From a virus (taxonomy: Duplodnaviria > Caudoviricetes): a DNA stretch of 64,000 nucleotides. Shown in pieces: positions 1 to 64,000 of the stretch. The notes under the pieces are model-generated. The model saw nothing but the letters and a program-made list of their open reading frames with translations, had not been told where the DNA came from and did not search any database. Where the stretch lies: IMG/VR virus record IMGVR_UViG_3300032319_001025, positions 80,014-144,013 of that record, one strand, 5' to 3'. Positions within the stretch are counted from its first letter, which is position 1; each line of letters starts with the position of its first letter. A program made the position numbers and the translations under genes.

Positions 1-2
1 CA

Positions 3-650
3 TCTTTAAAACCATTAAGCAATAAGACTGATCAATTCTTCTTTTTAGAAAAAACACCAGTCAAGCTTTACAAAAAGATTTTATCTGTCGGACCCGCTGA
101 AGGCAGTTTAGCTAACGTGCTAGTAGACTCGCCTGAGTTAATAACAAGACTGACAAGCTCGAGCGGTGCTTATCTGACAATGCTAAACAAGCTTAACTAC
201 GATACCAATATACACCATGGTATTGATGGCTATCAGTATTACACTGGCTTGATGCAAGAAGTCAACAAAGTAATATACGGCGATCCAACTTCTGTGATCC
301 AATATCCTGGATATAAAGCTGCTGGTGCTAACGTTGATATTAAACCTGCTATTATCAAAAAGATAACAATGTCGTTGAGCGTCAGAATTAAAACCGATCT
401 CACATATTCAGAAGTTCAAGATTCTGTTAAAGCCGCTGTAGCTGGATATATTGCAACTCTAGGTGTTGGTGAAAGCGTATCTTTATCTGGAGTTATAGCT
501 ACAGCAACAAACTTAGAAGGAATCGTATCGGTTGTTATAACTGACCCCACATTTGCTTTGGGTAGCGATTTAATTAAAGTTAACCCTGATGAGAAAGCTT
601 TAGTAATTAATCCAGCCACGGATATAACTGTTACCATAACAGGTACTTAA
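3..650 (+). CDS. Baseplate J-like/wedge protein, C-terminal part (5'-truncated by the window)
   Basis: The frame is open from nt 3. The C-terminus 'YKAAGANVDIKP...VKAAVAGYIATLGVGESVSLSGVIATATNLEGIVSVVI' resembles baseplate J C-termini, and tail genes follow. Confidence 0.7.
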   Translation, partial: SLKPLSNKTDQFFFLEKTPVKLYKKILSVGPAEGSLANVLVDSPELITRLTSSSGAYLTMLNKLNYDTNIHHGIDGYQYYTGLMQEVNKVIYGDPTSVIQYPGYKAAGANVDIKPAIIKKITMSLSVRIKTDLTYSEVQDSVKAAVAGYIATLGVGESVSLSGVIATATNLEGIVSVVITDPTFALGSDLIKVNPDEKALVINPATDITVTITGT

Positions 651-651
651 A

Positions 652-3042
652 ATGGATAACACTAAATTATTTAGGCAGTATTTATCCAACTACATAGATG
701 GACCAAATATTAATGCCATTCTTTATGCTTTTGGCGAAGCATATAATATTTTAGAACAGAACGGCGTAGCAGTAACAGATCAGCTAACAATATCGACAGC
801 TTCCGAAAGATACCTTGATAGATTATTAAGCGACTTAGCTATTACTAGACCGCCAGAGCTTGGTATTTCTGATTACTATTTTAGAAAAATAGGTATAAAC
901 ATAACGGCATCTAAACAGATAACCAGTTCGTTACATTCAATACTGGAAATATTTTATGGTCCTGATTTTGTGCGGGGCAGCACGATCTGTACAAAAAGCG
1001 AACCATATGATCTATCAGGAAATCCAGATTTAAGTCTTATATTTGAAGACGGCGAAGTTAGAACGCTAGTGTTTTATTCAGCTAATTTTAGTAACGTGTT
1101 TCAAGCTACAGCTCAAGAAGTAGCTAACGTTATTAATGTTTGGATTAAAAATCAAAATTTAAACGCTTATGCAACTGTTGAAACAGATTTTGACACAGGA
1201 TTAAAATATGTAAAACTATACGGTGGAGCAAAAGGACCTTATAGTTTGATTCAAGTTTGGGGCGGAAGAGCACAATCGATATTAGAGTTTCCAACGATGC
1301 GTGATACTAAACTGGCACCGTTAAATACTACGACTTGGCAGATAACTAAAAATAACGAAACAACTATTAGAGTTAGATGGGACGGCGGACCGAAACCTAG
1401 CTTAGATAAAGTACTTATTGATGATAGAGTTTTAATTTATGGCACACCGTTTCAAAATGCTAATTCCGAATTAATAGGTTCGTTCACTATAACGAACGTT
1501 AGCCCTCCTCAGAGCATTCCTAACGCAGATTCTGGATGGTTTGAATTCAAAGCTGTTTTACAAGATTTAAAAAACTCAACCCCTAATGCATATCCACCAC
1601 CAAATAGCCCTGGAAATATATATAGTTACACAGTAAATCAAACTGTTTACGATGATTTAAAGTTCTTTTTAGCTAGAAAAAATACGCCTTATTCAACAAA
1701 AAGATATGCTTTAGCTTTTGAACCTGCGGCCAACCTACTTAAAATATATTTACCAGCCACAACAACGATATTAGAAAGAGATTTGATTGGTGCATCTCAT
1801 TTGCACATGCTATATAACTATAGCGACTTTGATGGAACGTTTGGCGATCTATTAGATGATAATAAGAAAATTGAAATACTGAACACTTATTCTATTAGAT
1901 ACTATCAAGGAAGAGCTGACAACTCAGCTACTGGCGGAACGGTTACGTTACCTGGACCTACAGTTTTAAACATTTCTGAAATTTACAGAGAAAACGGTTA
2001 TGTAACTATTATAACCGAAACCCCTCATGGACTTATTGGCGAAAATGAATGGCAAAACGGGATAGACTACACTGCTGGAACAATTAAGGTTTATAATAAT
2101 TTTAATTGGTTAGCGTTACAAAACAGCGGGCCGTCATATGGTGGATCTAAACAGCCTGACGCAAATAGTCTTTTTTGGCAACAACAAGAGCCTACTAAAA
2201 ACTATACAACAAGTACAATAATAGTAAATGCAACTGGTTTAATAGTTGACGATCCAGTAAATTCATTTTTAGGACCCTACACATTTGATTCGCAGAGCAA
2301 TTACACGTTAGCTAGTGGTACTGGTTTTATAAGATCGAAAATAAACGCTGGCGAAATTAAAACTAATATTTTAGTAACTGGAGGGTTTTCCCAGCCTGAA
2401 GGTTATTTAATGTTCGACCTTAATGAAAACTCTCAAGAAGGTCCTGTAAAGTATTTATACAGTCAGCAACAAAAATCTAATATTATCACTAACATAGTTA
2501 ACATTTCAAGAATTACAAATAAAGTAACTGTAACAACCAACGCTCCTCATAATGCAGTTCCTGGCTCTCAAGTAGTGATAAGCGGTACTACTACTTTTAA
2601 TGGTGTTTGGACTGTAACAAATGTACCGTCATCTAATGTTTATGATTTTGTACATACTTCATCTGGAAGTGCTATTGAGACATCTGGAGTAAGCACCACG
2701 TTAATTGAAGAGAACACTTATTTGTTAACTTTAGAATCAGGCTATCAGTTTAAAGAAACCCATAACATATTATCAGATTTAGACATTGTATCTAATCCGC
2801 AAGCTTATGTACCTAATATAGACGGCTCTGATTATTGTGCATATCTTACAGGCTCAGCCGATGCAAGAATATATTGTGAAACGTTATTAAGAAGAATAAT
2901 AGCCGCAGGTATAAAACTAGAAGTTATTGTAATCTATCCAAGTGATTTAGGTTTAGGCAATGAAGGCGATGGCACATCGCAATATCAAGCTGCACCAATA
3001 TCAGAAGCGGCTACATACGTATGGGCATCTAGCTCAACTTAA
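652..3042 (+). CDS. Baseplate wedge/tail structural protein with a CBM5/12-like module and FCCH-like repeats
   Basis: Follows the J-like gene. The N-terminus 'TASERYLDRLLSDLAITRP' resembles gpI/wedge proteins. Internal motifs are 'EWQNGIDYTAG...WLALQ...P...FWQ' and 'VTVTTNAPHNAVPGSQVVISG...FNGVWTV'. Confidence 0.55.
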   Translation: MDNTKLFRQYLSNYIDGPNINAILYAFGEAYNILEQNGVAVTDQLTISTASERYLDRLLSDLAITRPPELGISDYYFRKIGINITASKQITSSLHSILEIFYGPDFVRGSTICTKSEPYDLSGNPDLSLIFEDGEVRTLVFYSANFSNVFQATAQEVANVINVWIKNQNLNAYATVETDFDTGLKYVKLYGGAKGPYSLIQVWGGRAQSILEFPTMRDTKLAPLNTTTWQITKNNETTIRVRWDGGPKPSLDKVLIDDRVLIYGTPFQNANSELIGSFTITNVSPPQSIPNADSGWFEFKAVLQDLKNSTPNAYPPPNSPGNIYSYTVNQTVYDDLKFFLARKNTPYSTKRYALAFEPAANLLKIYLPATTTILERDLIGASHLHMLYNYSDFDGTFGDLLDDNKKIEILNTYSIRYYQGRADNSATGGTVTLPGPTVLNISEIYRENGYVTIITETPHGLIGENEWQNGIDYTAGTIKVYNNFNWLALQNSGPSYGGSKQPDANSLFWQQQEPTKNYTTSTIIVNATGLIVDDPVNSFLGPYTFDSQSNYTLASGTGFIRSKINAGEIKTNILVTGGFSQPEGYLMFDLNENSQEGPVKYLYSQQQKSNIITNIVNISRITNKVTVTTNAPHNAVPGSQVVISGTTTFNGVWTVTNVPSSNVYDFVHTSSGSAIETSGVSTTLIEENTYLLTLESGYQFKETHNILSDLDIVSNPQAYVPNIDGSDYCAYLTGSADARIYCETLLRRIIAAGIKLEVIVIYPSDLGLGNEGDGTSQYQAAPISEAATYVWASSST

Positions 3043-3051
3043 AGGTTTTTT

Positions 3052-3498
3052 ATGATCAGTAAAATTATAACAGGACCGTCACTACTAATAAAAATAAAAC
3101 CAGAAAACGGTTTTGAACAAACTATTGGGTATGCTACAGATTTGCAATTAAATGTTGCACAGGGTCAAAAAGAAATCTTTGGTGTTGATAGTCCATTTCC
3201 ATTTGAAATAGCTCAAGGTGCCGCCCCTTCTTTGGTTCGCGGGACCATGGCTGTATACGTTTTAAAAGGTACGAACTTAGAAACCATAGGGCTAGTTCCA
3301 TATAGAAGCGATGATTCTAAAGAAACTATATCCCCAAATTCTAAGTACATTGATATCAATATATATGATAGAGCTTCTAAAACTTTAATATATGGTATTA
3401 AAAACTGCAAAGTTTCCTCATATACAATTTCTGTGTCAACTAGAAATGTTTTGCGATGTTCGCTTACATTTAGTGGTATATTATTAGAGCCAGGATAA
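3052..3498 (+). CDS. Tail tube-like/baseplate hub structural protein
   Basis: 148 aa, beta-rich, 'IGYATDLQLNV...IFGVDSPFPFEI...VRGTM' pattern seen in tube-fold proteins; tail context. Confidence 0.5.
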   Translation: MISKIITGPSLLIKIKPENGFEQTIGYATDLQLNVAQGQKEIFGVDSPFPFEIAQGAAPSLVRGTMAVYVLKGTNLETIGLVPYRSDDSKETISPNSKYIDINIYDRASKTLIYGIKNCKVSSYTISVSTRNVLRCSLTFSGILLEPG

Positions 3499-3508
3499 CT
3501 TATTGATT
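3496..3508 (-). promoter_or_regulatory. IHF consensus match (AATCAATAAGTTA)
   Basis: Exact match to WATCAANNNNTTR at the edge of an intergenic gap, about 20 bp upstream of the CTTAATCT motif. Confidence 0.35.
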
Positions 3509-3526
3509 TTGCTATTTTTTTAATAA

Positions 3527-3537
3527 TAACTTAATCT
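3527..3537 (+). promoter_or_regulatory. Candidate late promoter motif TAACTTAATCT
   Basis: The same motif occurs upstream of the structural genes at 53833 and 57761. Confidence 0.5.
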
Positions 3538-3557
3538 GATAAGTAAATACACAATTT

Positions 3558-6500
3558 ATGTCGGTTAAACGAAGATTAAAATTTTACAGCGGTATTCGTC
3601 TTGATATACCACATATTCGTTCGCTAGAATCATCTGTATCTTATGATTTCGATTCGGCTTTGCGTGGTGTTATAACTGGCATATCTAGTCCATATGTTGT
3701 TAGAGGTTTTGATTTTGTTAATGCAACTGGACTACAAGCATCCAATCTTCAAATCAATGTTGCAAATAGCGTTATCTTACATAGCACCGCTAGTGAAAGC
3801 GGTACAATCTTACAAGTACCTTCAACAGAATCAGTTCAAACATTAAATGCTTTAAACTCTAATGTTATCGGATCATTTCAAAATGGCGTAATCAACTACG
3901 TAGCTTTAGATTACAGAAGAGTTACTGACGAAAACTCAATCGATCAAACTGCTGGATGGTCACCCTCTGAAAAAATAGAGTTTCAAAGAACAGTGCCCAT
4001 TTCTTCGGTGCTTGAATATAAGTTTGTAATTACAACTTCTGGCTTCGGCAACCTTTTACCTTTATATATAGTCGGCGTTGATTCAAATGGATTTGTAACT
4101 TTTGTCACAAACTCTAAGCCTTCTCTATTTAGACTTGGTTCAGGTGGAGCTAATCCTAATCCGTTTAATTCTTTTGCTTTTGGAAACCTAACCAATCCAC
4201 AATCAGGCAACAGAAGAGAATATATTTACACTGGTTCAAGCACTACAAATCCTGTAAGTGTTTCTCCTGGTGATGATGCTAATGCTTTTGATTATGGTGA
4301 CTGGTCTATTCATTCATTAAAAGAATGGATGGATGCAGTAATGACCAGGTTTAAAGAAATAACTGGTTCTGCATATTGGTACATAGATAGCAACTTACCT
4401 TATGGTCCTGCAAGTTCTTTAAGTTTAGCTAACGTTTGGTTTGATTCTGGCGCTGGATCAGTAATGACTGGTGCTGGAAATATTGCATACAATTATGTAT
4501 TGCAAGCTGACTTAGCTTCTGGTTGGTCAACAGGTGTAACGTCTGGTGATTCGTATATTAAAGGTTCTTTGTCTGGTGCTACTGCTGTATTAAACTCTGT
4601 AATAAGCGATGCGACTTACGATTATTTATTAGTAACTGATGTTATAGGTAGTTTTGATTACGGCACTCCAGAACCTATCGTTAATAGAAGAATATTTAGA
4701 CATAATTCGAGCTTATTTAATTTAACTACTTTCACTAGTGGCGGCTCGAGATATGCAATTTATCAAAGAATTCCAGTTTCAACTGCGACTACTGTTGCAG
4801 CTACATTAGCTTCTGGACCTGGAACAGATGAGTATACAGTTACTTCAGCAGGCCATGGTTTATCTAATGGTAATATAGTTTGCATTATAAACGGTACAAA
4901 TAAAAAAGTAGTTTACGTACAAAATGCTGCGGCCAATACCTTCACTTTTAAAACGAAATACTTAAATGGTGTTGCAGTAGGTGCAATTACACTGGCTAAA
5001 GTAACAGCTCAAGTAGACCAAAGCAAACATCCTTTTAAGTATAACTACACTTCTGGTGCAAGTTTTGATTTAGAAGTTAAAGACGCTAGCCCAGAAGCAT
5101 ATAATACATTTGACATATCTGCAAGTGCTTATTCTCCAGTTGATTTTGTTTACTCAATTGGTTCTAGTAGTTTGCCTGCACCTATTGATGGTTCCGGCCC
5201 TATTATTTTTGATGGTGAAGTAACAAGTTCAAATGTTTCACCAGTTGGTGATTTGCCAGCAGGCGCTACATCTAATCCATATAACGGCCCAGTAAGTTGG
5301 GATAGCGACATATACATTAAAGGTATTGTAGGCAATAGATATTTTAAAGTACCTTCAACTGCTACCGCAGACCCTGCTGGAACTGCTGACATTTACGGAG
5401 CTGGCACTGCTTACTTAGAAAATGGTGAAGTAGCCTATATAGTTTTAGATAGAAATCAACCCGTAAGTAGCAGTCAATTGTTTTCATGTGTTGCTGGCGG
5501 CCCAATAGTCGGATCTTCTACGCCAGTTGATTCTAGTGGTAATCCATTAGTAGCTGGCGACTTTGTTAAGTTTGCAAACGAAAGCGATCAATACTGGCTA
5601 AAAATTGACAGTATTATAGGAAATACAATAACTGTAGTAAACGACAGCGGCGGAGCAGTTTCAACATTACAAAGACCTGCTAATAGCGGAGTTCTTTTGT
5701 ATTCTAAAGGTTCTTACAGTACTGTTTATGTTGCACCACATTGGCAAGTAAATGCTAGCATTGATACTTACTGGTTAGCAGTTAGAAGAGACTTCTCTGG
5801 TGTTTCAAAAGTTTACTTTAGAGCATTAGAATTACAGCCTGGTGAATCAAGAACTATAAATGATAATCAATCAAATAATATTTTGATTTATACTGGAGCT
5901 GGAACTGAAGCCGCTACCTCGCCTAACTATAGTCAAATAGATAACGGCCAATGGAGTAAAACCCAAACTCTAAAACTTCAATCATCAAACGCTATTGATA
6001 CTTACAGCAAGCAAATAAGCTTTGTTGCAGCACCAAATCTTGGCTTCCAAAAAGAAGATAAACTCCAAGATGCTTCGGGCAATTTATATACTATTGAATC
6101 ACTATTAACTAGTAAGACTGTTATAGTTAAAGAAGACGTTTCTGCATTAGTTAGTGGTGCGACCATAACTTATTATAGAATTAACTACGCTATTGGCGAA
6201 TCAGATAATTTGACACTAGCTGCTAGAAAAGAAGACAGGGAACTTGCAAAAGTTAATACTGAACTTTCAAGACCTGTATACGATGAATCTGTCTATGTTC
6301 AAGACATGCCTTTAACTCTAAATCCAGGTAAAAATCTTAAGTCTGGAAGTTTTGTATATATTGGTACTCAAAATGCTCCAACCGCACTAGCTTGGGTATT
6401 GTATGGTACTAGTGCTCAAACAGAAACTATTGAAGGTTCTTCAATAACAATGCCTGGAGGTTCTGTTTTTGGTGCAGGTAATTCATTAGTTCATATTTAT

Positions 6501-7544
6501 AGCTCTGGTACAAATGGTGGATTTACTCACGGCTCTACAGTTTATCAAAATGGCGTGGCAATAGGTACTGTTAATAATGTTGCAAATCCTGATTTTACAG
6601 CCCCTGCCATTTTAGCAACAAACTCTGTTGAAATGGTTTTACCGCCAAATAGAAGAACACAGGTTGTTAATGGCTCTACTTACTTAACTTGGCCATCTAA
6701 TTCGTTCTACAGTAAAGGCGATAGCTATTTATCTGGAGAAGATTTATTAGTTATTGCTAACGATAGCATTAGAGAAGCTAATATTGACTATACTGAGACA
6801 TTTGGCGGACCTAAAGCTAAAATTAGGATTGATAGAGACTTACCAGCCAATACAAGAATCAGGTTTAGGTCTTTAGGAACAGTTGGTTCTCCAGTTCACT
6901 CGAGCGGTGCTGGTATTATCGATTTACAATCTTCTTATAGTGCTGGCAACACAATTAATACATCTCTTTCAAACCCAGTTACTGTTACAGCGACTGGAGC
7001 TGATACCGCTATTTCATTGACTGGTAATTTAGAAATCAATGGTGGCGGAACTAACGGTATATTTGGTAACACCGATCAAAATTTTGTAATTGGCGATGAA
7101 ACAAATAAGCCAGCAGAATCTTGGACAGCTAAAGAATTTGTAAAAACTCATGCAAACTGGGCTAGCTCAGCGTGGTCTAATAAAACAGCGGTTCAAGTAA
7201 CAACTAACAGTTCTCCTACTATTGTAACAGGTTCTGGTATTACAGTTAACACCAGTACAGTTGTTAGAGTTTGCATGACTGCTGTTGGCAGATCGAATAC
7301 CAGTACTGGATATGCCTCGTTTAGAATTGAAGGTATGTTTAAACGAGAAGCTGGAAACGTTGTAGCAATTGGTTCGCCGATTAGTACTATTATAGGTCAA
7401 GAAAATGATGGTACTTCCACCTCATTTATTTTTGGCGTTATGAATCCCGATACAATTTACGGTATATTAATTGGTAATCCATCTGTTCAGTTTAACTGGG
7501 CAACAACTATTGAATGGCAAGCAGTTAAAGATAGTGCTCCTTAA
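3558..7544 (+). CDS. Large virion structural protein (baseplate/tail fibre)
   Basis: 1328 aa, rich in S/T/G/N, beta-rich, located between baseplate and collar-fibre genes. Confidence 0.6.
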   Translation: MSVKRRLKFYSGIRLDIPHIRSLESSVSYDFDSALRGVITGISSPYVVRGFDFVNATGLQASNLQINVANSVILHSTASESGTILQVPSTESVQTLNALNSNVIGSFQNGVINYVALDYRRVTDENSIDQTAGWSPSEKIEFQRTVPISSVLEYKFVITTSGFGNLLPLYIVGVDSNGFVTFVTNSKPSLFRLGSGGANPNPFNSFAFGNLTNPQSGNRREYIYTGSSTTNPVSVSPGDDANAFDYGDWSIHSLKEWMDAVMTRFKEITGSAYWYIDSNLPYGPASSLSLANVWFDSGAGSVMTGAGNIAYNYVLQADLASGWSTGVTSGDSYIKGSLSGATAVLNSVISDATYDYLLVTDVIGSFDYGTPEPIVNRRIFRHNSSLFNLTTFTSGGSRYAIYQRIPVSTATTVAATLASGPGTDEYTVTSAGHGLSNGNIVCIINGTNKKVVYVQNAAANTFTFKTKYLNGVAVGAITLAKVTAQVDQSKHPFKYNYTSGASFDLEVKDASPEAYNTFDISASAYSPVDFVYSIGSSSLPAPIDGSGPIIFDGEVTSSNVSPVGDLPAGATSNPYNGPVSWDSDIYIKGIVGNRYFKVPSTATADPAGTADIYGAGTAYLENGEVAYIVLDRNQPVSSSQLFSCVAGGPIVGSSTPVDSSGNPLVAGDFVKFANESDQYWLKIDSIIGNTITVVNDSGGAVSTLQRPANSGVLLYSKGSYSTVYVAPHWQVNASIDTYWLAVRRDFSGVSKVYFRALELQPGESRTINDNQSNNILIYTGAGTEAATSPNYSQIDNGQWSKTQTLKLQSSNAIDTYSKQISFVAAPNLGFQKEDKLQDASGNLYTIESLLTSKTVIVKEDVSALVSGATITYYRINYAIGESDNLTLAARKEDRELAKVNTELSRPVYDESVYVQDMPLTLNPGKNLKSGSFVYIGTQNAPTALAWVLYGTSAQTETIEGSSITMPGGSVFGAGNSLVHIYSSGTNGGFTHGSTVYQNGVAIGTVNNVANPDFTAPAILATNSVEMVLPPNRRTQVVNGSTYLTWPSNSFYSKGDSYLSGEDLLVIANDSIREANIDYTETFGGPKAKIRIDRDLPANTRIRFRSLGTVGSPVHSSGAGIIDLQSSYSAGNTINTSLSNPVTVTATGADTAISLTGNLEINGGGTNGIFGNTDQNFVIGDETNKPAESWTAKEFVKTHANWASSAWSNKTAVQVTTNSSPTIVTGSGITVNTSTVVRVCMTAVGRSNTSTGYASFRIEGMFKREAGNVVAIGSPISTIIGQENDGTSTSFIFGVMNPDTIYGILIGNPSVQFNWATTIEWQAVKDSAP

Positions 7545-7553
7545 TAGGTATTT

Positions 7554-8711
7554 ATGGGTATTTTAAGTAAAATTAAAGGTTTTATAAAGTTATCAGAAGT
7601 TGCAGCTGATAGTGCTCAAACTTTATTGGATACCTCTGTAAACCAAGATGCTAATACCGTTATTATTCAAACCGCAAGCGCACTTGAAGATGCTTTAAGA
7701 AAACAAAGCTTATTGTTACTTTCTACTGGAAATGTAACTTGGGCATCTAACAAAATTACACCAGATGTTGGTGTAGATATGACTGTTAAGCTTTTTCAAA
7801 ACTCTAACGGTCAAACTATCAACTTAAATTTAAGCTATGCAAATTTCTCATCTGGAGTTTCATTGCCAAACGATGGGGACGTTCTTTATTTAGAATTAAA
7901 CCGAAGCCTATTAACATCTGGAACTATTAGTATATATAATGGTGGTGGAAGCACTGGACAAAGAGCTGTGGTAGGCTCTGGAATGCCGCCTTTGGTAAAC
8001 AATCAATCTGGCGGATTTCAAGGCACTATCTGTATTCCTATTGCTGTTAGACAAGGAACTAATCTTTGGTGGGTGCCTAGTAATTTTTATTGGGCTACAG
8101 GAACTGTTGGTACTTTAGGCACACCTGGTTCTACTACTGCTGTTCCAGTGGGTAGTGTTTTTTCTTTTGCTGGTTCCGTAACACCTACAGGGTATCTACT
8201 CTGTAATGGCGATATTATACCCAACGGAGTTGGTACGGTTCAAGGAGTAACTGCAAACTGGAGTGCTTTATACGCAGTTATTGGCTCTACATACGGAGTA
8301 GCAGGGCAATTACCTGATATGCGAAGAAGAGTCGCTATGGGTGCTGGTGGCTCAGGAACTGGGACTATCGGGAACGCTATTGGTAATACAGGTGGCGAAG
8401 AAAACCACACTTTAACTGCTTCTGAATTAGCCAGTCATACCCATACTGGTAGCAATCAATATGTAAGAGTTGGGCCAAACAATGTTTCGCCGCCAACACC
8501 AGGACAGACATTTCTTCAATACGGTTCTGTTCCTACATGGACAGCAAACTGGTACAATAGTGGCGGTGGTGGTGGAACTGGCTCTCCTAGTGATAAGGGT
8601 GTTTTTGTTCAGGGCGCATCGGATGATTACACTCAAAAACTACCAAATGGAGCTTCTGGGCATAATAACATTCAACCTTCTTTAGTTTTAAATTATATTA
8701 TTAAGGCTTAA
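7554..8711 (+). CDS. Tail fibre protein with phage tail-collar domain
   Basis: 'PVGSVFSFAGSVTPTGYLLCNG...LYAVIGSTYG...LPDMR...GGEENHTLT..EL.SHTH...HNNIQPSLVLNYIIK'. Confidence 0.85.
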   Translation: MGILSKIKGFIKLSEVAADSAQTLLDTSVNQDANTVIIQTASALEDALRKQSLLLLSTGNVTWASNKITPDVGVDMTVKLFQNSNGQTINLNLSYANFSSGVSLPNDGDVLYLELNRSLLTSGTISIYNGGGSTGQRAVVGSGMPPLVNNQSGGFQGTICIPIAVRQGTNLWWVPSNFYWATGTVGTLGTPGSTTAVPVGSVFSFAGSVTPTGYLLCNGDIIPNGVGTVQGVTANWSALYAVIGSTYGVAGQLPDMRRRVAMGAGGSGTGTIGNAIGNTGGEENHTLTASELASHTHTGSNQYVRVGPNNVSPPTPGQTFLQYGSVPTWTANWYNSGGGGGTGSPSDKGVFVQGASDDYTQKLPNGASGHNNIQPSLVLNYIIKA

Positions 8712-8713
8712 TT

Positions 8714-9703
8714 ATGGCAGAGATTAAAACAGAAAAAATTAGAGTTGGTTCAGGAGATTTAACTTCCAGTACTTATTCTACTATTTCTTCAGGGACTGCT
8801 GCGCCTAGCGGTGGAAATGACGGGGATATTTATTTTAGGGTATCAAATTCAAGTTCGGATATTTATTTTAAGCGTGGTGGATCTTGGCTTTCTATATCTA
8901 CAAATTTTGCTACATCAACATTAAATAATCTTATTGCACCAACTGCTATCAATGCCAGTTTATTATTTGGTTTTGATGGCGGTGCAGATATCGGTGCTTC
9001 TGGGGCAAGCAGACCTAATAATGTTTATGTTAAAAACAGTATTAACTTGAATAGCTTAACTGCAAGTTCTTTATTGCAAACTGATGGGTCTAAAAACTTA
9101 GCGTCACTAGCAAATGGTACAAATGGTCAAATAATGACCATAGCATCTGGTGTACCATCATGGCAAAATCCTCCTGCTACTGCTGTTCCAACTGGTTCTG
9201 TAATAACATATGCTGGTACTAGTGCTCCTACTGGTTGGTTATTATGTAATGGAAATACAGTTCCGAATGGAGTAGGTACTGTTCAGGGTGTAACTGCAGA
9301 TTTTAGTGCTTTATATGCAGTAGTTGGATCTACTTACGGTGCTGCTGGTAAATTACCGAATTGCCAAGGCGTATTTGTTCGGGGTAACGGCACTCAAACT
9401 ATAGGGGCCAAAACTTACACAGGAACACTTGGTACTTATCAAAACGATACTACGGCCATAAATGGAATAAGCATGGCAAGCGACGGAGATCATTTCCATC
9501 AAATTTTATGGAACACTTCTTTAGGCGGGCCAGCAAGAAACGGTCAAGTTGTAACTAACGTCGCAAATACACAATATGTAAACTCAGGAATCCCCGACAA
9601 CACAAATATTATCGCAAATGCGGGAATCCACACCCATACCTTAACAGGAGATTCTGAAACTAGAGCGGCAAATCTTGCTTTAAACTATATCATTAAATAC
9701 TAG
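8714..9703 (+). CDS. Tail fibre protein with phage tail-collar domain (paralog)
   Basis: 'PTGSVITYAGTSAPTGWLLCNG...LPNCQGVFVRG...HTHT...ETRAANLALNYIIKY'. Confidence 0.85.
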   Translation: MAEIKTEKIRVGSGDLTSSTYSTISSGTAAPSGGNDGDIYFRVSNSSSDIYFKRGGSWLSISTNFATSTLNNLIAPTAINASLLFGFDGGADIGASGASRPNNVYVKNSINLNSLTASSLLQTDGSKNLASLANGTNGQIMTIASGVPSWQNPPATAVPTGSVITYAGTSAPTGWLLCNGNTVPNGVGTVQGVTADFSALYAVVGSTYGAAGKLPNCQGVFVRGNGTQTIGAKTYTGTLGTYQNDTTAINGISMASDGDHFHQILWNTSLGGPARNGQVVTNVANTQYVNSGIPDNTNIIANAGIHTHTLTGDSETRAANLALNYIIKY

Positions 9704-9706
9704 TTT

Positions 9707-10153
9707 ATGATCAGCAAAGACGAAATTTTAATGGGTAGAGATAAGCAATATCCTGATGAATACACTGAAGAAATATCCAATAACGTTGATCAGTTATTAG
9801 AAATAATGAATCAAGTCCGTAAAGCTTATAATAAGCCTATGATAGTAGCCTCTGGCTGGAGACCTTCCGCAATTAATGAAGGAACATCTAACGCAGCTAA
9901 GAATTCTAATCATTTAAAAGGTCTTGCAGTAGATATTAAAGATACGGATGGAAGTCTTTGGAAATGGGTCCTAATGAATTTAGGGCTAATGAAAAAATTA
10001 GGGATATATTTTGAAGACAAGAGATGGACCCCAACTTGGGTTCATTTTCAAATTGTACCACCTAAGTCTAAAAAAAGAATCTACGTACCTTCAACCGCAC
10101 CTGCTAAAGCTGAGGATATTTGGGACGGGAAATACGATCCAAAATATAATTAG
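9707..10153 (+). CDS. Endolysin, peptidase M15A family
   Basis: Zn-peptidase motifs 'SGWR...N...NSNHLKGLAVDI...WVHFQ'; placed at the end of the tail module. Confidence 0.85.
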   Translation: MISKDEILMGRDKQYPDEYTEEISNNVDQLLEIMNQVRKAYNKPMIVASGWRPSAINEGTSNAAKNSNHLKGLAVDIKDTDGSLWKWVLMNLGLMKKLGIYFEDKRWTPTWVHFQIVPPKSKKRIYVPSTAPAKAEDIWDGKYDPKYN

Positions 10154-10155
10154 CT

Positions 10156-10374
10156 ATGTATCGAACAATCGAAAGCTGTCGAGCTGTCATCCAAAAATAT
10201 TTGGGTAGATATGGAACTTTGGCACCGCATGAAGCCGAAGAACTAGAAAGAGCCTACCAGGAAATAAAGGATATACAGAAAAATTGTACACATAGTTTTA
10301 ACGAGTTTACATGCTTTTCATCTAAAATAATGCAGTGTAAATATTGTATGCTTAAAATGGATGATTACGGCTGA
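10156..10374 (+). CDS. Small protein with C-terminal CxH...CxxC zinc ribbon
   Basis: 'CTHSF...QCKYC'. Confidence 0.45.
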   Translation: MYRTIESCRAVIQKYLGRYGTLAPHEAEELERAYQEIKDIQKNCTHSFNEFTCFSSKIMQCKYCMLKMDDYG

Positions 10375-10601
10375 TATTTAATATTCAGTTTCTTTTCTAT
10401 TACTTTAAGTCTTGCTTCAATCAATTCAGCCCTAATTCTTTTGATTATCATCCATCGATGGTTAAAATCCATTTCCTCTTGGATTTTTCTTATATTATAT
10501 AAAGCTGTTATATTAAATAACACCGAAATCAATAAGCCAATATATAAAAAGTTGCTTCCTATCCTAGTTCCTTTAACCTTCTTGTTCTTTTTATTTGACA
10601 T
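10365..10601 (-). CDS. Small single-TM protein with coiled coil
   Basis: Basic N-terminus followed by the hydrophobic stretch 'FLYIGLLISVLFNITALY'. Confidence 0.45.
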   Translation of the reverse strand: MSNKKNKKVKGTRIGSNFLYIGLLISVLFNITALYNIRKIQEEMDFNHRWMIIKRIRAELIEARLKVIEKKLNIKYQP

Positions 10602-12194
10602 TTTTTAAATCAATCCTGCTGATCGTTTTCTCTTTCTTTAATTACTGATTTTTCAACACCCCTTAAAGCTCTTAGCTCAATTGAAGATAATACAAAATCC
10701 CAAGTTCCTTTTGGCATATCTTTTGGACGTTTTTCCACCGCTTCTCTGCAGTATCCAGCTATCTCTTCCAAACAAGATTGAAGTTCTTTTACTAGTTCTT
10801 TATTAGTCATTTTAACTCCATATTTAATCTTCATAAACCATTCTGAATTTTAAATCTTCTTCGTATTCAAAATGATTAAAATTGTCTATTCTAAGCCTAC
10901 CAGAGCTATTGCTTTTATTGATATATTCTACTAATACCGATTTATCTAACGGATGATGTTTTTCTTTAAATTCTTTCCATGAATACCAGCCGTCGGCTTC
11001 TTTTAATCCGCAATACAAGCTTTGACATTCGTATTTAACACTAGTAAACAATGCATCTACTTTCATTTGAGATGAACATATTTGGCATTTCATAAATACC
11101 TCAATATATACTTCTATTTATTGTAATCCAGCCATTCATAAACCCATGGCTTTTTCCAACTTTTATCAACTTCAAATCTTCCTAAAACTATACTAAGAGC
11201 ATCTTTATATATGTCTTCTGTGTAAGGAACATTGTTTTCTTTGCAGTATTCCATAGCCAATTCTTGGGTCAGGTCCTCAATAGATTCAGTGATTTTACCG
11301 TTAGCCATATACTACTCCGTTAATTCATTCTAGGCTCAGAATCTTTGTAAAGACCTTCTTTTACGCTTCTCGGTAGAGACTCAAAATTATAATAAAACAA
11401 AAAATAACTAAAAACACTTTAGTTTTAAAAATCATTGATTATTTTGTGATCTAATTCATACCAATTTGTTTTTTTAACTTTTATTGCCATAAGGCCTCTT
11501 CAACTTTTACTTTTAAATTTCCTGCGCACACACCTTGGTGCCATACGGCGTATAACGCTTCTTTTATTTTTTCGTTTTCTTTTAAAAGCCGTTCTGCAAG
11601 TTCTGTGTCTTTTTGACCTTGTTCGTAGCCAGCCTCAAACATGGCAATTTCACATCCGGTTGGCGCTTTTAAAGTTGGAAAAAATTTAGCCAGACTGTTT
11701 TGCCAAAATTCAACAGCTTTATTTTTTACGTCGTTTTCCATGTTTTAACCCTTTTTTAAAAGTTTTTTGTTTTTTATTAATTTTATGTTTTTTACTTAAA
11801 ACTTTTTTAAGCGTTAAAAACAGGTTTTTTAAGTCCCATTTTAATGTAACAAGCGGGGCATAAAACAAATTAATAGTTTTGTTTATAAAGCCAGTCTTTA
11901 ACATAAAAGGGTTATAAAACCTAGAAAGACCATTTTTTGCTTGCCACATGCCAACAAGCAAACCTTGAACATTTTTAGGGTTGCTATAAAAGCAATCGCT
12001 TTTATTATTTTTAAAAATAGATTTTAATTGACTCCAAAATTCATCGCTAGTTAAAAACTCGTTTTCTTCTTTGTGGGCCAAATAAATGCCGGTATATTTG
12101 TATATGTAACTTTTTAATTTTAAAATTACTTTTTTCATTATTATAACTTCCTGTTTACTTTATAATGAACAGCTTGTTACAGTGAACAGTGGTT

Positions 12195-12941
12195 TCATCT
12201 GTTTTCCATATTTTTTAATAGTTTACCGCTAAGTACGGCTGTTGCTTGTGATGTGCCAGTTAAAGGTTTACCGTTTTGATCTTCTACCCTCTCGCCTAAA
12301 GCCCAGTTTGTAACTGCGTGACCATAGTTAGAATGGCCCATTTTCTTACCTTCTGCGCTTAAGCTGCCAACTACGTAAAGGTTTTTATTAGGCTTTAAAC
12401 AAGCTGGAAAAAAGTTACATTTTTCATCTAAATTTGAACCATTGTTACCAGCAGCCACTACAACCTTGATATTTGAACTAAGAGCTTTCTTAACAACTTG
12501 ATCTTCGCTAAGGCTGTAGCTTTCACCGCCACCACTAAAATTTATTAGGGCAGCTTTTAATTCAATTGCGTATTCAATTCCTTGAAGTTCTTTTCTTAAG
12601 TTACTAGAGAAAAAAAGTGATGTGGACAAATAATATTTAACTGAAAGAATACAGTATTTTTTCTTGTTAAAGCTTTTAATGATTTGCCAAGCAACGTTAG
12701 TTCCGTGACCGTTATAGTCAAAAAGACCTTCTCCAGTGTAATCTCTGTGACCATTAACACAAAGGTAAGGTGTAACTTTATTATCTTTAAAGTTAATACC
12801 AGTATCAAGAACTACAACTGGGATTCTTTTGTCGGTAAATTTTGACAGATAAAGCATTTCGGTTGCTTGATCGTTATCAAAAGCAAATGAAACATTGGTT
12901 AATGTTAGGATTATTAGTAATGCTAATTTAACGTTTCCCAT
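12195..12941 (-). CDS. Secreted subtilisin-like serine protease (S8)
   Basis: Catalytic motifs VLDTG, GHGTNVA, AAGN and GTSQAT are present. A signal peptide MGNVKLALLIILTLTNVSFA starts at the ATG at 12941, which has GGAAGG upstream (the ORF track starts at 12998). Confidence 0.9.
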   Translation of the reverse strand: MGNVKLALLIILTLTNVSFAFDNDQATEMLYLSKFTDKRIPVVVLDTGINFKDNKVTPYLCVNGHRDYTGEGLFDYNGHGTNVAWQIIKSFNKKKYCILSVKYYLSTSLFFSSNLRKELQGIEYAIELKAALINFSGGGESYSLSEDQVVKKALSSNIKVVVAAGNNGSNLDEKCNFFPACLKPNKNLYVVGSLSAEGKKMGHSNYGHAVTNWALGERVEDQNGKPLTGTSQATAVLSGKLLKNMENR

Positions 12942-13494
12942 TCTTAAGTCCCTTCCTGAGTATGAATATATCATACAGGGACTTTTTAACAATTTCAAGT
13001 GGGAAAGGCAGCGATTTTTTAAGTAAATCTACGATTTTATTAACTTTTTTAAGACTTCTAGACTCTACTTCAATAAATACCCTCTTATCGTTAACTACTT
13101 GATATACGCTGACATTTGTATCAAACCTGTCTAAAAATAATACAGTATATCTTTTCTTTAAGTTTTTCGGCTTCTTACCGTATTCTGCTGTTTTAAGCTT
13201 AATAGCTTGGTCTACATCAATCACATCTAGGTCGATTTCTAGTCTATCTAGATTATCGCCTTTATCGCACTTTTTAACGGTCATTTGACCTTTGCCTTTT
13301 TTACTCTTCTCCATTTGTCTTACTCGGACAAAATCTACTGCTGGAGCTGGCCAATAATAATCAGTTCTTTCATCAGTAATAGTATGAATAGGTTTAAATA
13401 GGTTTCTGCAAAAGTCGTCAATCTTCTTTAAACTATTGCAACCTTTAACTAGTAGCTTTACTTCTATTTCCCTATTCTTGTATCCCATTAACAA
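12928..13494 (-). CDS. CYTH/triphosphate-tunnel metalloenzyme (CyaB-like)
   Basis: N-terminal ExExK motif (EIEVK), plus 'VRVR', 'TVK', 'KKRY' and C-terminal 'FIEVE'. Confidence 0.85.
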   Translation of the reverse strand: MLMGYKNREIEVKLLVKGCNSLKKIDDFCRNLFKPIHTITDERTDYYWPAPAVDFVRVRQMEKSKKGKGQMTVKKCDKGDNLDRLEIDLDVIDVDQAIKLKTAEYGKKPKNLKKRYTVLFLDRFDTNVSVYQVVNDKRVFIEVESRSLKKVNKIVDLLKKSLPFPLEIVKKSLYDIFILRKGLKNGKR

Positions 13495-13699
13495 CCTTCT
13501 CTAGTTCAGCCATTGTAGCTTTAAGTTTTGTTAATTTTTTACTTAAATCATTATTGATTGCAATTAATTTCTTATAATTATTAATAGCATTAGAATAGTT
13601 ATATTTAACAATATCGTCTTTTAATCCATGGGCAAAGGTACGGGCTATTTCAATATCCTGAGTTACTTCTCCAATTTGTGATACTAGTTTATCCATAAG

Positions 13700-13918
13700 T
13701 TAGTCAAACTTTTCAATTTCTTTTGTTTCAGCAAAAATTTTTTCACCATTTTTAAAAAACATATGAAAATCAAACGTATTTGGATAATGCTTTAATAGCC
13801 AATAAGCTTCTTTTCTAATAGATTTCGGTATTTTTGGGGTTTTCTTAGGGTCTATTAGGTTTAATAGAAACCTTCGTGTATTTAATATTGCATTTGTTCT
13901 TTCATCAGGTAAAGTCAT
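13700..13918 (-). CDS. BPSL0761-like conserved phage protein
   Basis: 'MTLPDERTNAI..TRRFLL.L......PKIPKSIRKEAYWLLKHYP'. Confidence 0.7.
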   Translation of the reverse strand: MTLPDERTNAILNTRRFLLNLIDPKKTPKIPKSIRKEAYWLLKHYPNTFDFHMFFKNGEKIFAETKEIEKFD

Positions 13919-13941
13919 AATAAACTCCTTTAACTGGTATA

Positions 13942-13970
13942 ATTATTGCACAATAAATCTTTATTGTAAA
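13942..13970 (-). promoter_or_regulatory. Sigma70-like promoter overlapped by an 8-bp inverted repeat
   Basis: TTTACA-N17-AATAAT upstream of a GGAG RBS and the ATG at 13918; the palindrome ACAATAAA-tc-TTTATTGT covers the spacer. Confidence 0.5.
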
Positions 13971-15474
13971 GATATTAGGTTTTTATGCCTGACCGTCTTC
14001 AACTGCCCCTCTTTCTTGTTTGCAGTTTTCGCAAGGGCATGAGTTTTTATAGTTTTTATCTAGAATTTCTGGATGAATCAGGTTTGCAATACCTTTTGTA
14101 ATAAAAAGTATGGGTACTGTAATTAATCCAGCAGTAGCGGATATGATTGAGGTTAAAGTTCTTTTTACAAAAACAATTGGTAAAACCAAAAAAACCCCAA
14201 ACAATTCAATTGATGCCGCTATAATCTCTCTTGTTTTCAATGTATTATTCATTTCTTACTTTCCCAGTTATTAAAGAACCATTTATTAAATTGATTCAGG
14301 GTCATCCTGCTCAAGCCAACAAAATGATTTTTATAGTCTCTGTATAGATTATTTTTAAATTCCACCTTTAATTCGTTTTGCTTTTTAGCATGTTTTTTAA
14401 TTGTTTCTTTAGACTTTTTCATTACTACTTTCTATACAATTTCTTAGTTGAGCTGACCTCTGGAGTAGCGTTTACATTAGCGTCAAATGCCTTAACATTT
14501 GATACGTTTTTGTTCTTGTCTGTAAAACTAAACATCATGCCAGTATGATCGGGAGAATAATCAATATCAACAGATTCTGAAACAGAATTAGTTTTAATGT
14601 ACTCAAGGGCAAGTTCTAGATCTTTTAGTTTAATTCTCATTGTCTTTTCTTTCTTTTAAATCCTTTTTCATACTATAATCCACCACTCTTCTTTATTCCT
14701 CATTAAAATTGGCACCCTATCACTTTTTGCTCCTGCACCGTCTTCTTCGCAAATCTGACCGTCTATTAATTGTAAATAGTGTTCTCCACTTTCATCATTG
14801 TAACATGAATTTTGAAGTTTATTGCCATTCAAAAAAGCTTGCATAACCTCTTTTGGGTTTTTAAGGGGCTTTGATTTCCATGTCATGCTATAATTTCCCT
14901 TTTTCACCTTTTACTTCAAGTTCTGTTACATAGAATTGCTTAAAAGGTGATTTTACCAAATTATATTCTCTTATTAATATTTCTAATTCACCAAATTCCG
15001 AATAATCTAAATTTATTTTTTTACCACTATTAAAAGAAAATGTTAAACCATTTCCGTCGTTTTCTAAACTTGCAGCCATTTTACCTTTTACCTTATTTGT
15101 CCATTTATTGTCAAGCTTAGAGTAAAAAAGTTTTAAAATGTAATGATGCGGAAAATTTTCTTTGCCGCCAAAGGTGTTAATTATTTTTTCTTTTAATGAA
15201 TAAATTGAGTCAGTGTTATCTTTTAAATATTTTTTAACCATATTAACTATCCTTATTATAGTTTATTCCTCGTTTTATAGCTTCAATTACTTGTTTTTTT
15301 ACAACTTTTTTGTGTATTCTAAACTTTTTAGATTTAATTTCTTTAAGAAAATATTTTTCTACCCACAAAGGTATTTGAAAAATAGGCTCGCCTTCTGGTG
15401 CAACAATATAAAATCTTCCAGGCGTTTCTTCCCCGTACTTATTTTTATAATTATTTGGGTTCATTTTTTATTAA

Positions 15475-17139
15475 TTAGTCTCCTTGAAGCAAATCCTCAT
15501 CATCCATTCTAAAATCTGGATAATCAGTATCTTTAATTTCCTGGACTAAATTTTTAATAGATTCTGCACTAGCCATCTGCTGTTCTTCAACATGAACAAT
15601 ATTGTCTTTTTTATGCTTCATTATATCAGCTGGCGAAAACTTTTGTAAAGATTCTATATTAGCAATCTTATTAGCTGCTGCGTAAGCATCAGCCTCTTTT
15701 GAAGACTTAGTATATACTGAACCGCATTTAAGGCCCAATCCGTGAGTTCTGCATTGCTCGAGTTTAGTTTCTGAAACGAAAGCGTTACCAGTTTGAGACA
15801 GCCTGCTCTTAGAAATATAGAACTTAATGATTTTGCTTTCTTTATTATCAACCGACCTATTGATAGTTATTACGTTATCGGCACCCTGAACAATATTGTA
15901 TGCTTCTGCAACATCTTCCATCTCGAGCATTCTATCTAAATCTCCACGGTTAATTTTGGCACCTTCTCTGTTAGCTTGAACTGGGAATAACCCGTGGAAA
16001 TTATAGTGTTTTGTAATAGTATAAAACTGATCGTAAACAAAACTTCTTTCTTCCCATACAGAAGAAGGCTTATTAGAAAAATGTCTCGATCGCAATTTCG
16101 CTGGATAATCAACAACTAGCAGGTCATAGCCTTTACCGACTTGAGAAATAAGCTTTTCTTGACGTTTTTCAATAATTGCTATTACGTTTTCAACATACAT
16201 TTCGCTAGGTTTGGTATGCGGTATATACGTTAAAAACTCATTAAATTGATGTGAAGCTACTTCTAATTTCTTTTGAAGCTCTAAGTCATGTGAAACCCTG
16301 GAAAGGTCTATACCGCTTATTGCGCAGAAGTTTTCAAAGAATCTGGTTTTAATATCATCAGCTTTTTGCTCATGGGTAATCAATAACACTCTTTTGCCCA
16401 TTTTAATGTTGGCACTAATAATACTTAAAACTGTACTGGTCTTACCAGAGTTCGAAGCTCCGATAAGAACCGTACAGTCACCCTTAGACAAGCCGCCCGT
16501 AGTTAATTGGTTAAAGTCGTTGGCATCACTTAAAGAAGCGTTTTTAGGTGTCTTAGCTGAACCTGGAATAAGTAGATCATCAAACAATGGGTGACCTATA
16601 GTGACGCAATCTTTTAAACCTTCTGTTCGCCTTTCAAAGAAAGATATCGGATCAAGAAAGTTAACAGTGTCATCTGGATTGAATGATGTATTATTTAAAT
16701 CTCTTAGTTGTTTATGTAAAGTATCTGAAGCAGCCTGGTAATCATGCTTATTAAATAAAGTTTCACCTGTAAGCAATAGGTTTTTAAGTTTAATGATTCT
16801 AATCCAAGTAGTTAAATCTAGGCACATTAGATCCATGCCTACCTGATTAGTTGCGGCTAAACATTTATCAATATGAGCAAAATATTTCTGCTGAGTTCTA
16901 GCATCTGGATGAATTCTTACAAATTGCTGTTTAAGTTCTTCTGGTTTGATAAGTCTTTTTACTTCAAGCCTGTCATATAACTCGTAAAGAACCTTGGCTA
17001 CAGCTTGAGTATCTGGATGCTGAAACCACCTGTGATTAATATACGTTCTACAATTTAGAAAGAATGAGTATTCTTTAAGGCAATAACCTATAATCGAATC
17101 TTGCCAAATCTCTGAAAACTTTAATACAATTTCATCCAT
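15475..17139 (-). CDS. Replicative helicase, DnaB/gp41-like SF4
   Basis: Walker A 'IGASNSGKTS', 'LLITHEQ', 'LLVVDY', 'VQANR', 'ADNVITINR', 'KSR'. Confidence 0.9.
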   Translation of the reverse strand: MDEIVLKFSEIWQDSIIGYCLKEYSFFLNCRTYINHRWFQHPDTQAVAKVLYELYDRLEVKRLIKPEELKQQFVRIHPDARTQQKYFAHIDKCLAATNQVGMDLMCLDLTTWIRIIKLKNLLLTGETLFNKHDYQAASDTLHKQLRDLNNTSFNPDDTVNFLDPISFFERRTEGLKDCVTIGHPLFDDLLIPGSAKTPKNASLSDANDFNQLTTGGLSKGDCTVLIGASNSGKTSTVLSIISANIKMGKRVLLITHEQKADDIKTRFFENFCAISGIDLSRVSHDLELQKKLEVASHQFNEFLTYIPHTKPSEMYVENVIAIIEKRQEKLISQVGKGYDLLVVDYPAKLRSRHFSNKPSSVWEERSFVYDQFYTITKHYNFHGLFPVQANREGAKINRGDLDRMLEMEDVAEAYNIVQGADNVITINRSVDNKESKIIKFYISKSRLSQTGNAFVSETKLEQCRTHGLGLKCGSVYTKSSKEADAYAAANKIANIESLQKFSPADIMKHKKDNIVHVEEQQMASAESIKNLVQEIKDTDYPDFRMDDEDLLQGD

Positions 17140-17384
17140 TGATTTTGTTCTTTAATAATTTTTATTTACTTGGAATACCAAGCATTTTTAACAGCTTCTA
17201 CATCAGATTTTAACATAGAATGAGCTTTTTTGTTACAAATTCTGCACTTAACTGGATATTTAGGCGGCATTGTAGTTACTACGGGTTCGTTTTTAATAAG
17301 CTCATAATATCCACCACATACACAATGGTCTGTATAAATATATGTGCTTTCCATTTTAATCCAATCAAATCCCATATATTCCTC

Positions 17385-18071
17385 CTAATAAGTAAAGCTT
17401 GAAAAATCAAAATCTATTTTTTTAGACTCATTTTTAAGCCATTCAGTATAATCAATATTATACTTTTTGCAAATAAGTCTGGCTTTTTTACGTACATCGC
17501 TAGAAACGTGTTTTGTAGTAGCATAATAACATAAATCTTTTTTGTATTTCAAAGGATTTTCATAAAATTTATCTTTAAGTTTTTTTAACTCTAAAGATTT
17601 GTTTTTATTGATTTTTTTATCTTTATGTCCCAAAAACTCAGTTTCTACATTAACGTCTTCTTGATTATAGACCAACTGATTTTTTATCAAAGTTGGGTTG
17701 GCATCAAAACTGACTATTGAGATATCACTGACGTTAAACTTTTTAGCTATCCATTTTGTAAAATTAACCATTCGTTGGTTGATATACCTAATCATCGTAA
17801 GGTAATCTTTTTTTTCTCGAGTCTTTCTTTTAGAATGTGCCCAGAATATTAAACCGTAAATCCTTATTACGTTATTGACATCCTCTATTTCAAATCCATT
17901 CATGGCAAACAAATACTTGGATTTCATGTAATGTTTTCTAGTCAGATAAGATACTATCTTATTAAAGTTTTGATCGTTTAATAAAGAATAATCAACCTTT
18001 TTGAAATACTTTTTAAGTATGTTACTTCTTAGGTAAACATCTTCAAAATTGTCTTTAATGTTTTTTCTCAT
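17385..18071 (-). CDS. Hypothetical protein, weakly resembling sigma region 2
   Basis: 'KIVSYLTRKHY...NGFEIEDVNNVIRIYGL' loosely echoes sigma70 region 2. Confidence 0.3.
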   Translation of the reverse strand: MRKNIKDNFEDVYLRSNILKKYFKKVDYSLLNDQNFNKIVSYLTRKHYMKSKYLFAMNGFEIEDVNNVIRIYGLIFWAHSKRKTREKKDYLTMIRYINQRMVNFTKWIAKKFNVSDISIVSFDANPTLIKNQLVYNQEDVNVETEFLGHKDKKINKNKSLELKKLKDKFYENPLKYKKDLCYYATTKHVSSDVRKKARLICKKYNIDYTEWLKNESKKIDFDFSSFTY

Positions 18072-18072
18072 C

Positions 18073-19065
18073 TCAATCTTTCAAGTATATAACAGTACTT
18101 AGCTGGTCTAGCCTTCTAGCTCTTTTAAAAGCTTCTAAACATTCTTCAAATGTGCATTCCCCGAAATCAGCTTTTTTACCTTCCAATCTACATCTTTCTT
18201 TTGCCGAACTTGGAACATCAATCTTATAAACTGGAATCCTAATTTTAGACTGGAGCTTACGCATTTCTGGAGCTGCGTCTTCATCTAAAGCTAAATAAAT
18301 TTTTTGCGGTTTCTTTTCCATTATAATCTGTAATTGTTTATCACTTATTATTTTACCCATAGTTGACACTGCATTTCCACATAAATCAAATTTAATTGCA
18401 TCTATAGGACCTTCTGTAATTATAACAAACTCATTTTCTTTAACATTATCTATAAACATCACAGAAGAAGCTCTTTGAAATCCAGTATTATTAAGCATTT
18501 TAGGTACAACGTCTTTACGGATAGTCCTGGCCTGCCATCCGATACAGGTATTTTCTTGAAAAACGGGGAATATAATTCTTTCATTTAGGTAATTAAACCA
18601 TATTTTATATTTTTCCCCTATTGACTGAGCTATACCTCTTGACTGTAGATATAATACTCCTGGCATCGATGCTGGACTGTTTAATGTTTCAGTAAAAACC
18701 AACGGCCATTCTACTGGATAGACCTTTTCCTCATCGTGTAATGACGGTTTATTATCGTCATTTAAAGATAGTTTAAGCTCTACTTTTTCGCTATATTCTT
18801 TGTTTCCTTCATTATACAGCCTATCCATTGCGTCTTTAGATGTTATTTTAGCTGTCTTCATTAACCATTTATAAAATGGATGAGGGCCTTTAAATTCACA
18901 GGAACCCCTATAACAAATAGTATACCCGTTTGCTTTTAATATAGATAATTTATCTGACTGATTACAATCAGGGCATGTTGTGTAGATAGTTCTTGTTCTT
19001 TCTTTAAAATCAAGACCTTCTTCAACAATTATCTGTTTAATTCTTTCAGGTGTTAAACTGGCCAT
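18073..19065 (-). CDS. DNA primase (Zn finger + TOPRIM)
   Basis: 'CPDC...CYRGSC', 'YLQSRGI', 'IIFP', 'IITEGPIDA', 'LALDED'. Confidence 0.92.
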   Translation of the reverse strand: MASLTPERIKQIIVEEGLDFKERTRTIYTTCPDCNQSDKLSILKANGYTICYRGSCEFKGPHPFYKWLMKTAKITSKDAMDRLYNEGNKEYSEKVELKLSLNDDNKPSLHDEEKVYPVEWPLVFTETLNSPASMPGVLYLQSRGIAQSIGEKYKIWFNYLNERIIFPVFQENTCIGWQARTIRKDVVPKMLNNTGFQRASSVMFIDNVKENEFVIITEGPIDAIKFDLCGNAVSTMGKIISDKQLQIIMEKKPQKIYLALDEDAAPEMRKLQSKIRIPVYKIDVPSSAKERCRLEGKKADFGECTFEECLEAFKRARRLDQLSTVIYLKD

Positions 19066-19590
19066 TTTTAGTTTTCCTAATTTTAACTTTGTTTAATTTA
19101 AATCATTTTCAAAAATATATAAATAGTCCCTAACGTCAATTCAATCCATTTCATCTATCTTTTCTTCAATCAATGCATCTAGCTCTTCTTCGTCTTCTTT
19201 GGAAAGCGGTACATCATTAAGAATTTTAGTTTCAAAATCTTCTAGTAACCAAACACCTATACCCCTATTTCCGTCTGCATCTGAACCATAGCTCGGGTCA
19301 TAAGTATAAATAGCTCTCAAACTTACATTAACTTCAGTTTTAGATTTCAATTCAAAAACAAACTCCTTTTCTATCTCTTTAATTTTTTTCATAAAACTTC
19401 ATTTTTAACTTTTTTAATTTCAGTTTTATTTAATTTAAATGATTTTAGAAAAATACGTAAATCTTTAACTAAATAAAAAATAACTAGAAAACCAGTTAAA
19501 TAAAAAACTAAACTAAACACACACATAAAAATTATTAAAATCGGTAATACCATAAGTACCTCCAAGCTCATAGTACCATAGTTTTATTTT

Positions 19591-19619
19591 TTGACAAAAT
19601 AATAAAAAACGTTTAATAT
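19591..19619 (+). promoter_or_regulatory. Sigma70-like promoter TTGACA-N17-TAATAT
   Basis: Consensus -35 element; the ATG at 19626 lies 6 nt after the -10 element. Confidence 0.6.
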
Positions 19620-19625
19620 GTATAC

Positions 19626-19928
19626 ATGATACATCAGTTAATACCAGCTTTTTGTGGCCTAATATTTAGTACTCAAGTCAATGCATGTTCTACTGCACTA
19701 AAACAGGCTACGGTAGAAACAAATGGGTTAATAACTAAAAAGGTTAACCAGTATAAATACGAGGTAGAAAACCTAGAAACCGTTAAATCTTTTAAAAATG
19801 ACTACACAGCAACAGTTTTTTATTTAGGAACAATTGCCTATAAGCAAGAGGCTGTTGTAAATTGGGGGAACGTTACGGTTAGGGTAAAGCAAAATAGTGT
19901 GACTGCGGGAATAAGATGGAGATTTTAA
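19626..19928 (+). CDS. Exported protein with C-terminal aromatic beta-signal
   Basis: Hydrophobic N-terminus ending in 'VNA', C-terminus 'VTAGIRWRF'; the only credible + gene in the - block. Confidence 0.5.
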   Translation: MIHQLIPAFCGLIFSTQVNACSTALKQATVETNGLITKKVNQYKYEVENLETVKSFKNDYTATVFYLGTIAYKQEAVVNWGNVTVRVKQNSVTAGIRWRF

Positions 19929-19979
19929 TAGCGATTGTCTTTACCTGGGCTTTGATAGTGTTCTTTTATTGTGAATAGA

Positions 19980-20306
19980 CTATTTTAATAGTAGACACCC
20001 TAGTATCATTAGGGTCACCCCAATCATTTGTTTGCTATTTAAAGAAACTCCGCACAATACAATAGGCATTAAAATCCATATTAAAGATACTCCGACATCC
20101 CAAATAGCCGCTAAAAAATATACTTGGCTAGGATTGCTATTTGATTTAGCAATTAAACCCCACGACAGACCTAAAATTAAAGCACACATCGCACTTAAAT
20201 ACGGGTAATAAGGGGACTGTCTAAGCGGAGCGTAGGTTGCGCCAGCATACAAAACTGTTGTTAAATAACCCAAAAATAACAATAACAATTGAATTTTACT
20301 AACCAT
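19980..20306 (-). CDS. 4-TM SMR/DMT-like membrane protein
   Basis: Four hydrophobic segments; the C-terminus 'LNSKQMIGVTLMILGCLLL' matches the SMR TM4 pattern. Confidence 0.65.
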   Translation of the reverse strand: MVSKIQLLLLFLGYLTTVLYAGATYAPLRQSPYYPYLSAMCALILGLSWGLIAKSNSNPSQVYFLAAIWDVGVSLIWILMPIVLCGVSLNSKQMIGVTLMILGCLLLK

Positions 20307-20585
20307 TTAATTTAGGGCTTTTCTGACAAAAGTTTATATCTCAAGGTTTCTAATACTGATAAAAGTTCTATTAATATACCTTCTTTTTTAGATTTGTCTT
20401 GTTCTTGACTCCAAAGATGCATCAAATTAAAAATGCCCTCTCTTTCGCTATCAGAAATGTTTTGTGAAGTAGCGTAATGAGCAGCATAAAGAGCTGTTGC
20501 AACCGAAACACCAGACTCTATCATTTTACCAGCAATTATATTAGCTTGTTGAATTAACTTAACATCTAAATATGAATATGTCATT

Positions 20586-21035
20586 TTATTCTCTAGCTAA
20601 TTTGCATTTAGAGCACTGTTCATATGAATCTTGTAATCCATGAACAATTTCATATTCATGTTTGCATTCTTCAGATTCTTCGAACCCATTTAAAAATTCA
20701 AATTCGTAATGAAATCTTACCGCTTCAACATCTGTGAGAAGAGCGGCCTGTTTTTCGCCTTCCCTATTTTGATATTGAATAGCCACGGCCTGATAAGCTG
20801 TTTTTTCTTTATTTTCATTTTCCTTTATAACTTCTGGATTTATCAATTCTACAATTTCATTTTCACTAACTTTTAACAAAATAATCCGCTTATTAAGTCC
20901 AACTTTTGGAGCTGCAAGACTGGAATTGCCGTTTTCTTTAAGAGTTCTAACCAAGGAATCTAACTTTTTATTTAAACTAACATTGAAGCTTTTAACTTTT
21001 GCTGGTTTTGATTTAAATTTTTTATCTGCTTTCAT
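20586..21035 (-). CDS. Peptide deformylase-like protein with degenerate active site and C-terminal zinc ribbon
   Basis: 'KPAKVKSF...LAAPKVGLNKRII...LINPEVI...AVRFHYEFEFLNG' follows the PDF fold, but EGCLS is absent and HExxH is broken. Confidence 0.75.
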   Translation of the reverse strand: MKADKKFKSKPAKVKSFNVSLNKKLDSLVRTLKENGNSSLAAPKVGLNKRIILLKVSENEIVELINPEVIKENENKEKTAYQAVAIQYQNREGEKQAALLTDVEAVRFHYEFEFLNGFEESEECKHEYEIVHGLQDSYEQCSKCKLARE

Positions 21036-21828
21036 TGTTTTTCCTTTAATCGGTTTCAGGGTTTTGTTCCTCTAACATTGTTTCCATCATTAAAATGTGT
21101 TCAAATTCTTCTTCTGTTGCCATGTTTTTTTGATTATATGTAGATATTTTTTCGTACAAATTTCTAACTGCTTCCTTCTTTGTCATCAGACCGTAATTGT
21201 ATTCAATACATATTCTACACATGTTTAACTTTTTTCTTTCTAATTTTCTTTCTAATTACAAGGCCGAATCTGTCTTTTGTTGATATATAATAACCTTTTT
21301 TTGGATTAGAGAAAAGCTCTTTTAATAAATAATCTGATAAATGTTCACCAAAAGCCAGATAAAAGACCTCCTCTATCTGAAATGATAAATCTAAATCCCA
21401 GCCGTCTTTTTTAAAATGATTGTCAATTTCTTTAACAGCTTTCTTAGCAGCTTGTGTAAACTTTTTATTGTTCTTAGTTGAAAAATAGTTTTTATTAACT
21501 TTTAAAACCACTTCTTTTGAATTACTGGTTTTACTTTTCTTTTTTGTTTTCATTTTAAACACCTCCAATATTTTTATTATTTATATGTTATCATTTATTG
21601 TATTTACCGCACAATGCAAAATATCTATTATCTTCAATTTTTTTAAACTTTTTTAGGCATGGTAGGTCTTTATATAAGACCTTGCACCTACCTTTTGCTT
21701 TTTCCATGACTTCTTGATCATGTTCATTCCATTTAACCCTATCTAAAGTTACGTTTTTAGTAACTGGACAAGATCCTGCGTAACTATATGAATAAATTAA
21801 AAAAAATAATAAAAATAAATATCTCATG

Positions 21829-22257
21829 TTAATTACCAGAACTTCCAAAAGATTTAGAACCTCTTTCAGAGCAACTTAAATCTTTAGATTCTACCAGTTC
21901 AACCTTTGCTACGGGTAAAATAATTAACTGTGCTACCTTATCGCCAATTTTATAGTGTAAATCTTCCTCTGTCAAATTAAGTTTTCTGAGCCTAACTTTG
22001 ATACTATCTCTATATCCAGGATCAATTACACCGACAGAATTGGCTAACATGCAGTCATAATTAGATATACTAGATCTTGGAAACAATAAGCCTACATGAT
22101 TTTCTGGTATCTCAATAGCTATACCAGTATCAAATTCAATATACAGATCGTTTTCTTTTAAAAATACCATGGCATGTAAATCTAGCCCAGCATCTCCTGG
22201 ATTAGCCTGTTTAGGTATTTCAGCGTCTGGATGGGTTTTTTTAATTTTAATTTTCAT
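21829..22257 (-). CDS. dut: dUTPase (trimeric)
   Basis: 'GDAGLDL', 'PRSS', 'GVIDPGYR', 'VAQLII', 'RGSKSFGSSG'. The likely start is MKIKIKK (the ORF track extends to 22311). Confidence 0.95.
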   Translation of the reverse strand: MKIKIKKTHPDAEIPKQANPGDAGLDLHAMVFLKENDLYIEFDTGIAIEIPENHVGLLFPRSSISNYDCMLANSVGVIDPGYRDSIKVRLRKLNLTEEDLHYKIGDKVAQLIILPVAKVELVESKDLSCSERGSKSFGSSGN

Positions 22258-22748
22258 TATCGATGTCGTATAGATAGCTTTTAGGTCTTGGGGTAAACAT
22301 GTCATTTTCATCCAAAAGGTCCCAATTCTCTACATCGTTATTTTTAATTAAAAAATTATACAACTTATCAATACGCCAAGGTCTTCCCATTGATCCTAAA
22401 TTCCAATATTCAATGTTAAAATAACTGCCTACAGCATCTTTGCCAGTGTATTTTACAATTCTTATGCAAATATCTTTAAATTTTTTATGTTTGTAAAACT
22501 CATTTGGTATGAATATGTCTTCCATAAATATCCTATTAATAATTACTTGCAGCCCGCTCTTCAGTAATAAGTTTAAGCTTAGGTTTGCTTTTACGTTTTG
22601 TTCTTTTAAGTTTTTTAGTTACTTTACGTGCAACTTTTTTAATATCTTTTTTATGATCATAAACGGCCAAAGACATTTCAATAAAACTAAAAACAGTTAT
22701 AAAAACCAGCATTATAGTATCGTACATTTGATAATTCATGATCTTTTG

Positions 22749-23037
22749 TCCTTTTTAAGTAACCTAACTACATTTTTAAACTTGCTATCTAGTTCGCATT
22801 GTCTTCCATGTACCATAACTTTACCTCTACCTTCTACATGTAGAAAAACAGTATTTTTAAAATGAAAGCAATGCCGATGATTACTTTAATTGCAACATAG
22901 GCGAAAAATAATTTCCAAAAAATTGATGCTTCCTTTTTAAGTAACCTAACTACATTTTTAAACTTGCTATCTAGTTCGCATTGTCTTCCATGTACCATAA
23001 CTTTACCTCTACCTTCTACATGTAGAAAAACAGTATT
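22749..23037. repeat. 107-bp direct repeat (22749-22855 and 22931-23037) flanking an 82-bp copy of 23777-23858
   Basis: Read directly from the sequence; the copies overlap at TATT and TCC microhomologies. Confidence 0.95.
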
Positions 23038-23157
23038 ATTATGATCATTAATTTGTAAAACCGTTCCTGATTCGCCATCTAAAAAAATGTAAAAACTTGA
23101 AAAATCTAATTTGCCAAAACCGTATACTTTAATTTTATCGTTTTCATTCATAACCAA
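22834..23157 (-). CDS. Chimeric hypothetical protein with an acquired C-terminal TM segment
   Basis: The C-terminal 'EASIFWKLFFAYVAIKVIIGIAFILKI' derives from the duplicated 23777-23858 segment. Confidence 0.55.
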   Translation of the reverse strand: MVMNENDKIKVYGFGKLDFSSFYIFLDGESGTVLQINDHNNTVFLHVEGRGKVMVHGRQCELDSKFKNVVRLLKKEASIFWKLFFAYVAIKVIIGIAFILKILFFYM

Positions 23158-23202
23158 TATTATACAGAAAATTGATAAAAAATCAATATAGCTAAATTTT
23201 AA

Positions 23203-23745
23203 TTAATTCAATGGTTTACTGATATCAAAAATAAATTTATCTATTGCGGTTTCTTTATAAAGACTAAATGGTGTTACCATATAATACATTACGTCATCGG
23301 GATTAGGTGAATGCTCAAGCCCAGCACAATGACCTAATTCGTGCCATACTACAGATTCTAATATTTGATTTTCAAAAGCGGTTGGAAAAAGCTCTATAAC
23401 GCAAGTTTCTTGTTGTACATATGCTTGCCCAGCAATATTTAAACCGTTTTTAGAATCGCTTTCACTATGATCAACCATTTTAAATGTTATTTTTTGGTGA
23501 TTTACAATGTCTTCAGTAAAAGATAAAAAAGGTTTTGAATTTCTTGAGTTTAAATCGTTTATTAAACTTATTATATTGCTTTTGTCGTTTTCAGTAAAAT
23601 TTTCAAACCCTTCAATTTTAGCTGGCCAAGAAATACAATTTTTTCCGCAACTTACCAAATTAAAAACCGCAAGAATAAAAATAAGTCTAACGGCAATATA
23701 AGCTAATTTTAAGCTTAAAATGACTTCTTTTTTGTTTTTTGTCAT
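23203..23745 (-). CDS. Matrixin-like (M10) zinc metalloprotease, probable lipoprotein
   Basis: 'HELGHCAGLEHS...DVMY' (HExxHxxGxxH plus Met-turn); lipobox-like 'LVSC' after a hydrophobic stretch. Confidence 0.85.
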   Translation of the reverse strand: MTKNKKEVILSLKLAYIAVRLIFILAVFNLVSCGKNCISWPAKIEGFENFTENDKSNIISLINDLNSRNSKPFLSFTEDIVNHQKITFKMVDHSESDSKNGLNIAGQAYVQQETCVIELFPTAFENQILESVVWHELGHCAGLEHSPNPDDVMYYMVTPFSLYKETAIDKFIFDISKPLN

Positions 23746-23770
23746 ATTGTATACAGTAATTAAAGTTTAT

Positions 23771-23860
23771 TTATTTTATTTTTAAAATGAAAGCAATGCC
23801 GATGATTACTTTAATTGTAACATAGGCGAAAAATAATTTCCAAAAAATTGATGCTTCCAT
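23771..23860 (-). CDS. 29-aa single-TM peptide (not in the ORF track)
   Basis: Translates as MEASIFWKLFFAYVTIKVIIGIAFILKIK*; it is the source of the duplicated segment. Confidence 0.45.
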   Translation of the reverse strand: MEASIFWKLFFAYVTIKVIIGIAFILKIK

Positions 23861-24402
23861 ATCTTATTATATGGTTAATTGTCTCTAAAAGTAAACTGTT
23901 ATTCTAAAATACATTACTATTTAAAGTTAGTCGTTTTCCCTGTTGTATTCTGAAAACCACATTAAAACAAAACTAATAACAGCCAATAAAGATGCAACAA
24001 TGTAACTTTGCAAGCTTTTACCTACAATTTCATACAAAAGAGAGCCTGCTCCAGCTCCAAGAGCTACCCCAATAAGTCTACTTATAGACCCGAAAAAAGA
24101 TCTTTTAAAAGCTCTTTTGTTTATTTTTTTGACACTAATTTTTTTCATTGACGTTATCAATCTACATAAACAATATTTTTATATTTAAAATAGATATAAA
24201 GTCTTGGACTAACAATAAATGGTGGGGGCATTTTAAGGATTTTTTCTATACATTCCTCTTTCTGAGAAGAGTGTAAATCGTCAGCTTGCTTAGATTCTTC
24301 GCAGTAGTCTGTTTGTTTCATTTGCCATATATAATAAGCTTCTGATATAGCAATATGAAATAAAAAACCAAACATAAAAATCCTTAAAAGCCTTCTCATA
24401 GG

Positions 24403-25296
24403 TTAATTCCTGTCATAGTCATTAAAAGAATCGTCTTCTAATCCAATACCATAACTATCTTTTTCTTCTGGTGCTGTAGTAGCAGCTTTACGTTTAGATG
24501 AATCAAGGGTTTCGCCAAAGCATTCAACACCAATAATCATATCTTTTATTTGGTCTAATACCATCCCATCTGTACTTTTAATCCATAGTTTAAGGTCTAT
24601 ATTAGAAATGTCTTGAAAAAAACTTTTGATATAAGCTTCTCGAGCAGAATCGTCTGGTTTACCTACCTCAATGACTTTTGCAAATCTACTAGGTCTATTT
24701 TTAATAGAGTTAGGTATTCTGTCTAAATGGTTAGTAGTAGCTAGATAATATATACTAGGAACCTGTAAATCACCGTCTAAAAGGGACAAAAAATCCGATC
24801 CTTTGCAATATCTGTCAAATTCTTCAAATACGCAAACTATAGGAGTTTCGCCTTGAATAGAATGTAAAATCTTTACTGCTTCAGAAAAGGCGTGGGGATC
24901 TGGATTATAAATAGCTATTCCTCCCATATCAACTACGCTAGAAATAACTTTAAATACAGTGCATGTTTTACCAGTTCCAGGCTCTCCGTGCATAATAGAG
25001 CCACGTTTATATACAAGACCGAATTTATCAAATTTACTTTTAGTCTCTTTTTTCCAAAAAGTCTCTATATCAGAGATGATGGAAGCGGTCACCATTGTTG
25101 GAAGATCGATATATTTAGATGTAAGTACATCTTTTACTACAAAACTAATTTCCCCAGCCATATTAACGTTTACTGTGTAAATATTAGGGGGCAATCCTGG
25201 TAATAAAGTGGGATTTCCAATTGGTTGATATAAACCGTCTTTTGTAATAAATTGAGTGTATTTTTCAGTTTTTTCTAGTTTTCTTCTTGTTCTCAT
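24403..25296 (-). CDS. AAA+ ATPase
   Basis: 'YKRGSIMHGEPGTGKT', 'VFEEFD', 'LSLLDG', 'ATTN', 'NRPSRF'. Confidence 0.9.
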   Translation of the reverse strand: MRTRRKLEKTEKYTQFITKDGLYQPIGNPTLLPGLPPNIYTVNVNMAGEISFVVKDVLTSKYIDLPTMVTASIISDIETFWKKETKSKFDKFGLVYKRGSIMHGEPGTGKTCTVFKVISSVVDMGGIAIYNPDPHAFSEAVKILHSIQGETPIVCVFEEFDRYCKGSDFLSLLDGDLQVPSIYYLATTNHLDRIPNSIKNRPSRFAKVIEVGKPDDSAREAYIKSFFQDISNIDLKLWIKSTDGMVLDQIKDMIIGVECFGETLDSSKRKAATTAPEEKDSYGIGLEDDSFNDYDRN

Positions 25297-25652
25297 ATCA
25301 AGCCCCTTACGATTAAAAATAAAAATTATTTATTATTACAAGTTCTGCAAATTTTACAATAATATCTTTTGTTTTCTGGTATGTCTTTTCCAGAATCAGC
25401 ATGTTCTGTTTCTTTTTTGCATTTCTTACATTTAATTATCAGTTTTTTATTCATTTTTTTGCTAGATCCTTTAGTAAATGCATGCCGTTTTCAAAAAAAT
25501 CAACAAACTCACCTTTTATAATAGTTTCTACCCAATTGTCGTCATTTTTTTTTCTGTCAAGCTTTTCAGCAAAAACTCTAGCTTTATTTAAGCTTTCAAA
25601 AGATTTTACTCTTGGGGAACACTCTTTAACATAAAAAACAAAATATTTCATG

Positions 25653-26714
25653 TTACCTCACATCAAGCGCGTAGACCTCTCTAAGCATGTCTTGGGCAAG
25701 CTCTTTATTTTCTTTTAATGCGGCCAAACAATTAGCAATACCTCTCCATGTATGGTCTTTGTATTGATATGTTTGATTATTAGGTCTTTGCAGTACACCG
25801 CTATTTCTAGCTAGCACAAACACTTCTTCATGGGTGTTTACAATACCGTTGTGATAATCAAGTGTAAATTCTGCGGTTCTACCAGAAACACCAATTGAAC
25901 TTTCTTCAACTCTAAAACGAATTTTATGTCCAGTTTTTTCAGCTTTATCCATAAAGTCTTTACGTTCTTCATCTAAAAACTCTTCGCCAGTTAGAGTCAC
26001 CCGACCATCTTTAGATCGATTAGGTTCAATATAGATGAAGAATTCTGCCATATGCTTAGAAGCCCAAGCTCCAGCCATTTTAACAGTTTTACCGCGCATT
26101 TGCTCTTTTTGATCAAGTTCAGCTCTAACGTGAGTTGTCATAAGAAGGGCAATTTTATGCTTTCTAATGATTGGAAGAATACGCTTTAATCCGTCTTGCA
26201 ATGTTGCAGCTTCATCACCAATCTGCTGAGTCATTACAGACGTAGCATTCATGGCTCGCCGCCCTTGAATACCCTTTAATGAATCGATAATAATCATTTT
26301 AATCTTAGCACCTTCTTGACATAAAGCACTGATATCATTCTCAATTCTATCAAAAATATGCTCTGGTTGATTAACGTCATAAACAACAAATCGTTCAGAA
26401 TCAATTCCCCACACTTTATGCTGAGCAGAATTAGCCTGAATTTCACCTCTTAATTCAGTATTAAACGTGATTGCAATGGCTTCTGGGTCATCCTGATGCA
26501 TCTGACCTACCATAGCATTACAAATAATTGATTTACCGCCTTTAGGGGGTCCATAAAGAATTGCGGCATATCCGTAAGGCAAACCATGTCCAGGTACTCC
26601 AAAGGCCCAATTAACGCTTGGAGAAGGTGATTGCGAGCAGTTAATCAACGGATCATAATTATCCTGTACTGCACCTTCCATATTCCTAAGTTTTGACATG
26701 AATTTATTGCTCAT
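25653..26714 (-). CDS. RecA/UvsX-like recombinase
   Basis: 'GLPYG...LYGPPKGGKS', 'FNTE', 'IIIDSL', 'KMAGAWASKH'. Confidence 0.9.
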   Translation of the reverse strand: MSNKFMSKLRNMEGAVQDNYDPLINCSQSPSPSVNWAFGVPGHGLPYGYAAILYGPPKGGKSIICNAMVGQMHQDDPEAIAITFNTELRGEIQANSAQHKVWGIDSERFVVYDVNQPEHIFDRIENDISALCQEGAKIKMIIIDSLKGIQGRRAMNATSVMTQQIGDEAATLQDGLKRILPIIRKHKIALLMTTHVRAELDQKEQMRGKTVKMAGAWASKHMAEFFIYIEPNRSKDGRVTLTGEEFLDEERKDFMDKAEKTGHKIRFRVEESSIGVSGRTAEFTLDYHNGIVNTHEEVFVLARNSGVLQRPNNQTYQYKDHTWRGIANCLAALKENKELAQDMLREVYALDVR

Positions 26715-26767
26715 GTTACCTCCAAAATTAATTTAATTATAAACTTTAAATAAAGTTATTTCAATGA

Positions 26768-27340
26768 TTAATAATCTTCTTCGGGCGCACCCATTAAATT
26801 ATTAGCAGGTGCTCCAATGGTGCCATTGAAGTTTGGTGTGGGCATTCCAGATCTTCTTTCCCAGATAGATCTAGATGCGTTATAAGCTCTAACAAAACTT
26901 CTAGCTTTGTTTTCAAGAAGACTTTTAACAGCGGTTAATTGATTGATCTTATCAAGAAAAACTGAGCACTCTGGATCTCTAGAAATAAGAGCGTTCCTAA
27001 AATCCTCGTTTGCTTTCATACCACTATTTTTATAACGGTTAACTTCATCTGGCATCTTATCTAAGATAACCGTAGACTTAGCTAATTCGTAATGTTTTTG
27101 GGCTACCAATATTTCATACTCAATCCAAGAAATATATTTAGTAGTCAAATTACATACAGTATTAAAATACCCCATTAATTCTGGTGCAGTTAATGGGGAT
27201 ACAATACTAACTTCATTTAGCCTACCTTCCGCCTTGTATATTTCATCCATTTCCAGCTTTAAAGGCGGAAGGTTAGGTGTGCCACGGGGAATGACTAGAG
27301 TTTTAAACTCTAATTCCTTTGTAGGAATATTTGTGCTCAT
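26768..27340 (-). CDS. Helical protein, possible UvsY-like recombination mediator
   Basis: Helical character and position between SSB and recombinase; context only. Confidence 0.3.
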   Translation of the reverse strand: MSTNIPTKELEFKTLVIPRGTPNLPPLKLEMDEIYKAEGRLNEVSIVSPLTAPELMGYFNTVCNLTTKYISWIEYEILVAQKHYELAKSTVILDKMPDEVNRYKNSGMKANEDFRNALISRDPECSVFLDKINQLTAVKSLLENKARSFVRAYNASRSIWERRSGMPTPNFNGTIGAPANNLMGAPEEDY

Positions 27341-27343
27341 GTT

Positions 27344-28417
27344 TTATTGCCCAAAGATATTAGCGAATTCCTCATCAGACATAGCGTTTACATCGCTGCC
27401 AACGGCTAGTTCTGTTTTGCCAACAACTACTTGTTTTTCAACTTGTTGTTTTCTTGGTGTTGCAGTCTGCTGTTGAACGCTATTAGAAGCCCATCCTTCT
27501 GGAAGATTAGGTGTAGAAACCTGAAAGCTTCCATCTGGAGTATTTTCAATACGTCCAACTGCTTTAGCAGTGGTGCCTGGAATCTGTGTTTCCAAAGGAT
27601 TCTGAACTTCTGGATTAGCTTGTTTTTCACGCATAAAAATGCGGTCAGCAAGCTCGGCTCTCAATTCTGCTGGAGTAGCAACTAGAGAAGCTGCATCTTC
27701 TAAGCTAATAGTACGGTACAGATTTCCAACATCAAATGCTGTAGTCTGAAGAGACTGAATAGCATCTGGCGAAAGAACGTGACGTTTTAAGCTAAAAGAA
27801 GCTCCATTTTGTTCATAAACAAGCTCAGCACCATAGCTGGTATCTTTAGAGCCAGGATATGGCTGAATTTTTTTAATTTTAAGCCAAGCACCTTCAACTC
27901 CGGTAATATCAATACCAAGAGTTTTATGGGTAGATTGAATTACGTGGTCTACCGATTGCCAAGCTTTGTATGGAATACCTAGTACGCCAATCTGGTTAGA
28001 TTGACTAATAGCATTCATAAAAAATGCTTTTTGTACTTTAAATGGAAATACTTTTTCCATCCAAAATTTTTTAGCTTGCTCTTCCGTGGCTTTTCCTGCA
28101 GCTACTGCATCTTTAACAAGTTTATATTTAGCCATGTTTTCAGTTACCATATCGCAAACAGGGCAATGAACTTTAACTAATTTAGTTTTATTGTCTTTAA
28201 CTTCTAGGCATCGGAACATATTAACTCTTCCGTTGCTTGTTCTAAATCCACCGTGAAAAGCATAAAATTTGCTATACTGACCTTTTTCAGCAAGGCTAAA
28301 AAGTGGGGGCAAAATTCTATACATATTATCCCCAGCTTCAAGCTTGTGCCAAGTCTGTTTAGATCCAGTGGCATTACCAAATCGGGTAGCACCGACTTTA
28401 AAGTTTTCGTTACTCAT
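27344..28417 (-). CDS. Single-stranded DNA-binding protein (gp32-like)
   Basis: 'KLEAGDNMYRILPP', 'CPVCD', acidic/aromatic tail 'MSDEEFANIFGQ'; adjacent to the recombinase. Confidence 0.7.
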   Translation of the reverse strand: MSNENFKVGATRFGNATGSKQTWHKLEAGDNMYRILPPLFSLAEKGQYSKFYAFHGGFRTSNGRVNMFRCLEVKDNKTKLVKVHCPVCDMVTENMAKYKLVKDAVAAGKATEEQAKKFWMEKVFPFKVQKAFFMNAISQSNQIGVLGIPYKAWQSVDHVIQSTHKTLGIDITGVEGAWLKIKKIQPYPGSKDTSYGAELVYEQNGASFSLKRHVLSPDAIQSLQTTAFDVGNLYRTISLEDAASLVATPAELRAELADRIFMREKQANPEVQNPLETQIPGTTAKAVGRIENTPDGSFQVSTPNLPEGWASNSVQQQTATPRKQQVEKQVVVGKTELAVGSDVNAMSDEEFANIFGQ

Positions 28418-29207
28418 TTGTTTCTTCTCCTTTAGTTTCTAATTCAGATGTTTCTGTTGTTTCTTTAGTGGCTTTCGCTCTTTTACTTGGTTTCCTTATT
28501 TTTGATTTTACATCAACCAATAAGCTTTTTACAAGATCAATTCCTAACTCGACTTCACCATCATTAGTTATCTCGTCCAGATCAATAACCTGAACTGGTC
28601 TAGGAAGATAGTTTGTATCTAGCTCCCCTCTGTAATTATAGATAACTACTGGAAGAACATTTCCGTCAAATCTTCTTTCTAGTGCTTTTTCAGTAATTTG
28701 TTTTTTAAGATAAATAGCGTTTAAAGAATCTCCGTAAGTTTTTTCCATTACGGTTTCCATAGATTTTCTAAGATCTTGATTATAATAGGCTTCTTGTGTG
28801 TTTAAAGTAGGAATAGGAAGCTGAATAATTCCTAATTCGCTTTTTAGATTAACAATTTCTCCAACTAAAGTTGAATGTTCGTACTGTGAATAATGTTCTC
28901 TTGCTAGTTTTGTTTTAAGAGTATTATAAAGCCTGTCTAACAGGGATGTATGGCTTAAAGAAAGTGTCTCAAAATTCTCGTCAGCAATTTTAGCAAACTG
29001 TTCTGATTGTTTACCTCTAACCGCAACTAAAACCGCGCTTTTTGTAACCTCTTCAAAATATTGTTTTTTAAGTGTTTCTGCTGCAGCTTTAGCAGCTCTT
29101 ACATTACCTTCTGCACCAACTCTAATACTTGGTGGAACACTGTTTAAACTAATATTAGCCTCTGCGTTTTTTTCAATAAATTGATTTAATATTTCTTTAA
29201 TAGTCAT
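28410..29207 (-). CDS. Hypothetical protein
   Basis: 265-aa ORF overlapping the SSB start; no clear motif. Confidence 0.5.
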   Translation of the reverse strand: MTIKEILNQFIEKNAEANISLNSVPPSIRVGAEGNVRAAKAAAETLKKQYFEEVTKSAVLVAVRGKQSEQFAKIADENFETLSLSHTSLLDRLYNTLKTKLAREHYSQYEHSTLVGEIVNLKSELGIIQLPIPTLNTQEAYYNQDLRKSMETVMEKTYGDSLNAIYLKKQITEKALERRFDGNVLPVVIYNYRGELDTNYLPRPVQVIDLDEITNDGEVELGIDLVKSLLVDVKSKIRKPSKRAKATKETTETSELETKGEETNE

Positions 29208-29308
29208 TTTTTACCTCTTACTAATTATTACCTGTATTGTAGTTTATTTTTAAGTTTAAATCAAGTTTCATGTTTTATTCTATAAGTTTCTATTGCTTTA
29301 TTGAACTG

Positions 29309-29620
29309 TTAAAATAAATACCATGAAAAATCATCATCTAGGTGTATAATACTCATGCACTCAAATTGTTTAAGATTATAATTTTGGGTGTAAGTATTAT
29401 TACCTAAATCAATACGGTTACCTTTTACTGTTTTTACTGGTATTACAGTATTTTTATCTTGAGACCAGTTTTTAATTACATACATTGTACCAATCGGTAC
29501 ATTTTTAATGTCTGGCAACATAAACGTACCTGACTCCATGAATATAATTTTAAAGCCTGTACGGTCACTTATAATTTTATGGTTACCTTTTATAGTTGCT
29601 TTATCTATATTATATTTCAT
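29309..29620 (-). CDS. Stand-alone tail-fibre-tip-like beta domain
   Basis: 'FMLP....PIGTMYVIKN......V......ID.G......L.......I......W' resembles C-terminal domains of phage fibres. Confidence 0.4.
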   Translation of the reverse strand: MKYNIDKATIKGNHKIISDRTGFKIIFMESGTFMLPDIKNVPIGTMYVIKNWSQDKNTVIPVKTVKGNRIDLGNNTYTQNYNLKQFECMSIIHLDDDFSWYLF

Positions 29621-29912
29621 TATTTAACCCTTAATTGAGTATAGTGAATATCTTTAATAAATGGCAATAATATTTCAGAGGCTAAAACTTCTTTAGCTTT
29701 TTTAAGCTCAAAATGTTCTCTGGTAGCGTCAACTAATGAGACTTTATGGCCAAGAACGGTAAAAGTTTTTTCTGGCTGTTCTTTGGCGTGGTTTTCTAAT
29801 TCTTTTTTAATTGGCTCGAGCTGTTTTTCAAGTTCTTCCATTTGTCTTTTTAGGGATAGGTATTGTTCTAATGAAATCTCAATATTGTTCATAATTACCT
29901 CACTATGGTTTA

Positions 29913-29960
29913 ATCATAGCAAAAATAATTAATCTAACAATAACGCAAAGTTTGTGCCAA
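29913..29960 (-). promoter_or_regulatory. Sigma54 -24/-12 site followed by a sigma70-like promoter
   Basis: TTGGCACAAACTTTGC-GTTA-TTGTTA-N16-TATGAT, upstream of the ORF starting at 29892. Confidence 0.75.
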
Positions 29961-32900
29961 TTAAGCTGTTTTATATCTGTCTTCTTCTTTTTCGCTGGTA
30001 AGACTTATGACCTTATCTAATTGAAATCGTTTATTATTTGCAAAATAATACGCAATAACTAGTTTATCTTGAAATCCATGAGGTGCTTCTGACACTTCGG
30101 AATCATACGGCGGCCAGAGTACTTCTTTAGTAAAGACACCGTTAAAATCTATTATAAGTTCTGTAGCTTGTTTTGTTTTGTTTTTATATGTAAAGCATCT
30201 TTCTTTTACTACATATCCAATTCCAGCATATACAATATTTTTATATATTTTACCGTTTTTTTGAGCTTCTTTTGCTGCTTCAAGTTCTTGACCGCTTAAA
30301 ACTTGTACACCATTTTCTGTATACCAAGAAAATCCTTTTTTGATCCCATACCTATTAGACATTATTAACGGTCTAACGTCCTCACTGTAAATACTAATAA
30401 GTTCTTTTTTCATTAAAAATTTACCCAAAGAAGTTACACCTATTAGCTCTTCTGGAACAGATTTTATAGATTCTTTCCTTATTTCAGCTTTTAATTTTTC
30501 AAATTCATATAATTTATTTTCAATGTCTATGTTTGGGTCAGGTAGAATAGAATCTAATACACCAGTAATGATAAGCTTCCTGCTTATACCAGAGTTTACC
30601 GCGCTTCTAATACCTTTTTCTTTAGAGTGGTTTTTAATAACATAATCTTCTAAGTTTGAATATGGAGAATTAGCTATAAGCTGATTAAAAGCTTTTTCAC
30701 CAACGCCGTTAATTATAGAAAACGGCGCTACAAGCTTGTCGCCAACAATTTTGTAATCACCGCCAGAATTATTAATATCGGGCATTCTGATAGAATCAGA
30801 AATATATGGCCAAAACTTGTGGGCAAGCTCATCCTTGCTCGAGTTTGATAAGACTGACTTCCACCAATCTAATGGATAGTTTGTTTTTAAGTACATACAC
30901 GCATAGGCGACATAAGCATATGAAATTGCATGAGATTTATTAAAACTATAACGAGAAGATGCCATTATCTGTTCTATTAAAAGCTTAACTTGATCTTCAG
31001 ACCAACCTCGATCTAAGCACGAATCTTTTAATCTTTTGGTTGCTACTGAAAGTAACTTCTCGTCTTTTTTACCAATGGCTCTTCTAACGTCTTCAGCTTG
31101 TTCAGCTGTAAAACCAGCAAGCTCTCTAAAAATTTGAATTGTTTGTTCTTGGAACAAATTAATACCCACGGTGTCTTTTAAAATAGGTTCTAGGTCTTTA
31201 TGTATATAAGTAATCGATTCGCCGTTTTTTCGCGCTACATAAACTTCAGCTAAAGTTCTACCATCTCCAAATGGTGCATCAAGAGTTCCTGGTCTTGCCA
31301 ATGATGTAATAGATGCTAAATCTTCTATGCTTTTAGGTTTAATACTAATAAGAAAAGGTTTAACGGTTTCTGTATCAAACTGAAACACAGTTTCTGTTCT
31401 ACCGATCTGAAATGACCCAAAAGATTTTTCACAATGTGGTAGATTCCATGGATCTATTTTAATGTTTAATCTTTCTTTTATTGACTCTAAGCACCCTTGA
31501 ATATCGACAAGAGTATTTAATCCTAAAAGATCGTATTTTACTAATCCAGCTAATTCAACTGACTTTGGCGAGAATCCAGTTAAAACAACATCGTTGATTT
31601 TAATTACTGGGCAATAATTTTGTATGGGTTCATTAGCGATTACGACTCCGCAAGCATGGCTGCTTTTTTGACGTATAATACCTAGCATTTCAGTAACAGA
31701 TTGCCAAATCTTGGGATTGTTTTTAGCGTATTTTTTTAATTCTTGGTTTTGCTCTATAAGACCTTGGTGATAGTTTCCATTAGAATCCGTAAACCCTTTA
31801 ACGAATTCTTTACTGTCAACTCCTTGTGGTTCAGATGGTAGGGATTTACACAATTTTTCGGTTTCGTTTGTAACTGTACCAAGTATGGCTCTTTCTGCAT
31901 CTTTAATAGATGACTTAAGCTTTAATAAGCTGTCTGTAGAAATTCTGCAAAAACCGTCTTTATATTTGCTTTGTAAATACTCAATAACTCTATCTCTACC
32001 TGTAGCTGAAATATCAATATCAACGTCAGGTAAAGTATTAGCTTTAATACGTCCAAGAGTTAAAAATCGTTCGAAGGATAAATTATGTTTTAATGGATTA
32101 ACCGCACTAACTCCTAAAAGATAAAGCAATAATGAACCGCCAGCACTACCTCTAACGTTAATTAAAATATTGTTTTCTTTACAAAAATTAGCCATATCTT
32201 CTACTGTAAAAAAATATGACAAAAGATTCATTTTTCCATTTTTTGCTAGAATGTCGATTTCCATTTTTAATCTATCTAGCATTTCTTTATTCGACCAATC
32301 CATGCGTCCATGTCGGTCAATCTTAACTTTAAGTTCTTTTAGCCAATCTGTATTGATTTCTGGTAAAACCCATCTATCTGAATTTGTTTCTATATTAAAT
32401 TCGTTAAAATTGGATGCAAAATCATAAGAATTATCTACAAGTTCTTCAATATCTTTATCTGATAAGTTTAACGTGTGCTTTAGTTCTTCAGCAGCTTCAT
32501 CGGTGCTTATGATATGATAAGATTGATGAAATTTCCAAAGTTCTTGTCCATTGCCAAGTCTGGCATCTTGAGTAAGTTTTTGCTCTTTCCATGCAAAATG
32601 TGAATCCAAAGAAATAATGGCTTTATCACCATATTTTTTAGCCATTTCAAGAACAAACTTGTTTGCTACCTTTTGAATATCTCCATCGATAGCAATATTG
32701 TTGCAACCAATCGGAACAAACTCGCCTGGAGTTATTATTTTACCTTCTGGGCTTTTTTTAGGAGATTTCCAATTATGAGTAATTTGGTGGGGAAACACTT
32801 CAACAAAAAAATTATTTGGTCCTGCAAGTTCTCTTAGCATGCAGTATGCTTTTTCAGCTAGTTTAGGTTCGCTTGTATTAAATTTAGTATAAATCATTGA

Positions 32901-33410
32901 TTGTACTGCGCCAACTAAACAACTAGAACCTAAAGTTATATGGCCAGATATCTTTTGAAGCTCTTCCCATTTCAAAACTGGCTTTCTTTCTCCAAATTTA
33001 ACTACAGCTCTTTCTTCCATTAATGGAGTTAATTGACAAAAATATCTGTACGCTACTACGTCTTTAAAATGAATAGTTAAATGTACGTAATGATTTTTTA
33101 ATTTAGATTCTACTTTTTGACGTTTTTTTTCTAGATTTTTTTCATCTATAGTTTTTTCATAGTATTCTCTATAAAAATCTAAAAATGGAGTTTCTACGTA
33201 TGCTTCAATTCCAAGAATTGGCTTTACATTTAATTTTTTGCAGAGGTAAAAAAGTTCCATTGCTGAATTCATGTTTCCATGTTCAGTTAGGGTTACATGT
33301 GTAGCTCCAAGCTCAATATTTCTTTTGATTATTTGTTGTACAGTAGCAGCCCCGTCCAGGCTATAATGAGAATGGGAATGTGGAGAAATTAATTGTTTGA
33401 ATTTAGCCAT
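29961..33410 (-). CDS. dnaE: DNA polymerase III alpha subunit (family C)
   Basis: PHP domain 'HSHSHYSLDG', 'TEHGNM', 'GIEAY'; polymerase 'RGSAGGSL', 'FERFL', 'PDVDID', 'HACGVVI', 'KYDLLGL', 'YSFNKSHA'. Confidence 0.97.
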   Translation of the reverse strand: MAKFKQLISPHSHSHYSLDGAATVQQIIKRNIELGATHVTLTEHGNMNSAMELFYLCKKLNVKPILGIEAYVETPFLDFYREYYEKTIDEKNLEKKRQKVESKLKNHYVHLTIHFKDVVAYRYFCQLTPLMEERAVVKFGERKPVLKWEELQKISGHITLGSSCLVGAVQSMIYTKFNTSEPKLAEKAYCMLRELAGPNNFFVEVFPHQITHNWKSPKKSPEGKIITPGEFVPIGCNNIAIDGDIQKVANKFVLEMAKKYGDKAIISLDSHFAWKEQKLTQDARLGNGQELWKFHQSYHIISTDEAAEELKHTLNLSDKDIEELVDNSYDFASNFNEFNIETNSDRWVLPEINTDWLKELKVKIDRHGRMDWSNKEMLDRLKMEIDILAKNGKMNLLSYFFTVEDMANFCKENNILINVRGSAGGSLLLYLLGVSAVNPLKHNLSFERFLTLGRIKANTLPDVDIDISATGRDRVIEYLQSKYKDGFCRISTDSLLKLKSSIKDAERAILGTVTNETEKLCKSLPSEPQGVDSKEFVKGFTDSNGNYHQGLIEQNQELKKYAKNNPKIWQSVTEMLGIIRQKSSHACGVVIANEPIQNYCPVIKINDVVLTGFSPKSVELAGLVKYDLLGLNTLVDIQGCLESIKERLNIKIDPWNLPHCEKSFGSFQIGRTETVFQFDTETVKPFLISIKPKSIEDLASITSLARPGTLDAPFGDGRTLAEVYVARKNGESITYIHKDLEPILKDTVGINLFQEQTIQIFRELAGFTAEQAEDVRRAIGKKDEKLLSVATKRLKDSCLDRGWSEDQVKLLIEQIMASSRYSFNKSHAISYAYVAYACMYLKTNYPLDWWKSVLSNSSKDELAHKFWPYISDSIRMPDINNSGGDYKIVGDKLVAPFSIINGVGEKAFNQLIANSPYSNLEDYVIKNHSKEKGIRSAVNSGISRKLIITGVLDSILPDPNIDIENKLYEFEKLKAEIRKESIKSVPEELIGVTSLGKFLMKKELISIYSEDVRPLIMSNRYGIKKGFSWYTENGVQVLSGQELEAAKEAQKNGKIYKNIVYAGIGYVVKERCFTYKNKTKQATELIIDFNGVFTKEVLWPPYDSEVSEAPHGFQDKLVIAYYFANNKRFQLDKVISLTSEKEEDRYKTA

Positions 33411-33448
33411 TTGTTTACCTGCGATAATATTACCACAGATTTACAAAT

Positions 33449-33682
33449 TTACATATTATTTTTAACTTTTCTTAAAGAGGATTCTAGGATTTGCTTGTAA
33501 GCTTCGGGAGTTAAATTCAAAACCCTACATATGAATTTTACTGGAGCGCCTTCAGGATATTTTTCTAATGCCATATTAAGACTATTGAGCAATTTTTTAT
33601 TGCAAATAAAATCGACATCTTCTGAAAGACGTGCTTTATCGTTTTCTGAAACGTATGACATTTGTAAAATTTTTTCTAGCAT
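33449..33682 (-). CDS. Small protein resembling the sigma70 region 4.2 HTH
   Basis: 'YPEGAPVKFICRVLNLTPEAYKQILESSLRKVK' parallels '[29 protein letters not shown]'. Confidence 0.55.
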   Translation of the reverse strand: MLEKILQMSYVSENDKARLSEDVDFICNKKLLNSLNMALEKYPEGAPVKFICRVLNLTPEAYKQILESSLRKVKNNM

Positions 33683-34537
33683 CTATCTTCTTCTGTATTT
33701 CGTTAATCTTTTTCTGTACTTGTTCTAGTAATAATATATCACAATTTATAGATTTTCTTTTTTCATCTATAAATTTAATGAAAAATTTTTTACTTGAAAC
33801 TATCGTTTTGAATTCCCTAATAGACACTATTGTTGATTTGTTGCTTTTTAAATTATTGATAACATTAGATAAATTTACTAAATCTCTTTCGGCATTTTTA
33901 AGATCAATCTCTTCGCGTGCTATGCGAGTTTTGATTGTTCTAAATTTACAAAAAGTTTCCTCAAAACTAATATAGAGCTTAATTAATTCGGCATCGTCTG
34001 TATCTGGTATCCAAATTTTTTTTGACATTTTATTTCTCATTGCCGTCAATTCTTTTTCTATAGTCACATTCTTTACAGAAAGAATAAGTTTTATTTAATA
34101 AAATCAATATTTCTACGTTAAAAGCTTTACACTTTTCACATTGTAACATATTAGCTTGCGGCTTTTCATTAAAAAGCTCTTCTTCTAACGCTCTTCTGTT
34201 TTTACGTACCTGTTTTTTTTCCTTATGTTTTTTAACAAAATTTTCATTTTGTAAACAATACTCTTCGTATTTTCTTAAACGGGAAACTTCTTTTTTAAGC
34301 TCTCTTACTATTTTCTGCAAGCTACGTATTTCGCCGTGAAAATCTTCTTTTTCTTCTTTAAATGACCGATATCGCTTATCTTTTTTAAACAAAGCAGAAT
34401 CCTTTTATAAAATACATATAAAAGATTAAGATAACGACATAATAAATAATAATATAATGATTACAATTATTTATATTGTTTTTTGATGTGTGTTATAGGA
34501 AATTTGTGGTAGTAATGAGATAATTTTATAAAAGTTC

Positions 34538-36142
34538 TTACTTTATTCTCCAATGGCCTCTAATTGAGTTTATTAGCTGTCTAGAGCCATTCTTATAAAC
34601 TAGGCAGGAGGTATGTAGCCATGATGAAGGTCCTTGGTTGTAATCAAGCTTTAAATGACTAGAAGTGCCTACTTGCCAAGCACCGCGCAAAATCATTGGG
34701 GTATGGGCGTGGCCGCTTACAGAATTACCATAAGCGTTTTCCATGGCTTTTAAAGAACCCCTGGAACCGTTAGCACCTTTATCACCGTGACATCCAAGTT
34801 CAATACCAGAAATTTTATAATCCTGGTCTCTTTTTAACCAAAGAACTTTTTCTGGATTTTTAATTTTTACAATTTTTTCCATTGCATATTGTAAAGGATT
34901 TTTACCTTCTAGCATAGCAGCGGCCAATAAACACCCTAAATAGTGATTTTGTGGATCTTCAATATACTTACCTTTTTGTAGGTAATGTTTTGATAAAAAG
35001 TCATGATGATTGCTATCTACAATAATCACTTTTCTTGCTTTATCGCTCCATTTATCAATAAACTTTCCAACAGCTTTTAGTTCATCTAAAAGACTTAATT
35101 TGTTTTCCATGGCCAATCTAGCTCTGTTTATTTTATTATGTTCTTCATGGTGATTAATCGATACGCCAGAAAACATATCATGAAGAATAACATCTTTGCA
35201 TCCAGTATAATCAAAAACTTCTTCCCAAGCTTTTTCAGCAGATTCGTCAGTTTCAGTAACGTGAGAATCTCCCAAAACAAAAGCTTCTGGACTTAATTTA
35301 GTTACATTTTTTTCCGAATAAGAAAGCCCTAAATCAACAAACTCACCTTTTGAATTGGACTGAATTTGTCTGTAATGATAAATATCGTCATTTTCGATTT
35401 CTACAATTACTGCCCCCATTACATGATCGTGGTGCGCAATATAAGATGTTCTAGCATTCATGTATTTTCTAGGCAGATATTCTGATTTAGTAATAGCTCC
35501 AGTAGTCATTAAAACATGTGGCATTTTTTCATTAGATGTTGGTGCGGTCAATAATCTTTGTTTTGGCGACGCATAAACAAAACTTCCTGATCTTTGTCCT
35601 ATCCTTGCAAGGCTTGTAACTGGATCAATTTGTTTTGCAGTTAGCTTGATTGTACTAATAAAAAAGTTAGAATTTAAAGCGATATCAGCAAATACTATAT
35701 GTTCATTTTTAATGATTGGATCTATAGCAACATTAATTCTTGAGCCAGGATCACTAGAAAGCAATATCAGAAGCTTAGCTTTATTTACTTTGCAATAATT
35801 TTTAATAGACTTGTAAAAATTTTTATCAACAGAGCAACCTGTTACTGCTGTAGTAATAACAAATTTTTTATGAGTTTGGATGTCTTTTTTAATTGCAGTA
35901 AGTTTTTCATTTTTAAAAAAATCTGCATCAAGAACAGATGTTAAAAATTTAGAATAGTCTTTTGCTACCAACTCTTTTAGAGAGGAGAAATTGCCAAAAT
36001 AACATTTAATCCTATCTCTACTAATGCCAGCTTTAATTAAATCTGCACGTGATGGATGGAACCCGAGCTTATTAGCTAGTTTGATATAAGTATTAATTAT
36101 GCGTGTAGCCTGAGAAGAAGAACTTTTATTAGTTTTGCTCAT
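34538..36142 (-). CDS. Calcineurin-like metallophosphoesterase with N-terminal helical domain
   Basis: 'VLGDSH', 'HDMFSG', 'SNHH', 'CHGD', 'SGHAH'. Confidence 0.75.
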   Translation of the reverse strand: MSKTNKSSSSQATRIINTYIKLANKLGFHPSRADLIKAGISRDRIKCYFGNFSSLKELVAKDYSKFLTSVLDADFFKNEKLTAIKKDIQTHKKFVITTAVTGCSVDKNFYKSIKNYCKVNKAKLLILLSSDPGSRINVAIDPIIKNEHIVFADIALNSNFFISTIKLTAKQIDPVTSLARIGQRSGSFVYASPKQRLLTAPTSNEKMPHVLMTTGAITKSEYLPRKYMNARTSYIAHHDHVMGAVIVEIENDDIYHYRQIQSNSKGEFVDLGLSYSEKNVTKLSPEAFVLGDSHVTETDESAEKAWEEVFDYTGCKDVILHDMFSGVSINHHEEHNKINRARLAMENKLSLLDELKAVGKFIDKWSDKARKVIIVDSNHHDFLSKHYLQKGKYIEDPQNHYLGCLLAAAMLEGKNPLQYAMEKIVKIKNPEKVLWLKRDQDYKISGIELGCHGDKGANGSRGSLKAMENAYGNSVSGHAHTPMILRGAWQVGTSSHLKLDYNQGPSSWLHTSCLVYKNGSRQLINSIRGHWRIK

Positions 36143-36175
36143 AGTTCCACCCTTTTTTAAACACTTAACTTTAAA

Positions 36176-36814
36176 TTATTTCGATTCCGAACTATTTTTA
36201 AAGTTATATACATTAAGTACAGTAAAGCTACTTGTTTCTTTCTTTCCGTCTTTTAATTCTACTTCATTAGTAAAAGTATCTCCAGCCTTTAGCCCTAAAA
36301 GCTTTGGTCTCAAAGCGTCCTCTTTAGGTACTTCGGAAATCTGTACTGGTCTATAGTTAGATACAGTTACAGTTCCTTGAGCTGTAGAAACTTCGTGTTT
36401 TAAAATTAAAACGGACTCTTCGCTGGATTCTGTAGTATCCACCAATAGTCCAGATGACTTCAAGGATTCCATTTTTTCTTTTTCATTGGCTTCATCTATA
36501 GCTCTAAGCTCGGCCATAATTTCATTGTCTTCAATTAGTTTATGCTTAACTAAAACTTTAGTAAAAGCTGTTAGTAACTTGCCAAGACTGATTACTGTTT
36601 GCTCTAGGGCCAGGTTTTGATCTACAATAGCTTTTAAAGCAGACTGAGCATTAGTAGCAAGGTTTGAAACTTTTTGATCTGTTGTATCAACCTTTGTAGT
36701 AAGCTCTTGAACGTTTGATTGTAATGAAGAGGTTTTGCCTTCAAGTACAGTATTTTTAGCTTTAACTTCAAATACCGATTCTTCTAACTTTACTAATGTA
36801 TCTGTTTGACTCAT
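36176..36814 (-). CDS. Coiled-coil hypothetical protein
   Basis: Long heptad-rich N-terminus; C-terminal 'LLGLKAGDTF'. Confidence 0.5.
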   Translation of the reverse strand: MSQTDTLVKLEESVFEVKAKNTVLEGKTSSLQSNVQELTTKVDTTDQKVSNLATNAQSALKAIVDQNLALEQTVISLGKLLTAFTKVLVKHKLIEDNEIMAELRAIDEANEKEKMESLKSSGLLVDTTESSEESVLILKHEVSTAQGTVTVSNYRPVQISEVPKEDALRPKLLGLKAGDTFTNEVELKDGKKETSSFTVLNVYNFKNSSESK

Positions 36815-36823
36815 TTTTTACTC

Positions 36824-37552
36824 CTAATCTTCTCTTACGTTTCTATTTTTTTGCTGAGCTAAACTGATAGCAGCAGCTAATATTTGACTTTCTTGTGATT
36901 GACCGCCAGAAAAATTTGCGAAGGATTTTGCAGCTTGGGTCTGCATAAGCTGATTCATAACATCCTGTGTAGGCTGTGGTATTCTATCTGGGTTGTTTAT
37001 TTGTGCATAGTTTTGCCCAGTAGCTTTAGAAACATTCGAACTTTTTTGTAATTCTAATTCAGTTTTCGATTTAGGTTTTCTTGCTTCTTGAGGTCTTTGG
37101 TCATTTTTGATTTGATTTCTTTTTCTGACCATTTTTTTAATAGGCTGGCTTGATTGCTGATTTGTGTTAGAAGTAATTTTTTTAGCTACCATTTTAAGAG
37201 CAATCATTTCATCTGGTGTAAGCCCTAAAGAAGATTTATTATTTTTTTGATGTTGAGCTTGTGGCTTTTGTATTACAGCAGGTTCACTACTTGACCTAAT
37301 TCCTAGAAGTTCTTCTAGCTTGGAAACTATAAAATTTTTAATTTCTTTTTCAACTTCTTTTTTAATTGATTCTTCTACATTATCTTCATCAAAAAAAGAT
37401 GCTGTAAGCAAAGATTCAAAAAGCTTTGCTTTTGATATTCTTTTAAAAGCTTCATTTTTTAAATACTCATGTGAAGAATCGGAAGACTCGTCTTCTTCCA
37501 TTAATTCTTCTTCTGTATTTAATTCGTATTCGTCATCAAAAATATTTGACAT
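36824..37552 (-). CDS. Hypothetical protein with acidic N-terminus
   Basis: Long ORF within the operon. Confidence 0.5.
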   Translation of the reverse strand: MSNIFDDEYELNTEEELMEEDESSDSSHEYLKNEAFKRISKAKLFESLLTASFFDEDNVEESIKKEVEKEIKNFIVSKLEELLGIRSSSEPAVIQKPQAQHQKNNKSSLGLTPDEMIALKMVAKKITSNTNQQSSQPIKKMVRKRNQIKNDQRPQEARKPKSKTELELQKSSNVSKATGQNYAQINNPDRIPQPTQDVMNQLMQTQAAKSFANFSGGQSQESQILAAAISLAQQKNRNVRED

Positions 37553-37576
37553 AATGTTACCTATTGATGGATATTA

Positions 37577-38173
37577 TTACAAATTAAATGCGTCTTGTAA
37601 AGACAATTCCGAGTTGTTGTTTTTTTGCAAATTATTTAAAGTACATAAGCCATAATATGCTAAGGCTATCGCATCCGCTTCGTTATTATCCTTGAGTATA
37701 AGCTCTTTTTTGAAAGTTTCGTTTACCCAATTGACAACTAAGTGCTTAGTCGTTATTTTCCCTCTTTTTTTCTTATTTCTTACATCTTTGTTGTGTATTT
37801 TTTGTTCTTTGTTTAGCCTTATTTTAAGTAAGCTTCTCCAAGCGGAAGTGTCTACGTAATTTACTTTTTCTGAATAATTTTTATCCAGTATTCTTTTTAA
37901 TATTCCATAATGAAGGAACTCGAGTTCTTTTTGGGAATGCCTGTTAATTCCTCTATTTGTCTGCTCTATGTAAATTTCATTTACATTGTAATCTTCAATT
38001 AATTTTACTACAAAGTTAGCAAGAATTATTGATTCTTCTATATAGTTGTATTCATTAACAATATTGGTATGTTTCTTGCAATCAACATTAAAAGTTCCAG
38101 ATGACAGGATATTGCCATCTTTCATAATGGCAAATCCCGTGTGTTTACTTACATCTAGACCTAATACTATCAA
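37577..38173 (-). CDS. RuvC-like Holliday junction resolvase
   Basis: 'VLGLDVSKHTGFA', 'IYIEQ', 'DNNEADAIALA'. Confidence 0.88.
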   Translation of the reverse strand: MIVLGLDVSKHTGFAIMKDGNILSSGTFNVDCKKHTNIVNEYNYIEESIILANFVVKLIEDYNVNEIYIEQTNRGINRHSQKELEFLHYGILKRILDKNYSEKVNYVDTSAWRSLLKIRLNKEQKIHNKDVRNKKKRGKITTKHLVVNWVNETFKKELILKDNNEADAIALAYYGLCTLNNLQKNNNSELSLQDAFNL

Positions 38174-38476
38174 GCAAGTTTCCCTCTATTTTTAAGAACA
38201 TCTAGAATCAATTGTCTTTTTAGTTTATTAGCTTTCAAAGGCTCGGTGTAAGTCTGATTGCAAACTTTAAGTTGTTCTTTCAAAGATTGTAAATCCTGAT
38301 CTTCGCTTCTGGCTTCTTCAATTTCCATTGAATATTTTGTTAACGTAACAATTTTTTCTTTTAAATCTGAATCTGGCATCGTAAATACTTCATCTGCAAA
38401 TGTTGCGTCCAAATCTTTAACTTTATCCAAAAGATTTTTTTTAGTTCTTCCTTTTTTTGACATATTATTCTCCTTT

Positions 38477-40150
38477 TTACACAATATAGCTGTTTTTACC
38501 GTCAAATTCAACATTAATTAATTTTTCAAAAGATTCTTTCATTTCAGTAGAATGGTCAACTATAAGTATTAAACCATTAATATTCTTTTTAATTGTTTCC
38601 ATTGCACATCTTTTTGTTTCTATATCTAAACCATCCATTGCTTCATCTAGTGCTACCCAATTGAATTTGATTCCCGATCTATTTCTTATAATTTCGCTTA
38701 TGGCTAAATCAAAACATAATTCTAATGCACATATTTGTCCGCCAGACAATGTTTTAATTTGTATTTCTTTTTCAAGTTTTTGCAATCTAATAGTAATGTT
38801 ATTTTTGATGTTTCCATTTTTGTTTATCTGGGATGAGTCAATAGAAACTGAAAAAGTGGACAAGTTTGGTATTTCTGATATTAAAGAATTAACTCTTGTT
38901 TCTAGCTCTTGCAGTAACTCATCGAAAATAAAACCTAAAAAACCTTGATTGCTTAATATTTTTAAACAATGTGAATATCTTTCAATTTCGGATTTAATCT
39001 GTTTTTGTTTGCCTTCTTTTAGTTCAATATCTTTAAGTACGGATATATATTTATTTTTCTTTTCTGTCAAAACGCTTAATACGTTTTTAGCCATATTAAG
39101 TTTTTCAATAATTTCTTTGGCTCTGGAAGATTCATTTCCAGTTTTTTGTACAATTTTGTCATACTCTGATTGTAAATCGTTTAAATTAATAGATAACTTG
39201 TCTGATTCTAGTATTGATTGTTCGTTTTCTTCTATTTGTTTTTTTAAGGTAGAAATAAATATTTTTTTACGTTCAATAATATCTTCATTTTTTTTCCAAA
39301 ATTGCAAGCATGTCGGACATTTTTCATCTTGCATGTGTTCTAGTTCATTTTCTATAATTTTAATTTTTGATTTAAAATCAATGTTTTGCTGTTTTTTGGT
39401 ATAAGCTTGGTTAATAATTGAACCAATTTTTGATATTTCTAATTTTATTTGATTTAATTTATTAGTATTTTCAATAAGTTCTTTATTGGCTTTTATAGAA
39501 TCAATTTCTTGTTTATAGTTAATGTAAGATTGCTCAGCATTTTTGTATTCTTCTTCATCAACCTTCCAGCTATCTAAATTAAATTTTAAAAACTGCAGTT
39601 CTCTATCAAAAGATTCTAAATTTAAATTTTTTGAATCATGTTGGTTTTTGATATTACTATAGGCTGTATCTATATCGGACAGTTGTAGCATTTCTCTTAA
39701 TAAGGTTTTTTTCTCACTATCTGGAGATCTTAAAAACGACCCTGGTTCTCTTTGTGGTCTATACGTAAGGATTTTTAAAAAGTCGGAATTAACTCCTAAT
39801 ACTTTATCTAATTTTTCTTGAGCGGAAGTTCCAGTAAAAGTTTCTCCAGATACGGTTAATTGCAATTTTGGATTCCTGACTATCTCTATGATTTCATTGT
39901 TGTTTTTTAATTGTAACTTGACATAAAAAGATTTTGAATTCCAATTTTTTAGCTCTGTTGCTGGCAAATCACAAAAACCTAGTGCGTAGGCTATCGCCAT
40001 AAGAATAGAACTTTTACCCGATCCTGAAGATATTTGTTCATTCTTGTATTTTCCAGATATTAATACGGCACCAGATTCTGGAAATTCAATTTCTGTTTTT
40101 TCTTTGAAAGAACGAAATCCTTCAAGTTCTATTTTTGATAGAGAAAACAT
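38477..40150 (-). CDS. SbcC/Rad50/gp46-like ATPase
   Basis: 'GFRSF', 'GSGKSS', zinc hook 'CPTC', 'LSGGQ', 'ALDEAMDGLD', 'VDH'. Confidence 0.93.
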   Translation of the reverse strand: MFSLSKIELEGFRSFKEKTEIEFPESGAVLISGKYKNEQISSGSGKSSILMAIAYALGFCDLPATELKNWNSKSFYVKLQLKNNNEIIEIVRNPKLQLTVSGETFTGTSAQEKLDKVLGVNSDFLKILTYRPQREPGSFLRSPDSEKKTLLREMLQLSDIDTAYSNIKNQHDSKNLNLESFDRELQFLKFNLDSWKVDEEEYKNAEQSYINYKQEIDSIKANKELIENTNKLNQIKLEISKIGSIINQAYTKKQQNIDFKSKIKIIENELEHMQDEKCPTCLQFWKKNEDIIERKKIFISTLKKQIEENEQSILESDKLSINLNDLQSEYDKIVQKTGNESSRAKEIIEKLNMAKNVLSVLTEKKNKYISVLKDIELKEGKQKQIKSEIERYSHCLKILSNQGFLGFIFDELLQELETRVNSLISEIPNLSTFSVSIDSSQINKNGNIKNNITIRLQKLEKEIQIKTLSGGQICALELCFDLAISEIIRNRSGIKFNWVALDEAMDGLDIETKRCAMETIKKNINGLILIVDHSTEMKESFEKLINVEFDGKNSYIV

Positions 40151-41178
40151 TACTTTTTTAGTCTATCACAGAATTCTTCAAAAGTCGAATTGCTACACCC
40201 CGCGGAAAGCCTGAAGTATTCATCTGTCATACCAGCTCCAGCGCCTTTTTTAACCTTAACCCCAAAATTGTCCATCATATGTTTAAAACCATCTGAACCA
40301 TCTTTAGTTTTACACCAAATAAACATTCCATTGTTTTTTTTATTTAAAATATCAAAAGTTAAATCATTTTTTAAACTTATTAATTTATCCCATCTTCTTT
40401 TTAATTCTTTTGCCCCATATGAAAAACAATCGTTTCCGCTTTTATTTTCTAAAAGCTCGCTTTGAATGCCTAAAATAAGCCTTGCGCGCTCTTGAGCTTC
40501 ATTGCTTGTCCCCACGGTTGTATTTTCTACATAATCTTCCATTATAGAAGCTATTTCAGGATCTCTTACTATTCCCCAACCTATTCTTGTAGCAGCATGT
40601 CCAGTGCTCTTAGATAGACTGAAAGCCATAATATCCATGTCATTCAATACTGTATTTTCTAGATATTGTGGCCATTGATATGATAAATCGTATATCTTTT
40701 GCTTTGTAGAAGATTCCGAAACTCTTAATTCGTTATCTGGGTTGTTTGGTGTAGTAATAAGCTCAATCGGGTTTAAGCTTTTGTCGCTATCGTCATCTAC
40801 TAATTTTAGTTTAGAAATTCTTACAAAATCTGGAAACCTGAAATAATATGGTTTTTTAACAATAACTGAATCATTACCGTATTTTTTATAGTATGCGTAC
40901 ATTGCAGCCAATAAAATATGAGTAACTCCGTTACCAACTATTATATGTTTTTCTTCTGCATTAGCGTTACCAGCAGCTTTATGTATTCTTCTGATAGTTT
41001 CTTTCATTTCTTCGGTAGTATTAAAAATATAATCCATTCCGAAGTTTGGAGGAAAGCTTAATTTAGAATATTCAATTCCGTGGGGGGTCATAGATAGATC
41101 TAAGTTTTTCCAATAATCTTCTAAAAACTTAGGAGATCCTTTGGCTAAATCTAAAATTGTTTTATTCGTCTGGTTCAT
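40150..41178 (-). CDS. PLP-dependent enzyme of the alliinase/tryptophan aminotransferase (TAA1/TAR) family
   Basis: 'LDLAKGSPKFLEDYW', 'IIVGNGVTHIL', 'PYY', 'IELITTPNNPD', 'YDLSYQWPQY', 'DIMAFSLSKSTGHAATRIGW', 'GTSNEAQ', 'RWDKL', 'FRLS'. Confidence 0.88.
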   Translation of the reverse strand: MNQTNKTILDLAKGSPKFLEDYWKNLDLSMTPHGIEYSKLSFPPNFGMDYIFNTTEEMKETIRRIHKAAGNANAEEKHIIVGNGVTHILLAAMYAYYKKYGNDSVIVKKPYYFRFPDFVRISKLKLVDDDSDKSLNPIELITTPNNPDNELRVSESSTKQKIYDLSYQWPQYLENTVLNDMDIMAFSLSKSTGHAATRIGWGIVRDPEIASIMEDYVENTTVGTSNEAQERARLILGIQSELLENKSGNDCFSYGAKELKRRWDKLISLKNDLTFDILNKKNNGMFIWCKTKDGSDGFKHMMDNFGVKVKKGAGAGMTDEYFRLSAGCSNSTFEEFCDRLKK

Positions 41179-41416
41179 TTGTGTCTGCTCTGCTTTTGTC
41201 GTTTCTTTCGCCCATCAATTCTTCAACATTATGTATTCTTTCAACGGCCCTACTCATTGCGCCGTTATCTAATCTTTCATAAACAACTGTAGTACCAACT
41301 TTAGGTACAAACAAAGAAGGTTCATTACATTTTTTACATGGCATAGTTTTTTCTCTTTTAGGCAATGATGCCTTAAAAGTGCCATGAGTATTACATTTAT
41401 AAGTAAACCAGCCCAT
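41162..41416 (-). CDS. FmdB-like zinc-ribbon protein
   Basis: 'FTYKCNTHGTF...PCKKC'. Confidence 0.6.
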   Translation of the reverse strand: MGWFTYKCNTHGTFKASLPKREKTMPCKKCNEPSLFVPKVGTTVVYERLDNGAMSRAVERIHNVEELMGERNDKSRADTNEPDE

Positions 41417-43173
41417 TATTCTCTAAGACCAGCACCTTTTTCAAAACGCCTTACGAATCTTTCTTCTTCCTTATCTGATTGATCATCTCTTTTAAATGCT
41501 ATTAAGCCGCCCATTGTACCTAAAAGCGAGGCTATAGACATACTATTTCTAATGGCTTCTAGTACAGCGGGGGCAGAATCTAGAACATCAATTCTGTCTC
41601 TCCATTCATACTCAGAAAGATCAAAAGTTTGATCATCTTTTTGTAATAGTTGACCAATCATACTATCTATTTCTTGTTCGTTAAATCCATAGTTTTTATA
41701 TAATATTTTTACTGGTTCAACTAAAGCATCCGAAAGAATATTAATTGCAATTTTCCTACATTCATTTTTTTCTTTTCTACCAAGTTCTAGTAAGTCTGCT
41801 GCAATTCTAACTAGTGTGTAACCTCCGCCTGGCACAGCACCGTATTTAACGGCTCCTCTAATTGCCATCCAAGCATCTTCTGCTCTGTCTCTTTTTTCTC
41901 GAGTTTCACCTTGGCTTAATCCGTAAATATTTAAACGTGCAATCCCACTAGTTAATTTTCCTATTCTAACGTCTAATTCGTGTGCTTCATATTGGCTTTC
42001 TGGTTTTTCTCTTCTTAACTTTAGCTCTTGAACTCTAGTTTCAATTAAGCTTTCATCCTCATCCACCATTATTGAACTTCTAAATCTTCCAACCTCAATA
42101 TTTTTTACACGATTTCTTTTAATTAAAAAATCGATGTTCATGTCTATAAGAGGTCTGTCGATTGGGTTAAACACAGGAGACCCAGTATATGCTTGTAAAT
42201 CGTAAAGCTGCTCAGTTCTTGAATTTATTGTAGCAGATTGTGTGGTTACAATTGGAAAAACTTTAAATGTCCCTTTATTCCAGTTAAGATGCAAATCTCC
42301 AACTACACTATCAGAAAACCCGTGCGAAACTACTACAATTCCTGTTGTAAGATGTGAATTTTCTGCAAAATATTGACCAATTTTGTTCATTGGTTCTAAG
42401 ATTTGAGAAATATCATTAATAGTACCGTCAAATAAAAGAACAAGAGGTTTTTCTAGAACAACCATTGTTCCGCTTTTATCATTAATAAACCCAGTTGAAA
42501 AATTTCTACAAGATTCTTCGTACCCTTTATCTAGGGTATATCCAGATATTTTTTCAATTTCATACTTAGATGGGCCTGTTGCTTCAATAATAGTGATATT
42601 GCCCTCATCACCTACAGTATTAAAAGATTCAATGATTGCATCAGCAAGTTCTTTATCCCCATTTGCTGATAGTGTGGCAACTTTATGTAGAATAGATTCT
42701 GAATTTTCACCATCAACTTTAATTTTATAAGAATCTATAACTTCGGAAATATAAGGGATTAGGTTCTGTAATTCCCTGACTATTTTTTGGGGGCTAAGTT
42801 TTGGATTTTTTTCAACTAATTTAGAAGTTCTTTTGGTAATACTTTCAGCAAGAATTGTAGCTGTAGTGGTTCCATCTCCAGCTTCGGAAGCTGTTCTGAC
42901 AGCAGCATCTCTAACAGCCTCTAACACCAACTGTTGAGTTGCGGATTCATAACCTAAATTTTTAATAACAGTAACACCGTCTTTTGTCATTATAGGTTTT
43001 AATCCAATTTCTGGTCTTTCAATTAAAACCTGTCTTCCTCCAGGTCCAAGTGTAGCTCCAACCATTTTTGCAATGTGTTCCATCGTTTCTAAAACAATGT
43101 TTTTAAGTTCTTGACCTGGTGCAACCATTACTTTAGAAGCAGATTTTGGTTTATTAACTTGAAAAAGACTCAT
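41416..43173 (-). CDS. groEL: Chaperonin GroEL-like
   Basis: 'TLGPGGRQV', 'TKDGVTV', 'AGDGTTTATILA', 'VPGGG'. Confidence 0.95.
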   Translation of the reverse strand: MSLFQVNKPKSASKVMVAPGQELKNIVLETMEHIAKMVGATLGPGGRQVLIERPEIGLKPIMTKDGVTVIKNLGYESATQQLVLEAVRDAAVRTASEAGDGTTTATILAESITKRTSKLVEKNPKLSPQKIVRELQNLIPYISEVIDSYKIKVDGENSESILHKVATLSANGDKELADAIIESFNTVGDEGNITIIEATGPSKYEIEKISGYTLDKGYEESCRNFSTGFINDKSGTMVVLEKPLVLLFDGTINDISQILEPMNKIGQYFAENSHLTTGIVVVSHGFSDSVVGDLHLNWNKGTFKVFPIVTTQSATINSRTEQLYDLQAYTGSPVFNPIDRPLIDMNIDFLIKRNRVKNIEVGRFRSSIMVDEDESLIETRVQELKLRREKPESQYEAHELDVRIGKLTSGIARLNIYGLSQGETREKRDRAEDAWMAIRGAVKYGAVPGGGYTLVRIAADLLELGRKEKNECRKIAINILSDALVEPVKILYKNYGFNEQEIDSMIGQLLQKDDQTFDLSEYEWRDRIDVLDSAPAVLEAIRNSMSIASLLGTMGGLIAFKRDDQSDKEEERFVRRFEKGAGLRE

Positions 43174-43341
43174 AATTATTACCTTTATTTATTTTTATAA
43201 ACTGAAACAACTTCAACAGCTTTCCAAATAAAAACCCAAAAACTAACTATTCCACTAATATAATAAATAGCTCTTAGTTTTTCCATTGTATCGTGATTCA
43301 TAAATACCTCAATGGGATTTTACAATAATAACAAACATTAA

Positions 43342-43971
43342 TCAAGTAAAAGCTTTTTTACCAAGAATCGTTATTGCTTTCTCATCGCCATCAAACCATT
43401 TATCTTTCAATTTATAGTACATATCATACATTTCTTTACTCATTATGTTGTTTTTGAAAAGTTCGTAAAGATTTGTAAATATTGGCTGTATTCCAGAATC
43501 ATCATTTTCTCTGGCAAACCATCCAGGAGATACGTTATATTCATTTTGATTTATCTTAGGTCTGAAATCGTTTTTCCAACCAATTGAATCTTTTGGTTTT
43601 TCTTCACAGTGGTTAGCTAAAAAAATTCTAAAACATCTAATTATTCTATCTGAATAAAATTTTTGACGCTCACTGCCAGTGTTTTTGCTTGAATCATAAT
43701 AATGTTTTGTAATTCTTGCAATAAAACCAGCATCTTCTAAATATTTAATATGCCTTTGAACTGTTCTTAAGCTTAATTGCAAAACTTCTGCAATCATTTT
43801 ATCGTGAAATTTTACATCACCATTGTTATTGTAACTTCTTACTTCAAGTAAATGCAGAATAAGCTTACTTTTAGGGTGTAATTCGTTCTCATCCTTAAAC
43901 CTATCAGTCATCGATAAGAACTTTTGTTTAAACTTACCATCGGTAAATTTAGAAAAGCCAATTTTAAACAT
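43342..43971 (-). CDS. Winged-HTH DNA-binding protein, replication-initiator-like
   Basis: 'KMIAEVLQLSLRTVQRHIKYLEDAGFIAR'. Confidence 0.65.
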   Translation of the reverse strand: MFKIGFSKFTDGKFKQKFLSMTDRFKDENELHPKSKLILHLLEVRSYNNNGDVKFHDKMIAEVLQLSLRTVQRHIKYLEDAGFIARITKHYYDSSKNTGSERQKFYSDRIIRCFRIFLANHCEEKPKDSIGWKNDFRPKINQNEYNVSPGWFARENDDSGIQPIFTNLYELFKNNIMSKEMYDMYYKLKDKWFDGDEKAITILGKKAFT

Positions 43972-43981
43972 GACACTCCTT

Positions 43982-44065
43982 GTGTTTGGCGTGTAAGGGA
44001 ATATTTATATTATATATACTATAAGAAGAGTATATAAGATATTAAAAAAGTCTTACCCGCCACAC
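43982..44065. repeat. Long imperfect inverted repeat around an AT-rich core
   Basis: Outer arms GTGTTTGGCGTGTAAG / CTTACCCGCCACAC; inner arms TATATACT / AGTATATA. Confidence 0.6.
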
Positions 44066-44628
44066 TAAGAATGTATCACAAAAAATTCTTATTTATAAAT
44101 TTTTTTAAAAGAAAAAAAGGCAAGTTGTTTTTGACTCTAAAAGACACAAAGCTTTTAAGTAAATTTCTTTTTCTTTTAAGTGCTTCATTTTTTTGATGAA
44201 TATCTCTAAGATACAGGTAAAGGTTTGAAGATATTTGTTCGATTATTAATTCTTTATCACCGTTTAAAACTGATAAAAAAGTTTTATCAACTGGTAAGTA
44301 GATTGTGTTAAATATTTTTCTTCCATCACCGATGTACACAGTCATGTAACTTTTTTTATCCCAATATACGGTAGCTCTAAGATTTAAATATTTCACAGTT
44401 GTAAAAGGAACTGTAACCATAACACGATTAGTCATTTTTATATCCTCCCCTTAAAAAAAGTTCTTCAATCATAAGTTCATCTTCAATACGTTCTTTTTTA
44501 TCTTTTAATTTAAAGTATAAAAGATGGTTTTTTGTGGTAATTTCTAAATCTTTGTTGGCAAGTTTAGAAATTATTCTATTTATTTTTAATAGCTTTTGTT
44601 TAAGTGTTTGTATTGTATCCATGATTTA

Positions 44629-44677
44629 ATGGTATATATAATTAATATTCTTGTAAATAACGCAAAATTCATACCAA
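44629..44677 (-). promoter_or_regulatory. Sigma54 -24/-12 site followed by a sigma70-like promoter
   Basis: TTGGTATGAATTTTGC-GTTA-TTTACA-N17-TACCAT at the head of the 34-kb minus-strand block. Confidence 0.72.
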
Positions 44678-44719
44678 ATAACTTTTAAAGTTTTCTGTTT
44701 TACTATATAATGACAACAA

Positions 44720-46132
44720 ATGACTATTAAGGAACCAGTAAAAATTTATTTACCAGTCGTAGATAATGAAGTTAAGCGTTTTCTTACGTTTATGGATAGG
44801 TCCGTAAACTATCAAATTTACAAGATAAAAAACAACTTTAGATGGGCATCAGGAGATCCAGAGGGTCATGCGGATAGAATTAAACAACTTAAAGAACAAT
44901 CAGTTAAAACATTGATTTTTAAAGATGATTTTGGTGAATACACTTATAGCGGCTTAGTTTCTGATTTAAAACAAAGGTTTAAATGGGAATTAAAAAATGA
45001 AATATATTATCCAGAACCTAAGCTTATACCTTGGGATAAGCAGCCAGAGTTTGAATTAAGACCGTATCAAAAAGAGGCTGTAGAGGCTTTAAAAGCTGTC
45101 AAACATGGCGCTGTAGAGCTACCAACTGGTAGCGGAAAATCTGCTTGTATAACCGATTTAATCAAGAATTATGGCCTAAAAACTTTACTAATGACACCGA
45201 GCCGTTCAATAACTGAACAGCTTTATCACGATTTATGTTTAAGATTTGGAAAAAAGAGGGTTGGTAAGTTTAGCGGAACCAAAAAAGAAGTTAATAAGTT
45301 AATAGTGGTGGCTACTGGACAGTCTTTAACAAGACTTAATAAGGAAAGCAAAGAATATCAAGAGCTTTCTAACACTGAAGTTTTTATAGCCGATGAATCT
45401 CATTCTGTACCAGCAGAAACATTTGAAGCCGTATGTATGGGCGTGGCAGCAAAAGCCCCTTATAGATTCTTCTTTAGTGCAACGCAATTAAGAACTGATG
45501 GCTCAGAAATGATTTTAAAAGGCATTACAGGGCCAGTTGTATATAGAAAAACCTTTAAAGAGCTTGTTTCAGAAGGATACTTAGCTAATCCAAAATTTAG
45601 AATTTTTAGAGTTGACTCAAATGGTAACACTAACAGGCAAGATGTTAATCAAGAAACAAGAAAGCAGCTTTTTGAAAACCCAAACGTAGCAAAGCTTGCA
45701 GCTGATATAGCTGATAAATCAGTTCAAGGTGCAAACCGTAAAACCCTTATTATTATTGATGAGTTAGTTCAGTACGATTTACTAAATAATTATTTAAAAA
45801 CCAAACACGAATTTATTTGTGGAGCAACACCGCAAGCAAAAAGAGCTGAAATCATTAAAGATTTTAATGAAGGAAGTTTAATGCTATTAATTGGAACTTC
45901 TGCAATTAGTACAGGGGTTGACCTTAAGCCTACAAGTTCGTTAATATACCTACAGGGCGGAATGAGCGAAATTCAGGTAAAACAAGCTATTGGAAGAGGA
46001 ACTAGAATTTTTCCAGGTAAAACCGATCTGTGGGTCTCTGATTTTATGGTTTTAAACTCTAAGCATATGGAAAGACATACTAAAGTCAGAATGAAAATTT
46101 ATGAAACGCTTGGAGAAGTAAAGGTAATTTAA
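44720..46132 (+). CDS. SF2 helicase (UvsW-like)
   Basis: 'LRPYQKEA', 'PTGSGKS', 'DESH', 'SAT', 'TGVD', 'QAIGRGTR'. Confidence 0.92.
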   Translation: MTIKEPVKIYLPVVDNEVKRFLTFMDRSVNYQIYKIKNNFRWASGDPEGHADRIKQLKEQSVKTLIFKDDFGEYTYSGLVSDLKQRFKWELKNEIYYPEPKLIPWDKQPEFELRPYQKEAVEALKAVKHGAVELPTGSGKSACITDLIKNYGLKTLLMTPSRSITEQLYHDLCLRFGKKRVGKFSGTKKEVNKLIVVATGQSLTRLNKESKEYQELSNTEVFIADESHSVPAETFEAVCMGVAAKAPYRFFFSATQLRTDGSEMILKGITGPVVYRKTFKELVSEGYLANPKFRIFRVDSNGNTNRQDVNQETRKQLFENPNVAKLAADIADKSVQGANRKTLIIIDELVQYDLLNNYLKTKHEFICGATPQAKRAEIIKDFNEGSLMLLIGTSAISTGVDLKPTSSLIYLQGGMSEIQVKQAIGRGTRIFPGKTDLWVSDFMVLNSKHMERHTKVRMKIYETLGEVKVI

Positions 46133-46145
46133 TTAGGATTTAATT

Positions 46146-47150
46146 ATGTCTCAAAAAATATTTTATAGATTTGTTGCTGAGATGAGTGAAATACTCAATA
46201 ACAGCACGTTTAATTATGATGATCAAAAAAAGCTTTTAAAAAAGCTTTTTGCTGTTGAGAAAAAGTTTAAAGATACTTTACTCTCTACTCCAAATGGCAG
46301 AAACGTTTATAAATCTTTTATGAAATTCATTCTTAATGATCAAAAAAACATATTGGCAGCTAGGATTTATTTTAGAGAAAGACAAGATACTTTTTCAAAT
46401 AAAATAGCTAAAGCTTTTCATCAAAACAAACCAGAAAAGCTTTTTAAATTTAGAATCAATTATGTATTTGCTGTATGGGCATGTAAAAATATAAAAAGAA
46501 AAAATAAAAAATTATTGAGACTTTTAGAGGATATGAAAACCTTAAGAAACAATCTTTGCGAAATGAATTTACCTTTAGCTATTAATAGATCTAAGATTTT
46601 TTGGTCTAAAATACCAGATTCCCATCTAGAATACATGGATTTAATACAAACCTCGTCCGAAGGTCTTTTAATTGCTATAGATAAATTTGTGCCCCCATTT
46701 AAGTTAGTTTTCCGTTCTGTTGCAATCGGAAGAATGGTTGCTTACATGATTGAGGATAATAGCGAAACAATAATCAAATTATCCCCTACTGAAAGAAGAA
46801 TACTTTATTTAATAAACAAAGCTAAAAACACTGAAAAAGCTGAAAATGAAGATGAAATTCTTAAATTTGTAAAAAAATCGTTTCCAAATGTAACTAAAGA
46901 ACATTTAAATGAATTAATGAACGCATCAAAAACAGTAAACATTGATATTTCAGCAAACAAGAATGAATCAGATAAAGATTCTATGCAAAAAAAAGAAGCT
47001 GACATTTTTTTTAAGTCTTCAAATAATTTAGAAGAAGACATTGTTAATAATGATTTAAAAAGAAAGCTTGTACCAGCAACAAAAAATCTTTCAGTTTTAG
47101 AAAAAAAGGTATTATCTTTAACATATGGAATTAATTTTTTAAAGGAGTAA
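46146..47150 (+). CDS. Phage sigma70-family factor lacking region 4.2
   Basis: Region 2 'NLPLAINRSK...LEYMDLIQTSSEGLLIAIDKF'; the protein ends at the region-4.1-like 'LSVLEKKVLSLTYGINFLKE*'. Confidence 0.82.
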   Translation: MSQKIFYRFVAEMSEILNNSTFNYDDQKKLLKKLFAVEKKFKDTLLSTPNGRNVYKSFMKFILNDQKNILAARIYFRERQDTFSNKIAKAFHQNKPEKLFKFRINYVFAVWACKNIKRKNKKLLRLLEDMKTLRNNLCEMNLPLAINRSKIFWSKIPDSHLEYMDLIQTSSEGLLIAIDKFVPPFKLVFRSVAIGRMVAYMIEDNSETIIKLSPTERRILYLINKAKNTEKAENEDEILKFVKKSFPNVTKEHLNELMNASKTVNIDISANKNESDKDSMQKKEADIFFKSSNNLEEDIVNNDLKRKLVPATKNLSVLEKKVLSLTYGINFLKE

Positions 47151-47153
47151 ATT

Positions 47154-47486
47154 ATGGAAATTTTTAGTTTAAATGACAGAATTGCAATAGAACAGCCAGT
47201 TTTTACTAAAATTGAAGCTCAAATAACTAATGGTTTTGCAATGAACTCAAATAGAATTAATTTAATTGAATGCAAAGTTGTATGGAAATGCAGAATTAAT
47301 GACAACCTACTACTAGGTCCTGAAGATACCGTCATTCTCAGAGGCGATGCTGGACTGTATCCATGGGCAAAACAAAAGTTTGTACACGAAGGAAAAGAAA
47401 TCGTTCTATGCCCTAAAACGGACATTATTGGATATAAAAAAGGAAATGTTCAATATTATGAACATGTTGAAATAAAAGGAGCATAA
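47154..47486 (+). CDS. Co-chaperonin GroES-like
   Basis: 'SLNDRIAIE...NGF...GPEDTVIL...EGKEIVLCPKTDIIG' parallels GroES 'PLHDRVIV...GGI...GDIVIF...EEVLIMSESDILA'. Confidence 0.65.
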   Translation: MEIFSLNDRIAIEQPVFTKIEAQITNGFAMNSNRINLIECKVVWKCRINDNLLLGPEDTVILRGDAGLYPWAKQKFVHEGKEIVLCPKTDIIGYKKGNVQYYEHVEIKGA

Positions 47487-48469
47487 TGAATTTTCTTCTT
47501 ATAGGCGATTTACATGTAAAACCAGATAACATTGAAGAGTCTAATAGATTTATTCAATGGATATCAGGTTTATGTAAAGAAAAATCGTTAATACCGATAT
47601 TTATGGGTGACCAATATGATACCCATGGAAATATACGTGTAGAAGTTTTAGATTTTTGGCAAAAAGCATATGATCTTTTTGTTTCATCTTATAGTATTGT
47701 AGGTAATCACGATATGGATTATTCGTGCGAATTTACCAGCATGCTTTCTAATTCTAAACAGACCAAAGTTATTAATACACCATTTACCTTGTCTGAAAGT
47801 ACAATAACTATACCTTACATCAAGTCTTCTCAAGAATTTACTAATTTAATCAATAATTTAAATGATAAAATTAAATTTGTTTTATGTCATCAAGAATTTT
47901 ACGGTGCGCAATATGAAGGCGGATTTTACGCACCAACTGGAGTAAAGCTAGAAGAAATCAAAAAAGACGTTTTATTTATAAGTGGACATATTCATAAAAA
48001 ACAAAACATAGCAGACAAAACTGGAAAAACAAAAGTTATTTACGTAGGAACGCCTAGACAATTAACTAGGTCAGATATTGATGAGATTAAAGGTGTACAT
48101 ATTTGGCACAACGAAAGCCAGTTAGAATTTATACCTACTCCAGAAGAAGTATGTCAGCAATTTAAAAAAATCACTATAATTCAAAATTGTAATGAAGATG
48201 TAGAATTGTCTATTAATAATAAAACTTTTGTTGATGTTCATGGAGATGAAAATTTTATTAAGAAGATTATAAAAAAATTGCCAGAAGAAGTTAAAATTAG
48301 AACTTTTCCAATAAAGGAAAATAAAAAAATAGAAATTAAAGAATCATCCGGCATTAAAAATGCATTTAAAGATTATTTTGAAAATTATGTAAAAGCAAAC
48401 AATTTAAATGAACAAGAATCAAAAGAAATATTTGAAATTATTAAAAATAACTGTAATAGTGTTTTATGA
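47486..48469 (+). CDS. SbcD/Mre11/gp47-like nuclease
   Basis: 'IGDLH', 'MGDQYD', 'GNHD', 'CHQE', 'SGHIH', 'YVGTP'. Confidence 0.9.
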   Translation: MNFLLIGDLHVKPDNIEESNRFIQWISGLCKEKSLIPIFMGDQYDTHGNIRVEVLDFWQKAYDLFVSSYSIVGNHDMDYSCEFTSMLSNSKQTKVINTPFTLSESTITIPYIKSSQEFTNLINNLNDKIKFVLCHQEFYGAQYEGGFYAPTGVKLEEIKKDVLFISGHIHKKQNIADKTGKTKVIYVGTPRQLTRSDIDEIKGVHIWHNESQLEFIPTPEEVCQQFKKITIIQNCNEDVELSINNKTFVDVHGDENFIKKIIKKLPEEVKIRTFPIKENKKIEIKESSGIKNAFKDYFENYVKANNLNEQESKEIFEIIKNNCNSVL

Positions 48470-48778
48470 AAACAAAAGAAAATTTAGATATTTACACTCA
48501 ATTAATGCTGCTTAAAGAGGCAACCAATAGGTTTGGTGCGTTACATGAAGCCCAAATACTTCAATTAAAGATGTATCCAATATTGCTTTTTGGAGTTTTA
48601 AAATCAGAAACTCATATTGATGTAGAAAGAAAAATGGTTTTTTTTAAATTAGTTGAAACTAAAAGTTTTAAATTAAGTAAGAAAAACAAAGATATAATTA
48701 AAAATATAGTAAATTGGACTAGAGGTTTACTATGGGACGACTGCTCAGTAATATTTATGAAGGATGAAGAAGTAATTT

Positions 48779-49423
48779 ATGACACAAGATCCTAAAAATA
48801 TAATATTGATAGAAGAACCTTTTGAAGATAAATGTCTAAGAATTTTATCTGAAGAAGAAAATGAAGCAGTTAAAAAATATTTGGAATCTGGCGGCAAAAA
48901 ACTGTCTACAGAGACAGCAGCTTCATTTTTTTCAATGTATTTAAATGGTTATGATACAAAAGAAATATTTAGGCTTAATAAAGCTTTCCCGTATGAGTCA
49001 ATCTTAATAGCCAAAGTTACTGGAGATTGGGATAAAGAAAAAGAAGATTATTTGAATAAACTACAAGAAAACATTAAAGAAAAGCTATTAAAAGCACAGC
49101 TAGAATCAATCAATTTTTTGTCTGATTTATTGTCAGCTACGCATAAAAAGCACGGAGATAAAATTAAAAAGTTTCTAACTAGTGGAAATGAAAAGGATTT
49201 AGAAGGCACAATGTCTGTAGATTCTGTATCTCAATTACTTAAAGTAGTGGAAGGATTAAACAAAGTTACTGGGCAGGACAGGCCCAAAGCAAATGATACT
49301 ACTATTAATGTAAATATAGACCAAAGATCCGTTAATAATATTAGCTCGCTTTCACCTGAAGATTCTGCTAAAATACTCAATATAGTGTCTGAATCAAAAA
49401 GAAAGGGTAATAAAAATGGCTAA
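48779..49423 (+). CDS. Putative terminase small subunit
   Basis: HTH-like 'YLNGYDTKEIFRL...WDKEK' followed by a coiled coil; upstream of TerL. Confidence 0.45.
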   Translation: MTQDPKNIILIEEPFEDKCLRILSEEENEAVKKYLESGGKKLSTETAASFFSMYLNGYDTKEIFRLNKAFPYESILIAKVTGDWDKEKEDYLNKLQENIKEKLLKAQLESINFLSDLLSATHKKHGDKIKKFLTSGNEKDLEGTMSVDSVSQLLKVVEGLNKVTGQDRPKANDTTINVNIDQRSVNNISSLSPEDSAKILNIVSESKRKGNKNG

Positions 49424-49517
49424 ATCAAAAAAGAAAAGTAAAAGCAAAAAGCAATCTTTAATGCAAAAAGTAATGGCAGCATTGAAAAAAATGATGCACC
49501 CAAGCAAGAAAAAATAA
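49416..49517 (+). CDS. 33-aa lysine-rich peptide (not in the ORF track)
   Basis: MAKSKKKSKSKKQSLMQKVMAALKKMMHPSKKK* fills the gap between its neighbours. Confidence 0.5.
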   Translation: MAKSKKKSKSKKQSLMQKVMAALKKMMHPSKKK

Positions 49518-49518
49518 T

Positions 49519-50205
49519 ATGTTAACCGCTATAGGCGATGTAATGAGGCAGTTGTATACCCGTGGTTGGATAACAACCAGGGATGGCAACGTTTCCCTTA
49601 GAAAAAAGGGTTCTAAAGTTTTATACATAACTCCATCTGGGTGGAGAAAAACAATAATTCATCCAGAGCACGTAGTTAAGTTAAAATTTTCAGATGATTT
49701 TTCTAATTTAACTTGGTTTAAAAATGAAAATTCTAAACCATCTGGCGAACTGCACATGCATTTTTTGCTTCAAAAAGATGCAAAAACTTGTAGAGCTATA
49801 GTTCATGCGCATCCAACACATGTTGTAGCTGCACTTTTTGCTGGATGGGATTTAGTTAAAATATGTAAAATGTTCCCTGAAATAAGCAGGTATACGAAAG
49901 TAGCTCCTACAGTACCGTTTCTTCCAGCGATAAGTCATCAATTAGGGTTAGCGACTTGGGCCAGCCTATCTAATAACGATTACGAAGTAGCTGCAGAAAA
50001 AATTGATGACCAGGGAAACATTAAATATTGTGTGGATTTAAAAAATCCAAACAGTATTAATAATGATTTAGTGTTTGATATAGTAGGTCAAGATAAACAT
50101 GGAGTATGCGCGATAGCTGAAAACCCTTGGTCAGCATACGAACATATTGAAAGATTAGATCATATATGCGAAATAGTCCTGAAATCAGGAGTTAAACCTA
50201 TTTAA
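49519..50205 (+). CDS. Class II aldolase/adducin-family protein
   Basis: 'DGNVSLR', 'ITPSG', 'PSGELHMH', 'IVHAHPTH', 'HGV'. Confidence 0.9.
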   Translation: MLTAIGDVMRQLYTRGWITTRDGNVSLRKKGSKVLYITPSGWRKTIIHPEHVVKLKFSDDFSNLTWFKNENSKPSGELHMHFLLQKDAKTCRAIVHAHPTHVVAALFAGWDLVKICKMFPEISRYTKVAPTVPFLPAISHQLGLATWASLSNNDYEVAAEKIDDQGNIKYCVDLKNPNSINNDLVFDIVGQDKHGVCAIAENPWSAYEHIERLDHICEIVLKSGVKPI

Positions 50206-50212
50206 AGGTTTT

Positions 50213-51208
50213 ATGAAACAATTTTTTACATATTTATTTAGTTTATTTAAGGTTTTTTTAAAAAGCCTTGCAGCGTCTTTAAAAGACGCAGTAACTAAAT
50301 ATTTTTTATTTATATTAAAAACTTTAACAATTTTAGGTGTATGTTATTTCGTTTATGGTCTATATAAAGATAAAAATGATACAGAAAGAAAATATAAAGA
50401 TATAGTTGGAAAAGAAGAACAGTTTAAAAGAATTAATGATTATGTAGCAGATTTGGAAAAAAAATATTTAACTGAAAAACAAATGAGGGAAGAACTAGAA
50501 AAAAGATGGGGAGAACAAAAAAAGAATTTAGAAGGAAGAATAAAATACTTGTCTGATACCGTTTTTTCTTTAAAAAATGATGAACAAGAAGATAATTTAG
50601 GAAATTCTAAACTTATAGAAGTCTCTTCTCAAAAAGATGGTAAAAAAGGTCCTCCATTGTGTTATGTAAAGCTAGATAAAGATAACAAAATTTATAAAAA
50701 AGTATATGATTTTGAAATTAATGTAGATACTGCAATGTCAAGAGATGAAGATAGCGGTAAATACTTCATTTTAACCAAAGCAAATCTAACATTGCTAGAC
50801 ACCCCTTTAGTTGATTCTGAATGGAAAGGCAAGCCCTATCCATTAAAAATTTCTAATGGAGTAGCAATTATAGATCCAACTGAAAAAAATTTAGAAAATA
50901 AATTTTATTGGTTTGATCCAAAACTTAATGGCGGCATTAATTTTGGAGTATCAGGAAGTTCTTTTACTTCAAGACCATCATTAGCAATAAGTTGGATGGG
51001 ATATGGATTGACAAAAAATGATTTAAAATGGAAATTTATTAATACTGGAATAGATTTTAATACAAAATTTAATAATCCAGGTATTAATTTCTCACCTTTT
51101 TTATACAGACCGTTTGATTCTTTTATTGTAAACACTTATGTAGGCCCAGGCGTTAGTTATTCTTCATCTGGAGTAGGATACTATTTAGGTCTTTCTTTAG
51201 GATTTTAA
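50213..51208 (+). CDS. Membrane-anchored coiled-coil protein with C-terminal amphipathic beta strands
   Basis: TM segment near aa 30-50, then a coiled coil; ends 'YVGPGVSYSSSGVGYYLGLSLGF'. Confidence 0.5.
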   Translation: MKQFFTYLFSLFKVFLKSLAASLKDAVTKYFLFILKTLTILGVCYFVYGLYKDKNDTERKYKDIVGKEEQFKRINDYVADLEKKYLTEKQMREELEKRWGEQKKNLEGRIKYLSDTVFSLKNDEQEDNLGNSKLIEVSSQKDGKKGPPLCYVKLDKDNKIYKKVYDFEINVDTAMSRDEDSGKYFILTKANLTLLDTPLVDSEWKGKPYPLKISNGVAIIDPTEKNLENKFYWFDPKLNGGINFGVSGSSFTSRPSLAISWMGYGLTKNDLKWKFINTGIDFNTKFNNPGINFSPFLYRPFDSFIVNTYVGPGVSYSSSGVGYYLGLSLGF

Positions 51209-51209
51209 A

Positions 51210-53063
51210 ATGAAAGACGAATTAAATAATGCATTTATAGCACCAATAACAAGTCTCCAACATTTAAGAGATTGGGTAAACACTTACCTTGATATAGATC
51301 TACCCTGCGGATACGTGGACCCCACAAGCAATAGTTCTCCTGCAGAATGGCTTTGGGAAGCTTATAATACGTACAAAAACAATAAAGGAAATCAAATTCC
51401 TGGGTATATAATTTTATCTTCTAGAGAAGGCTTTAAAACTTTAACCGAGTCTATTTTTGCTGTTTTAATGATGGTTCATTTTAAAGCAAGTATTGCTCAT
51501 ATGGCCGCTATTGAAAATCAAGCTAAAAAAGCTATAGGCTATATAGATAATTTCCTACTTAAAATTAAGCCCTTTCTTGAAGCAAATGGATATAAAGTTG
51601 ACGCAAACAATAAAAGAAGTATTTCTATAATTAATGAAAAAGGCGAAAAAGCATATGTATCAGTCGTTATTTGCAGCCTTAGCGGAGCCAATTCCGATCA
51701 CACTAATATAATGTGTCTTGATGAAATTGACGTTGTTGCCGATGAAAGAGCATACAGAGAAGCTAAATATATTCCTGGATTCATTAAGGGTCAGTTTCCT
51801 ATTACCATTAAAACAAGCACAAGAAAGTTCGCTTTCGGGTTAATGCAACAGGAAATTGATGCAGCACCTGGAGCAAAAGAAAAAATATTACAATGGAACA
51901 TTATTGATGTTACTGAATATTGTCCAGAAGAAAGACATAAACCAAACGAACCTAAACAAGTAAGATACCTACATCCTAAATTACCATTAAGGCATTTATC
52001 AAAAGAACAATGGCAAACTCTGCCAGAAATTGAAAGATTAGAATATAAAGAAAAAGAACTTTATTCAGGATGTGCTTCTTGCCCATTAGCTCCTGTATGC
52101 CAAGGAAGATTAGCAAATAGACCTAAAACTGATGTAGGGGGTTTATATAAATCGATTGATTTTACTATTAATCAGTTTTATAAAACAGATCCAGATATGT
52201 CAGAAGCACAGCTTATGTGCTGGAGACCATCAACTTCAGGTCTCGTTTATCCAAACTATTTAGAAAGTGGAAGCAAAAGCAATATATATTCTGTTCAAGA
52301 GGCTTATAAAGTTTTTACTGGACTGGATGCGCCCAAAAATTTTACTTATGAAAATTTAATATATACATTAAAAGAAAACGGAATTAAATTTGTAGCTGGA
52401 GTAGACTGGGGATATAAACACGCTTTCGCAATTACAGTATCTGCAAAAATGCCAAATAAAGAATGGTGGTTTGTTGATTGTTACTCAGTTCCTGGACTTG
52501 AATTTGAACAAATGATTGCTTTAGCAGAAGATGTTAGAGATCTGTATGACATTGAAAAATGGTACGCAGATACTTCAGCACCAATGTTTATTAGAGCTTT
52601 CAGAAAAAGAGGAATGCCGTGTGCCGAATTTAAAAAAGATGTTCAGGGAGGAGTTGAAAGCACTAGAGCACAAATTTTAGATGCATCAAATAATAGATGG
52701 TTCAAAATTATTGATCATTCAAGAACAGAATTTTTAAAAGAATGCATGAGAAAGCACTCCTTTAAGCTAGATCAATCTGGTGAACCTACAAAAGATCCTA
52801 GTGACGATCAATATGCTGACGTTTGCGATACCATTAGATATAAAGCTCAAAATTTATTTCCAATAAATAAAAATCAAGGTAAATTAAAACAATCTAAAAT
52901 CGAAGGATTTAAACCTCCTAAAATAGAAAATACTCAACAATACCAAGATTGGATGTCGTTAAAAATACAAGAATTGGCAAAAGATCCTATATCAAACAAG
53001 GGTTCTTCAACAAACAATACGTTTTTTTGGGATTTTACTGGAAGCGTAGATGAAGATGATTAA
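51210..53063 (+). CDS. Terminase large subunit
   Basis: Walker A-like 'ILSSREGFKT', Walker B 'MCLDEID', 'TSTRK'; nuclease 'GVDWG', 'WYADTS', 'DVCDTIRY'; upstream of the portal. Confidence 0.88.
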   Translation: MKDELNNAFIAPITSLQHLRDWVNTYLDIDLPCGYVDPTSNSSPAEWLWEAYNTYKNNKGNQIPGYIILSSREGFKTLTESIFAVLMMVHFKASIAHMAAIENQAKKAIGYIDNFLLKIKPFLEANGYKVDANNKRSISIINEKGEKAYVSVVICSLSGANSDHTNIMCLDEIDVVADERAYREAKYIPGFIKGQFPITIKTSTRKFAFGLMQQEIDAAPGAKEKILQWNIIDVTEYCPEERHKPNEPKQVRYLHPKLPLRHLSKEQWQTLPEIERLEYKEKELYSGCASCPLAPVCQGRLANRPKTDVGGLYKSIDFTINQFYKTDPDMSEAQLMCWRPSTSGLVYPNYLESGSKSNIYSVQEAYKVFTGLDAPKNFTYENLIYTLKENGIKFVAGVDWGYKHAFAITVSAKMPNKEWWFVDCYSVPGLEFEQMIALAEDVRDLYDIEKWYADTSAPMFIRAFRKRGMPCAEFKKDVQGGVESTRAQILDASNNRWFKIIDHSRTEFLKECMRKHSFKLDQSGEPTKDPSDDQYADVCDTIRYKAQNLFPINKNQGKLKQSKIEGFKPPKIENTQQYQDWMSLKIQELAKDPISNKGSSTNNTFFWDFTGSVDEDD

Positions 53064-53793
53064 ATCTAAAAAAGAAATAGAATTAATTAAAGATTCTGGG
53101 AAAATAGTTTCGGAAGTATTAAAAACTCTTGCCCTTAATGTAAAAGAAGGCATTACCCCTATAGAAATTGATACTTTATGCAAAGCTATTATAGAAAAAC
53201 ATAATTCAATATCAGCATGTTTAAATTATTACGGTTTTCCTTCAAATATATGTATTTCCGTAAATGATATCGCTATTCACGGAATACCGAACAAAATACC
53301 GTTTAAAAACGGAGATTTAGTTAAATTAGACTTAGTAGTTAAAAAAAATGGGTATATGGCAGATAGTGCAATTACTGTAGGTGTTGGAAATTTAACAGAA
53401 AAAGCAAAAAATTTAAAGGAAGTAACAGAAAAAGCTTTATATTCAACTATTTATGAAGTTAAACCGAATATATCTATAAAAGATATGGTTAAACCAATCA
53501 AACAGATTACCAGCAAACATGGTTATGGTATAATAAAAGAGTATTGTGGTCATGGAATAGGCTCAGAAATGCACGAAGAACCATATATTGTACACGATCC
53601 TGACTATGCAATTGATTTTATTTTAAAACCTGGTATGGTAATATGTATAGAACCTATGATTACCGAAGGTTCGCCTAAAGTTAAGGTTCTTGATGATGGT
53701 TGGTCAGTTTCAACATTAGATGGCGGATTAAGTGCTCATTTTGAACACACAGTTTTAGTAACTGATAATGGATATGAGGTATTAACATTATAA
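53050..53793 (+). CDS. map: Methionine aminopeptidase type I
   Basis: 'CISVND...HGIP', 'GDLVKLD', 'DSAIT', 'YCGHGIG...HEEP', 'IEPMI', 'SAHFEHTV'. Confidence 0.96.
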   Translation: MKMIKSKKEIELIKDSGKIVSEVLKTLALNVKEGITPIEIDTLCKAIIEKHNSISACLNYYGFPSNICISVNDIAIHGIPNKIPFKNGDLVKLDLVVKKNGYMADSAITVGVGNLTEKAKNLKEVTEKALYSTIYEVKPNISIKDMVKPIKQITSKHGYGIIKEYCGHGIGSEMHEEPYIVHDPDYAIDFILKPGMVICIEPMITEGSPKVKVLDDGWSVSTLDGGLSAHFEHTVLVTDNGYEVLTL

Positions 53794-53801
53794 CTTAATC
53801 T
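53791..53801 (+). promoter_or_regulatory. Candidate late promoter motif TAACTTAATCT
   Basis: The same 11-mer as 3527-3537, about 30 nt upstream of the ORF at 53833. Confidence 0.5.
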
Positions 53802-53832
53802 AATGTAAGATACCGTTTTTCAAGGAAAAAAA

Positions 53833-54804
53833 ATGAATGTCATTAATGTTACAACTCAATTATTAGCTTATTCAGATCCAACATTAACAGATAATCCACA
53901 ATTAAAATCTATTGATTGGACTAGAAGGCTTTTTCAGATTGCTGTGTCGAACCCTATGTCCGATGCAAAAACTTTATATCCAGGAGAATCTTTTCAAATT
54001 TTTGATGGAACTAGGACTACTACTTTGGATGGAACTTCTGTACTAGAAATTAAATTGTTATCGAATACTGCAAACAGATATAGAATTAAAGTAACATCAG
54101 GAAATTCTGGTTTTAGAACTGGTAGATTAGTTTTTTCAATTAATAACGTTACAGTTCAAATTAATAATAATGCTATAGCAAATTTTGATTTTACTGGTGC
54201 AAATATATCAAACGTTCAAGTCGGCGACACAATGAGGATTTCTGGACAACTAATGTACGATTCAGGACCTTTTGTATTTAATCCGTTAAATGCTGGTATT
54301 TGGAAAGTTATTGGTATAAACGGAACAGTTGTCCAAGCGGTAAGACCTACAGGAGAATCTTTTTCAGCAGCTAACGAATCTGTTACAGGGGCTTCATCTC
54401 AAGTTTCTTTTTATTCGTCGAGTGGCGTTCAGGTTGGAGATAAAGTAAGCATTAATGATACTTTTAGCACTGTTTCTAGAAGGTCTTATGAAGTGTTAGA
54501 TGTAACCCCAGATTCTTTTGATTTTGTAAGTGGTATATCTATTCCAGAAGAATCAGGCTTGACATATATTCCAGGATCTTTGGTTTTTTACTCCGATTCA
54601 AAAAAATTGGTTTATATTGAAGTAGACCAAGATGCTGTTGTTAGATTTAACGATGATTCTTCAGATAACAATAAGGTTACTCCAATTTCTGCAGGTAATC
54701 AAAATTTAATAGGATATTTACATAAATTTGGTGATAGCTATAAAGTTACTGTTATTAATAGATCTATTAATACAATGAATGTTAAATTTTTTACATGTGA
54801 ATAA
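53833..54804 (+). CDS. Beta-rich virion structural protein
   Basis: Composition like the tail proteins; directly upstream of the portal. Confidence 0.45.
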   Translation: MNVINVTTQLLAYSDPTLTDNPQLKSIDWTRRLFQIAVSNPMSDAKTLYPGESFQIFDGTRTTTLDGTSVLEIKLLSNTANRYRIKVTSGNSGFRTGRLVFSINNVTVQINNNAIANFDFTGANISNVQVGDTMRISGQLMYDSGPFVFNPLNAGIWKVIGINGTVVQAVRPTGESFSAANESVTGASSQVSFYSSSGVQVGDKVSINDTFSTVSRRSYEVLDVTPDSFDFVSGISIPEESGLTYIPGSLVFYSDSKKLVYIEVDQDAVVRFNDDSSDNNKVTPISAGNQNLIGYLHKFGDSYKVTVINRSINTMNVKFFTCE

Positions 54805-54815
54805 TTTAAGGTTTT

Positions 54816-56879
54816 ATGGCAGAACAAGATAAAAATAAAAACGGAAATCAATTACAGCCTATAGATCCTGTTGCAATTAAAGCTCTTGCCAAAAAAGAAG
54901 AAGATCTTTCAAAACAAGAACCTTCTGAGCCAGGGGTTTTGGAACTTTTATTAAAGTCATTAAAAACTTACGAATCAGCTCAAAGAATGAGCTTCGAAGT
55001 AGACCCTACTCTATCTACGTCTTCTTACGGCGCACTTTACAGACCTAAAATCAATCTTGTCCCAGATTATATTATTAAAAGAATTACTGGACCGCAAGGA
55101 GATGACCTTGTTTGCCAGATTCTTCAAGCGCGTGCAAATATCATGTCTTCGTTTGGAAGACCTAGAACATCTAGGTTTTCTATTGGTTTTGAATTTGTAC
55201 AAGTTAACAATTCGATTAAAAAAGATACGCCAGAATATGAAGAAATGAAAGAGCGTATTAAAAAAATTAAAGAATTTTTATGGAATTGCGGATATAAAGA
55301 CGCTCTTGATGGCGGTGAATATTTTAGACCTACTTTATCTCAGTTCATGAAAATGATCACTAGAGATGGTCTTGCACATGGAAGAATTGCAGTAGAAAGA
55401 ATTTACGCACCAGATCCAAACACTGGTAAAAAAAGACTTGTTGCCTTTAGACCAGTTGATTCTGGAACGATTTATCATATTATCTCTAGAAGATCTTTAG
55501 ATCAAAGCACTAGGGATAACGCTATTAGAATACTTTCCCAGCTTAAAAATGAAAAAATTGATATCAAAAGATACGAACAAGATGAATATCGATGGGTTCA
55601 AGTTATTAATGGCAAACCAGAACAGACTTTTTCAGAAGAAGAGCTTGTAGTTTACAATCTTTTTCCTACCAATAATGTTGAATTTAACGGATATCCATTA
55701 ACTCCTATTGATCAGGCACTAAATGCAATTGCTACACATATTAATATAGCACTGCACAATAAATTATATTTTCAACACGGCAGAGCATCAAAAGGAATGC
55801 TAGTTTTAAGTTCAGCTGATATTGATGAAGGTTCAGTTCATAGAATTAGGAATCAATTTCATCAATCGATTAATTCTGTACAAAATTCATGGAGAATGCC
55901 AGTATTTGGTATCGGTCCAGAAGATAGTTTGACATGGCAGGCAATTGACACATCTGGAAAAGATCAAGAATTTACTTATCTATCTGACAATAATGCCAGA
56001 GTTATTTTATCTGCATTTTTAATGTCTCCAGAAGAACTTCCTGGTTATTCACATTTGGCCAGAGGTACAAATACTCAAGCATTATCAGAATCTAATAATG
56101 AATGGAAATTAACGGCTGCTCGAGATGTGGGCTTACGACCTTTAATATGTGACATGCAAGATTTTTTTAATGCTCATATTATTCCAGAAATTGATTATGA
56201 GTTTTCAAAGCATTATAGATTAATTTTTGCAGGTATTGAGCAAGATAGCCCAGAAAAAGAAGCAACTAGAATTTCTCAAGATATGTCAATTCATATGACA
56301 TATAATGAAGTTTTAGAGCGAGTAGAAAAAGATAAAATGCCAGCAGAGCTTGGTGGAGACTATCCGCTTAGCCCACAATTTGTTACTTCAGTTTTAGATC
56401 CTTATCTTACTGTCGGTGAAAAATTAGAAAACTTTTTTGGTAAAAAAGGTGCCTCTAAAGATCCAAGATTTGACTGGTATAGAGATCCTCTTTGGTTACA
56501 ATGGCAACAGGTAATTTTACAAAAAGCACAGCTTGCTTCTCAAAACATTATGATGGCTCAACAAATACAACAACAAAATTTACAATTAATGTCACCAGAA
56601 AACCCTCAACAGCCACCAGAACAAGAACAAGTACCAGAGGGCGCAACCGAAGCTCAAAAAAGCGAAATTATGGCTAAAAACCAAAAAGCTTTAGAAGAGT
56701 GGCATGCTCAAAATTTTCAAGGTTTAGCTAAAGCCACTCAAAATAATCACGATACTTTAACCAAAATGATTTTAAAGCGTCATAAAGAAATGGTTGAAAA
56801 ACATTTAGATGACTGGTCCAAAGAAAGCAAAGACGCTGTTAAAAAAATAAAAGACTCCTTTAACAATGAAAAAGAGTAA
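54816..56879 (+). CDS. Portal protein
   Basis: 'RPVDSGTI', 'GYPLTPIDQA', 'YFQHG...KGML', 'FLMSPEEL', 'GLRPL', 'MTYNEV'; lies between TerL and the protease. Confidence 0.9.
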   Translation: MAEQDKNKNGNQLQPIDPVAIKALAKKEEDLSKQEPSEPGVLELLLKSLKTYESAQRMSFEVDPTLSTSSYGALYRPKINLVPDYIIKRITGPQGDDLVCQILQARANIMSSFGRPRTSRFSIGFEFVQVNNSIKKDTPEYEEMKERIKKIKEFLWNCGYKDALDGGEYFRPTLSQFMKMITRDGLAHGRIAVERIYAPDPNTGKKRLVAFRPVDSGTIYHIISRRSLDQSTRDNAIRILSQLKNEKIDIKRYEQDEYRWVQVINGKPEQTFSEEELVVYNLFPTNNVEFNGYPLTPIDQALNAIATHINIALHNKLYFQHGRASKGMLVLSSADIDEGSVHRIRNQFHQSINSVQNSWRMPVFGIGPEDSLTWQAIDTSGKDQEFTYLSDNNARVILSAFLMSPEELPGYSHLARGTNTQALSESNNEWKLTAARDVGLRPLICDMQDFFNAHIIPEIDYEFSKHYRLIFAGIEQDSPEKEATRISQDMSIHMTYNEVLERVEKDKMPAELGGDYPLSPQFVTSVLDPYLTVGEKLENFFGKKGASKDPRFDWYRDPLWLQWQQVILQKAQLASQNIMMAQQIQQQNLQLMSPENPQQPPEQEQVPEGATEAQKSEIMAKNQKALEEWHAQNFQGLAKATQNNHDTLTKMILKRHKEMVEKHLDDWSKESKDAVKKIKDSFNNEKE

Positions 56880-57705
56880 CCTCAGTTTAACTCAAAAAGT
56901 GCTAATAACTGCTTTATTAGCTGACTTATTTTATAGAGTTCAAGCTAAGTTTTTGGGGCACAGATTTGAAGGTCCTGTAAAATATAGAATGCTTTCTGCA
57001 ACAGCCGATAAAAATTACACATTAGATGGAATATATCTTTACACTCTTTTCATATTATATGGTATCGGAATATCTCCAGACGAAAAAGAATTAGAGGGGT
57101 TAGCGTCAGTATCTCAAAACTATTTTGAAGTACAAAGACTTAAAGCTACAAATGAACTCATTATAGGTTTAAATGCTGCAAAAAATAAAAAAGAAGCAAA
57201 TGAAATTATTAAAAAAATATTCAACAAAGCTTCAAACTCAATAGAGTTACTGCTAAATACTGAAACTAAAACTGTTCAAGCATACGCAGAATTACATGGA
57301 GTATCTAAGCTTTCTGCTAAAGATGGGATTTCTGACCCTACAATAGTAAAGTTTGGTATTGTTGATGATAGAATTTGCGAAGCTTGTAAAAAACTTTGGC
57401 ACGACAAAGACAATCCATCAGTACCAAAACCTTGGAAAATGTCCGAATTAAATTTTGGTTATAGCTCTTACAAAGATATAAAAGCTACAATAGGACCAAC
57501 ACACCCAAGGTGCAGACATACTATTTCTTATGTACCGCCCAATCATGGATTTAGCGAAAGCGGTAAACTCATGTTTAAACATGAAGGATACGATTATTAT
57601 CAAGAATACTATAAAGTTAATAAAAAAGAAGACTTACAAGAAACTCTTGTGAAATCCTGCACTTGCGACGATCCTTTTCATCATTCCCCAAACTTAATCT
57701 TTTAG
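56866..57705 (+). CDS. Head morphogenesis protein (Mu gpF/SPP1 gp7-like)
   Basis: 'DDRICEAC...GPTHPRCRH'; follows the portal. Confidence 0.75.
   Translation: MKKSNLSLTQKVLITALLADLFYRVQAKFLGHRFEGPVKYRMLSATADKNYTLDGIYLYTLFILYGIGISPDEKELEGLASVSQNYFEVQRLKATNELIIGLNAAKNKKEANEIIKKIFNKASNSIELLLNTETKTVQAYAELHGVSKLSAKDGISDPTIVKFGIVDDRICEACKKLWHDKDNPSVPKPWKMSELNFGYSSYKDIKATIGPTHPRCRHTISYVPPNHGFSESGKLMFKHEGYDYYQEYYKVNKKEDLQETLVKSCTCDDPFHHSPNLIF
57691..57700 (+). promoter_or_regulatory. Candidate late promoter motif AACTTAATCT
   Basis: About 60 nt upstream of the prohead protease gene. Confidence 0.45.
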
Positions 57706-57760
57706 TAAATAGTATAAGTACTTATTTTAATAAGTATTTTATTTTTAAACGGTAATTTTC

Positions 57761-58663
57761 ATGTTAATTGACGGACCAATTACAACTCAAACTATTGATA
57801 GTAGCGGTGAAATTTTAGATTTAAAAGGTCTTGATATTTCCGACTTTTTAGAAGGTAAAGCTACTGCAAATTTTGAGCATAACAATGACAATGCTGACGA
57901 TGTTCTAGGTTGGTTTGTTTATGCTAAAAAAATCTTTAGCGAATCAGATTGTGAAAATGAACGTCAAAAAATGTTTTGGGATAAAGTTAAAACCCCGTTT
58001 TTATATGGTGTATTAGAGCTTTTAGACGACGCCTCTCACCCTGGAGCAATTGCAGTTGCTGCAATGCTTAGATATTTTAAAAAGAAAAATGAACCAGTAA
58101 GAATTGGAATGAGTATTGAAGGATCTACTCTTGAAAGAGATGGGCATATATTAAAACGAACTGTTGGTAGAAAAGTAGCTATTACTCTTAGACCATGCAA
58201 TAAGCAATGTATGCTTGACGTTTTACCGCAAGAACGTACAGATGAATTGATTCATAAAATGGAATCTGATTATATTAAATCTTTCGAAGTTGATTCCCCT
58301 ATACTAGAAAAATCAGAATTTTTAAATAATAATAAAAAGACATTTAATAAATCAGAGTCAAATCTTATCGACGAAATTAAAAAAGATTTGTTAAATTTAA
58401 GAAAAACTCTAACAGCTGGAATGGGAAACGCTGCACCATCAAGTCTTGTAGGCGGTTCTGCACTTGCTGTAGAAGATAAAAAAAATAAAACAAATGTAAA
58501 TGTTTTAAAATCTGTTATTAGAGATTTTCAAGGTAAATCAAAAGAAGATTTTAAGAAAGCAGTAAAAGAAGCTTTACCAGATTTGAGTGATAAATATGTT
58601 GATCATTTTGTTGATTTAGCAGAAGATTTGTCGCTTAAAAAATTTAAGAAAAGACTTTTTTAA
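57761..58663 (+). CDS. Prohead protease (HK97-type fold)
   Basis: 'IDSSGEIL..KGLD', 'NFEH', 'GMSIEG', 'VAITLRPCN'. Confidence 0.85.
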   Translation: MLIDGPITTQTIDSSGEILDLKGLDISDFLEGKATANFEHNNDNADDVLGWFVYAKKIFSESDCENERQKMFWDKVKTPFLYGVLELLDDASHPGAIAVAAMLRYFKKKNEPVRIGMSIEGSTLERDGHILKRTVGRKVAITLRPCNKQCMLDVLPQERTDELIHKMESDYIKSFEVDSPILEKSEFLNNNKKTFNKSESNLIDEIKKDLLNLRKTLTAGMGNAAPSSLVGGSALAVEDKKNKTNVNVLKSVIRDFQGKSKEDFKKAVKEALPDLSDKYVDHFVDLAEDLSLKKFKKRLF

Positions 58664-59123
58664 GGAGTGAAAAATGAAAGCAGAATTTCATGAAAATGGA
58701 ATGATTAAAATGGAATTTGATAGAAGCACCCCAGAGCATATCAAAAAAGCGGCACTTAAATGGGCTAAAAAAAGAGGTTTAAAAGCCACTGAAGCATCAT
58801 TAAATAAATCCGCTAACTCACCAGAATTATACATTTTTTCAGTATCGGGTAAAAATTTACCGCTAACTGATAATTACATTTCTAAAAAATGGGACTTTAA
58901 ATAATTGTTTTTATTAAGTATTTTGTCTAATACTTATAATTAACAAAAAAAACAACAATTACAATAACTTATTAAATAGTTGAAATTATTAACTATTTTA
59001 TTTTTATCTTAAATCTTATAATTAAGGCAAAGTATAACTTTGCGAAAAGTTTAAGTTTATCGTACAATCAAAACTTGATTAAAACTTTAACAGACTGTCG
59101 TTAAAGACAAAGGAGATAGCAAA

Positions 59124-59546
59124 ATGTCAGCATTTAAAGCTCAGGCGATGGCCAGAAACCTTACACAGCGTTTGAAAGCACAAGTTGCTCCTACGCTTAC
59201 AATTACTCAAACATTGGATGCAAACAACATGCCAATTTTGAAAATTGAAAAAGGTGCAGAGAAAATTTTTGTTAAAATCGAAGTAGAACAAAATCCTTCT
59301 GGCGGTGTTAACGCTGTTGGAATCGCTCAAGAATCATACAGCCCACACGCTGTTACTATCTTGAGAGACAGCACTGCATCAGATGCAGACCTAAGAGAAA
59401 AAACATCGAGCGAAGCTATCAAACTTGGAACTAAAGTTGATATTTATCAAGTAGATCCAATGCCAGCTTCTTACGATTTAACTGGAGCATCCAAGGTTGC
59501 TTCTTTACCATCAGATCCTTACAACAAACTTACTCTTTCCGAGTAA
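59124..59546 (+). CDS. Probable head-associated structural protein
   Basis: Strong RBS (AAGGAG); first gene of the scaffold-capsid unit. Confidence 0.45.
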   Translation: MSAFKAQAMARNLTQRLKAQVAPTLTITQTLDANNMPILKIEKGAEKIFVKIEVEQNPSGGVNAVGIAQESYSPHAVTILRDSTASDADLREKTSSEAIKLGTKVDIYQVDPMPASYDLTGASKVASLPSDPYNKLTLSE

Positions 59547-59600
59547 TATTTTTTTGTTTTTAAGTTTATCTGATATAAACATTTTTTTAAGGAGTTATCA

Positions 59601-60548
59601 ATGTGGCTAAATGATAAAGAAATCGAATCATTGATTTCTTCGGTACAAGAAGAGCTTGAAAAAGCTGAATTCTTGGCAAAATCTTATCAAAAAGACGAAG
59701 CCGAAGACGAAGAAGCCCCTGAGCAAGAAGCTGCAGAAGAAGCAGCTCCAGAAGCTTCAGCAGAAGCCCCTGAAGAACATGAATCTGAAGAACCTGCAGA
59801 AGTTTCTGCAGAAGCTCCAGAAATGCACGAAGAGGCACCAGCGGAAGCACACGCAGAAGCTGAGGAAGGTTCTCAAATGTCTGATGAAGACCTAGTTAGA
59901 ATTTATTCTTCTATGTCTCCTGAAGAACTTGAAAGACATGCTATGATTGCTCAAATGGTTGCAGAAAGAATGCATCCTGAATCAGAAGCAGCTCCTGAAG
60001 AAGAAGCAGCTCCTGAAGCAATGAAAGCAGAAAAAGAAGAGGATGAAGATGAAGAACACGAAGAAAAAGCAGAAGCCTGCAAAGCTGAAAAAGAAGCTGA
60101 CCACAAAAAAGAAGCAAAAGAAAGCCACAAAGAAGACGAAGACCACAAAGACGACAAAGACGAAATGAAAAAGTCTGAGTCAGAAATTCTTCTAGAAAAA
60201 TTAAAGGCTTACGAAACAGATTCAAAAGAGATTAATTCTTTGAAAAAAGAAAATGAAGCTCTTAAAGCAGAACAAGAAAAACTGAATAAATCTATCGATT
60301 TGCTAACTAAAGCAATCGAAGCAGGTTTCAAACCTGTCAGAAAATCAGTTGCTGGGGTTGAATTTACAACTCGTTCTCAAGAAGTTTCTGAAGCAAAGCC
60401 TTTAACAAAGTCTGAGCTTATGGAAAAAATTAAAGAGAAGGTAAAGGAACCAGCTCTTTCTAAGTCAGAACGTGATTTAATTAATCAGTACGTATTATAC
60501 GGTACTGATAAAGAAAAAGTTGAAAAACTTATTATCGGAGGAAAATAA
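59601..60548 (+). CDS. Scaffolding protein
   Basis: Highly acidic, rich in E/A/P/K, with a coiled coil; immediately upstream of the MCP. Confidence 0.75.
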   Translation: MWLNDKEIESLISSVQEELEKAEFLAKSYQKDEAEDEEAPEQEAAEEAAPEASAEAPEEHESEEPAEVSAEAPEMHEEAPAEAHAEAEEGSQMSDEDLVRIYSSMSPEELERHAMIAQMVAERMHPESEAAPEEEAAPEAMKAEKEEDEDEEHEEKAEACKAEKEADHKKEAKESHKEDEDHKDDKDEMKKSESEILLEKLKAYETDSKEINSLKKENEALKAEQEKLNKSIDLLTKAIEAGFKPVRKSVAGVEFTTRSQEVSEAKPLTKSELMEKIKEKVKEPALSKSERDLINQYVLYGTDKEKVEKLIIGGK

Positions 60549-60550
60549 CA

Positions 60551-61960
60551 ATGGATCTAGTAAAAACACTAGAAAGTCTAGTTAAGACGCTAGAAGCTGG
60601 TAATTATAATGCCGCTCCTAGTAACTTAGTCCAAGGTTCTGCATTGCAGATGGAAGATCTTTCCCCTGTTATGCATAACGTATGCTGGGACGATAGCCAT
60701 ATTAAACTGCAAAAACTTTTTTCAGTTAAAAAGGCAAAATCGATTCTGGTTCAATTCAACCGTAAGCTGTCCTATGGACGTTTTGGTGGATCTGCAAGAC
60801 GCGAAGGATATGTAGGCGATGTGAAAACTGGCGACTACATCCGAGCAGTGGTGCCGATGTGCTTCTACTCTCAAGTTCGACGCGTTACGATTGCTGCTAA
60901 CATGGTTGATACCATGGACGGAATTAAAGCAGAAGATCGTGAAGCCGATAACGCAGCTATTGAATTAGCTGGGGATATCGAATTTGATATGTTTAAAGGA
61001 AAATCAAACTTCTCTAACGCTGGAGTGTTTGATGGTAATCCTTTAGCAATTCCTGAACTTCCAAACATGCTTGGTGTTGATGTTCAAGTTCGTCAATCTG
61101 ATGATCAATTGAATACTCAAGACCTTATGTTCCTAAGCTACGGCGGAAACCGATCAGTAGTCCTTTCTAAAAATGGACCTCTTGATCAACCGATCGTAGA
61201 AGATGCTGCTCTACGAAGCCGCATGAACCATGGTAAAGCAGAAATGCTATTTGTTGATCCAGTAGTTCTTTCTGGATATAACAAATCAGTTGCTCTTGGA
61301 ACTGGAGCTAATAGCTTGCAACGTATCGTTCTAGCTGGTTCCGCTCAAGATGCTTCTGGAGCTGACCTACGAAGACAATGGGTTTCTAACGGAACAGTTC
61401 AAATCGAAGATAGCCGATTCCTAAGCGGAAAAACTCAGCCAGACCGACCAAACATCGGTTCTCCTGCTACCCCTTCGATTGCTGTTCAACCTGTTGCTGG
61501 AGCGGGTGGAGCACTTCCTCCTGCTACCTATAAATATCTTATCACTGCTGTTAACGAGCGTGGTGAGTCTTTAGGTGCTCTAAGTAACTCTGCAACCTCG
61601 ATTGCTGGTGAAAAAATCACTCTAAGCATTGCACCGCAAGCTGGAGTTCTTTATTTCAGTGTTTACAGAGCTTCTGGAGCTTCTGTAGCAGCAGCAGATT
61701 GCAAATTCATCGGAAACGTAGCTCAAGCAGCTAGCGGTAACACCGTCTTCACAGACCTTGGAAACCGAAGCGAAGCTTTTGTTACTGGATACCTAGTACA
61801 AAAAGATTGCTGGGGAATTCATGAGTTAGCTTCTTACAGCCGATTGAAATTGGCTATCAGCGACTTGTCGCTACCTGAAGCTCACTTCCGATTCTTGACT
61901 CTTGCTGGTTATGAACCACGTAAGAACGTCTTGATCGATAATTTGACAGGTACTTTTTAA
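60551..61960 (+). CDS. Major capsid protein (SPO1/Twort-like) with an Ig/Fn3-like insertion
   Basis: N-terminal 'KTLEAG...GSALQMEDL', 'IEFDMFKG' and 'FDG'; insertion 'PATPSIA...TYKYLITAVNERGES'; follows the scaffold and precedes a strong terminator. Confidence 0.88.
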   Translation: MDLVKTLESLVKTLEAGNYNAAPSNLVQGSALQMEDLSPVMHNVCWDDSHIKLQKLFSVKKAKSILVQFNRKLSYGRFGGSARREGYVGDVKTGDYIRAVVPMCFYSQVRRVTIAANMVDTMDGIKAEDREADNAAIELAGDIEFDMFKGKSNFSNAGVFDGNPLAIPELPNMLGVDVQVRQSDDQLNTQDLMFLSYGGNRSVVLSKNGPLDQPIVEDAALRSRMNHGKAEMLFVDPVVLSGYNKSVALGTGANSLQRIVLAGSAQDASGADLRRQWVSNGTVQIEDSRFLSGKTQPDRPNIGSPATPSIAVQPVAGAGGALPPATYKYLITAVNERGESLGALSNSATSIAGEKITLSIAPQAGVLYFSVYRASGASVAAADCKFIGNVAQAASGNTVFTDLGNRSEAFVTGYLVQKDCWGIHELASYSRLKLAISDLSLPEAHFRFLTLAGYEPRKNVLIDNLTGTF

Positions 61961-61987
61961 TTAAAAATTAAATAGTATTAAATATTT

Positions 61988-62021
61988 AACCCCTGATTGG
62001 CTAAGCTAATCAGGGGTTTTT
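61988..62021 (+). terminator. Rho-independent terminator
   Basis: Hairpin AACCCCTGATTGGC-TAA-GCTAATCAGGGGTT followed by a T run. Confidence 0.9.
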
Positions 62022-62051
62022 ATTTGTCCTTTATTGTGGTATAATTAGCTT

Positions 62052-62426
62052 ATGAAAGTTTATACACAAGAGCAGGAACAAAAGATTTTAGAGCTTAAAA
62101 AAACCCTTACTACAAATTCAGATATCGTAAAAATAACTGGTGTTTCTCTTTCTACAGTTAAAAGAATACTAAGAAATAATGATATTCGTTTAACACCACA
62201 ACAAAGGCAAGAAAATGCTTATAAAGCGAAATTAACTAAAAATCCAAATGCTTTAGCCGAAATGCGCTCTAAAATAACAAAAGAAGGCAGGAAAAAACAA
62301 TCAGAAGGCTTAATACGTTCAACCATGGAGCGTTCTAAATCTGGAGAAATATCTAAACATTTTAAAAGAGTCTGGAAACAAATGAAATCCGATTCAGATT
62401 ATATTAAAAAATGGTTATTAGAATAA
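62052..62426 (+). CDS. HTH + NUMOD3-like DNA-binding protein (possible homing-endonuclease remnant)
   Basis: 'NSDIVKITGVSLSTVKRILRNNDI' and 'TKEGRKKQSEG'; no nuclease motif; TGGTATAAT just upstream. Confidence 0.5.
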   Translation: MKVYTQEQEQKILELKKTLTTNSDIVKITGVSLSTVKRILRNNDIRLTPQQRQENAYKAKLTKNPNALAEMRSKITKEGRKKQSEGLIRSTMERSKSGEISKHFKRVWKQMKSDSDYIKKWLLE

Positions 62427-62435
62427 GGTGCATAT

Positions 62436-62876
62436 ATGCCAAACATTAAAAAAGTAAATTGGTACGGATTAAATAACAAAAGAGTTAGTAAACGTTTTAA
62501 AACAGACTTAACTTATTGTAATGACTTTTGTGTTAACGGTGAATATGAACCAGTATCAGTTTATTACGATAAAAATCCAGATAGATCAAAAGGCCATAAA
62601 GATTATATTTTATTGTATGTTTCAAAACCCAATTTGATAATTAGAGGTATGGATAAAGAAGAGATTGAAAAGTTTAGATACCAAACAGCAATACATTGTA
62701 AAGAATGCGATACCGTACTTTATTCTGTAAATAGACATCATTTTAATAGCTGTGAATGCCCAAATCAAACATCTATAGATGGCGGCAAAGATTATACTAG
62801 ATGTTCAGCTAAAGACTTTACCAAAACAGAATACGTAACAATAGATTTATTGACCGATAAAATCGATAAAAATTAA
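62436..62876 (+). CDS. Zinc-binding hypothetical phage protein
   Basis: 'AIHCKECDTVLYS..RHHF.SCEC....IDGG.DY.R'. Confidence 0.6.
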   Translation: MPNIKKVNWYGLNNKRVSKRFKTDLTYCNDFCVNGEYEPVSVYYDKNPDRSKGHKDYILLYVSKPNLIIRGMDKEEIEKFRYQTAIHCKECDTVLYSVNRHHFNSCECPNQTSIDGGKDYTRCSAKDFTKTEYVTIDLLTDKIDKN

Positions 62877-63062
62877 TTTGTTCCAGTTTTTTCTAAAACG
62901 CTTATAAGCTCAGCAACTTCATCCTCGTTTAAATTAAATCTACCCATTAAAAATTCTTCATCAAAAAAACCGTACCCGTCAGTACAGCACTCTTCATCAA
63001 AAATAATTGATCGAATAATTTTATTTAAGTCTTTGTTTTCCATAAATCCTCCAGAGATATAA

Positions 63063-63413
63063 TTAAAAATTGTAATCAAAAAATTCCCGTCTAACCCCAA
63101 ATTTAATACCTTTACTACCCTTTGTAGGCTCTCCTTTAACCACCCATTTGCCATTTTTACGTAACGAAACTTCTATTATATGACCGTTACTATCGGATTC
63201 ATACGTGTATTCTTGCGCATAATTATTAGTACAATGTCCTGCAAAACCACCAGGTATAATATTTGGTTTAAAATTTGGATCTAAAGTAGACTTGTCTTTT
63301 TGTAAAAAGACTTTCTTTCCAGATTTAGATATTTTAATTACAGTGTAAGCAGAAGAATCAGAATATCCAAATACTGTAGCGCCCATTCCAATAATGATAT
63401 CATTATTTCCCAT
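63063..63413 (-). CDS. Conserved hypothetical phage protein
   Basis: 'GMGAT....SD...YTVI...LRKNGKW...G.R..FDYNF'; GAGG RBS upstream of the ATG at 63413. Confidence 0.55.
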   Translation of the reverse strand: MGNNDIIIGMGATVFGYSDSSAYTVIKISKSGKKVFLQKDKSTLDPNFKPNIIPGGFAGHCTNNYAQEYTYESDSNGHIIEVSLRKNGKWVVKGEPTKGSKGIKFGVRREFFDYNF

Positions 63414-63421
63414 AAAACACC

Positions 63422-63622
63422 TCAAGCAGCTTTGTTTTTGTTTCTGATTTCTTCAATAGTTACAGGAACATAATTGATTTTACCATATTGATTTTTTAAT
63501 TCATAAATATCTATTCCGCTTGTACCATTTACAGATACATCAATAGATAAAATTTCAAAAGTAAAGTAAGTATACATTCTATTATCTGATTTAGTTCTAA
63601 CTAGCCATTTTGGTGCTTCCAT
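63422..63622 (-). CDS. Hypothetical protein (start revised to MEAPKW)
   Basis: AGGAGG RBS directly upstream of the ATG at 63622. Confidence 0.5.
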   Translation of the reverse strand: MEAPKWLVRTKSDNRMYTYFTFEILSIDVSVNGTSGIDIYELKNQYGKINYVPVTIEEIRNKNKAA

Positions 63623-63641
63623 ATGCCCTCCTGATGATTCA

Positions 63642-63689
63642 ATAATATCAAATCTGAACTTTGATTCAATAACGCAAAGTTTATGCCAA
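63642..63689 (-). promoter_or_regulatory. Sigma54 -24/-12 site followed by a sigma70-like promoter
   Basis: TTGGCATAAACTTTGC-GTTA-TTGAAT-N16-TATTAT. Confidence 0.75.
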
Positions 63690-64000
63690 TTATTTTTATA
63701 AAAGGTTATTTGCTTAAATCTTTTAAAGCACATAACATTAAAAGAATTTGGTAACCTAATCCAAACATCAAACTAATTTGTATAAATGCTATCAAGTATT
63801 CTTTAAAATGAATAGATCCGACAGTAAAAAACATAACGCCAAGTATATGAATAAAATGTATTAGTATTTCTTTTTTTAGATTTTTACGTTGTATTTTAAT
63901 CAAATCTTCCATATGTTACTCCCATTACCAAGAAGACCTGTAGTAATAAAAACCGTCTGGTTTTAAACTGGATAATACTTCTACAGTTTCTTTTAGGTCA

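Follow-up and report, generated by a model that had tools for sequence, protein, structure and literature searches.

A repeated sigma-54-like box adjoins sigma-70-type promoters in a 144-kb phage genome

The window, a stretch of 64,000 nucleotides, is part of the 144,013-bp phage genome G000. The box TTGGYAYRAAYTTTGCGTTATT occurs in this genome in six copies, all on the minus strand and all intergenic (genome positions 799, 4511, 5429, 109973, 124690, and 143702), and three of these lie inside the window. A first-pass annotation had listed the three window copies as intergenic 16-mers; they were recovered at minus 29945–29960, 44662–44677, and 63674–63689, each in a gap upstream of a minus-strand gene. 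In a genome-wide search with a matrix derived from the copies themselves, the six boxes scored 32–38 bits and everything else 12 bits or less, with nothing intermediate. Judged from their sequences, six near-identical 20-mers cannot have originated by chance. By inspection, the box is not palindromic, forms no convincing hairpin, and fits none of the Fis, IHF, Fur, LexA, cre, pho-box, and dif consensus sequences.

As had been claimed, one copy heads a 34-kb minus-strand block: copy 2, in the 97-bp divergent gap at 44623–44719. The block also contains other promoter-like sites that are box-less. The site described as a fourth copy fared less well, as TTGGTATGAATT is present but does not stand as a copy of the box. 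Its −12 GC is missing, its score stays under the threshold, and it is out of register with the downstream promoter-like sequence; a decayed relic is the most that it could be. The coordinates of the features are given in the table.

Table. Boxes, adjoining promoters, and putative regulatory genes in the window
Feature	Position	Strand	Description
Partial box TTGGTATGAATT	11453..11464	-	Without −12 GC; <12 bits (copy-derived matrix)
Promoter 1	29913..29940	-	TTGTTA, 16 nt, TGcTATGAT; upstream of 90-aa gene 29620-29892; extended −10 kept in G002
Box copy 1, TTGGCACAAACTTTGCGTTA	29941..29960	-	Immediately 3′ of dnaE stop; 19.7 bits (Salmonella sigma-54 matrix), top match of G000
209-aa winged-helix protein (HTH_36/RepL-like)	43342..43971	-	Third gene behind box copy 2; in G002, undetected in G001
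Promoter 2	44629..44657	-	TTTACA, 17 nt, TACCAT; heads 34-kb minus-strand block, first gene 44428-44622; 9/9 conserved in G002
Box copy 2, TTGGTATGAATTTTGCGTTA	44658..44677	-	97-bp divergent gap, replication arm vs helicase/sigma arm; 13.3 bits
Divergent sigma-70-family protein	46146..47150	+	Top PDB sequence matches all primary sigma factors, E = 4e-4; no Pfam match
Promoter 3	63642..63669	-	TTGAAT, 16 nt, TGaTATTAT; upstream of AGGAGG ribosome site and ATG at 63622
Box copy 3, TTGGCATAAACTTTGCGTTA	63670..63689	-	Terminal early arm; 18.1 bits

Every box directly adjoins a TTGnnn or TTTACA hexamer, which is followed by a spacer and a −10 element, mostly TGnTATnAT. Across the six sites of G000 and the four of its close relative G002, TGnTATnAT lies at 16 nt in 7 of 10; among the three TTTACA sites, the spacer is 17 nt in two, and at G000 position 5429, outside the window, it is 16 or 19 nt depending on the −10 chosen. 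At the three window sites, all elements of the first-pass description were confirmed, namely GG-N10-GC followed by GTTA, a TT-starting hexamer, a spacer of 16–17 nt, and TATGAT, TACCAT, or TATTAT, and the −10 carries the TGn extension at two of the three. These elements have the form of a sigma-70/sigmaA extended −10 promoter, that is, TAnnnT with TGn or with a −35 at 17 ± 1 nt, just 5′ of a ribosome site; the −35 is a weak one. The fixed register inside this phage is partly trivial, since the −35 immediately follows the box and the copies represent duplicated cassettes.

With the box at approximately −35 to −56, the sites could be very strong early promoters carrying an extended upstream promoter (UP) element for a sigma-70-type holoenzyme, read by the alpha C-terminal domains or by sigma region 4. 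The A/T-rich centre (AAACTTT, GAATTTT) agrees with such a role, as do TTGGCA and TTTGCG, which are −35-like hexamers one helical turn apart. UP elements, however, are degenerate A/T-rich tracts at −40 to −60 with no invariant G/C, whereas the box has six invariant G/C positions in all ten copies and near-perfect identity. Moreover, the same arms contain further sigma-70-like promoters that are box-less, and box-less relatives share the extended −10. We consider this explanation improbable.

Comparison with relatives separated the conserved from the drifting parts of these sites. G002 carries its four box copies in an identical layout. Orthologous sites of the two genomes were 93% identical in the box and 89% identical in the extended −10, but the surrounding DNA was less alike, with identities of 55% upstream, 64% for the spacer, and 69% for the leader; on this pattern, box and sigma-70 promoter are both under purifying selection. 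The overlapping sigma-70 promoter proposed in the first-pass annotation gains support here, its extended −10 having stayed at 89% while the spacer fell to 64%. Distant relatives without the box retain the extended −10 alone, at the same place after dnaE, and the downstream sigma-70-type promoter looks real by sequence. The box itself was not found in G001 (GC 54%) or in metagenome relatives, which confines it to the G000/G002 lineage and limits the evolutionary comparison to one close relative; a k-mer count for repeated boxes in G001 returned only the unrelated motif TGAAGATTAGGCT. No close DNA relative was found among named phages, and DnaE is only 34% identical to that of Myxococcus phage Mx1.

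The same comparison bears on whether the box has any transcriptional role. Two box promoters bound G000-specific gene modules where G002 has a single one, which would suit a repeat at recombination sites or cassette junctions, or a relic of promoter duplication. Against this, the box is 93% conserved between the phages while adjacent DNA is at 55–64%, and it recurs in unrelated phages, so that a box without transcriptional function is hardly to be expected.

In all six copies in G000 and all four in G002, GG and GC stand at a distance of exactly 10 bp inside TGGCAY-N5-TTGC, as in the −24/−12 promoters of bacterial sigma-54 (RpoN/SigL), such as Salmonella hypA and E. coli glnAp2. To obtain an independent measure, we scored the genome with a sigma-54 matrix derived from 29 Salmonella sites mapped by ChIP-chip (PMC3844500, Table 3). 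In this RpoN-matrix scan, which the first-pass annotation had proposed, five boxes were the five best of approximately 288,000 positions, at 18.1–19.7 bits; the bound Salmonella sites span 14.5–24 bits (5th–95th percentile), and shuffled genomes gave a mean maximum of 15.3. All boxes but one thus fall within the range of bound sites; the exception, copy 2, is at 13.3 bits because of a T at the fourth position that is absent from the Salmonella set. The strongest ChIP site, Salmonella hypA (TGGCATAAATATTGCTTT), is identical to the box at 15 of 18 positions. By this independent matrix, the box is a high-quality sigma-54 site in sequence. Since the copies are paralogous, the likeness counts as one event and not as six; the frequency of a random box was estimated at approximately 5e-6 to 1e-5, which over the approximately 250,000 windows scanned predicts about one chance case.

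Like bacterial sigma-54 promoters, the phage sites are oriented toward the downstream gene and are intergenic. They differ in being present in six copies with neither an activator gene nor a conserved enhancer, and in conserving the spacer and the 3′ flank of the box as well. All 22 bp are conserved across the ten sites, including the spacer AA and GCGTTATT; five box positions vary, all of them tolerated by sigma-54, and the changes are transitions. The base following the box GC is G, which is rare in bound sites (1 of 29 in the Salmonella set). Conservation over 22 bp exceeds what sigma-54 requires and is a usual feature of operators.

A similar fusion was found in other phages. Both cross-phage scans forced the sigma-54 core, and the IMG/VR scans with a 20–22-mer gave about as many non-family matches, for the most part, as chance predicts; we therefore used the unforced positions alone as evidence. 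When only TGG-N8-TTGCGTTATTGACA was forced, 24 viral loci were obtained, nearly all with CAYG at the free positions. The free gap from TTGC to TTGACA was 4 or 5 nt in 114 of 137 viral matches, most of the cross-phage matches belonging to three families and the singleton lineages showing little preference for this gap; the lineage counts are rough because single-linkage clustering merged tandem-array families. The box with TTGACA was present in three unrelated large phages, G007 (two divergent copies), G008, and G004, most copies having a −10-like hexamer 17 nt further downstream, and its range extends from inoviruses to phages of 190–204 kb with a GC content of 37–63%. The fixed register of box and −35, first described in the window, thus recurs in unrelated phages. 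In bacteria, the composite pattern was found in 0 of 401 sampled genomes of the class of the Methylomicrobium genome and in 0 of 401 of the phylum of the Geobacillus genome, where fewer than one would be expected at the density seen in viral contigs. It is possible, though rather doubtful, that a sigma-54 docking site fused 4–5 bp from a sigma-70 −35 is a recurrent and perhaps mobile early-promoter cassette, distributed from filamentous prophages to 200-kb phages, through which the host's enhancer-dependent holoenzyme would serve as a built-in, activator-free gate or sensor for viral early transcription.

The first-pass annotation had reported that no enhancer-binding protein was visible, and this is true genome-wide: the only PF00158 match (11 bits) lies inside the FtsH gene. 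The Sigma54_DBD, Sigma54_activat, and Sigma70_r2 profiles had no match in the phage, Sigma70_r4 reached only 11 bits, and no shared motif was found within 220 nt upstream of the boxes. The AAA+ activator and upstream enhancer of a sigma-54 promoter are therefore not found within the phage, and with no sigma-54 gene either, classical activation would have to proceed without visible parts, although an activator supplied by the host might work from solution. FtsH is approximately 50% identical to both Bacillota and Methylococcales proteins and hence uninformative on the host, and the phage has no tRNAs to serve as a host clue.

The phage does encode a divergent sigma-70-family protein, which is probably its late sigma; the gene belongs to the arm running divergently from box copy 2. 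A 77-aa ORF (33449–33682), considered as part of a 'split sigma', lacks a sigma region-4 signal. The T7-type RNA_pol profile had no match in the phage, and control genomes were likewise unmatched. The box could in principle be read by phage apparatus, whether this sigma, a MotA/AsiA-type appropriation, or a phage RNA polymerase: near-identical boxes of 20–25 bp are typical of phage-specific promoters, and TTTGCGTTA is one base off the T4 MotA-box consensus. Yet box-less G001 also has the phage sigma in conserved form, and the late class is already fitted by a separate plus-strand motif, CTTAATCT. MotA boxes lie at −30 in place of the −35, whereas the box is centred near −45 and the −35 is kept. 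We regard phage apparatus as a very unlikely reader.

We tentatively favor, at somewhat less than an even chance, the reading that the six sites are dual-sigma promoters at which sigma-54 holoenzyme would compete against its sigma-70-type counterpart and which would head the early and replication arms. In E. coli, sigma-54 represses at overlapping sigma-70 promoters, and a C at −12 is associated with repression (Schaefer et al., 2015; PMC4551910); occlusion between overlapping sigma-54 and sigma-70 sites in E. coli is attributed there to Zafar et al. (2014). The phage box retains this C, and its GC lies 4 bp from the −35, a spacing that would suit an occlusive pair, at which expression should rise when sigma-54 is absent. 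In the E. coli pairs, the sigma-54 site overlaps the sigma-70 footprint and binding is mutually exclusive, as is predicted for the phage boxes; those pairs are single chromosomal loci, whereas the phage has a repeated cassette at its main early promoters in the fixed register GC, 4 bp, −35.

On phage entry, a host sigma-70-type holoenzyme would fire the box promoters, and host sigma-54 holoenzyme would dock on the box. Because the −12 GC is only 4 bp from the −35, the sigma-54 closed complex should cover the −35 region and make the two holoenzymes mutually exclusive. With no activator and no conserved enhancer in the phage, the default effect would be an activator-free brake, the strength of which would track the host ratio of sigma-54 to sigma-70 holoenzyme. 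An activator working from solution would start the same operon at the 3′ boundary of the −35 hexamer, approximately 30 nt before the sigma-70 start. Under the dual-sigma reading, we place occlusion somewhat ahead of activation. Duplicated promoter cassettes flanking gene modules may be how the copies spread, which would explain in part their identical register. Against dual-sigma competition, it is not obvious what a lytic phage would gain by braking its own early promoters, and the box-less relatives manage with the extended −10 alone.

Alternatively, the box may be an operator for a dedicated DNA-binding protein, either an early or virion-delivered phage protein or a host factor other than sigma-54, which would activate or shut off the main early promoter class, the likeness to sigma-54 being coincidental. 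Its two 11-bp half-units, TTGGCATAAAC and TTTGCGTTATT, would accommodate a winged-helix dimer bound head to tail immediately upstream of the −35, in the zone where activators and repressors act. That 22 of 22 bp are kept across ten sites, including positions unread by sigma-54, is in keeping with this, as is the all-or-none presence of the box in the G000 genome; its restriction to the G000/G002 lineage is as expected for a lineage-specific regulator. A candidate binder is encoded behind copy 2, the 209-aa winged-helix protein, which is present in G002 and was undetected in G001; it looks, however, like a RepL/replisome-organiser origin binder, and another candidate, a 124-aa HTH protein (62052–62426), is missing from G002, which bears the box. 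A private site would reach 18–20 bits on the Salmonella sigma-54 matrix approximately once in 1e5, and the near-identical box with TTGACA in unrelated phages indicates a universal reader. An operator is the main rival of the dual-sigma reading, though a possibility that we think on the unlikely side.

The usual view of early promoters in phages is that they are simple, strong sigma-70 sites, and to our knowledge sigma-54 use by phages has hardly been described; a literature search for sigma-54 use by phages found no such case. Should sigma-54 holoenzyme dock there, the virus would be sensing the physiology of its host by way of competing sigma factors, without having a regulator itself, and recurrence of the fusion in unrelated phages would, under a true dual-sigma reading, point to a general design. 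If sigma-54 does not bind, the box would still be a master operator of the early program.

Phage T4 runs a three-class program, with early sigma-70 promoters, middle promoters with a MotA box, and late promoters read with gp55, and has mobile early-promoter cassettes (PeSLs). The present phage resembles T4 in that its repeated early promoters flank modules that differ between relatives. It differs in that its box stands upstream of a −35 that is kept, instead of taking the place of the −35, and reads as a site for sigma-54, which T4 is not known to use. Three promoter classes can likewise be distinguished: box-less sigma-70-like promoters, box promoters, and a putative late class with a single box, CTTAATCT, paired with the phage sigma. 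This last motif occurs 17 times on the plus strand, and 15 of the 17 occurrences are intergenic.

The complete 144,013-bp virus genome (G000), of which the window covers bases 80014–144013, has a GC content of 33.7% and direct terminal repeats of 123 bp. Its DnaE shares 34% identity with that of Myxococcus phage Mx1, with none closer among named phages, and is 92% identical to that of a close relative, G002 (IMGVR_UViG_3300020214_000019). Portal and further virion genes are located on plus-strand arms. The two minus-strand arms comprise a small-gene early arm spanning the genome ends, which encodes FtsH, a ClpP-like protease, and a DUF932 protein, and a 34-kb replication arm with GroEL-like, SbcC, DnaE, RecA-like, and DnaB-like genes. 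The early-arm FtsH, encoded outside the window, is full-length, with extracellular, AAA, and M41 peptidase domains; FtsH and the ClpP-like protease were both present in G002, and neither was detected in the distant relative G001.

A 22-bp element resembling a sigma-54 site (the box; extended form TTGGYAYRAAYTTTGCGTTA) occurred six times genome-wide, on the minus strand only, at the head of or within these two minus-strand arms. Three 16-mers that the first-pass annotation had described as intergenic were recovered exactly on the minus strand (window 29945–29960, 44662–44677, and 63674–63689), each in the gap upstream of a minus-strand gene, and the observation as a whole was confirmed. A proposed fourth copy retained the first 12 bases, but the remainder was absent, and its register does not fit that of the promoter-like sequence farther down; it is at most a relic. 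When the whole genome was scored with a matrix derived from the copies, the six boxes reached 32–38 bits and everything else at most 12 bits; the boxes form a sharply bounded class rather than the tail of a degenerate motif.

Coordinates of the promoter elements and associated features (G000 unless stated)
Feature	Genome position	Window position	Strand
Box	799, 4511, 5429		minus
Box copy 1	109973	29941–29960	minus
Box copy 2	124690	44658–44677	minus
Box copy 3	143702	63670–63689	minus
Partial box copy		11464	
FtsH and ClpP-like protease genes (stretch L026)	830–2629 and 2717–3511		minus
G000-only module, DUF932 cassette	4515–5408		
G000-only module across termini, ~1 kb	143716 to 748		
CTTAATCT, candidate late promoter	15 further sites	3530–3537, 53794–53801	plus
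Helicase gene (TATAAT–ATG region)		44720 (44680–44722)	plus
Gene for divergent sigma-70-family protein		46146–47150	plus
TGGCATGTTGTTTGC		59220–59234	minus
TGAAGATTAGGCT, in G001	12891, 21763, 42647, 54957, 110857		plus
Divergent promoters and the repeats between them, in G007	1500–2040 of stretch L280		

A TTGnnn or TTTACA hexamer abutted the box without a gap in all ten copies of G000 (six) and G002 (four). Seven of these ten carried an extended −10, consisting of TATnAT after a 16-nt spacer whose last three bases were TGn. The TG was missing from the three TTTACA sites; two of them carried TACCAT after a 17-nt spacer, and the spacer of the third (G000 5429) was 16 or 19 nt, depending on the −10 chosen. 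A ribosome-binding site and start codon followed 10–45 nt further downstream. The box at G000 4511 was located immediately behind a GC-rich, terminator-like hairpin, and sigma-70-like promoters without a box were also present within the minus-strand arms.

To compare the halves of these promoters, we aligned four orthologous promoter pairs of G000 and G002. Identity was 93% (82/88) over the 22-nt box and 89% (32/36) over the 9-nt extended −10, compared with 55% in the 20 nt upstream of the box, 69% in the final four bases of the −35 hexamer, 64% in the variable part of the spacer, and 69% in the 12-nt leader; the box and the extended −10 are therefore two distinct islands under selection. In two more distant relatives, G001 (54% GC) and a metagenome contig (36% GC), the corresponding position behind dnaE had TGnTATAAT alone, lacking the box; the extended −10 promoter is ancestral, and the box and −35 a later gain in the G000/G002 lineage. 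Moreover, two modules found only in G000 were each flanked by two box promoters where G002 had one, so that box promoters behave like duplicated cassette junctions, a pattern that would be the expected outcome of recombination between repeated promoter cassettes. Such duplication, with the box directly adjoining the −35, partly explains the fixed register within the phage.

The likeness to the RpoN consensus held when both phage strands were scanned with a sigma-54 matrix tallied from 29 intergenic Salmonella ChIP-chip sites (PMC3844500 Table 3): the five best matches in the genome were five of the six boxes (18.1–19.7 bits). Sites drawn from this matrix scored 14.5–24 bits (5th–95th percentile; median 20.5), and the maximum in shuffled genomes averaged 15.3 bits and was 21.1 at its highest. 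The sixth box (TGGTATG...) scored 13.3 bits because its T was never found at that position in the Salmonella set. The commonest box differed from hypA, the strongest-bound Salmonella site, at three of 18 positions, and all five positions variable among the ten copies are tolerated by the sigma-54 consensus. A G after the GC is rare among bound Salmonella sites, yet present in the bound proV site (PMC3844500). Since the box copies are paralogues, the match counts once; by our estimate, a match would arise by chance with a probability of ~5e-6 to 1e-5 per box, and roughly one false case would be expected over a scan of this size. An antisense element within a plus-strand gene, TGGCATGTTGTTTGC, was kept in G002 and scored 15.2 bits; it may be a chance match or an intragenic site.

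Several features argue against a sigma-54 promoter of the classical type. In the phage genome there is no sigma-54 gene and, as the first-pass annotation had stated of enhancer-binding proteins in the window, no PF00158 activator; no common sequence that could serve as an enhancer was found within 220 nt upstream of the boxes. In addition to the paralogy of the copies, conservation covers the full 22 bp, exceeding what sigma-54 requires.

We then scanned viral contigs for the same fusion. A pattern fixing only TGG and TTGCGTTATTGACA, separated by eight unconstrained bases, matched 24 loci, almost all of which read CAYG, the sigma-54 consensus, at the first four unconstrained positions. With TGGCAYG-N4-TTGC and TTGACA forced and the gap between them allowed to vary from 1 to 8, there were at least 137 matches; among those listed, a gap of 4 occurred 42 times, 5 occurred 72 times, 3 never, and any other at most seven times, the preference being weak among singletons. 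Three families accounted for most of the listed matches. One comprised filamentous prophages that carry Rep_trans and Zot genes and have a replication protein 45% identical to those of Xanthomonas and Stenotrophomonas inoviruses; the others were a family of small contigs and a marine podovirus-like family with 56-bp tandem arrays. These scans, in which the pattern fixed the sigma-54 core, can be taken as support, not proof. In the podovirus-like stretches L184, L192, and L269, 2–4 tandem units with a 56-bp period carried a perfect TTGGCAYG-N4-TTGC followed by ATGGGTTGACA, with no evident sigma-70 −10 at 17 nt downstream.

More telling, in our view, are three unrelated large phages in which the same box is joined to TTGACA, in one or two copies rather than as a repeated class. 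G007 (190 kb, 37% GC) carried two divergent copies on either side of iterons, one with TAAGAT 17 nt past TTGACA and the other with TATAAA at 15 nt or TAAATT at 17 nt; one of its boxes shared a 21-base identity with box copy 2. G008 (204 kb) and G004 (49 kb, 53% GC) had a −10-like hexamer 17 nt past TTGACA. Because the element is common to such different phages, a universal component of the host is a more probable reader of it than a private regulator. The ~500 bp between the divergent G007 promoters, which resemble an origin or control region, contain four tandem copies of one repeat (catattcacttttt ataat) as well as a direct repeat (taggaacaatttgcaccca). This recurrence, together with the Salmonella matrix result, argues against the chief alternative, that the box is the operator of a dedicated protein; full-length conservation and restriction to one lineage speak for an operator, which we consider the less likely of the two readings.

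At the level of sequence, these comparisons demonstrated a selected sigma-70-type extended −10 promoter at the box sites and, abutting it, a selected box indistinguishable from bound sigma-54 sites. The first-pass interpretation as composite promoters forming a host-state-sensing switch was partly supported. Recognition by sigma-54 is overall a serious but tentative possibility. A sigma-70-type holoenzyme would transcribe the box promoters on phage entry, and sigma-54 holoenzyme would dock on the box; as only 4 bp separate the GC and the −35, binding of one would exclude the other. When no activator acts, the closed complexes formed by sigma-54 are both stable and silent. In E. coli, sigma-54 represses overlapping sigma-70 promoters (PMC4551910). 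Competition between sigma factors could set an activator-free brake, which within this reading we modestly favour over sigma-54-driven transcription because no activator or enhancer is visible. Occupancy of box copy 2 could additionally time the late sigma.

Overlapping sigma-54/sigma-70 promoters are already known in bacteria. Those of E. coli (PMC4551910) are single chromosomal loci; in the phage, a putative sigma-54 site overlaps a sigma-70-type promoter in a repeated early-promoter cassette. In the literature we found no description of such overlap as a repeated cassette at the principal early promoters of a phage, or of its recurrence across phage groups.

CTTAATCT occurred at 17 plus-strand sites in the genome, 15 of which were intergenic and lay 16–90 nt ahead of virion-gene starts, and at one minus-strand site; it may be a late promoter of the single-box type, with the phage sigma as its presumed reader. 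This sigma, a 334-aa plus-strand product, is a divergent sigma-70-family protein: its top PDB sequence matches were without exception primary sigma factors (E = 4e-4, region 1.2-2), although it had no match in Pfam. It was conserved in G001 (42%). With box promoters, CTTAATCT and its putative sigma, and box-less sigma-70-like promoters, the phage appears to have three promoter classes. The weak −35 of the divergent helicase/sigma operon was 5 bp from box copy 2. The helicase mRNA is probably leaderless because TATAAT lies only 8 nt ahead of the ATG, without a ribosome-binding site. In G001, TGAAGATTAGGCT was present in five same-strand copies.

Follow-up and report, generated by a model that had tools for sequence, protein, structure and literature searches.

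Judged from its sequence and predicted fold, the gene described here is best explained as encoding a fold-type-I PLP enzyme that is functional, stands alone and belongs to the Alliinase_C (TAA1/alliinase) family; we call the protein P0001 and put the probability of this reading as a whole at about 0.5. That P0001 is a true member of the family and that its gene is intact is close to certain. The Alliinase_C family is well known to start auxin synthesis in plants and to make allicin in garlic. The P0001 gene is carried by a phage and lies on the minus strand at 40150–41178 of the window (the whole stretch of phage DNA that was analysed, 64,000 nucleotides). It encodes 342 residues from an ATG start to a TAA stop, a short form without EGF domain, and the assignment draws on PF04864, the PDB matches, the AF2 model with Foldseek, and dN/dS. 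P0001 belongs to a clade of proteins of ~300–360 aa without EGF domain. This clade of short forms is large and, so far, known almost only from phage DNA, in a family that is treated as essentially eukaryotic in the current literature.

An earlier sequence-only reading of the same DNA reported the ORF at this place, without giving its strand, and a series of motifs colinear with TAA1. The ORF is present, and the motifs are all found in the same order: LDLAKGSPKFLEDYW (residues 9–23), IIVGNG (79–84), IELITTPNNPD (138–148), DLSYQWPQY (164–172), DIMAFSLSKSTGHAATRIGW (182–201), GTSNEAQ (223–229) and RWDKL (262–266). The TAA1 strings quoted there are the ones HMMER aligns to these motifs in PDB entry 3bwn, and the resemblance far exceeds what chance would give. 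The gene appears to be functional because dN/dS is 0.08 (dS = 1.16, against the nearest ortholog, in locus L001) and because its place within a syntenic block is kept in phages whose shared proteins are only 30–60% identical. Its GC content is that of the surrounding phage DNA.

Family assignment and predicted active site

Pfam Alliinase_C (PF04864) matches residues 10–342 of P0001 over model positions 2–361 of 363 with 204.3 bits (cut-off 22, E = 3.4e-60); apart from this match, which begins at residue 10, Pfam finds no additional domain in the 342 residues. Within this span, Aminotran_1_2 (PF00155) scores 47.9 bits over residues 182–340 only, in the C-terminal half. In the PDB, phmmer matches only 3bwn, 2hor and 1lk9 at E ≤ 1e-3. 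The best is TAA1 (3bwn, E = 1.4e-40), followed by alliinase (1e-30). The AF2 model of P0001 has a pLDDT of 94 and a pTM of 0.92, and Foldseek gives the same order, with TAA1 at the top (E ~1e-28, TM 0.84–0.87) and alliinase second (1lk9, E = 2.8e-26, TM 0.86). The hit after these has E = 6e-16; ordinary aminotransferases, the next-best group, lie at E ~1e-16, ten orders behind. All NCBIfam aminotransferase models stay at or below 37 bits, against cut-offs of 276–617, and the highest of the NCBIfam matches is the cyclodehydratase GntC, at 37 bits far under its cut-off of 415.

It is extremely improbable that P0001 is an ordinary HisC/AspC-type class I/II aminotransferase from a bacterial host with a superficial resemblance to TAA1. 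The PF00155 match and the generic label 'aminotransferase class I/II-fold' that NCBI gives to relatives would fit such an origin, but PF04864 spans the whole protein, 156 bits ahead of PF00155, and the tree sets P0001 among Alliinase_C proteins, apart from an Aminotran_1_2-like outgroup. Bacterial class-I aminotransferases (kynurenine, prephenate, aspartate) and MalY/PatB-type C-S lyases share fold type I and general PLP chemistry with P0001, whereas their identity to it is 13–19% and their TM ~0.7. We consider the HisC/AspC-type identity ruled out by the Pfam, Foldseek and NCBIfam scores. Membership of the TAA1/alliinase family, the central claim of the sequence-only reading, is borne out by Pfam, PDB, Foldseek, NCBIfam and the tree. 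Both comparisons that it proposed, of Alliinase_C with Aminotran_1_2 profiles and of the predicted structure with TAA1, come out in favor of this family, and P0001 groups with Alliinase_C proteins rather than with HisC/AspC class I/II enzymes, the placement that it had named against itself.

P0001 carries the full predicted set of PLP-binding and catalytic residues. Lys190 (codon at 40609–40611, minus strand), the predicted Schiff-base lysine, aligns with K217 of TAA1 and K251 of alliinase in the HMMER alignments to 3bwn and 2hor. It is invariant in alignments A1, A2 and A3, the last with 47 non-redundant sequences (46 viral-locus ORFs and the window protein), all 47 of which match PF04864, and it is found in 100% of short-form, eukaryote and Parachlamydiaceae rows. 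The segment from PNNPD to Y167 (40678–40749, minus strand) includes N146, D164 and Y167, which HMMER aligns with N207, D225 and Y228 of alliinase and which are conserved 100% in the short-form clade and the eukaryote clade alike. Y112 corresponds to alliinase Y165 by HMMER alignment and lies together with R114 at 40837–40845 (minus strand); R198 is aligned to alliinase R259. Y50, the counterpart of alliinase Y92', is invariant in a MAFFT alignment with plant sequences. In alliinase we take Y165 to stack on PLP, N207 and Y228 to bind O3', D225 to bind N1, R259 to contact the PLP phosphate, and Y92' to be a tyrosine from the partner subunit. R323 (codon at 40210–40212, minus strand) is predicted from its conservation to bind the substrate α-carboxylate. 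It is invariant in A1 and A2, plant sequences included (e.g. the TAR2-like P0105), and is present in 99% of the short-form clade and 88% of the eukaryote clade. Residues Y50, H66, N146, D164, Y167, W169, K190, R198, Q229, R262 and R323 are 88–100% conserved in both clades. Other conserved positions are specific to the short forms, namely R114, Y172, E218, G284, M285 and the columns of P0001 residues 325 and 327. R114, identified by this clade-specific conservation, is Arg in 90% of short-form sequences and is not conserved in the eukaryote clade. Residues of this kind could give the short forms a specificity or chemistry unlike that of TAA1 and alliinase.

The phage genome and the gene neighbourhood

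The phage genome is 144,013 bp long and complete, with direct terminal repeats and a CheckV completeness of 100%. It encodes DNA polymerase, helicase, terminase, portal, and major head and tail proteins, and these hallmark genes and the terminal repeats confirm the phage origin that had been proposed for the P0001 gene. It codes for a predicted metabolic enzyme, and the genome that carries it is a genuine virus genome, with viral genes on both sides of it. Among cultured phages only Myxococcus phage Mx1 is close, with a capsid protein 56% identical. A Myxococcus-type host by way of Mx1 was set aside, as we take the GC content of the Mx1 host to be very different from that of this phage. There are no tRNAs in the 64-kb window, and the nearest homologs of the phage MetK are 44–49% identical and of mixed taxonomy.

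Translational coupling was claimed for both ends of the gene and is seen at both. Upstream, an 84-aa protein with a CxxH...CxxC zinc-ribbon pattern (41162–41416, minus strand) overlaps the P0001 start by 17 nt. It had been called FmdB-like; the cysteine pattern is there, but the name is weak, with Zn_ribbon_8 at 17 bits, below its cut-off of 34. This gene is kept upstream of the enzyme in eight related phage loci and is missing there in the other phage lineage. Downstream, the start of a SbcC/Rad50-like ATPase gene (38477–40150, minus strand) overlaps the P0001 stop as TAATG. Its earlier name, sbcC, is backed by mutually consistent matches to SMC_N, SbcC_Walker_B, Rad50 and SbcC, but all of them are sub-threshold. 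The gene is syntenic in L001, L004, L014, L018/20/22, L026 and L050. The syntenic block is headed by a GroEL-like chaperonin gene (41416–43173, minus strand), assigned by Cpn60_TCP1 and by GroEL models at 248–264 bits, below their cut-offs. The GroEL-like protein is 54–92% identical across the eight syntenic related phage loci.

In the lineage of this phage the enzyme gene lies within a replication and recombination module, and in a second lineage it adjoins terminase, portal and endolysin genes; by lineage, its location is the replication module, a place beside endolysin and terminase, or one near RNR. Neither neighbourhood nor co-occurrence gives a conserved partner gene, and only Alliinase_C is common to the ten whole carrier genomes. 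Further families that cross lineages among these genomes are endolysin, RecA, dUTPase and proteases. The complete phage genome has no enzyme of the YUCCA or IPDC type, with neither an FMO (PF00743) nor a TPP-dependent decarboxylase (PF02776), and a phage-encoded auxin route is therefore absent. It also has no thymidylate-synthase-family enzyme, and DNA hypermodification of the hmdU type was rejected on this ground. A link to the SAM synthetase MetK of the phage, and with it to methionine and sulfur, was dropped as well; MetK occurs in none of 34 other carrier records, eight of which are at least 90% complete. PADLOC gives no defence or anti-defence match for P0001.

The reaction of P0001 and its known relatives

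The chances that P0001 is an amino-acid transaminase rather than a lyase are, from its sequence, about even. We lean to a transaminase because P0001 is nearer TAA1 than alliinase both by sequence and by fold, although extra insertions in alliinase account for part of the score difference, and because P0001, like TAA1 and TAR1, has no EGF domain. This domain marks the alliinase/TAR3-4 clade and is absent in TAA1 and TAR1 (PMC10015382), which are promiscuous aromatic aminotransferases (PMC9309667). According to PMC4754409, which cites He et al. 2011, the known substrate-binding residues are common to TAA1 and alliinase; transaminase and lyase are therefore inseparable by sequence. Any particular substrate of P0001 would be a doubtful guess.

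P0001 would be expected to form a homodimer with a shared active site, as is the case for fold-type-I PLP enzymes. PLP would be bound as a Schiff base on Lys190, with Tyr112 on the pyridine ring, Asp164 to N1, and Asn146 and Tyr167 to O3', and its phosphate would be held by Arg198 and by Tyr50 of the partner subunit. The carboxylate of an L-amino acid would then bind Arg323, followed by formation of the external aldimine. The most likely reaction would be transamination, in which an aromatic or sulfur-containing amino acid would pass its amino group to pyruvate or 2-oxoglutarate and become the 2-oxo acid. In infection, P0001 would be expressed along with the replication-module genes and may redirect the amino-acid and nitrogen pool of the host.

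TAA1, TAR1 and TAR2 of Arabidopsis (PDB entries 3bwn and 3bwo), which are L-tryptophan:pyruvate aminotransferases, share PF04864 with P0001. TAA1 has the same PLP lysine, the same Asn/Asp/Tyr/Arg cofactor cage and a single Alliinase_C domain. However, P0001 is about 50 residues shorter (342 vs 391 aa), shows 28–29% identity to TAA1 over the fold alignment, has conserved residues of its own such as R114, and belongs to another clade, phage-borne and of short form, with no YUCCA partner encoded. Garlic and onion alliinases (1lk9, 2hor, 2hox) and TAR3/TAR4 are of the same family and fold, and K251, N207, D225, Y228, R259 and Y165 of alliinase correspond to K190, N146, D164, Y167, R198 and Y112. 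In contrast to alliinase, P0001 lacks the N-terminal EGF-like (Alliinase_EGF) domain as well as a signal or vacuolar targeting region, and it lies in a separate clade.

These likenesses also bear on a C-S β-lyase reaction like that of garlic alliinase, in which an S-substituted cysteine (sulfoxide, cystine, cystathionine or similar) would be cleaved in infection, with release of ammonia, pyruvate and a reactive sulfur compound. Family and catalytic residue set are the same as in alliinase, the fold match to 1lk9 nearly equals that to TAA1, and the eukaryote clade beyond land-plant TAA/TAR is without established aminotransferase function, the ancestral specificity of the family being called unknown (PMC10015382, PMC11214133). 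The missing EGF-like domain and the slightly greater nearness to TAA1 argue against it, no sulfur-metabolism partner was found, and MetK was not found in the other carrier records. We judge the lyase reading to be unlikely from the sequence. It also counts against it that we know of no bacterial cysteine-sulfoxide pool that points to a substrate. Quite unlikely, in our view, is some other PLP reaction on a non-proteinogenic substrate, such as decarboxylation-dependent transamination, γ-elimination, racemisation or cyclodehydration, which might serve a nucleotide or DNA modification step or produce a small molecule with an effect on the host. In its favor, R114 stands beside the PLP-stacking Tyr and, like G284, M285 and columns 325/327 of the C-terminal domain, is a conserved short-form residue that the eukaryote clade lacks; in this phage lineage the gene lies among replication and recombination genes, and GntC is the best NCBIfam match. 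However, the GntC score is far under its cut-off, the complete genome encodes no thymidylate-synthase-family hydroxymethylase, no partner is conserved in the ten whole genomes, and the gene position differs by lineage. Whichever reaction P0001 catalyses, phages would be intervening in metabolism in a new way. To phage biology it adds a predicted stand-alone PLP enzyme that is widespread and under strong selection.

The short-form clade and its relation to eukaryotic proteins

The short-form clade comprises more than 100 clusters at 50% identity, with 878 representatives counted at E ≤ 1e-3, and is found on at least 30 IMG/VR phage contigs, which represent two or more unrelated phage lineages. 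Relatives of P0001 occur in 54 IMG/VR loci. Ten whole carrier genomes fall into two super-groups with only 1–10 ORFs shared between them. The gene had been seen as an unusual auxiliary metabolic gene, but with this number of clusters, contigs and lineages it is no one-off oddity. On unselected metagenome contigs, all seven short-form copies listed have phage-gene neighbours, and in the ESM Atlas look-alike cluster 83% of the 12 members with known phylum are Viruses. A set of 401 Pseudomonadota genomes gave no strong relative; of 400 genomes from the phylum to which the Parachlamydiaceae genome belongs, 3 have one, all of the long type. There are no matches in 72,556 plasmids. Among the cellular matches listed there is no short-form relative from a sampled genome, and neither these matches nor the plasmids include a recognisable host homolog as the source of the gene or as part of a supplemented pathway. 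INPHARED holds no cultured-phage relative, BFVD no close viral structure, and in PHROGs P0001 matches only an unknown family, weakly. We found no description of viral members of the Alliinase_C family in the literature. The clade is probably essentially phage-borne, in tailed phages as far as sampled; some cellular carriers are possible because the metagenome contigs behind most of the cluster representatives have no label and a few representatives are assigned to bacterial MAGs.

In the tree, P0001 lies inside a subclade with 100% support that is made up of short sequences from metagenomes and phages. Plants, algae, choanoflagellates and one giant-virus copy form a separate eukaryote clade with 96–98% support, and IQ-TREE places the Parachlamydiaceae sequences beside or within it, away from the short forms. 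A quick IQ-TREE run had eukaryotes nested in a grade of short forms. This arrangement was dropped, since a tree constrained to hold the short forms as one clade has the higher likelihood (lnL +35, p-AU 0.88). The phylogeny that the sequence-only reading suggested building agrees with it on placement in the Alliinase_C family, but not on placement in the plant TAA1/TAR1/TAR2 clade: P0001 is outside the plant TAA/TAR and alliinase clades and is not 'plant-type' by descent. The phage clade is distinct and, in these sequences, next to the eukaryote clade; the data give no direction of transfer.

Among named and solved proteins the best relatives of P0001 are from plants, which might suggest that the gene was captured recently from a plant or alga, or that the phage contig contains eukaryotic contamination or is mis-assembled. 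However, P0001 is only 28–36% identical to plant proteins, its 100%-supported subclade is outside the eukaryote clade, its gene overlaps phage genes at both ends, synteny is kept in eight related phage loci, and the GC content matches. Synteny and tree placement rule out such an origin, to which we assign hardly any probability.

The earlier statement that the family is essentially eukaryotic and of debated origin agrees with the literature; recent surveys call Alliinase_C eukaryote-restricted, with its origin under debate (PMC11214133, PMC4754409, PMC10015382). The closest prokaryotic homologs cited in the debate on auxin origin are ~25% identical, at E ~1e-8 (PMC4754409). The phage clade, large and diverse, with a TAA1 match at E = 1e-40 and the whole catalytic set, is a much closer non-eukaryotic group for this debate, and it can be used for rooting family trees and for testing the direction of transfer. 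The short forms are small, soluble, single-domain enzymes that could be assayed for the ancestral activity of the family. A speculative and rather improbable idea is that, of what survives in the prokaryote world, the phage clade is the nearest sister to the eukaryotic TAA/alliinase family, or even its source. If true, the family would have passed among eukaryotes, phages, giant viruses and the Chlamydiae associated with amoebae, and plants would owe the first enzyme of auxin biosynthesis to a gene pool carried by viruses. In a parallel reading, equally tentative, aquatic phages would have the cells they infect produce indole-3-pyruvate or other aryl-pyruvates, and these would contribute to auxin-type signals exchanged by bacteria and algae.

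Parachlamydiaceae proteins (~390 aa; P0018–P0020, P0187–P0191 and locus L055) match PF04864 over its full length with 125 bits and are the only clear prokaryotic cellular members among the matches listed. They are 24–26% identical to P0001 and differ from it at several positions that are conserved elsewhere: Y167 (Asn), W201 (Tyr) and G193 (Ser). Protist proteins (Monosiga brevicollis XP_001746485, Parmales) and the giant-virus protein of locus L032 have the same domain and keep the catalytic residues. Unlike P0001 they have 390–800 aa with N-terminal extensions, and they fall in a clade with plants (96–98%), apart from P0001. The giant-virus copy adjoins an NCLDV capsid gene and is thus not from a tailed phage.

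Family assignment and active site

The enzyme is encoded by an ATG-to-TAA ORF of 342 aa on the minus strand (window 40150–41178). The sequence-only reading had placed it in the TAA1/alliinase family, and profile comparison bears this out: Pfam Alliinase_C matches the protein end to end with 204 bits (residues 10–342, model positions 2–361 of 363), versus 48 bits for the generic Aminotran_1_2, which covers only the C-terminal half. All seven motifs quoted in that reading are present and colinear, and the TAA1 strings given beside them are exactly those that HMMER pairs with the window motifs in PDB entry 3bwn. Across all PDB sequences, matches are limited to TAA1 (E = 1.4e-40) and, in three entries, two alliinase sequences (E about 1e-30). 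The AlphaFold2 model, built from a 45-sequence alignment, has pLDDT 94 and pTM 0.92. TAA1 chains come first when it is compared by Foldseek (E about 1e-28, TM 0.84–0.87), followed by garlic alliinase (E = 2.8e-26, TM 0.86); kynurenine, prephenate and aspartate aminotransferases are ten orders behind (E about 1e-16, TM about 0.7). NCBIfam, a prokaryotic protein-naming library, holds nothing near the protein: its best-scoring model reaches 37 bits where the cut-off is 415.

Residue-by-residue alignment places K190 on K217 of TAA1 and K251 of alliinase. N146, D164, Y167 and R198 align with alliinase N207, D225, Y228 and R259, and Y112 with Y165, the PLP-stacking residue; by analogy with the alliinase structures, the aligned residues would have the same roles in the phage protein. 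Y50, H66, W169, Q229, R262 and R323 are 88–100% conserved in the phage-type and eukaryote clades alike. The short forms (compact Alliinase_C proteins of about 300–360 aa) have conserved positions of their own, namely R114, two residues past the stacking tyrosine, Y172, E218, G284, M285 and the columns of window residues 325 and 327; in no column are the short-form and eukaryote clades each fixed for a different residue. The Alliinase_C, TAA1 and alliinase matches and the conserved residues therefore rule out an ordinary HisC/AspC-type enzyme, the alternative that the sequence-only reading had itself named.

Phylogeny and distribution of the compact proteins

A 217-row FastTree and an 82-row IQ-TREE under LG+C20 agree on the groups. 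The window protein falls in a 100%-supported subclade with its ortholog at locus L001 and proteins P0002–P0006. The eukaryote clade (support 96–98%) holds Lupinus, Diphasiastrum, Colocasia, a Parmales alga, Monosiga and long unnamed forms; in IQ-TREE the Parachlamydiaceae clade lies beside or within it, the joint clade having 98% support. A Bdellovibrionia-MAG sequence belongs to a separate small clade, and the 520–550-aa Legionella/Chlamydiales proteins form a very distant clade of their own. In the same quick IQ-TREE the eukaryotes lay inside a grade of short forms. The AU test favours the tree in which all 44 short forms are kept together (lnL 35 units higher, p-AU 0.88), and we therefore read them as a single clade adjoining the eukaryotes. 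The earlier label "plant-type" fails as a statement of descent: the window protein is not nested among plants in either tree, which excludes a recent plant-to-phage capture.

When 1.84 billion cluster representatives were searched exhaustively, 878 clusters matched at E <= 1e-3 and 141 at E <= 1e-30, the best matches all being 300–360 aa long. IMG/VR has 54 loci encoding relatives, and PF04864 matches all 47 non-redundant sequences of the alignment (46 viral-locus ORFs and the window protein); the most distant IMG/VR relatives, in which Aminotran_1_2 scores higher, were taken as outgroup. Ten whole or near-whole carrier genomes (64–162 kb, 33–50% GC) form two super-groups with only 1–10 ORFs in common. 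Alliinase_C is the only family present in all ten, and its position varies by genome. In the second phage group the gene adjoins an M15 endolysin, the large terminase subunit and a P22-like portal; the portal gene at L002:11225–14353 is split by a Hint/LAGLIDADG intein (Hom_end_hint and Hom_end). Among the matches listed from metagenome contigs not pre-selected as viral, 7/7 short-form copies lie next to genes that have homologs in these phages. In an ESM Atlas look-alike cluster of 53 members, 83% of the 12 with known phylum are Viruses (Uroviricota). The few short-form sequences filed under bacterial MAGs come either from short contigs or from a single contig of 67 kb. No relative was found in 50,697 GenBank phage records or 72,556 plasmids, BFVD holds no close structure, and a profile search of 401 Pseudomonadota genomes gave no strong match; in the phylum of the Parachlamydiaceae genome 3/400 genomes match, all with the 396–398-aa type. 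The window protein represents a large compact clade on at least two unrelated phage lineages.

A 2022 review describes the Trp-aminotransferase clade as "almost exclusively in plants" (PMC9309667), and in the 2014–2016 debate on TAA origin the closest prokaryotic matches cited were 25% identical (E = 2e-8 and 9e-7; PMC4754409). Some short-form relatives carry the label "L-tryptophan--pyruvate aminotransferase" at JGI. In the literature searched we found no publication on viral members of the family; the compact phage clade is not described there, and the window protein is a variant, not seen there, of a known kind of enzyme. Such a clade would be unexpected to those who study how auxin synthesis and alliinases evolved, and renders the ancestral activity and origin of the family testable.

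The gene in its phage genome

The gene was correctly called phage-encoded: the window has DNA polymerase, helicases, primase, a RecA-like protein, terminase, portal, major head and tail genes, and the whole record (144,013 bp) has direct terminal repeats and completeness rated 100%. The ORF overlaps an upstream 84-aa ORF (41162–41416, minus) by 17 nt, and the A ending its TAA stop is the first base of the downstream ATG (TAATG; 38477–40150, minus). The names given to these neighbours are softer. The upstream "FmdB-like" protein has the CxxH...CxxC pattern and only a sub-threshold Zn_ribbon_8 match; for the downstream "sbcC" the SbcC/Rad50/SMC matches are mutually consistent yet sub-threshold. 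The block chaperonin, Zn-ribbon, Alliinase_C, SbcC-like and three small ORFs is also syntenic at L001 and at seven further, more distant phage loci, where the proteins in common are just 30–60% identical. Against the L001 ortholog (86% amino-acid identity) dN/dS is 0.08 and dS 1.16. The window gene is thus a real TAA1/alliinase-family member, intact, functional and under selection, and the phage genome that carries it is complete.

Myxococcus phage Mx1 is the sole close relative in culture: its major capsid protein and that of this phage (window 60551–61960) share 56% identity, and those of other cultured phages are all <=25% identical. The phage collection that includes Mx1 gave no match to the enzyme. 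The proteostasis set of the phage is unusually rich, with an FtsH-like protease, ClpP, DnaJ, a GroEL-like chaperonin, a subtilase and a matrixin-like peptidase, encoded inside the window at 41416–43173, 12195–12998 and 23203–23745 (all minus) and outside it at genome 830–2629 (minus), 2717–3511 (minus) and 54883–55716 (plus). Subtilase, trypsin-like and metallopeptidase families recur among otherwise unrelated carrier phages. Two adjacent plus-strand ORFs of 1223 and 1185 aa (genome 8355–12026 and 12055–15612, locus L150) have no credible Pfam family and one sub-threshold match. Compared with ORFs of the second, unrelated group of phages (L015, L016, L019, L021) they show 46–63% identity, where genes common to both super-groups typically have only some 33–36%; recent exchange or a common host may account for this.

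Predicted reaction and other carriers

Comparison of carriers by neighbourhood and co-occurrence gave no partner gene. YUCCA-type FMO, TPP-dependent decarboxylase and thymidylate-synthase-family hydroxymethylase are all absent from the complete genome, and PADLOC gave no match for the enzyme. Among the genes of the phage is one for a full three-domain S-adenosylmethionine synthetase, MetK (genome 58198–59349, L152:18198–19349, minus), with nearest homologs 44–49% identical and scattered taxonomically; it was found in 0/34 other carrier records, including 8 with a completeness of at least 90%. From the neighbourhood, gene-content and residue results we propose a homodimeric PLP enzyme that would act on an L-amino acid at its C-alpha. 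The likeliest reaction, with a probability of about 0.5, is transamination, because the protein resembles TAA1 more closely than alliinase and, unlike alliinase, is without the EGF domain, and because TAA1/TAR1 are promiscuous (PMC9309667, PMC10015382). C-S beta-lysis, the reaction of the second structural match, garlic alliinase, comes next and is rather unlikely given the same two differences; other PLP chemistry is less probable still.

The family also occurs outside these phages. At L032:7867–10952 a 427-aa eukaryote-clade Alliinase_C is encoded 54 bp downstream of the gene for an NCLDV major capsid protein (Capsid_NCLDV and Capsid_N), with a VLTF3-like factor nearby; the family is therefore present in giant viruses of eukaryotes too, in its eukaryote-type form. 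A 301.7-kb IMG/VR "viral" contig encodes a 362-aa Parachlamydiaceae-type protein (L042:9923–11011) and a Kelch-repeat eukaryote-type Ser/Thr/Tyr kinase. It may be a giant virus of amoebae, which would be in keeping with genes having passed between amoeba-associated Chlamydiae, giant viruses and eukaryotes. In Parachlamydiaceae genomes (P0018–P0020, P0187–P0191, L055, L207–L209) the proteins are 389–398 aa long, with three otherwise conserved positions altered (Y167 to N, W201 to Y, G193 to S). Among the matches listed, Legionella spp., Chlamydiales and Verrucomicrobia MAGs (L057–L069) have a weak Alliinase_C core of 37–59 bits with long extensions; these proteins, mostly 508–554 aa with one of 440 aa and one truncated, form a tight, very long-branched clade.
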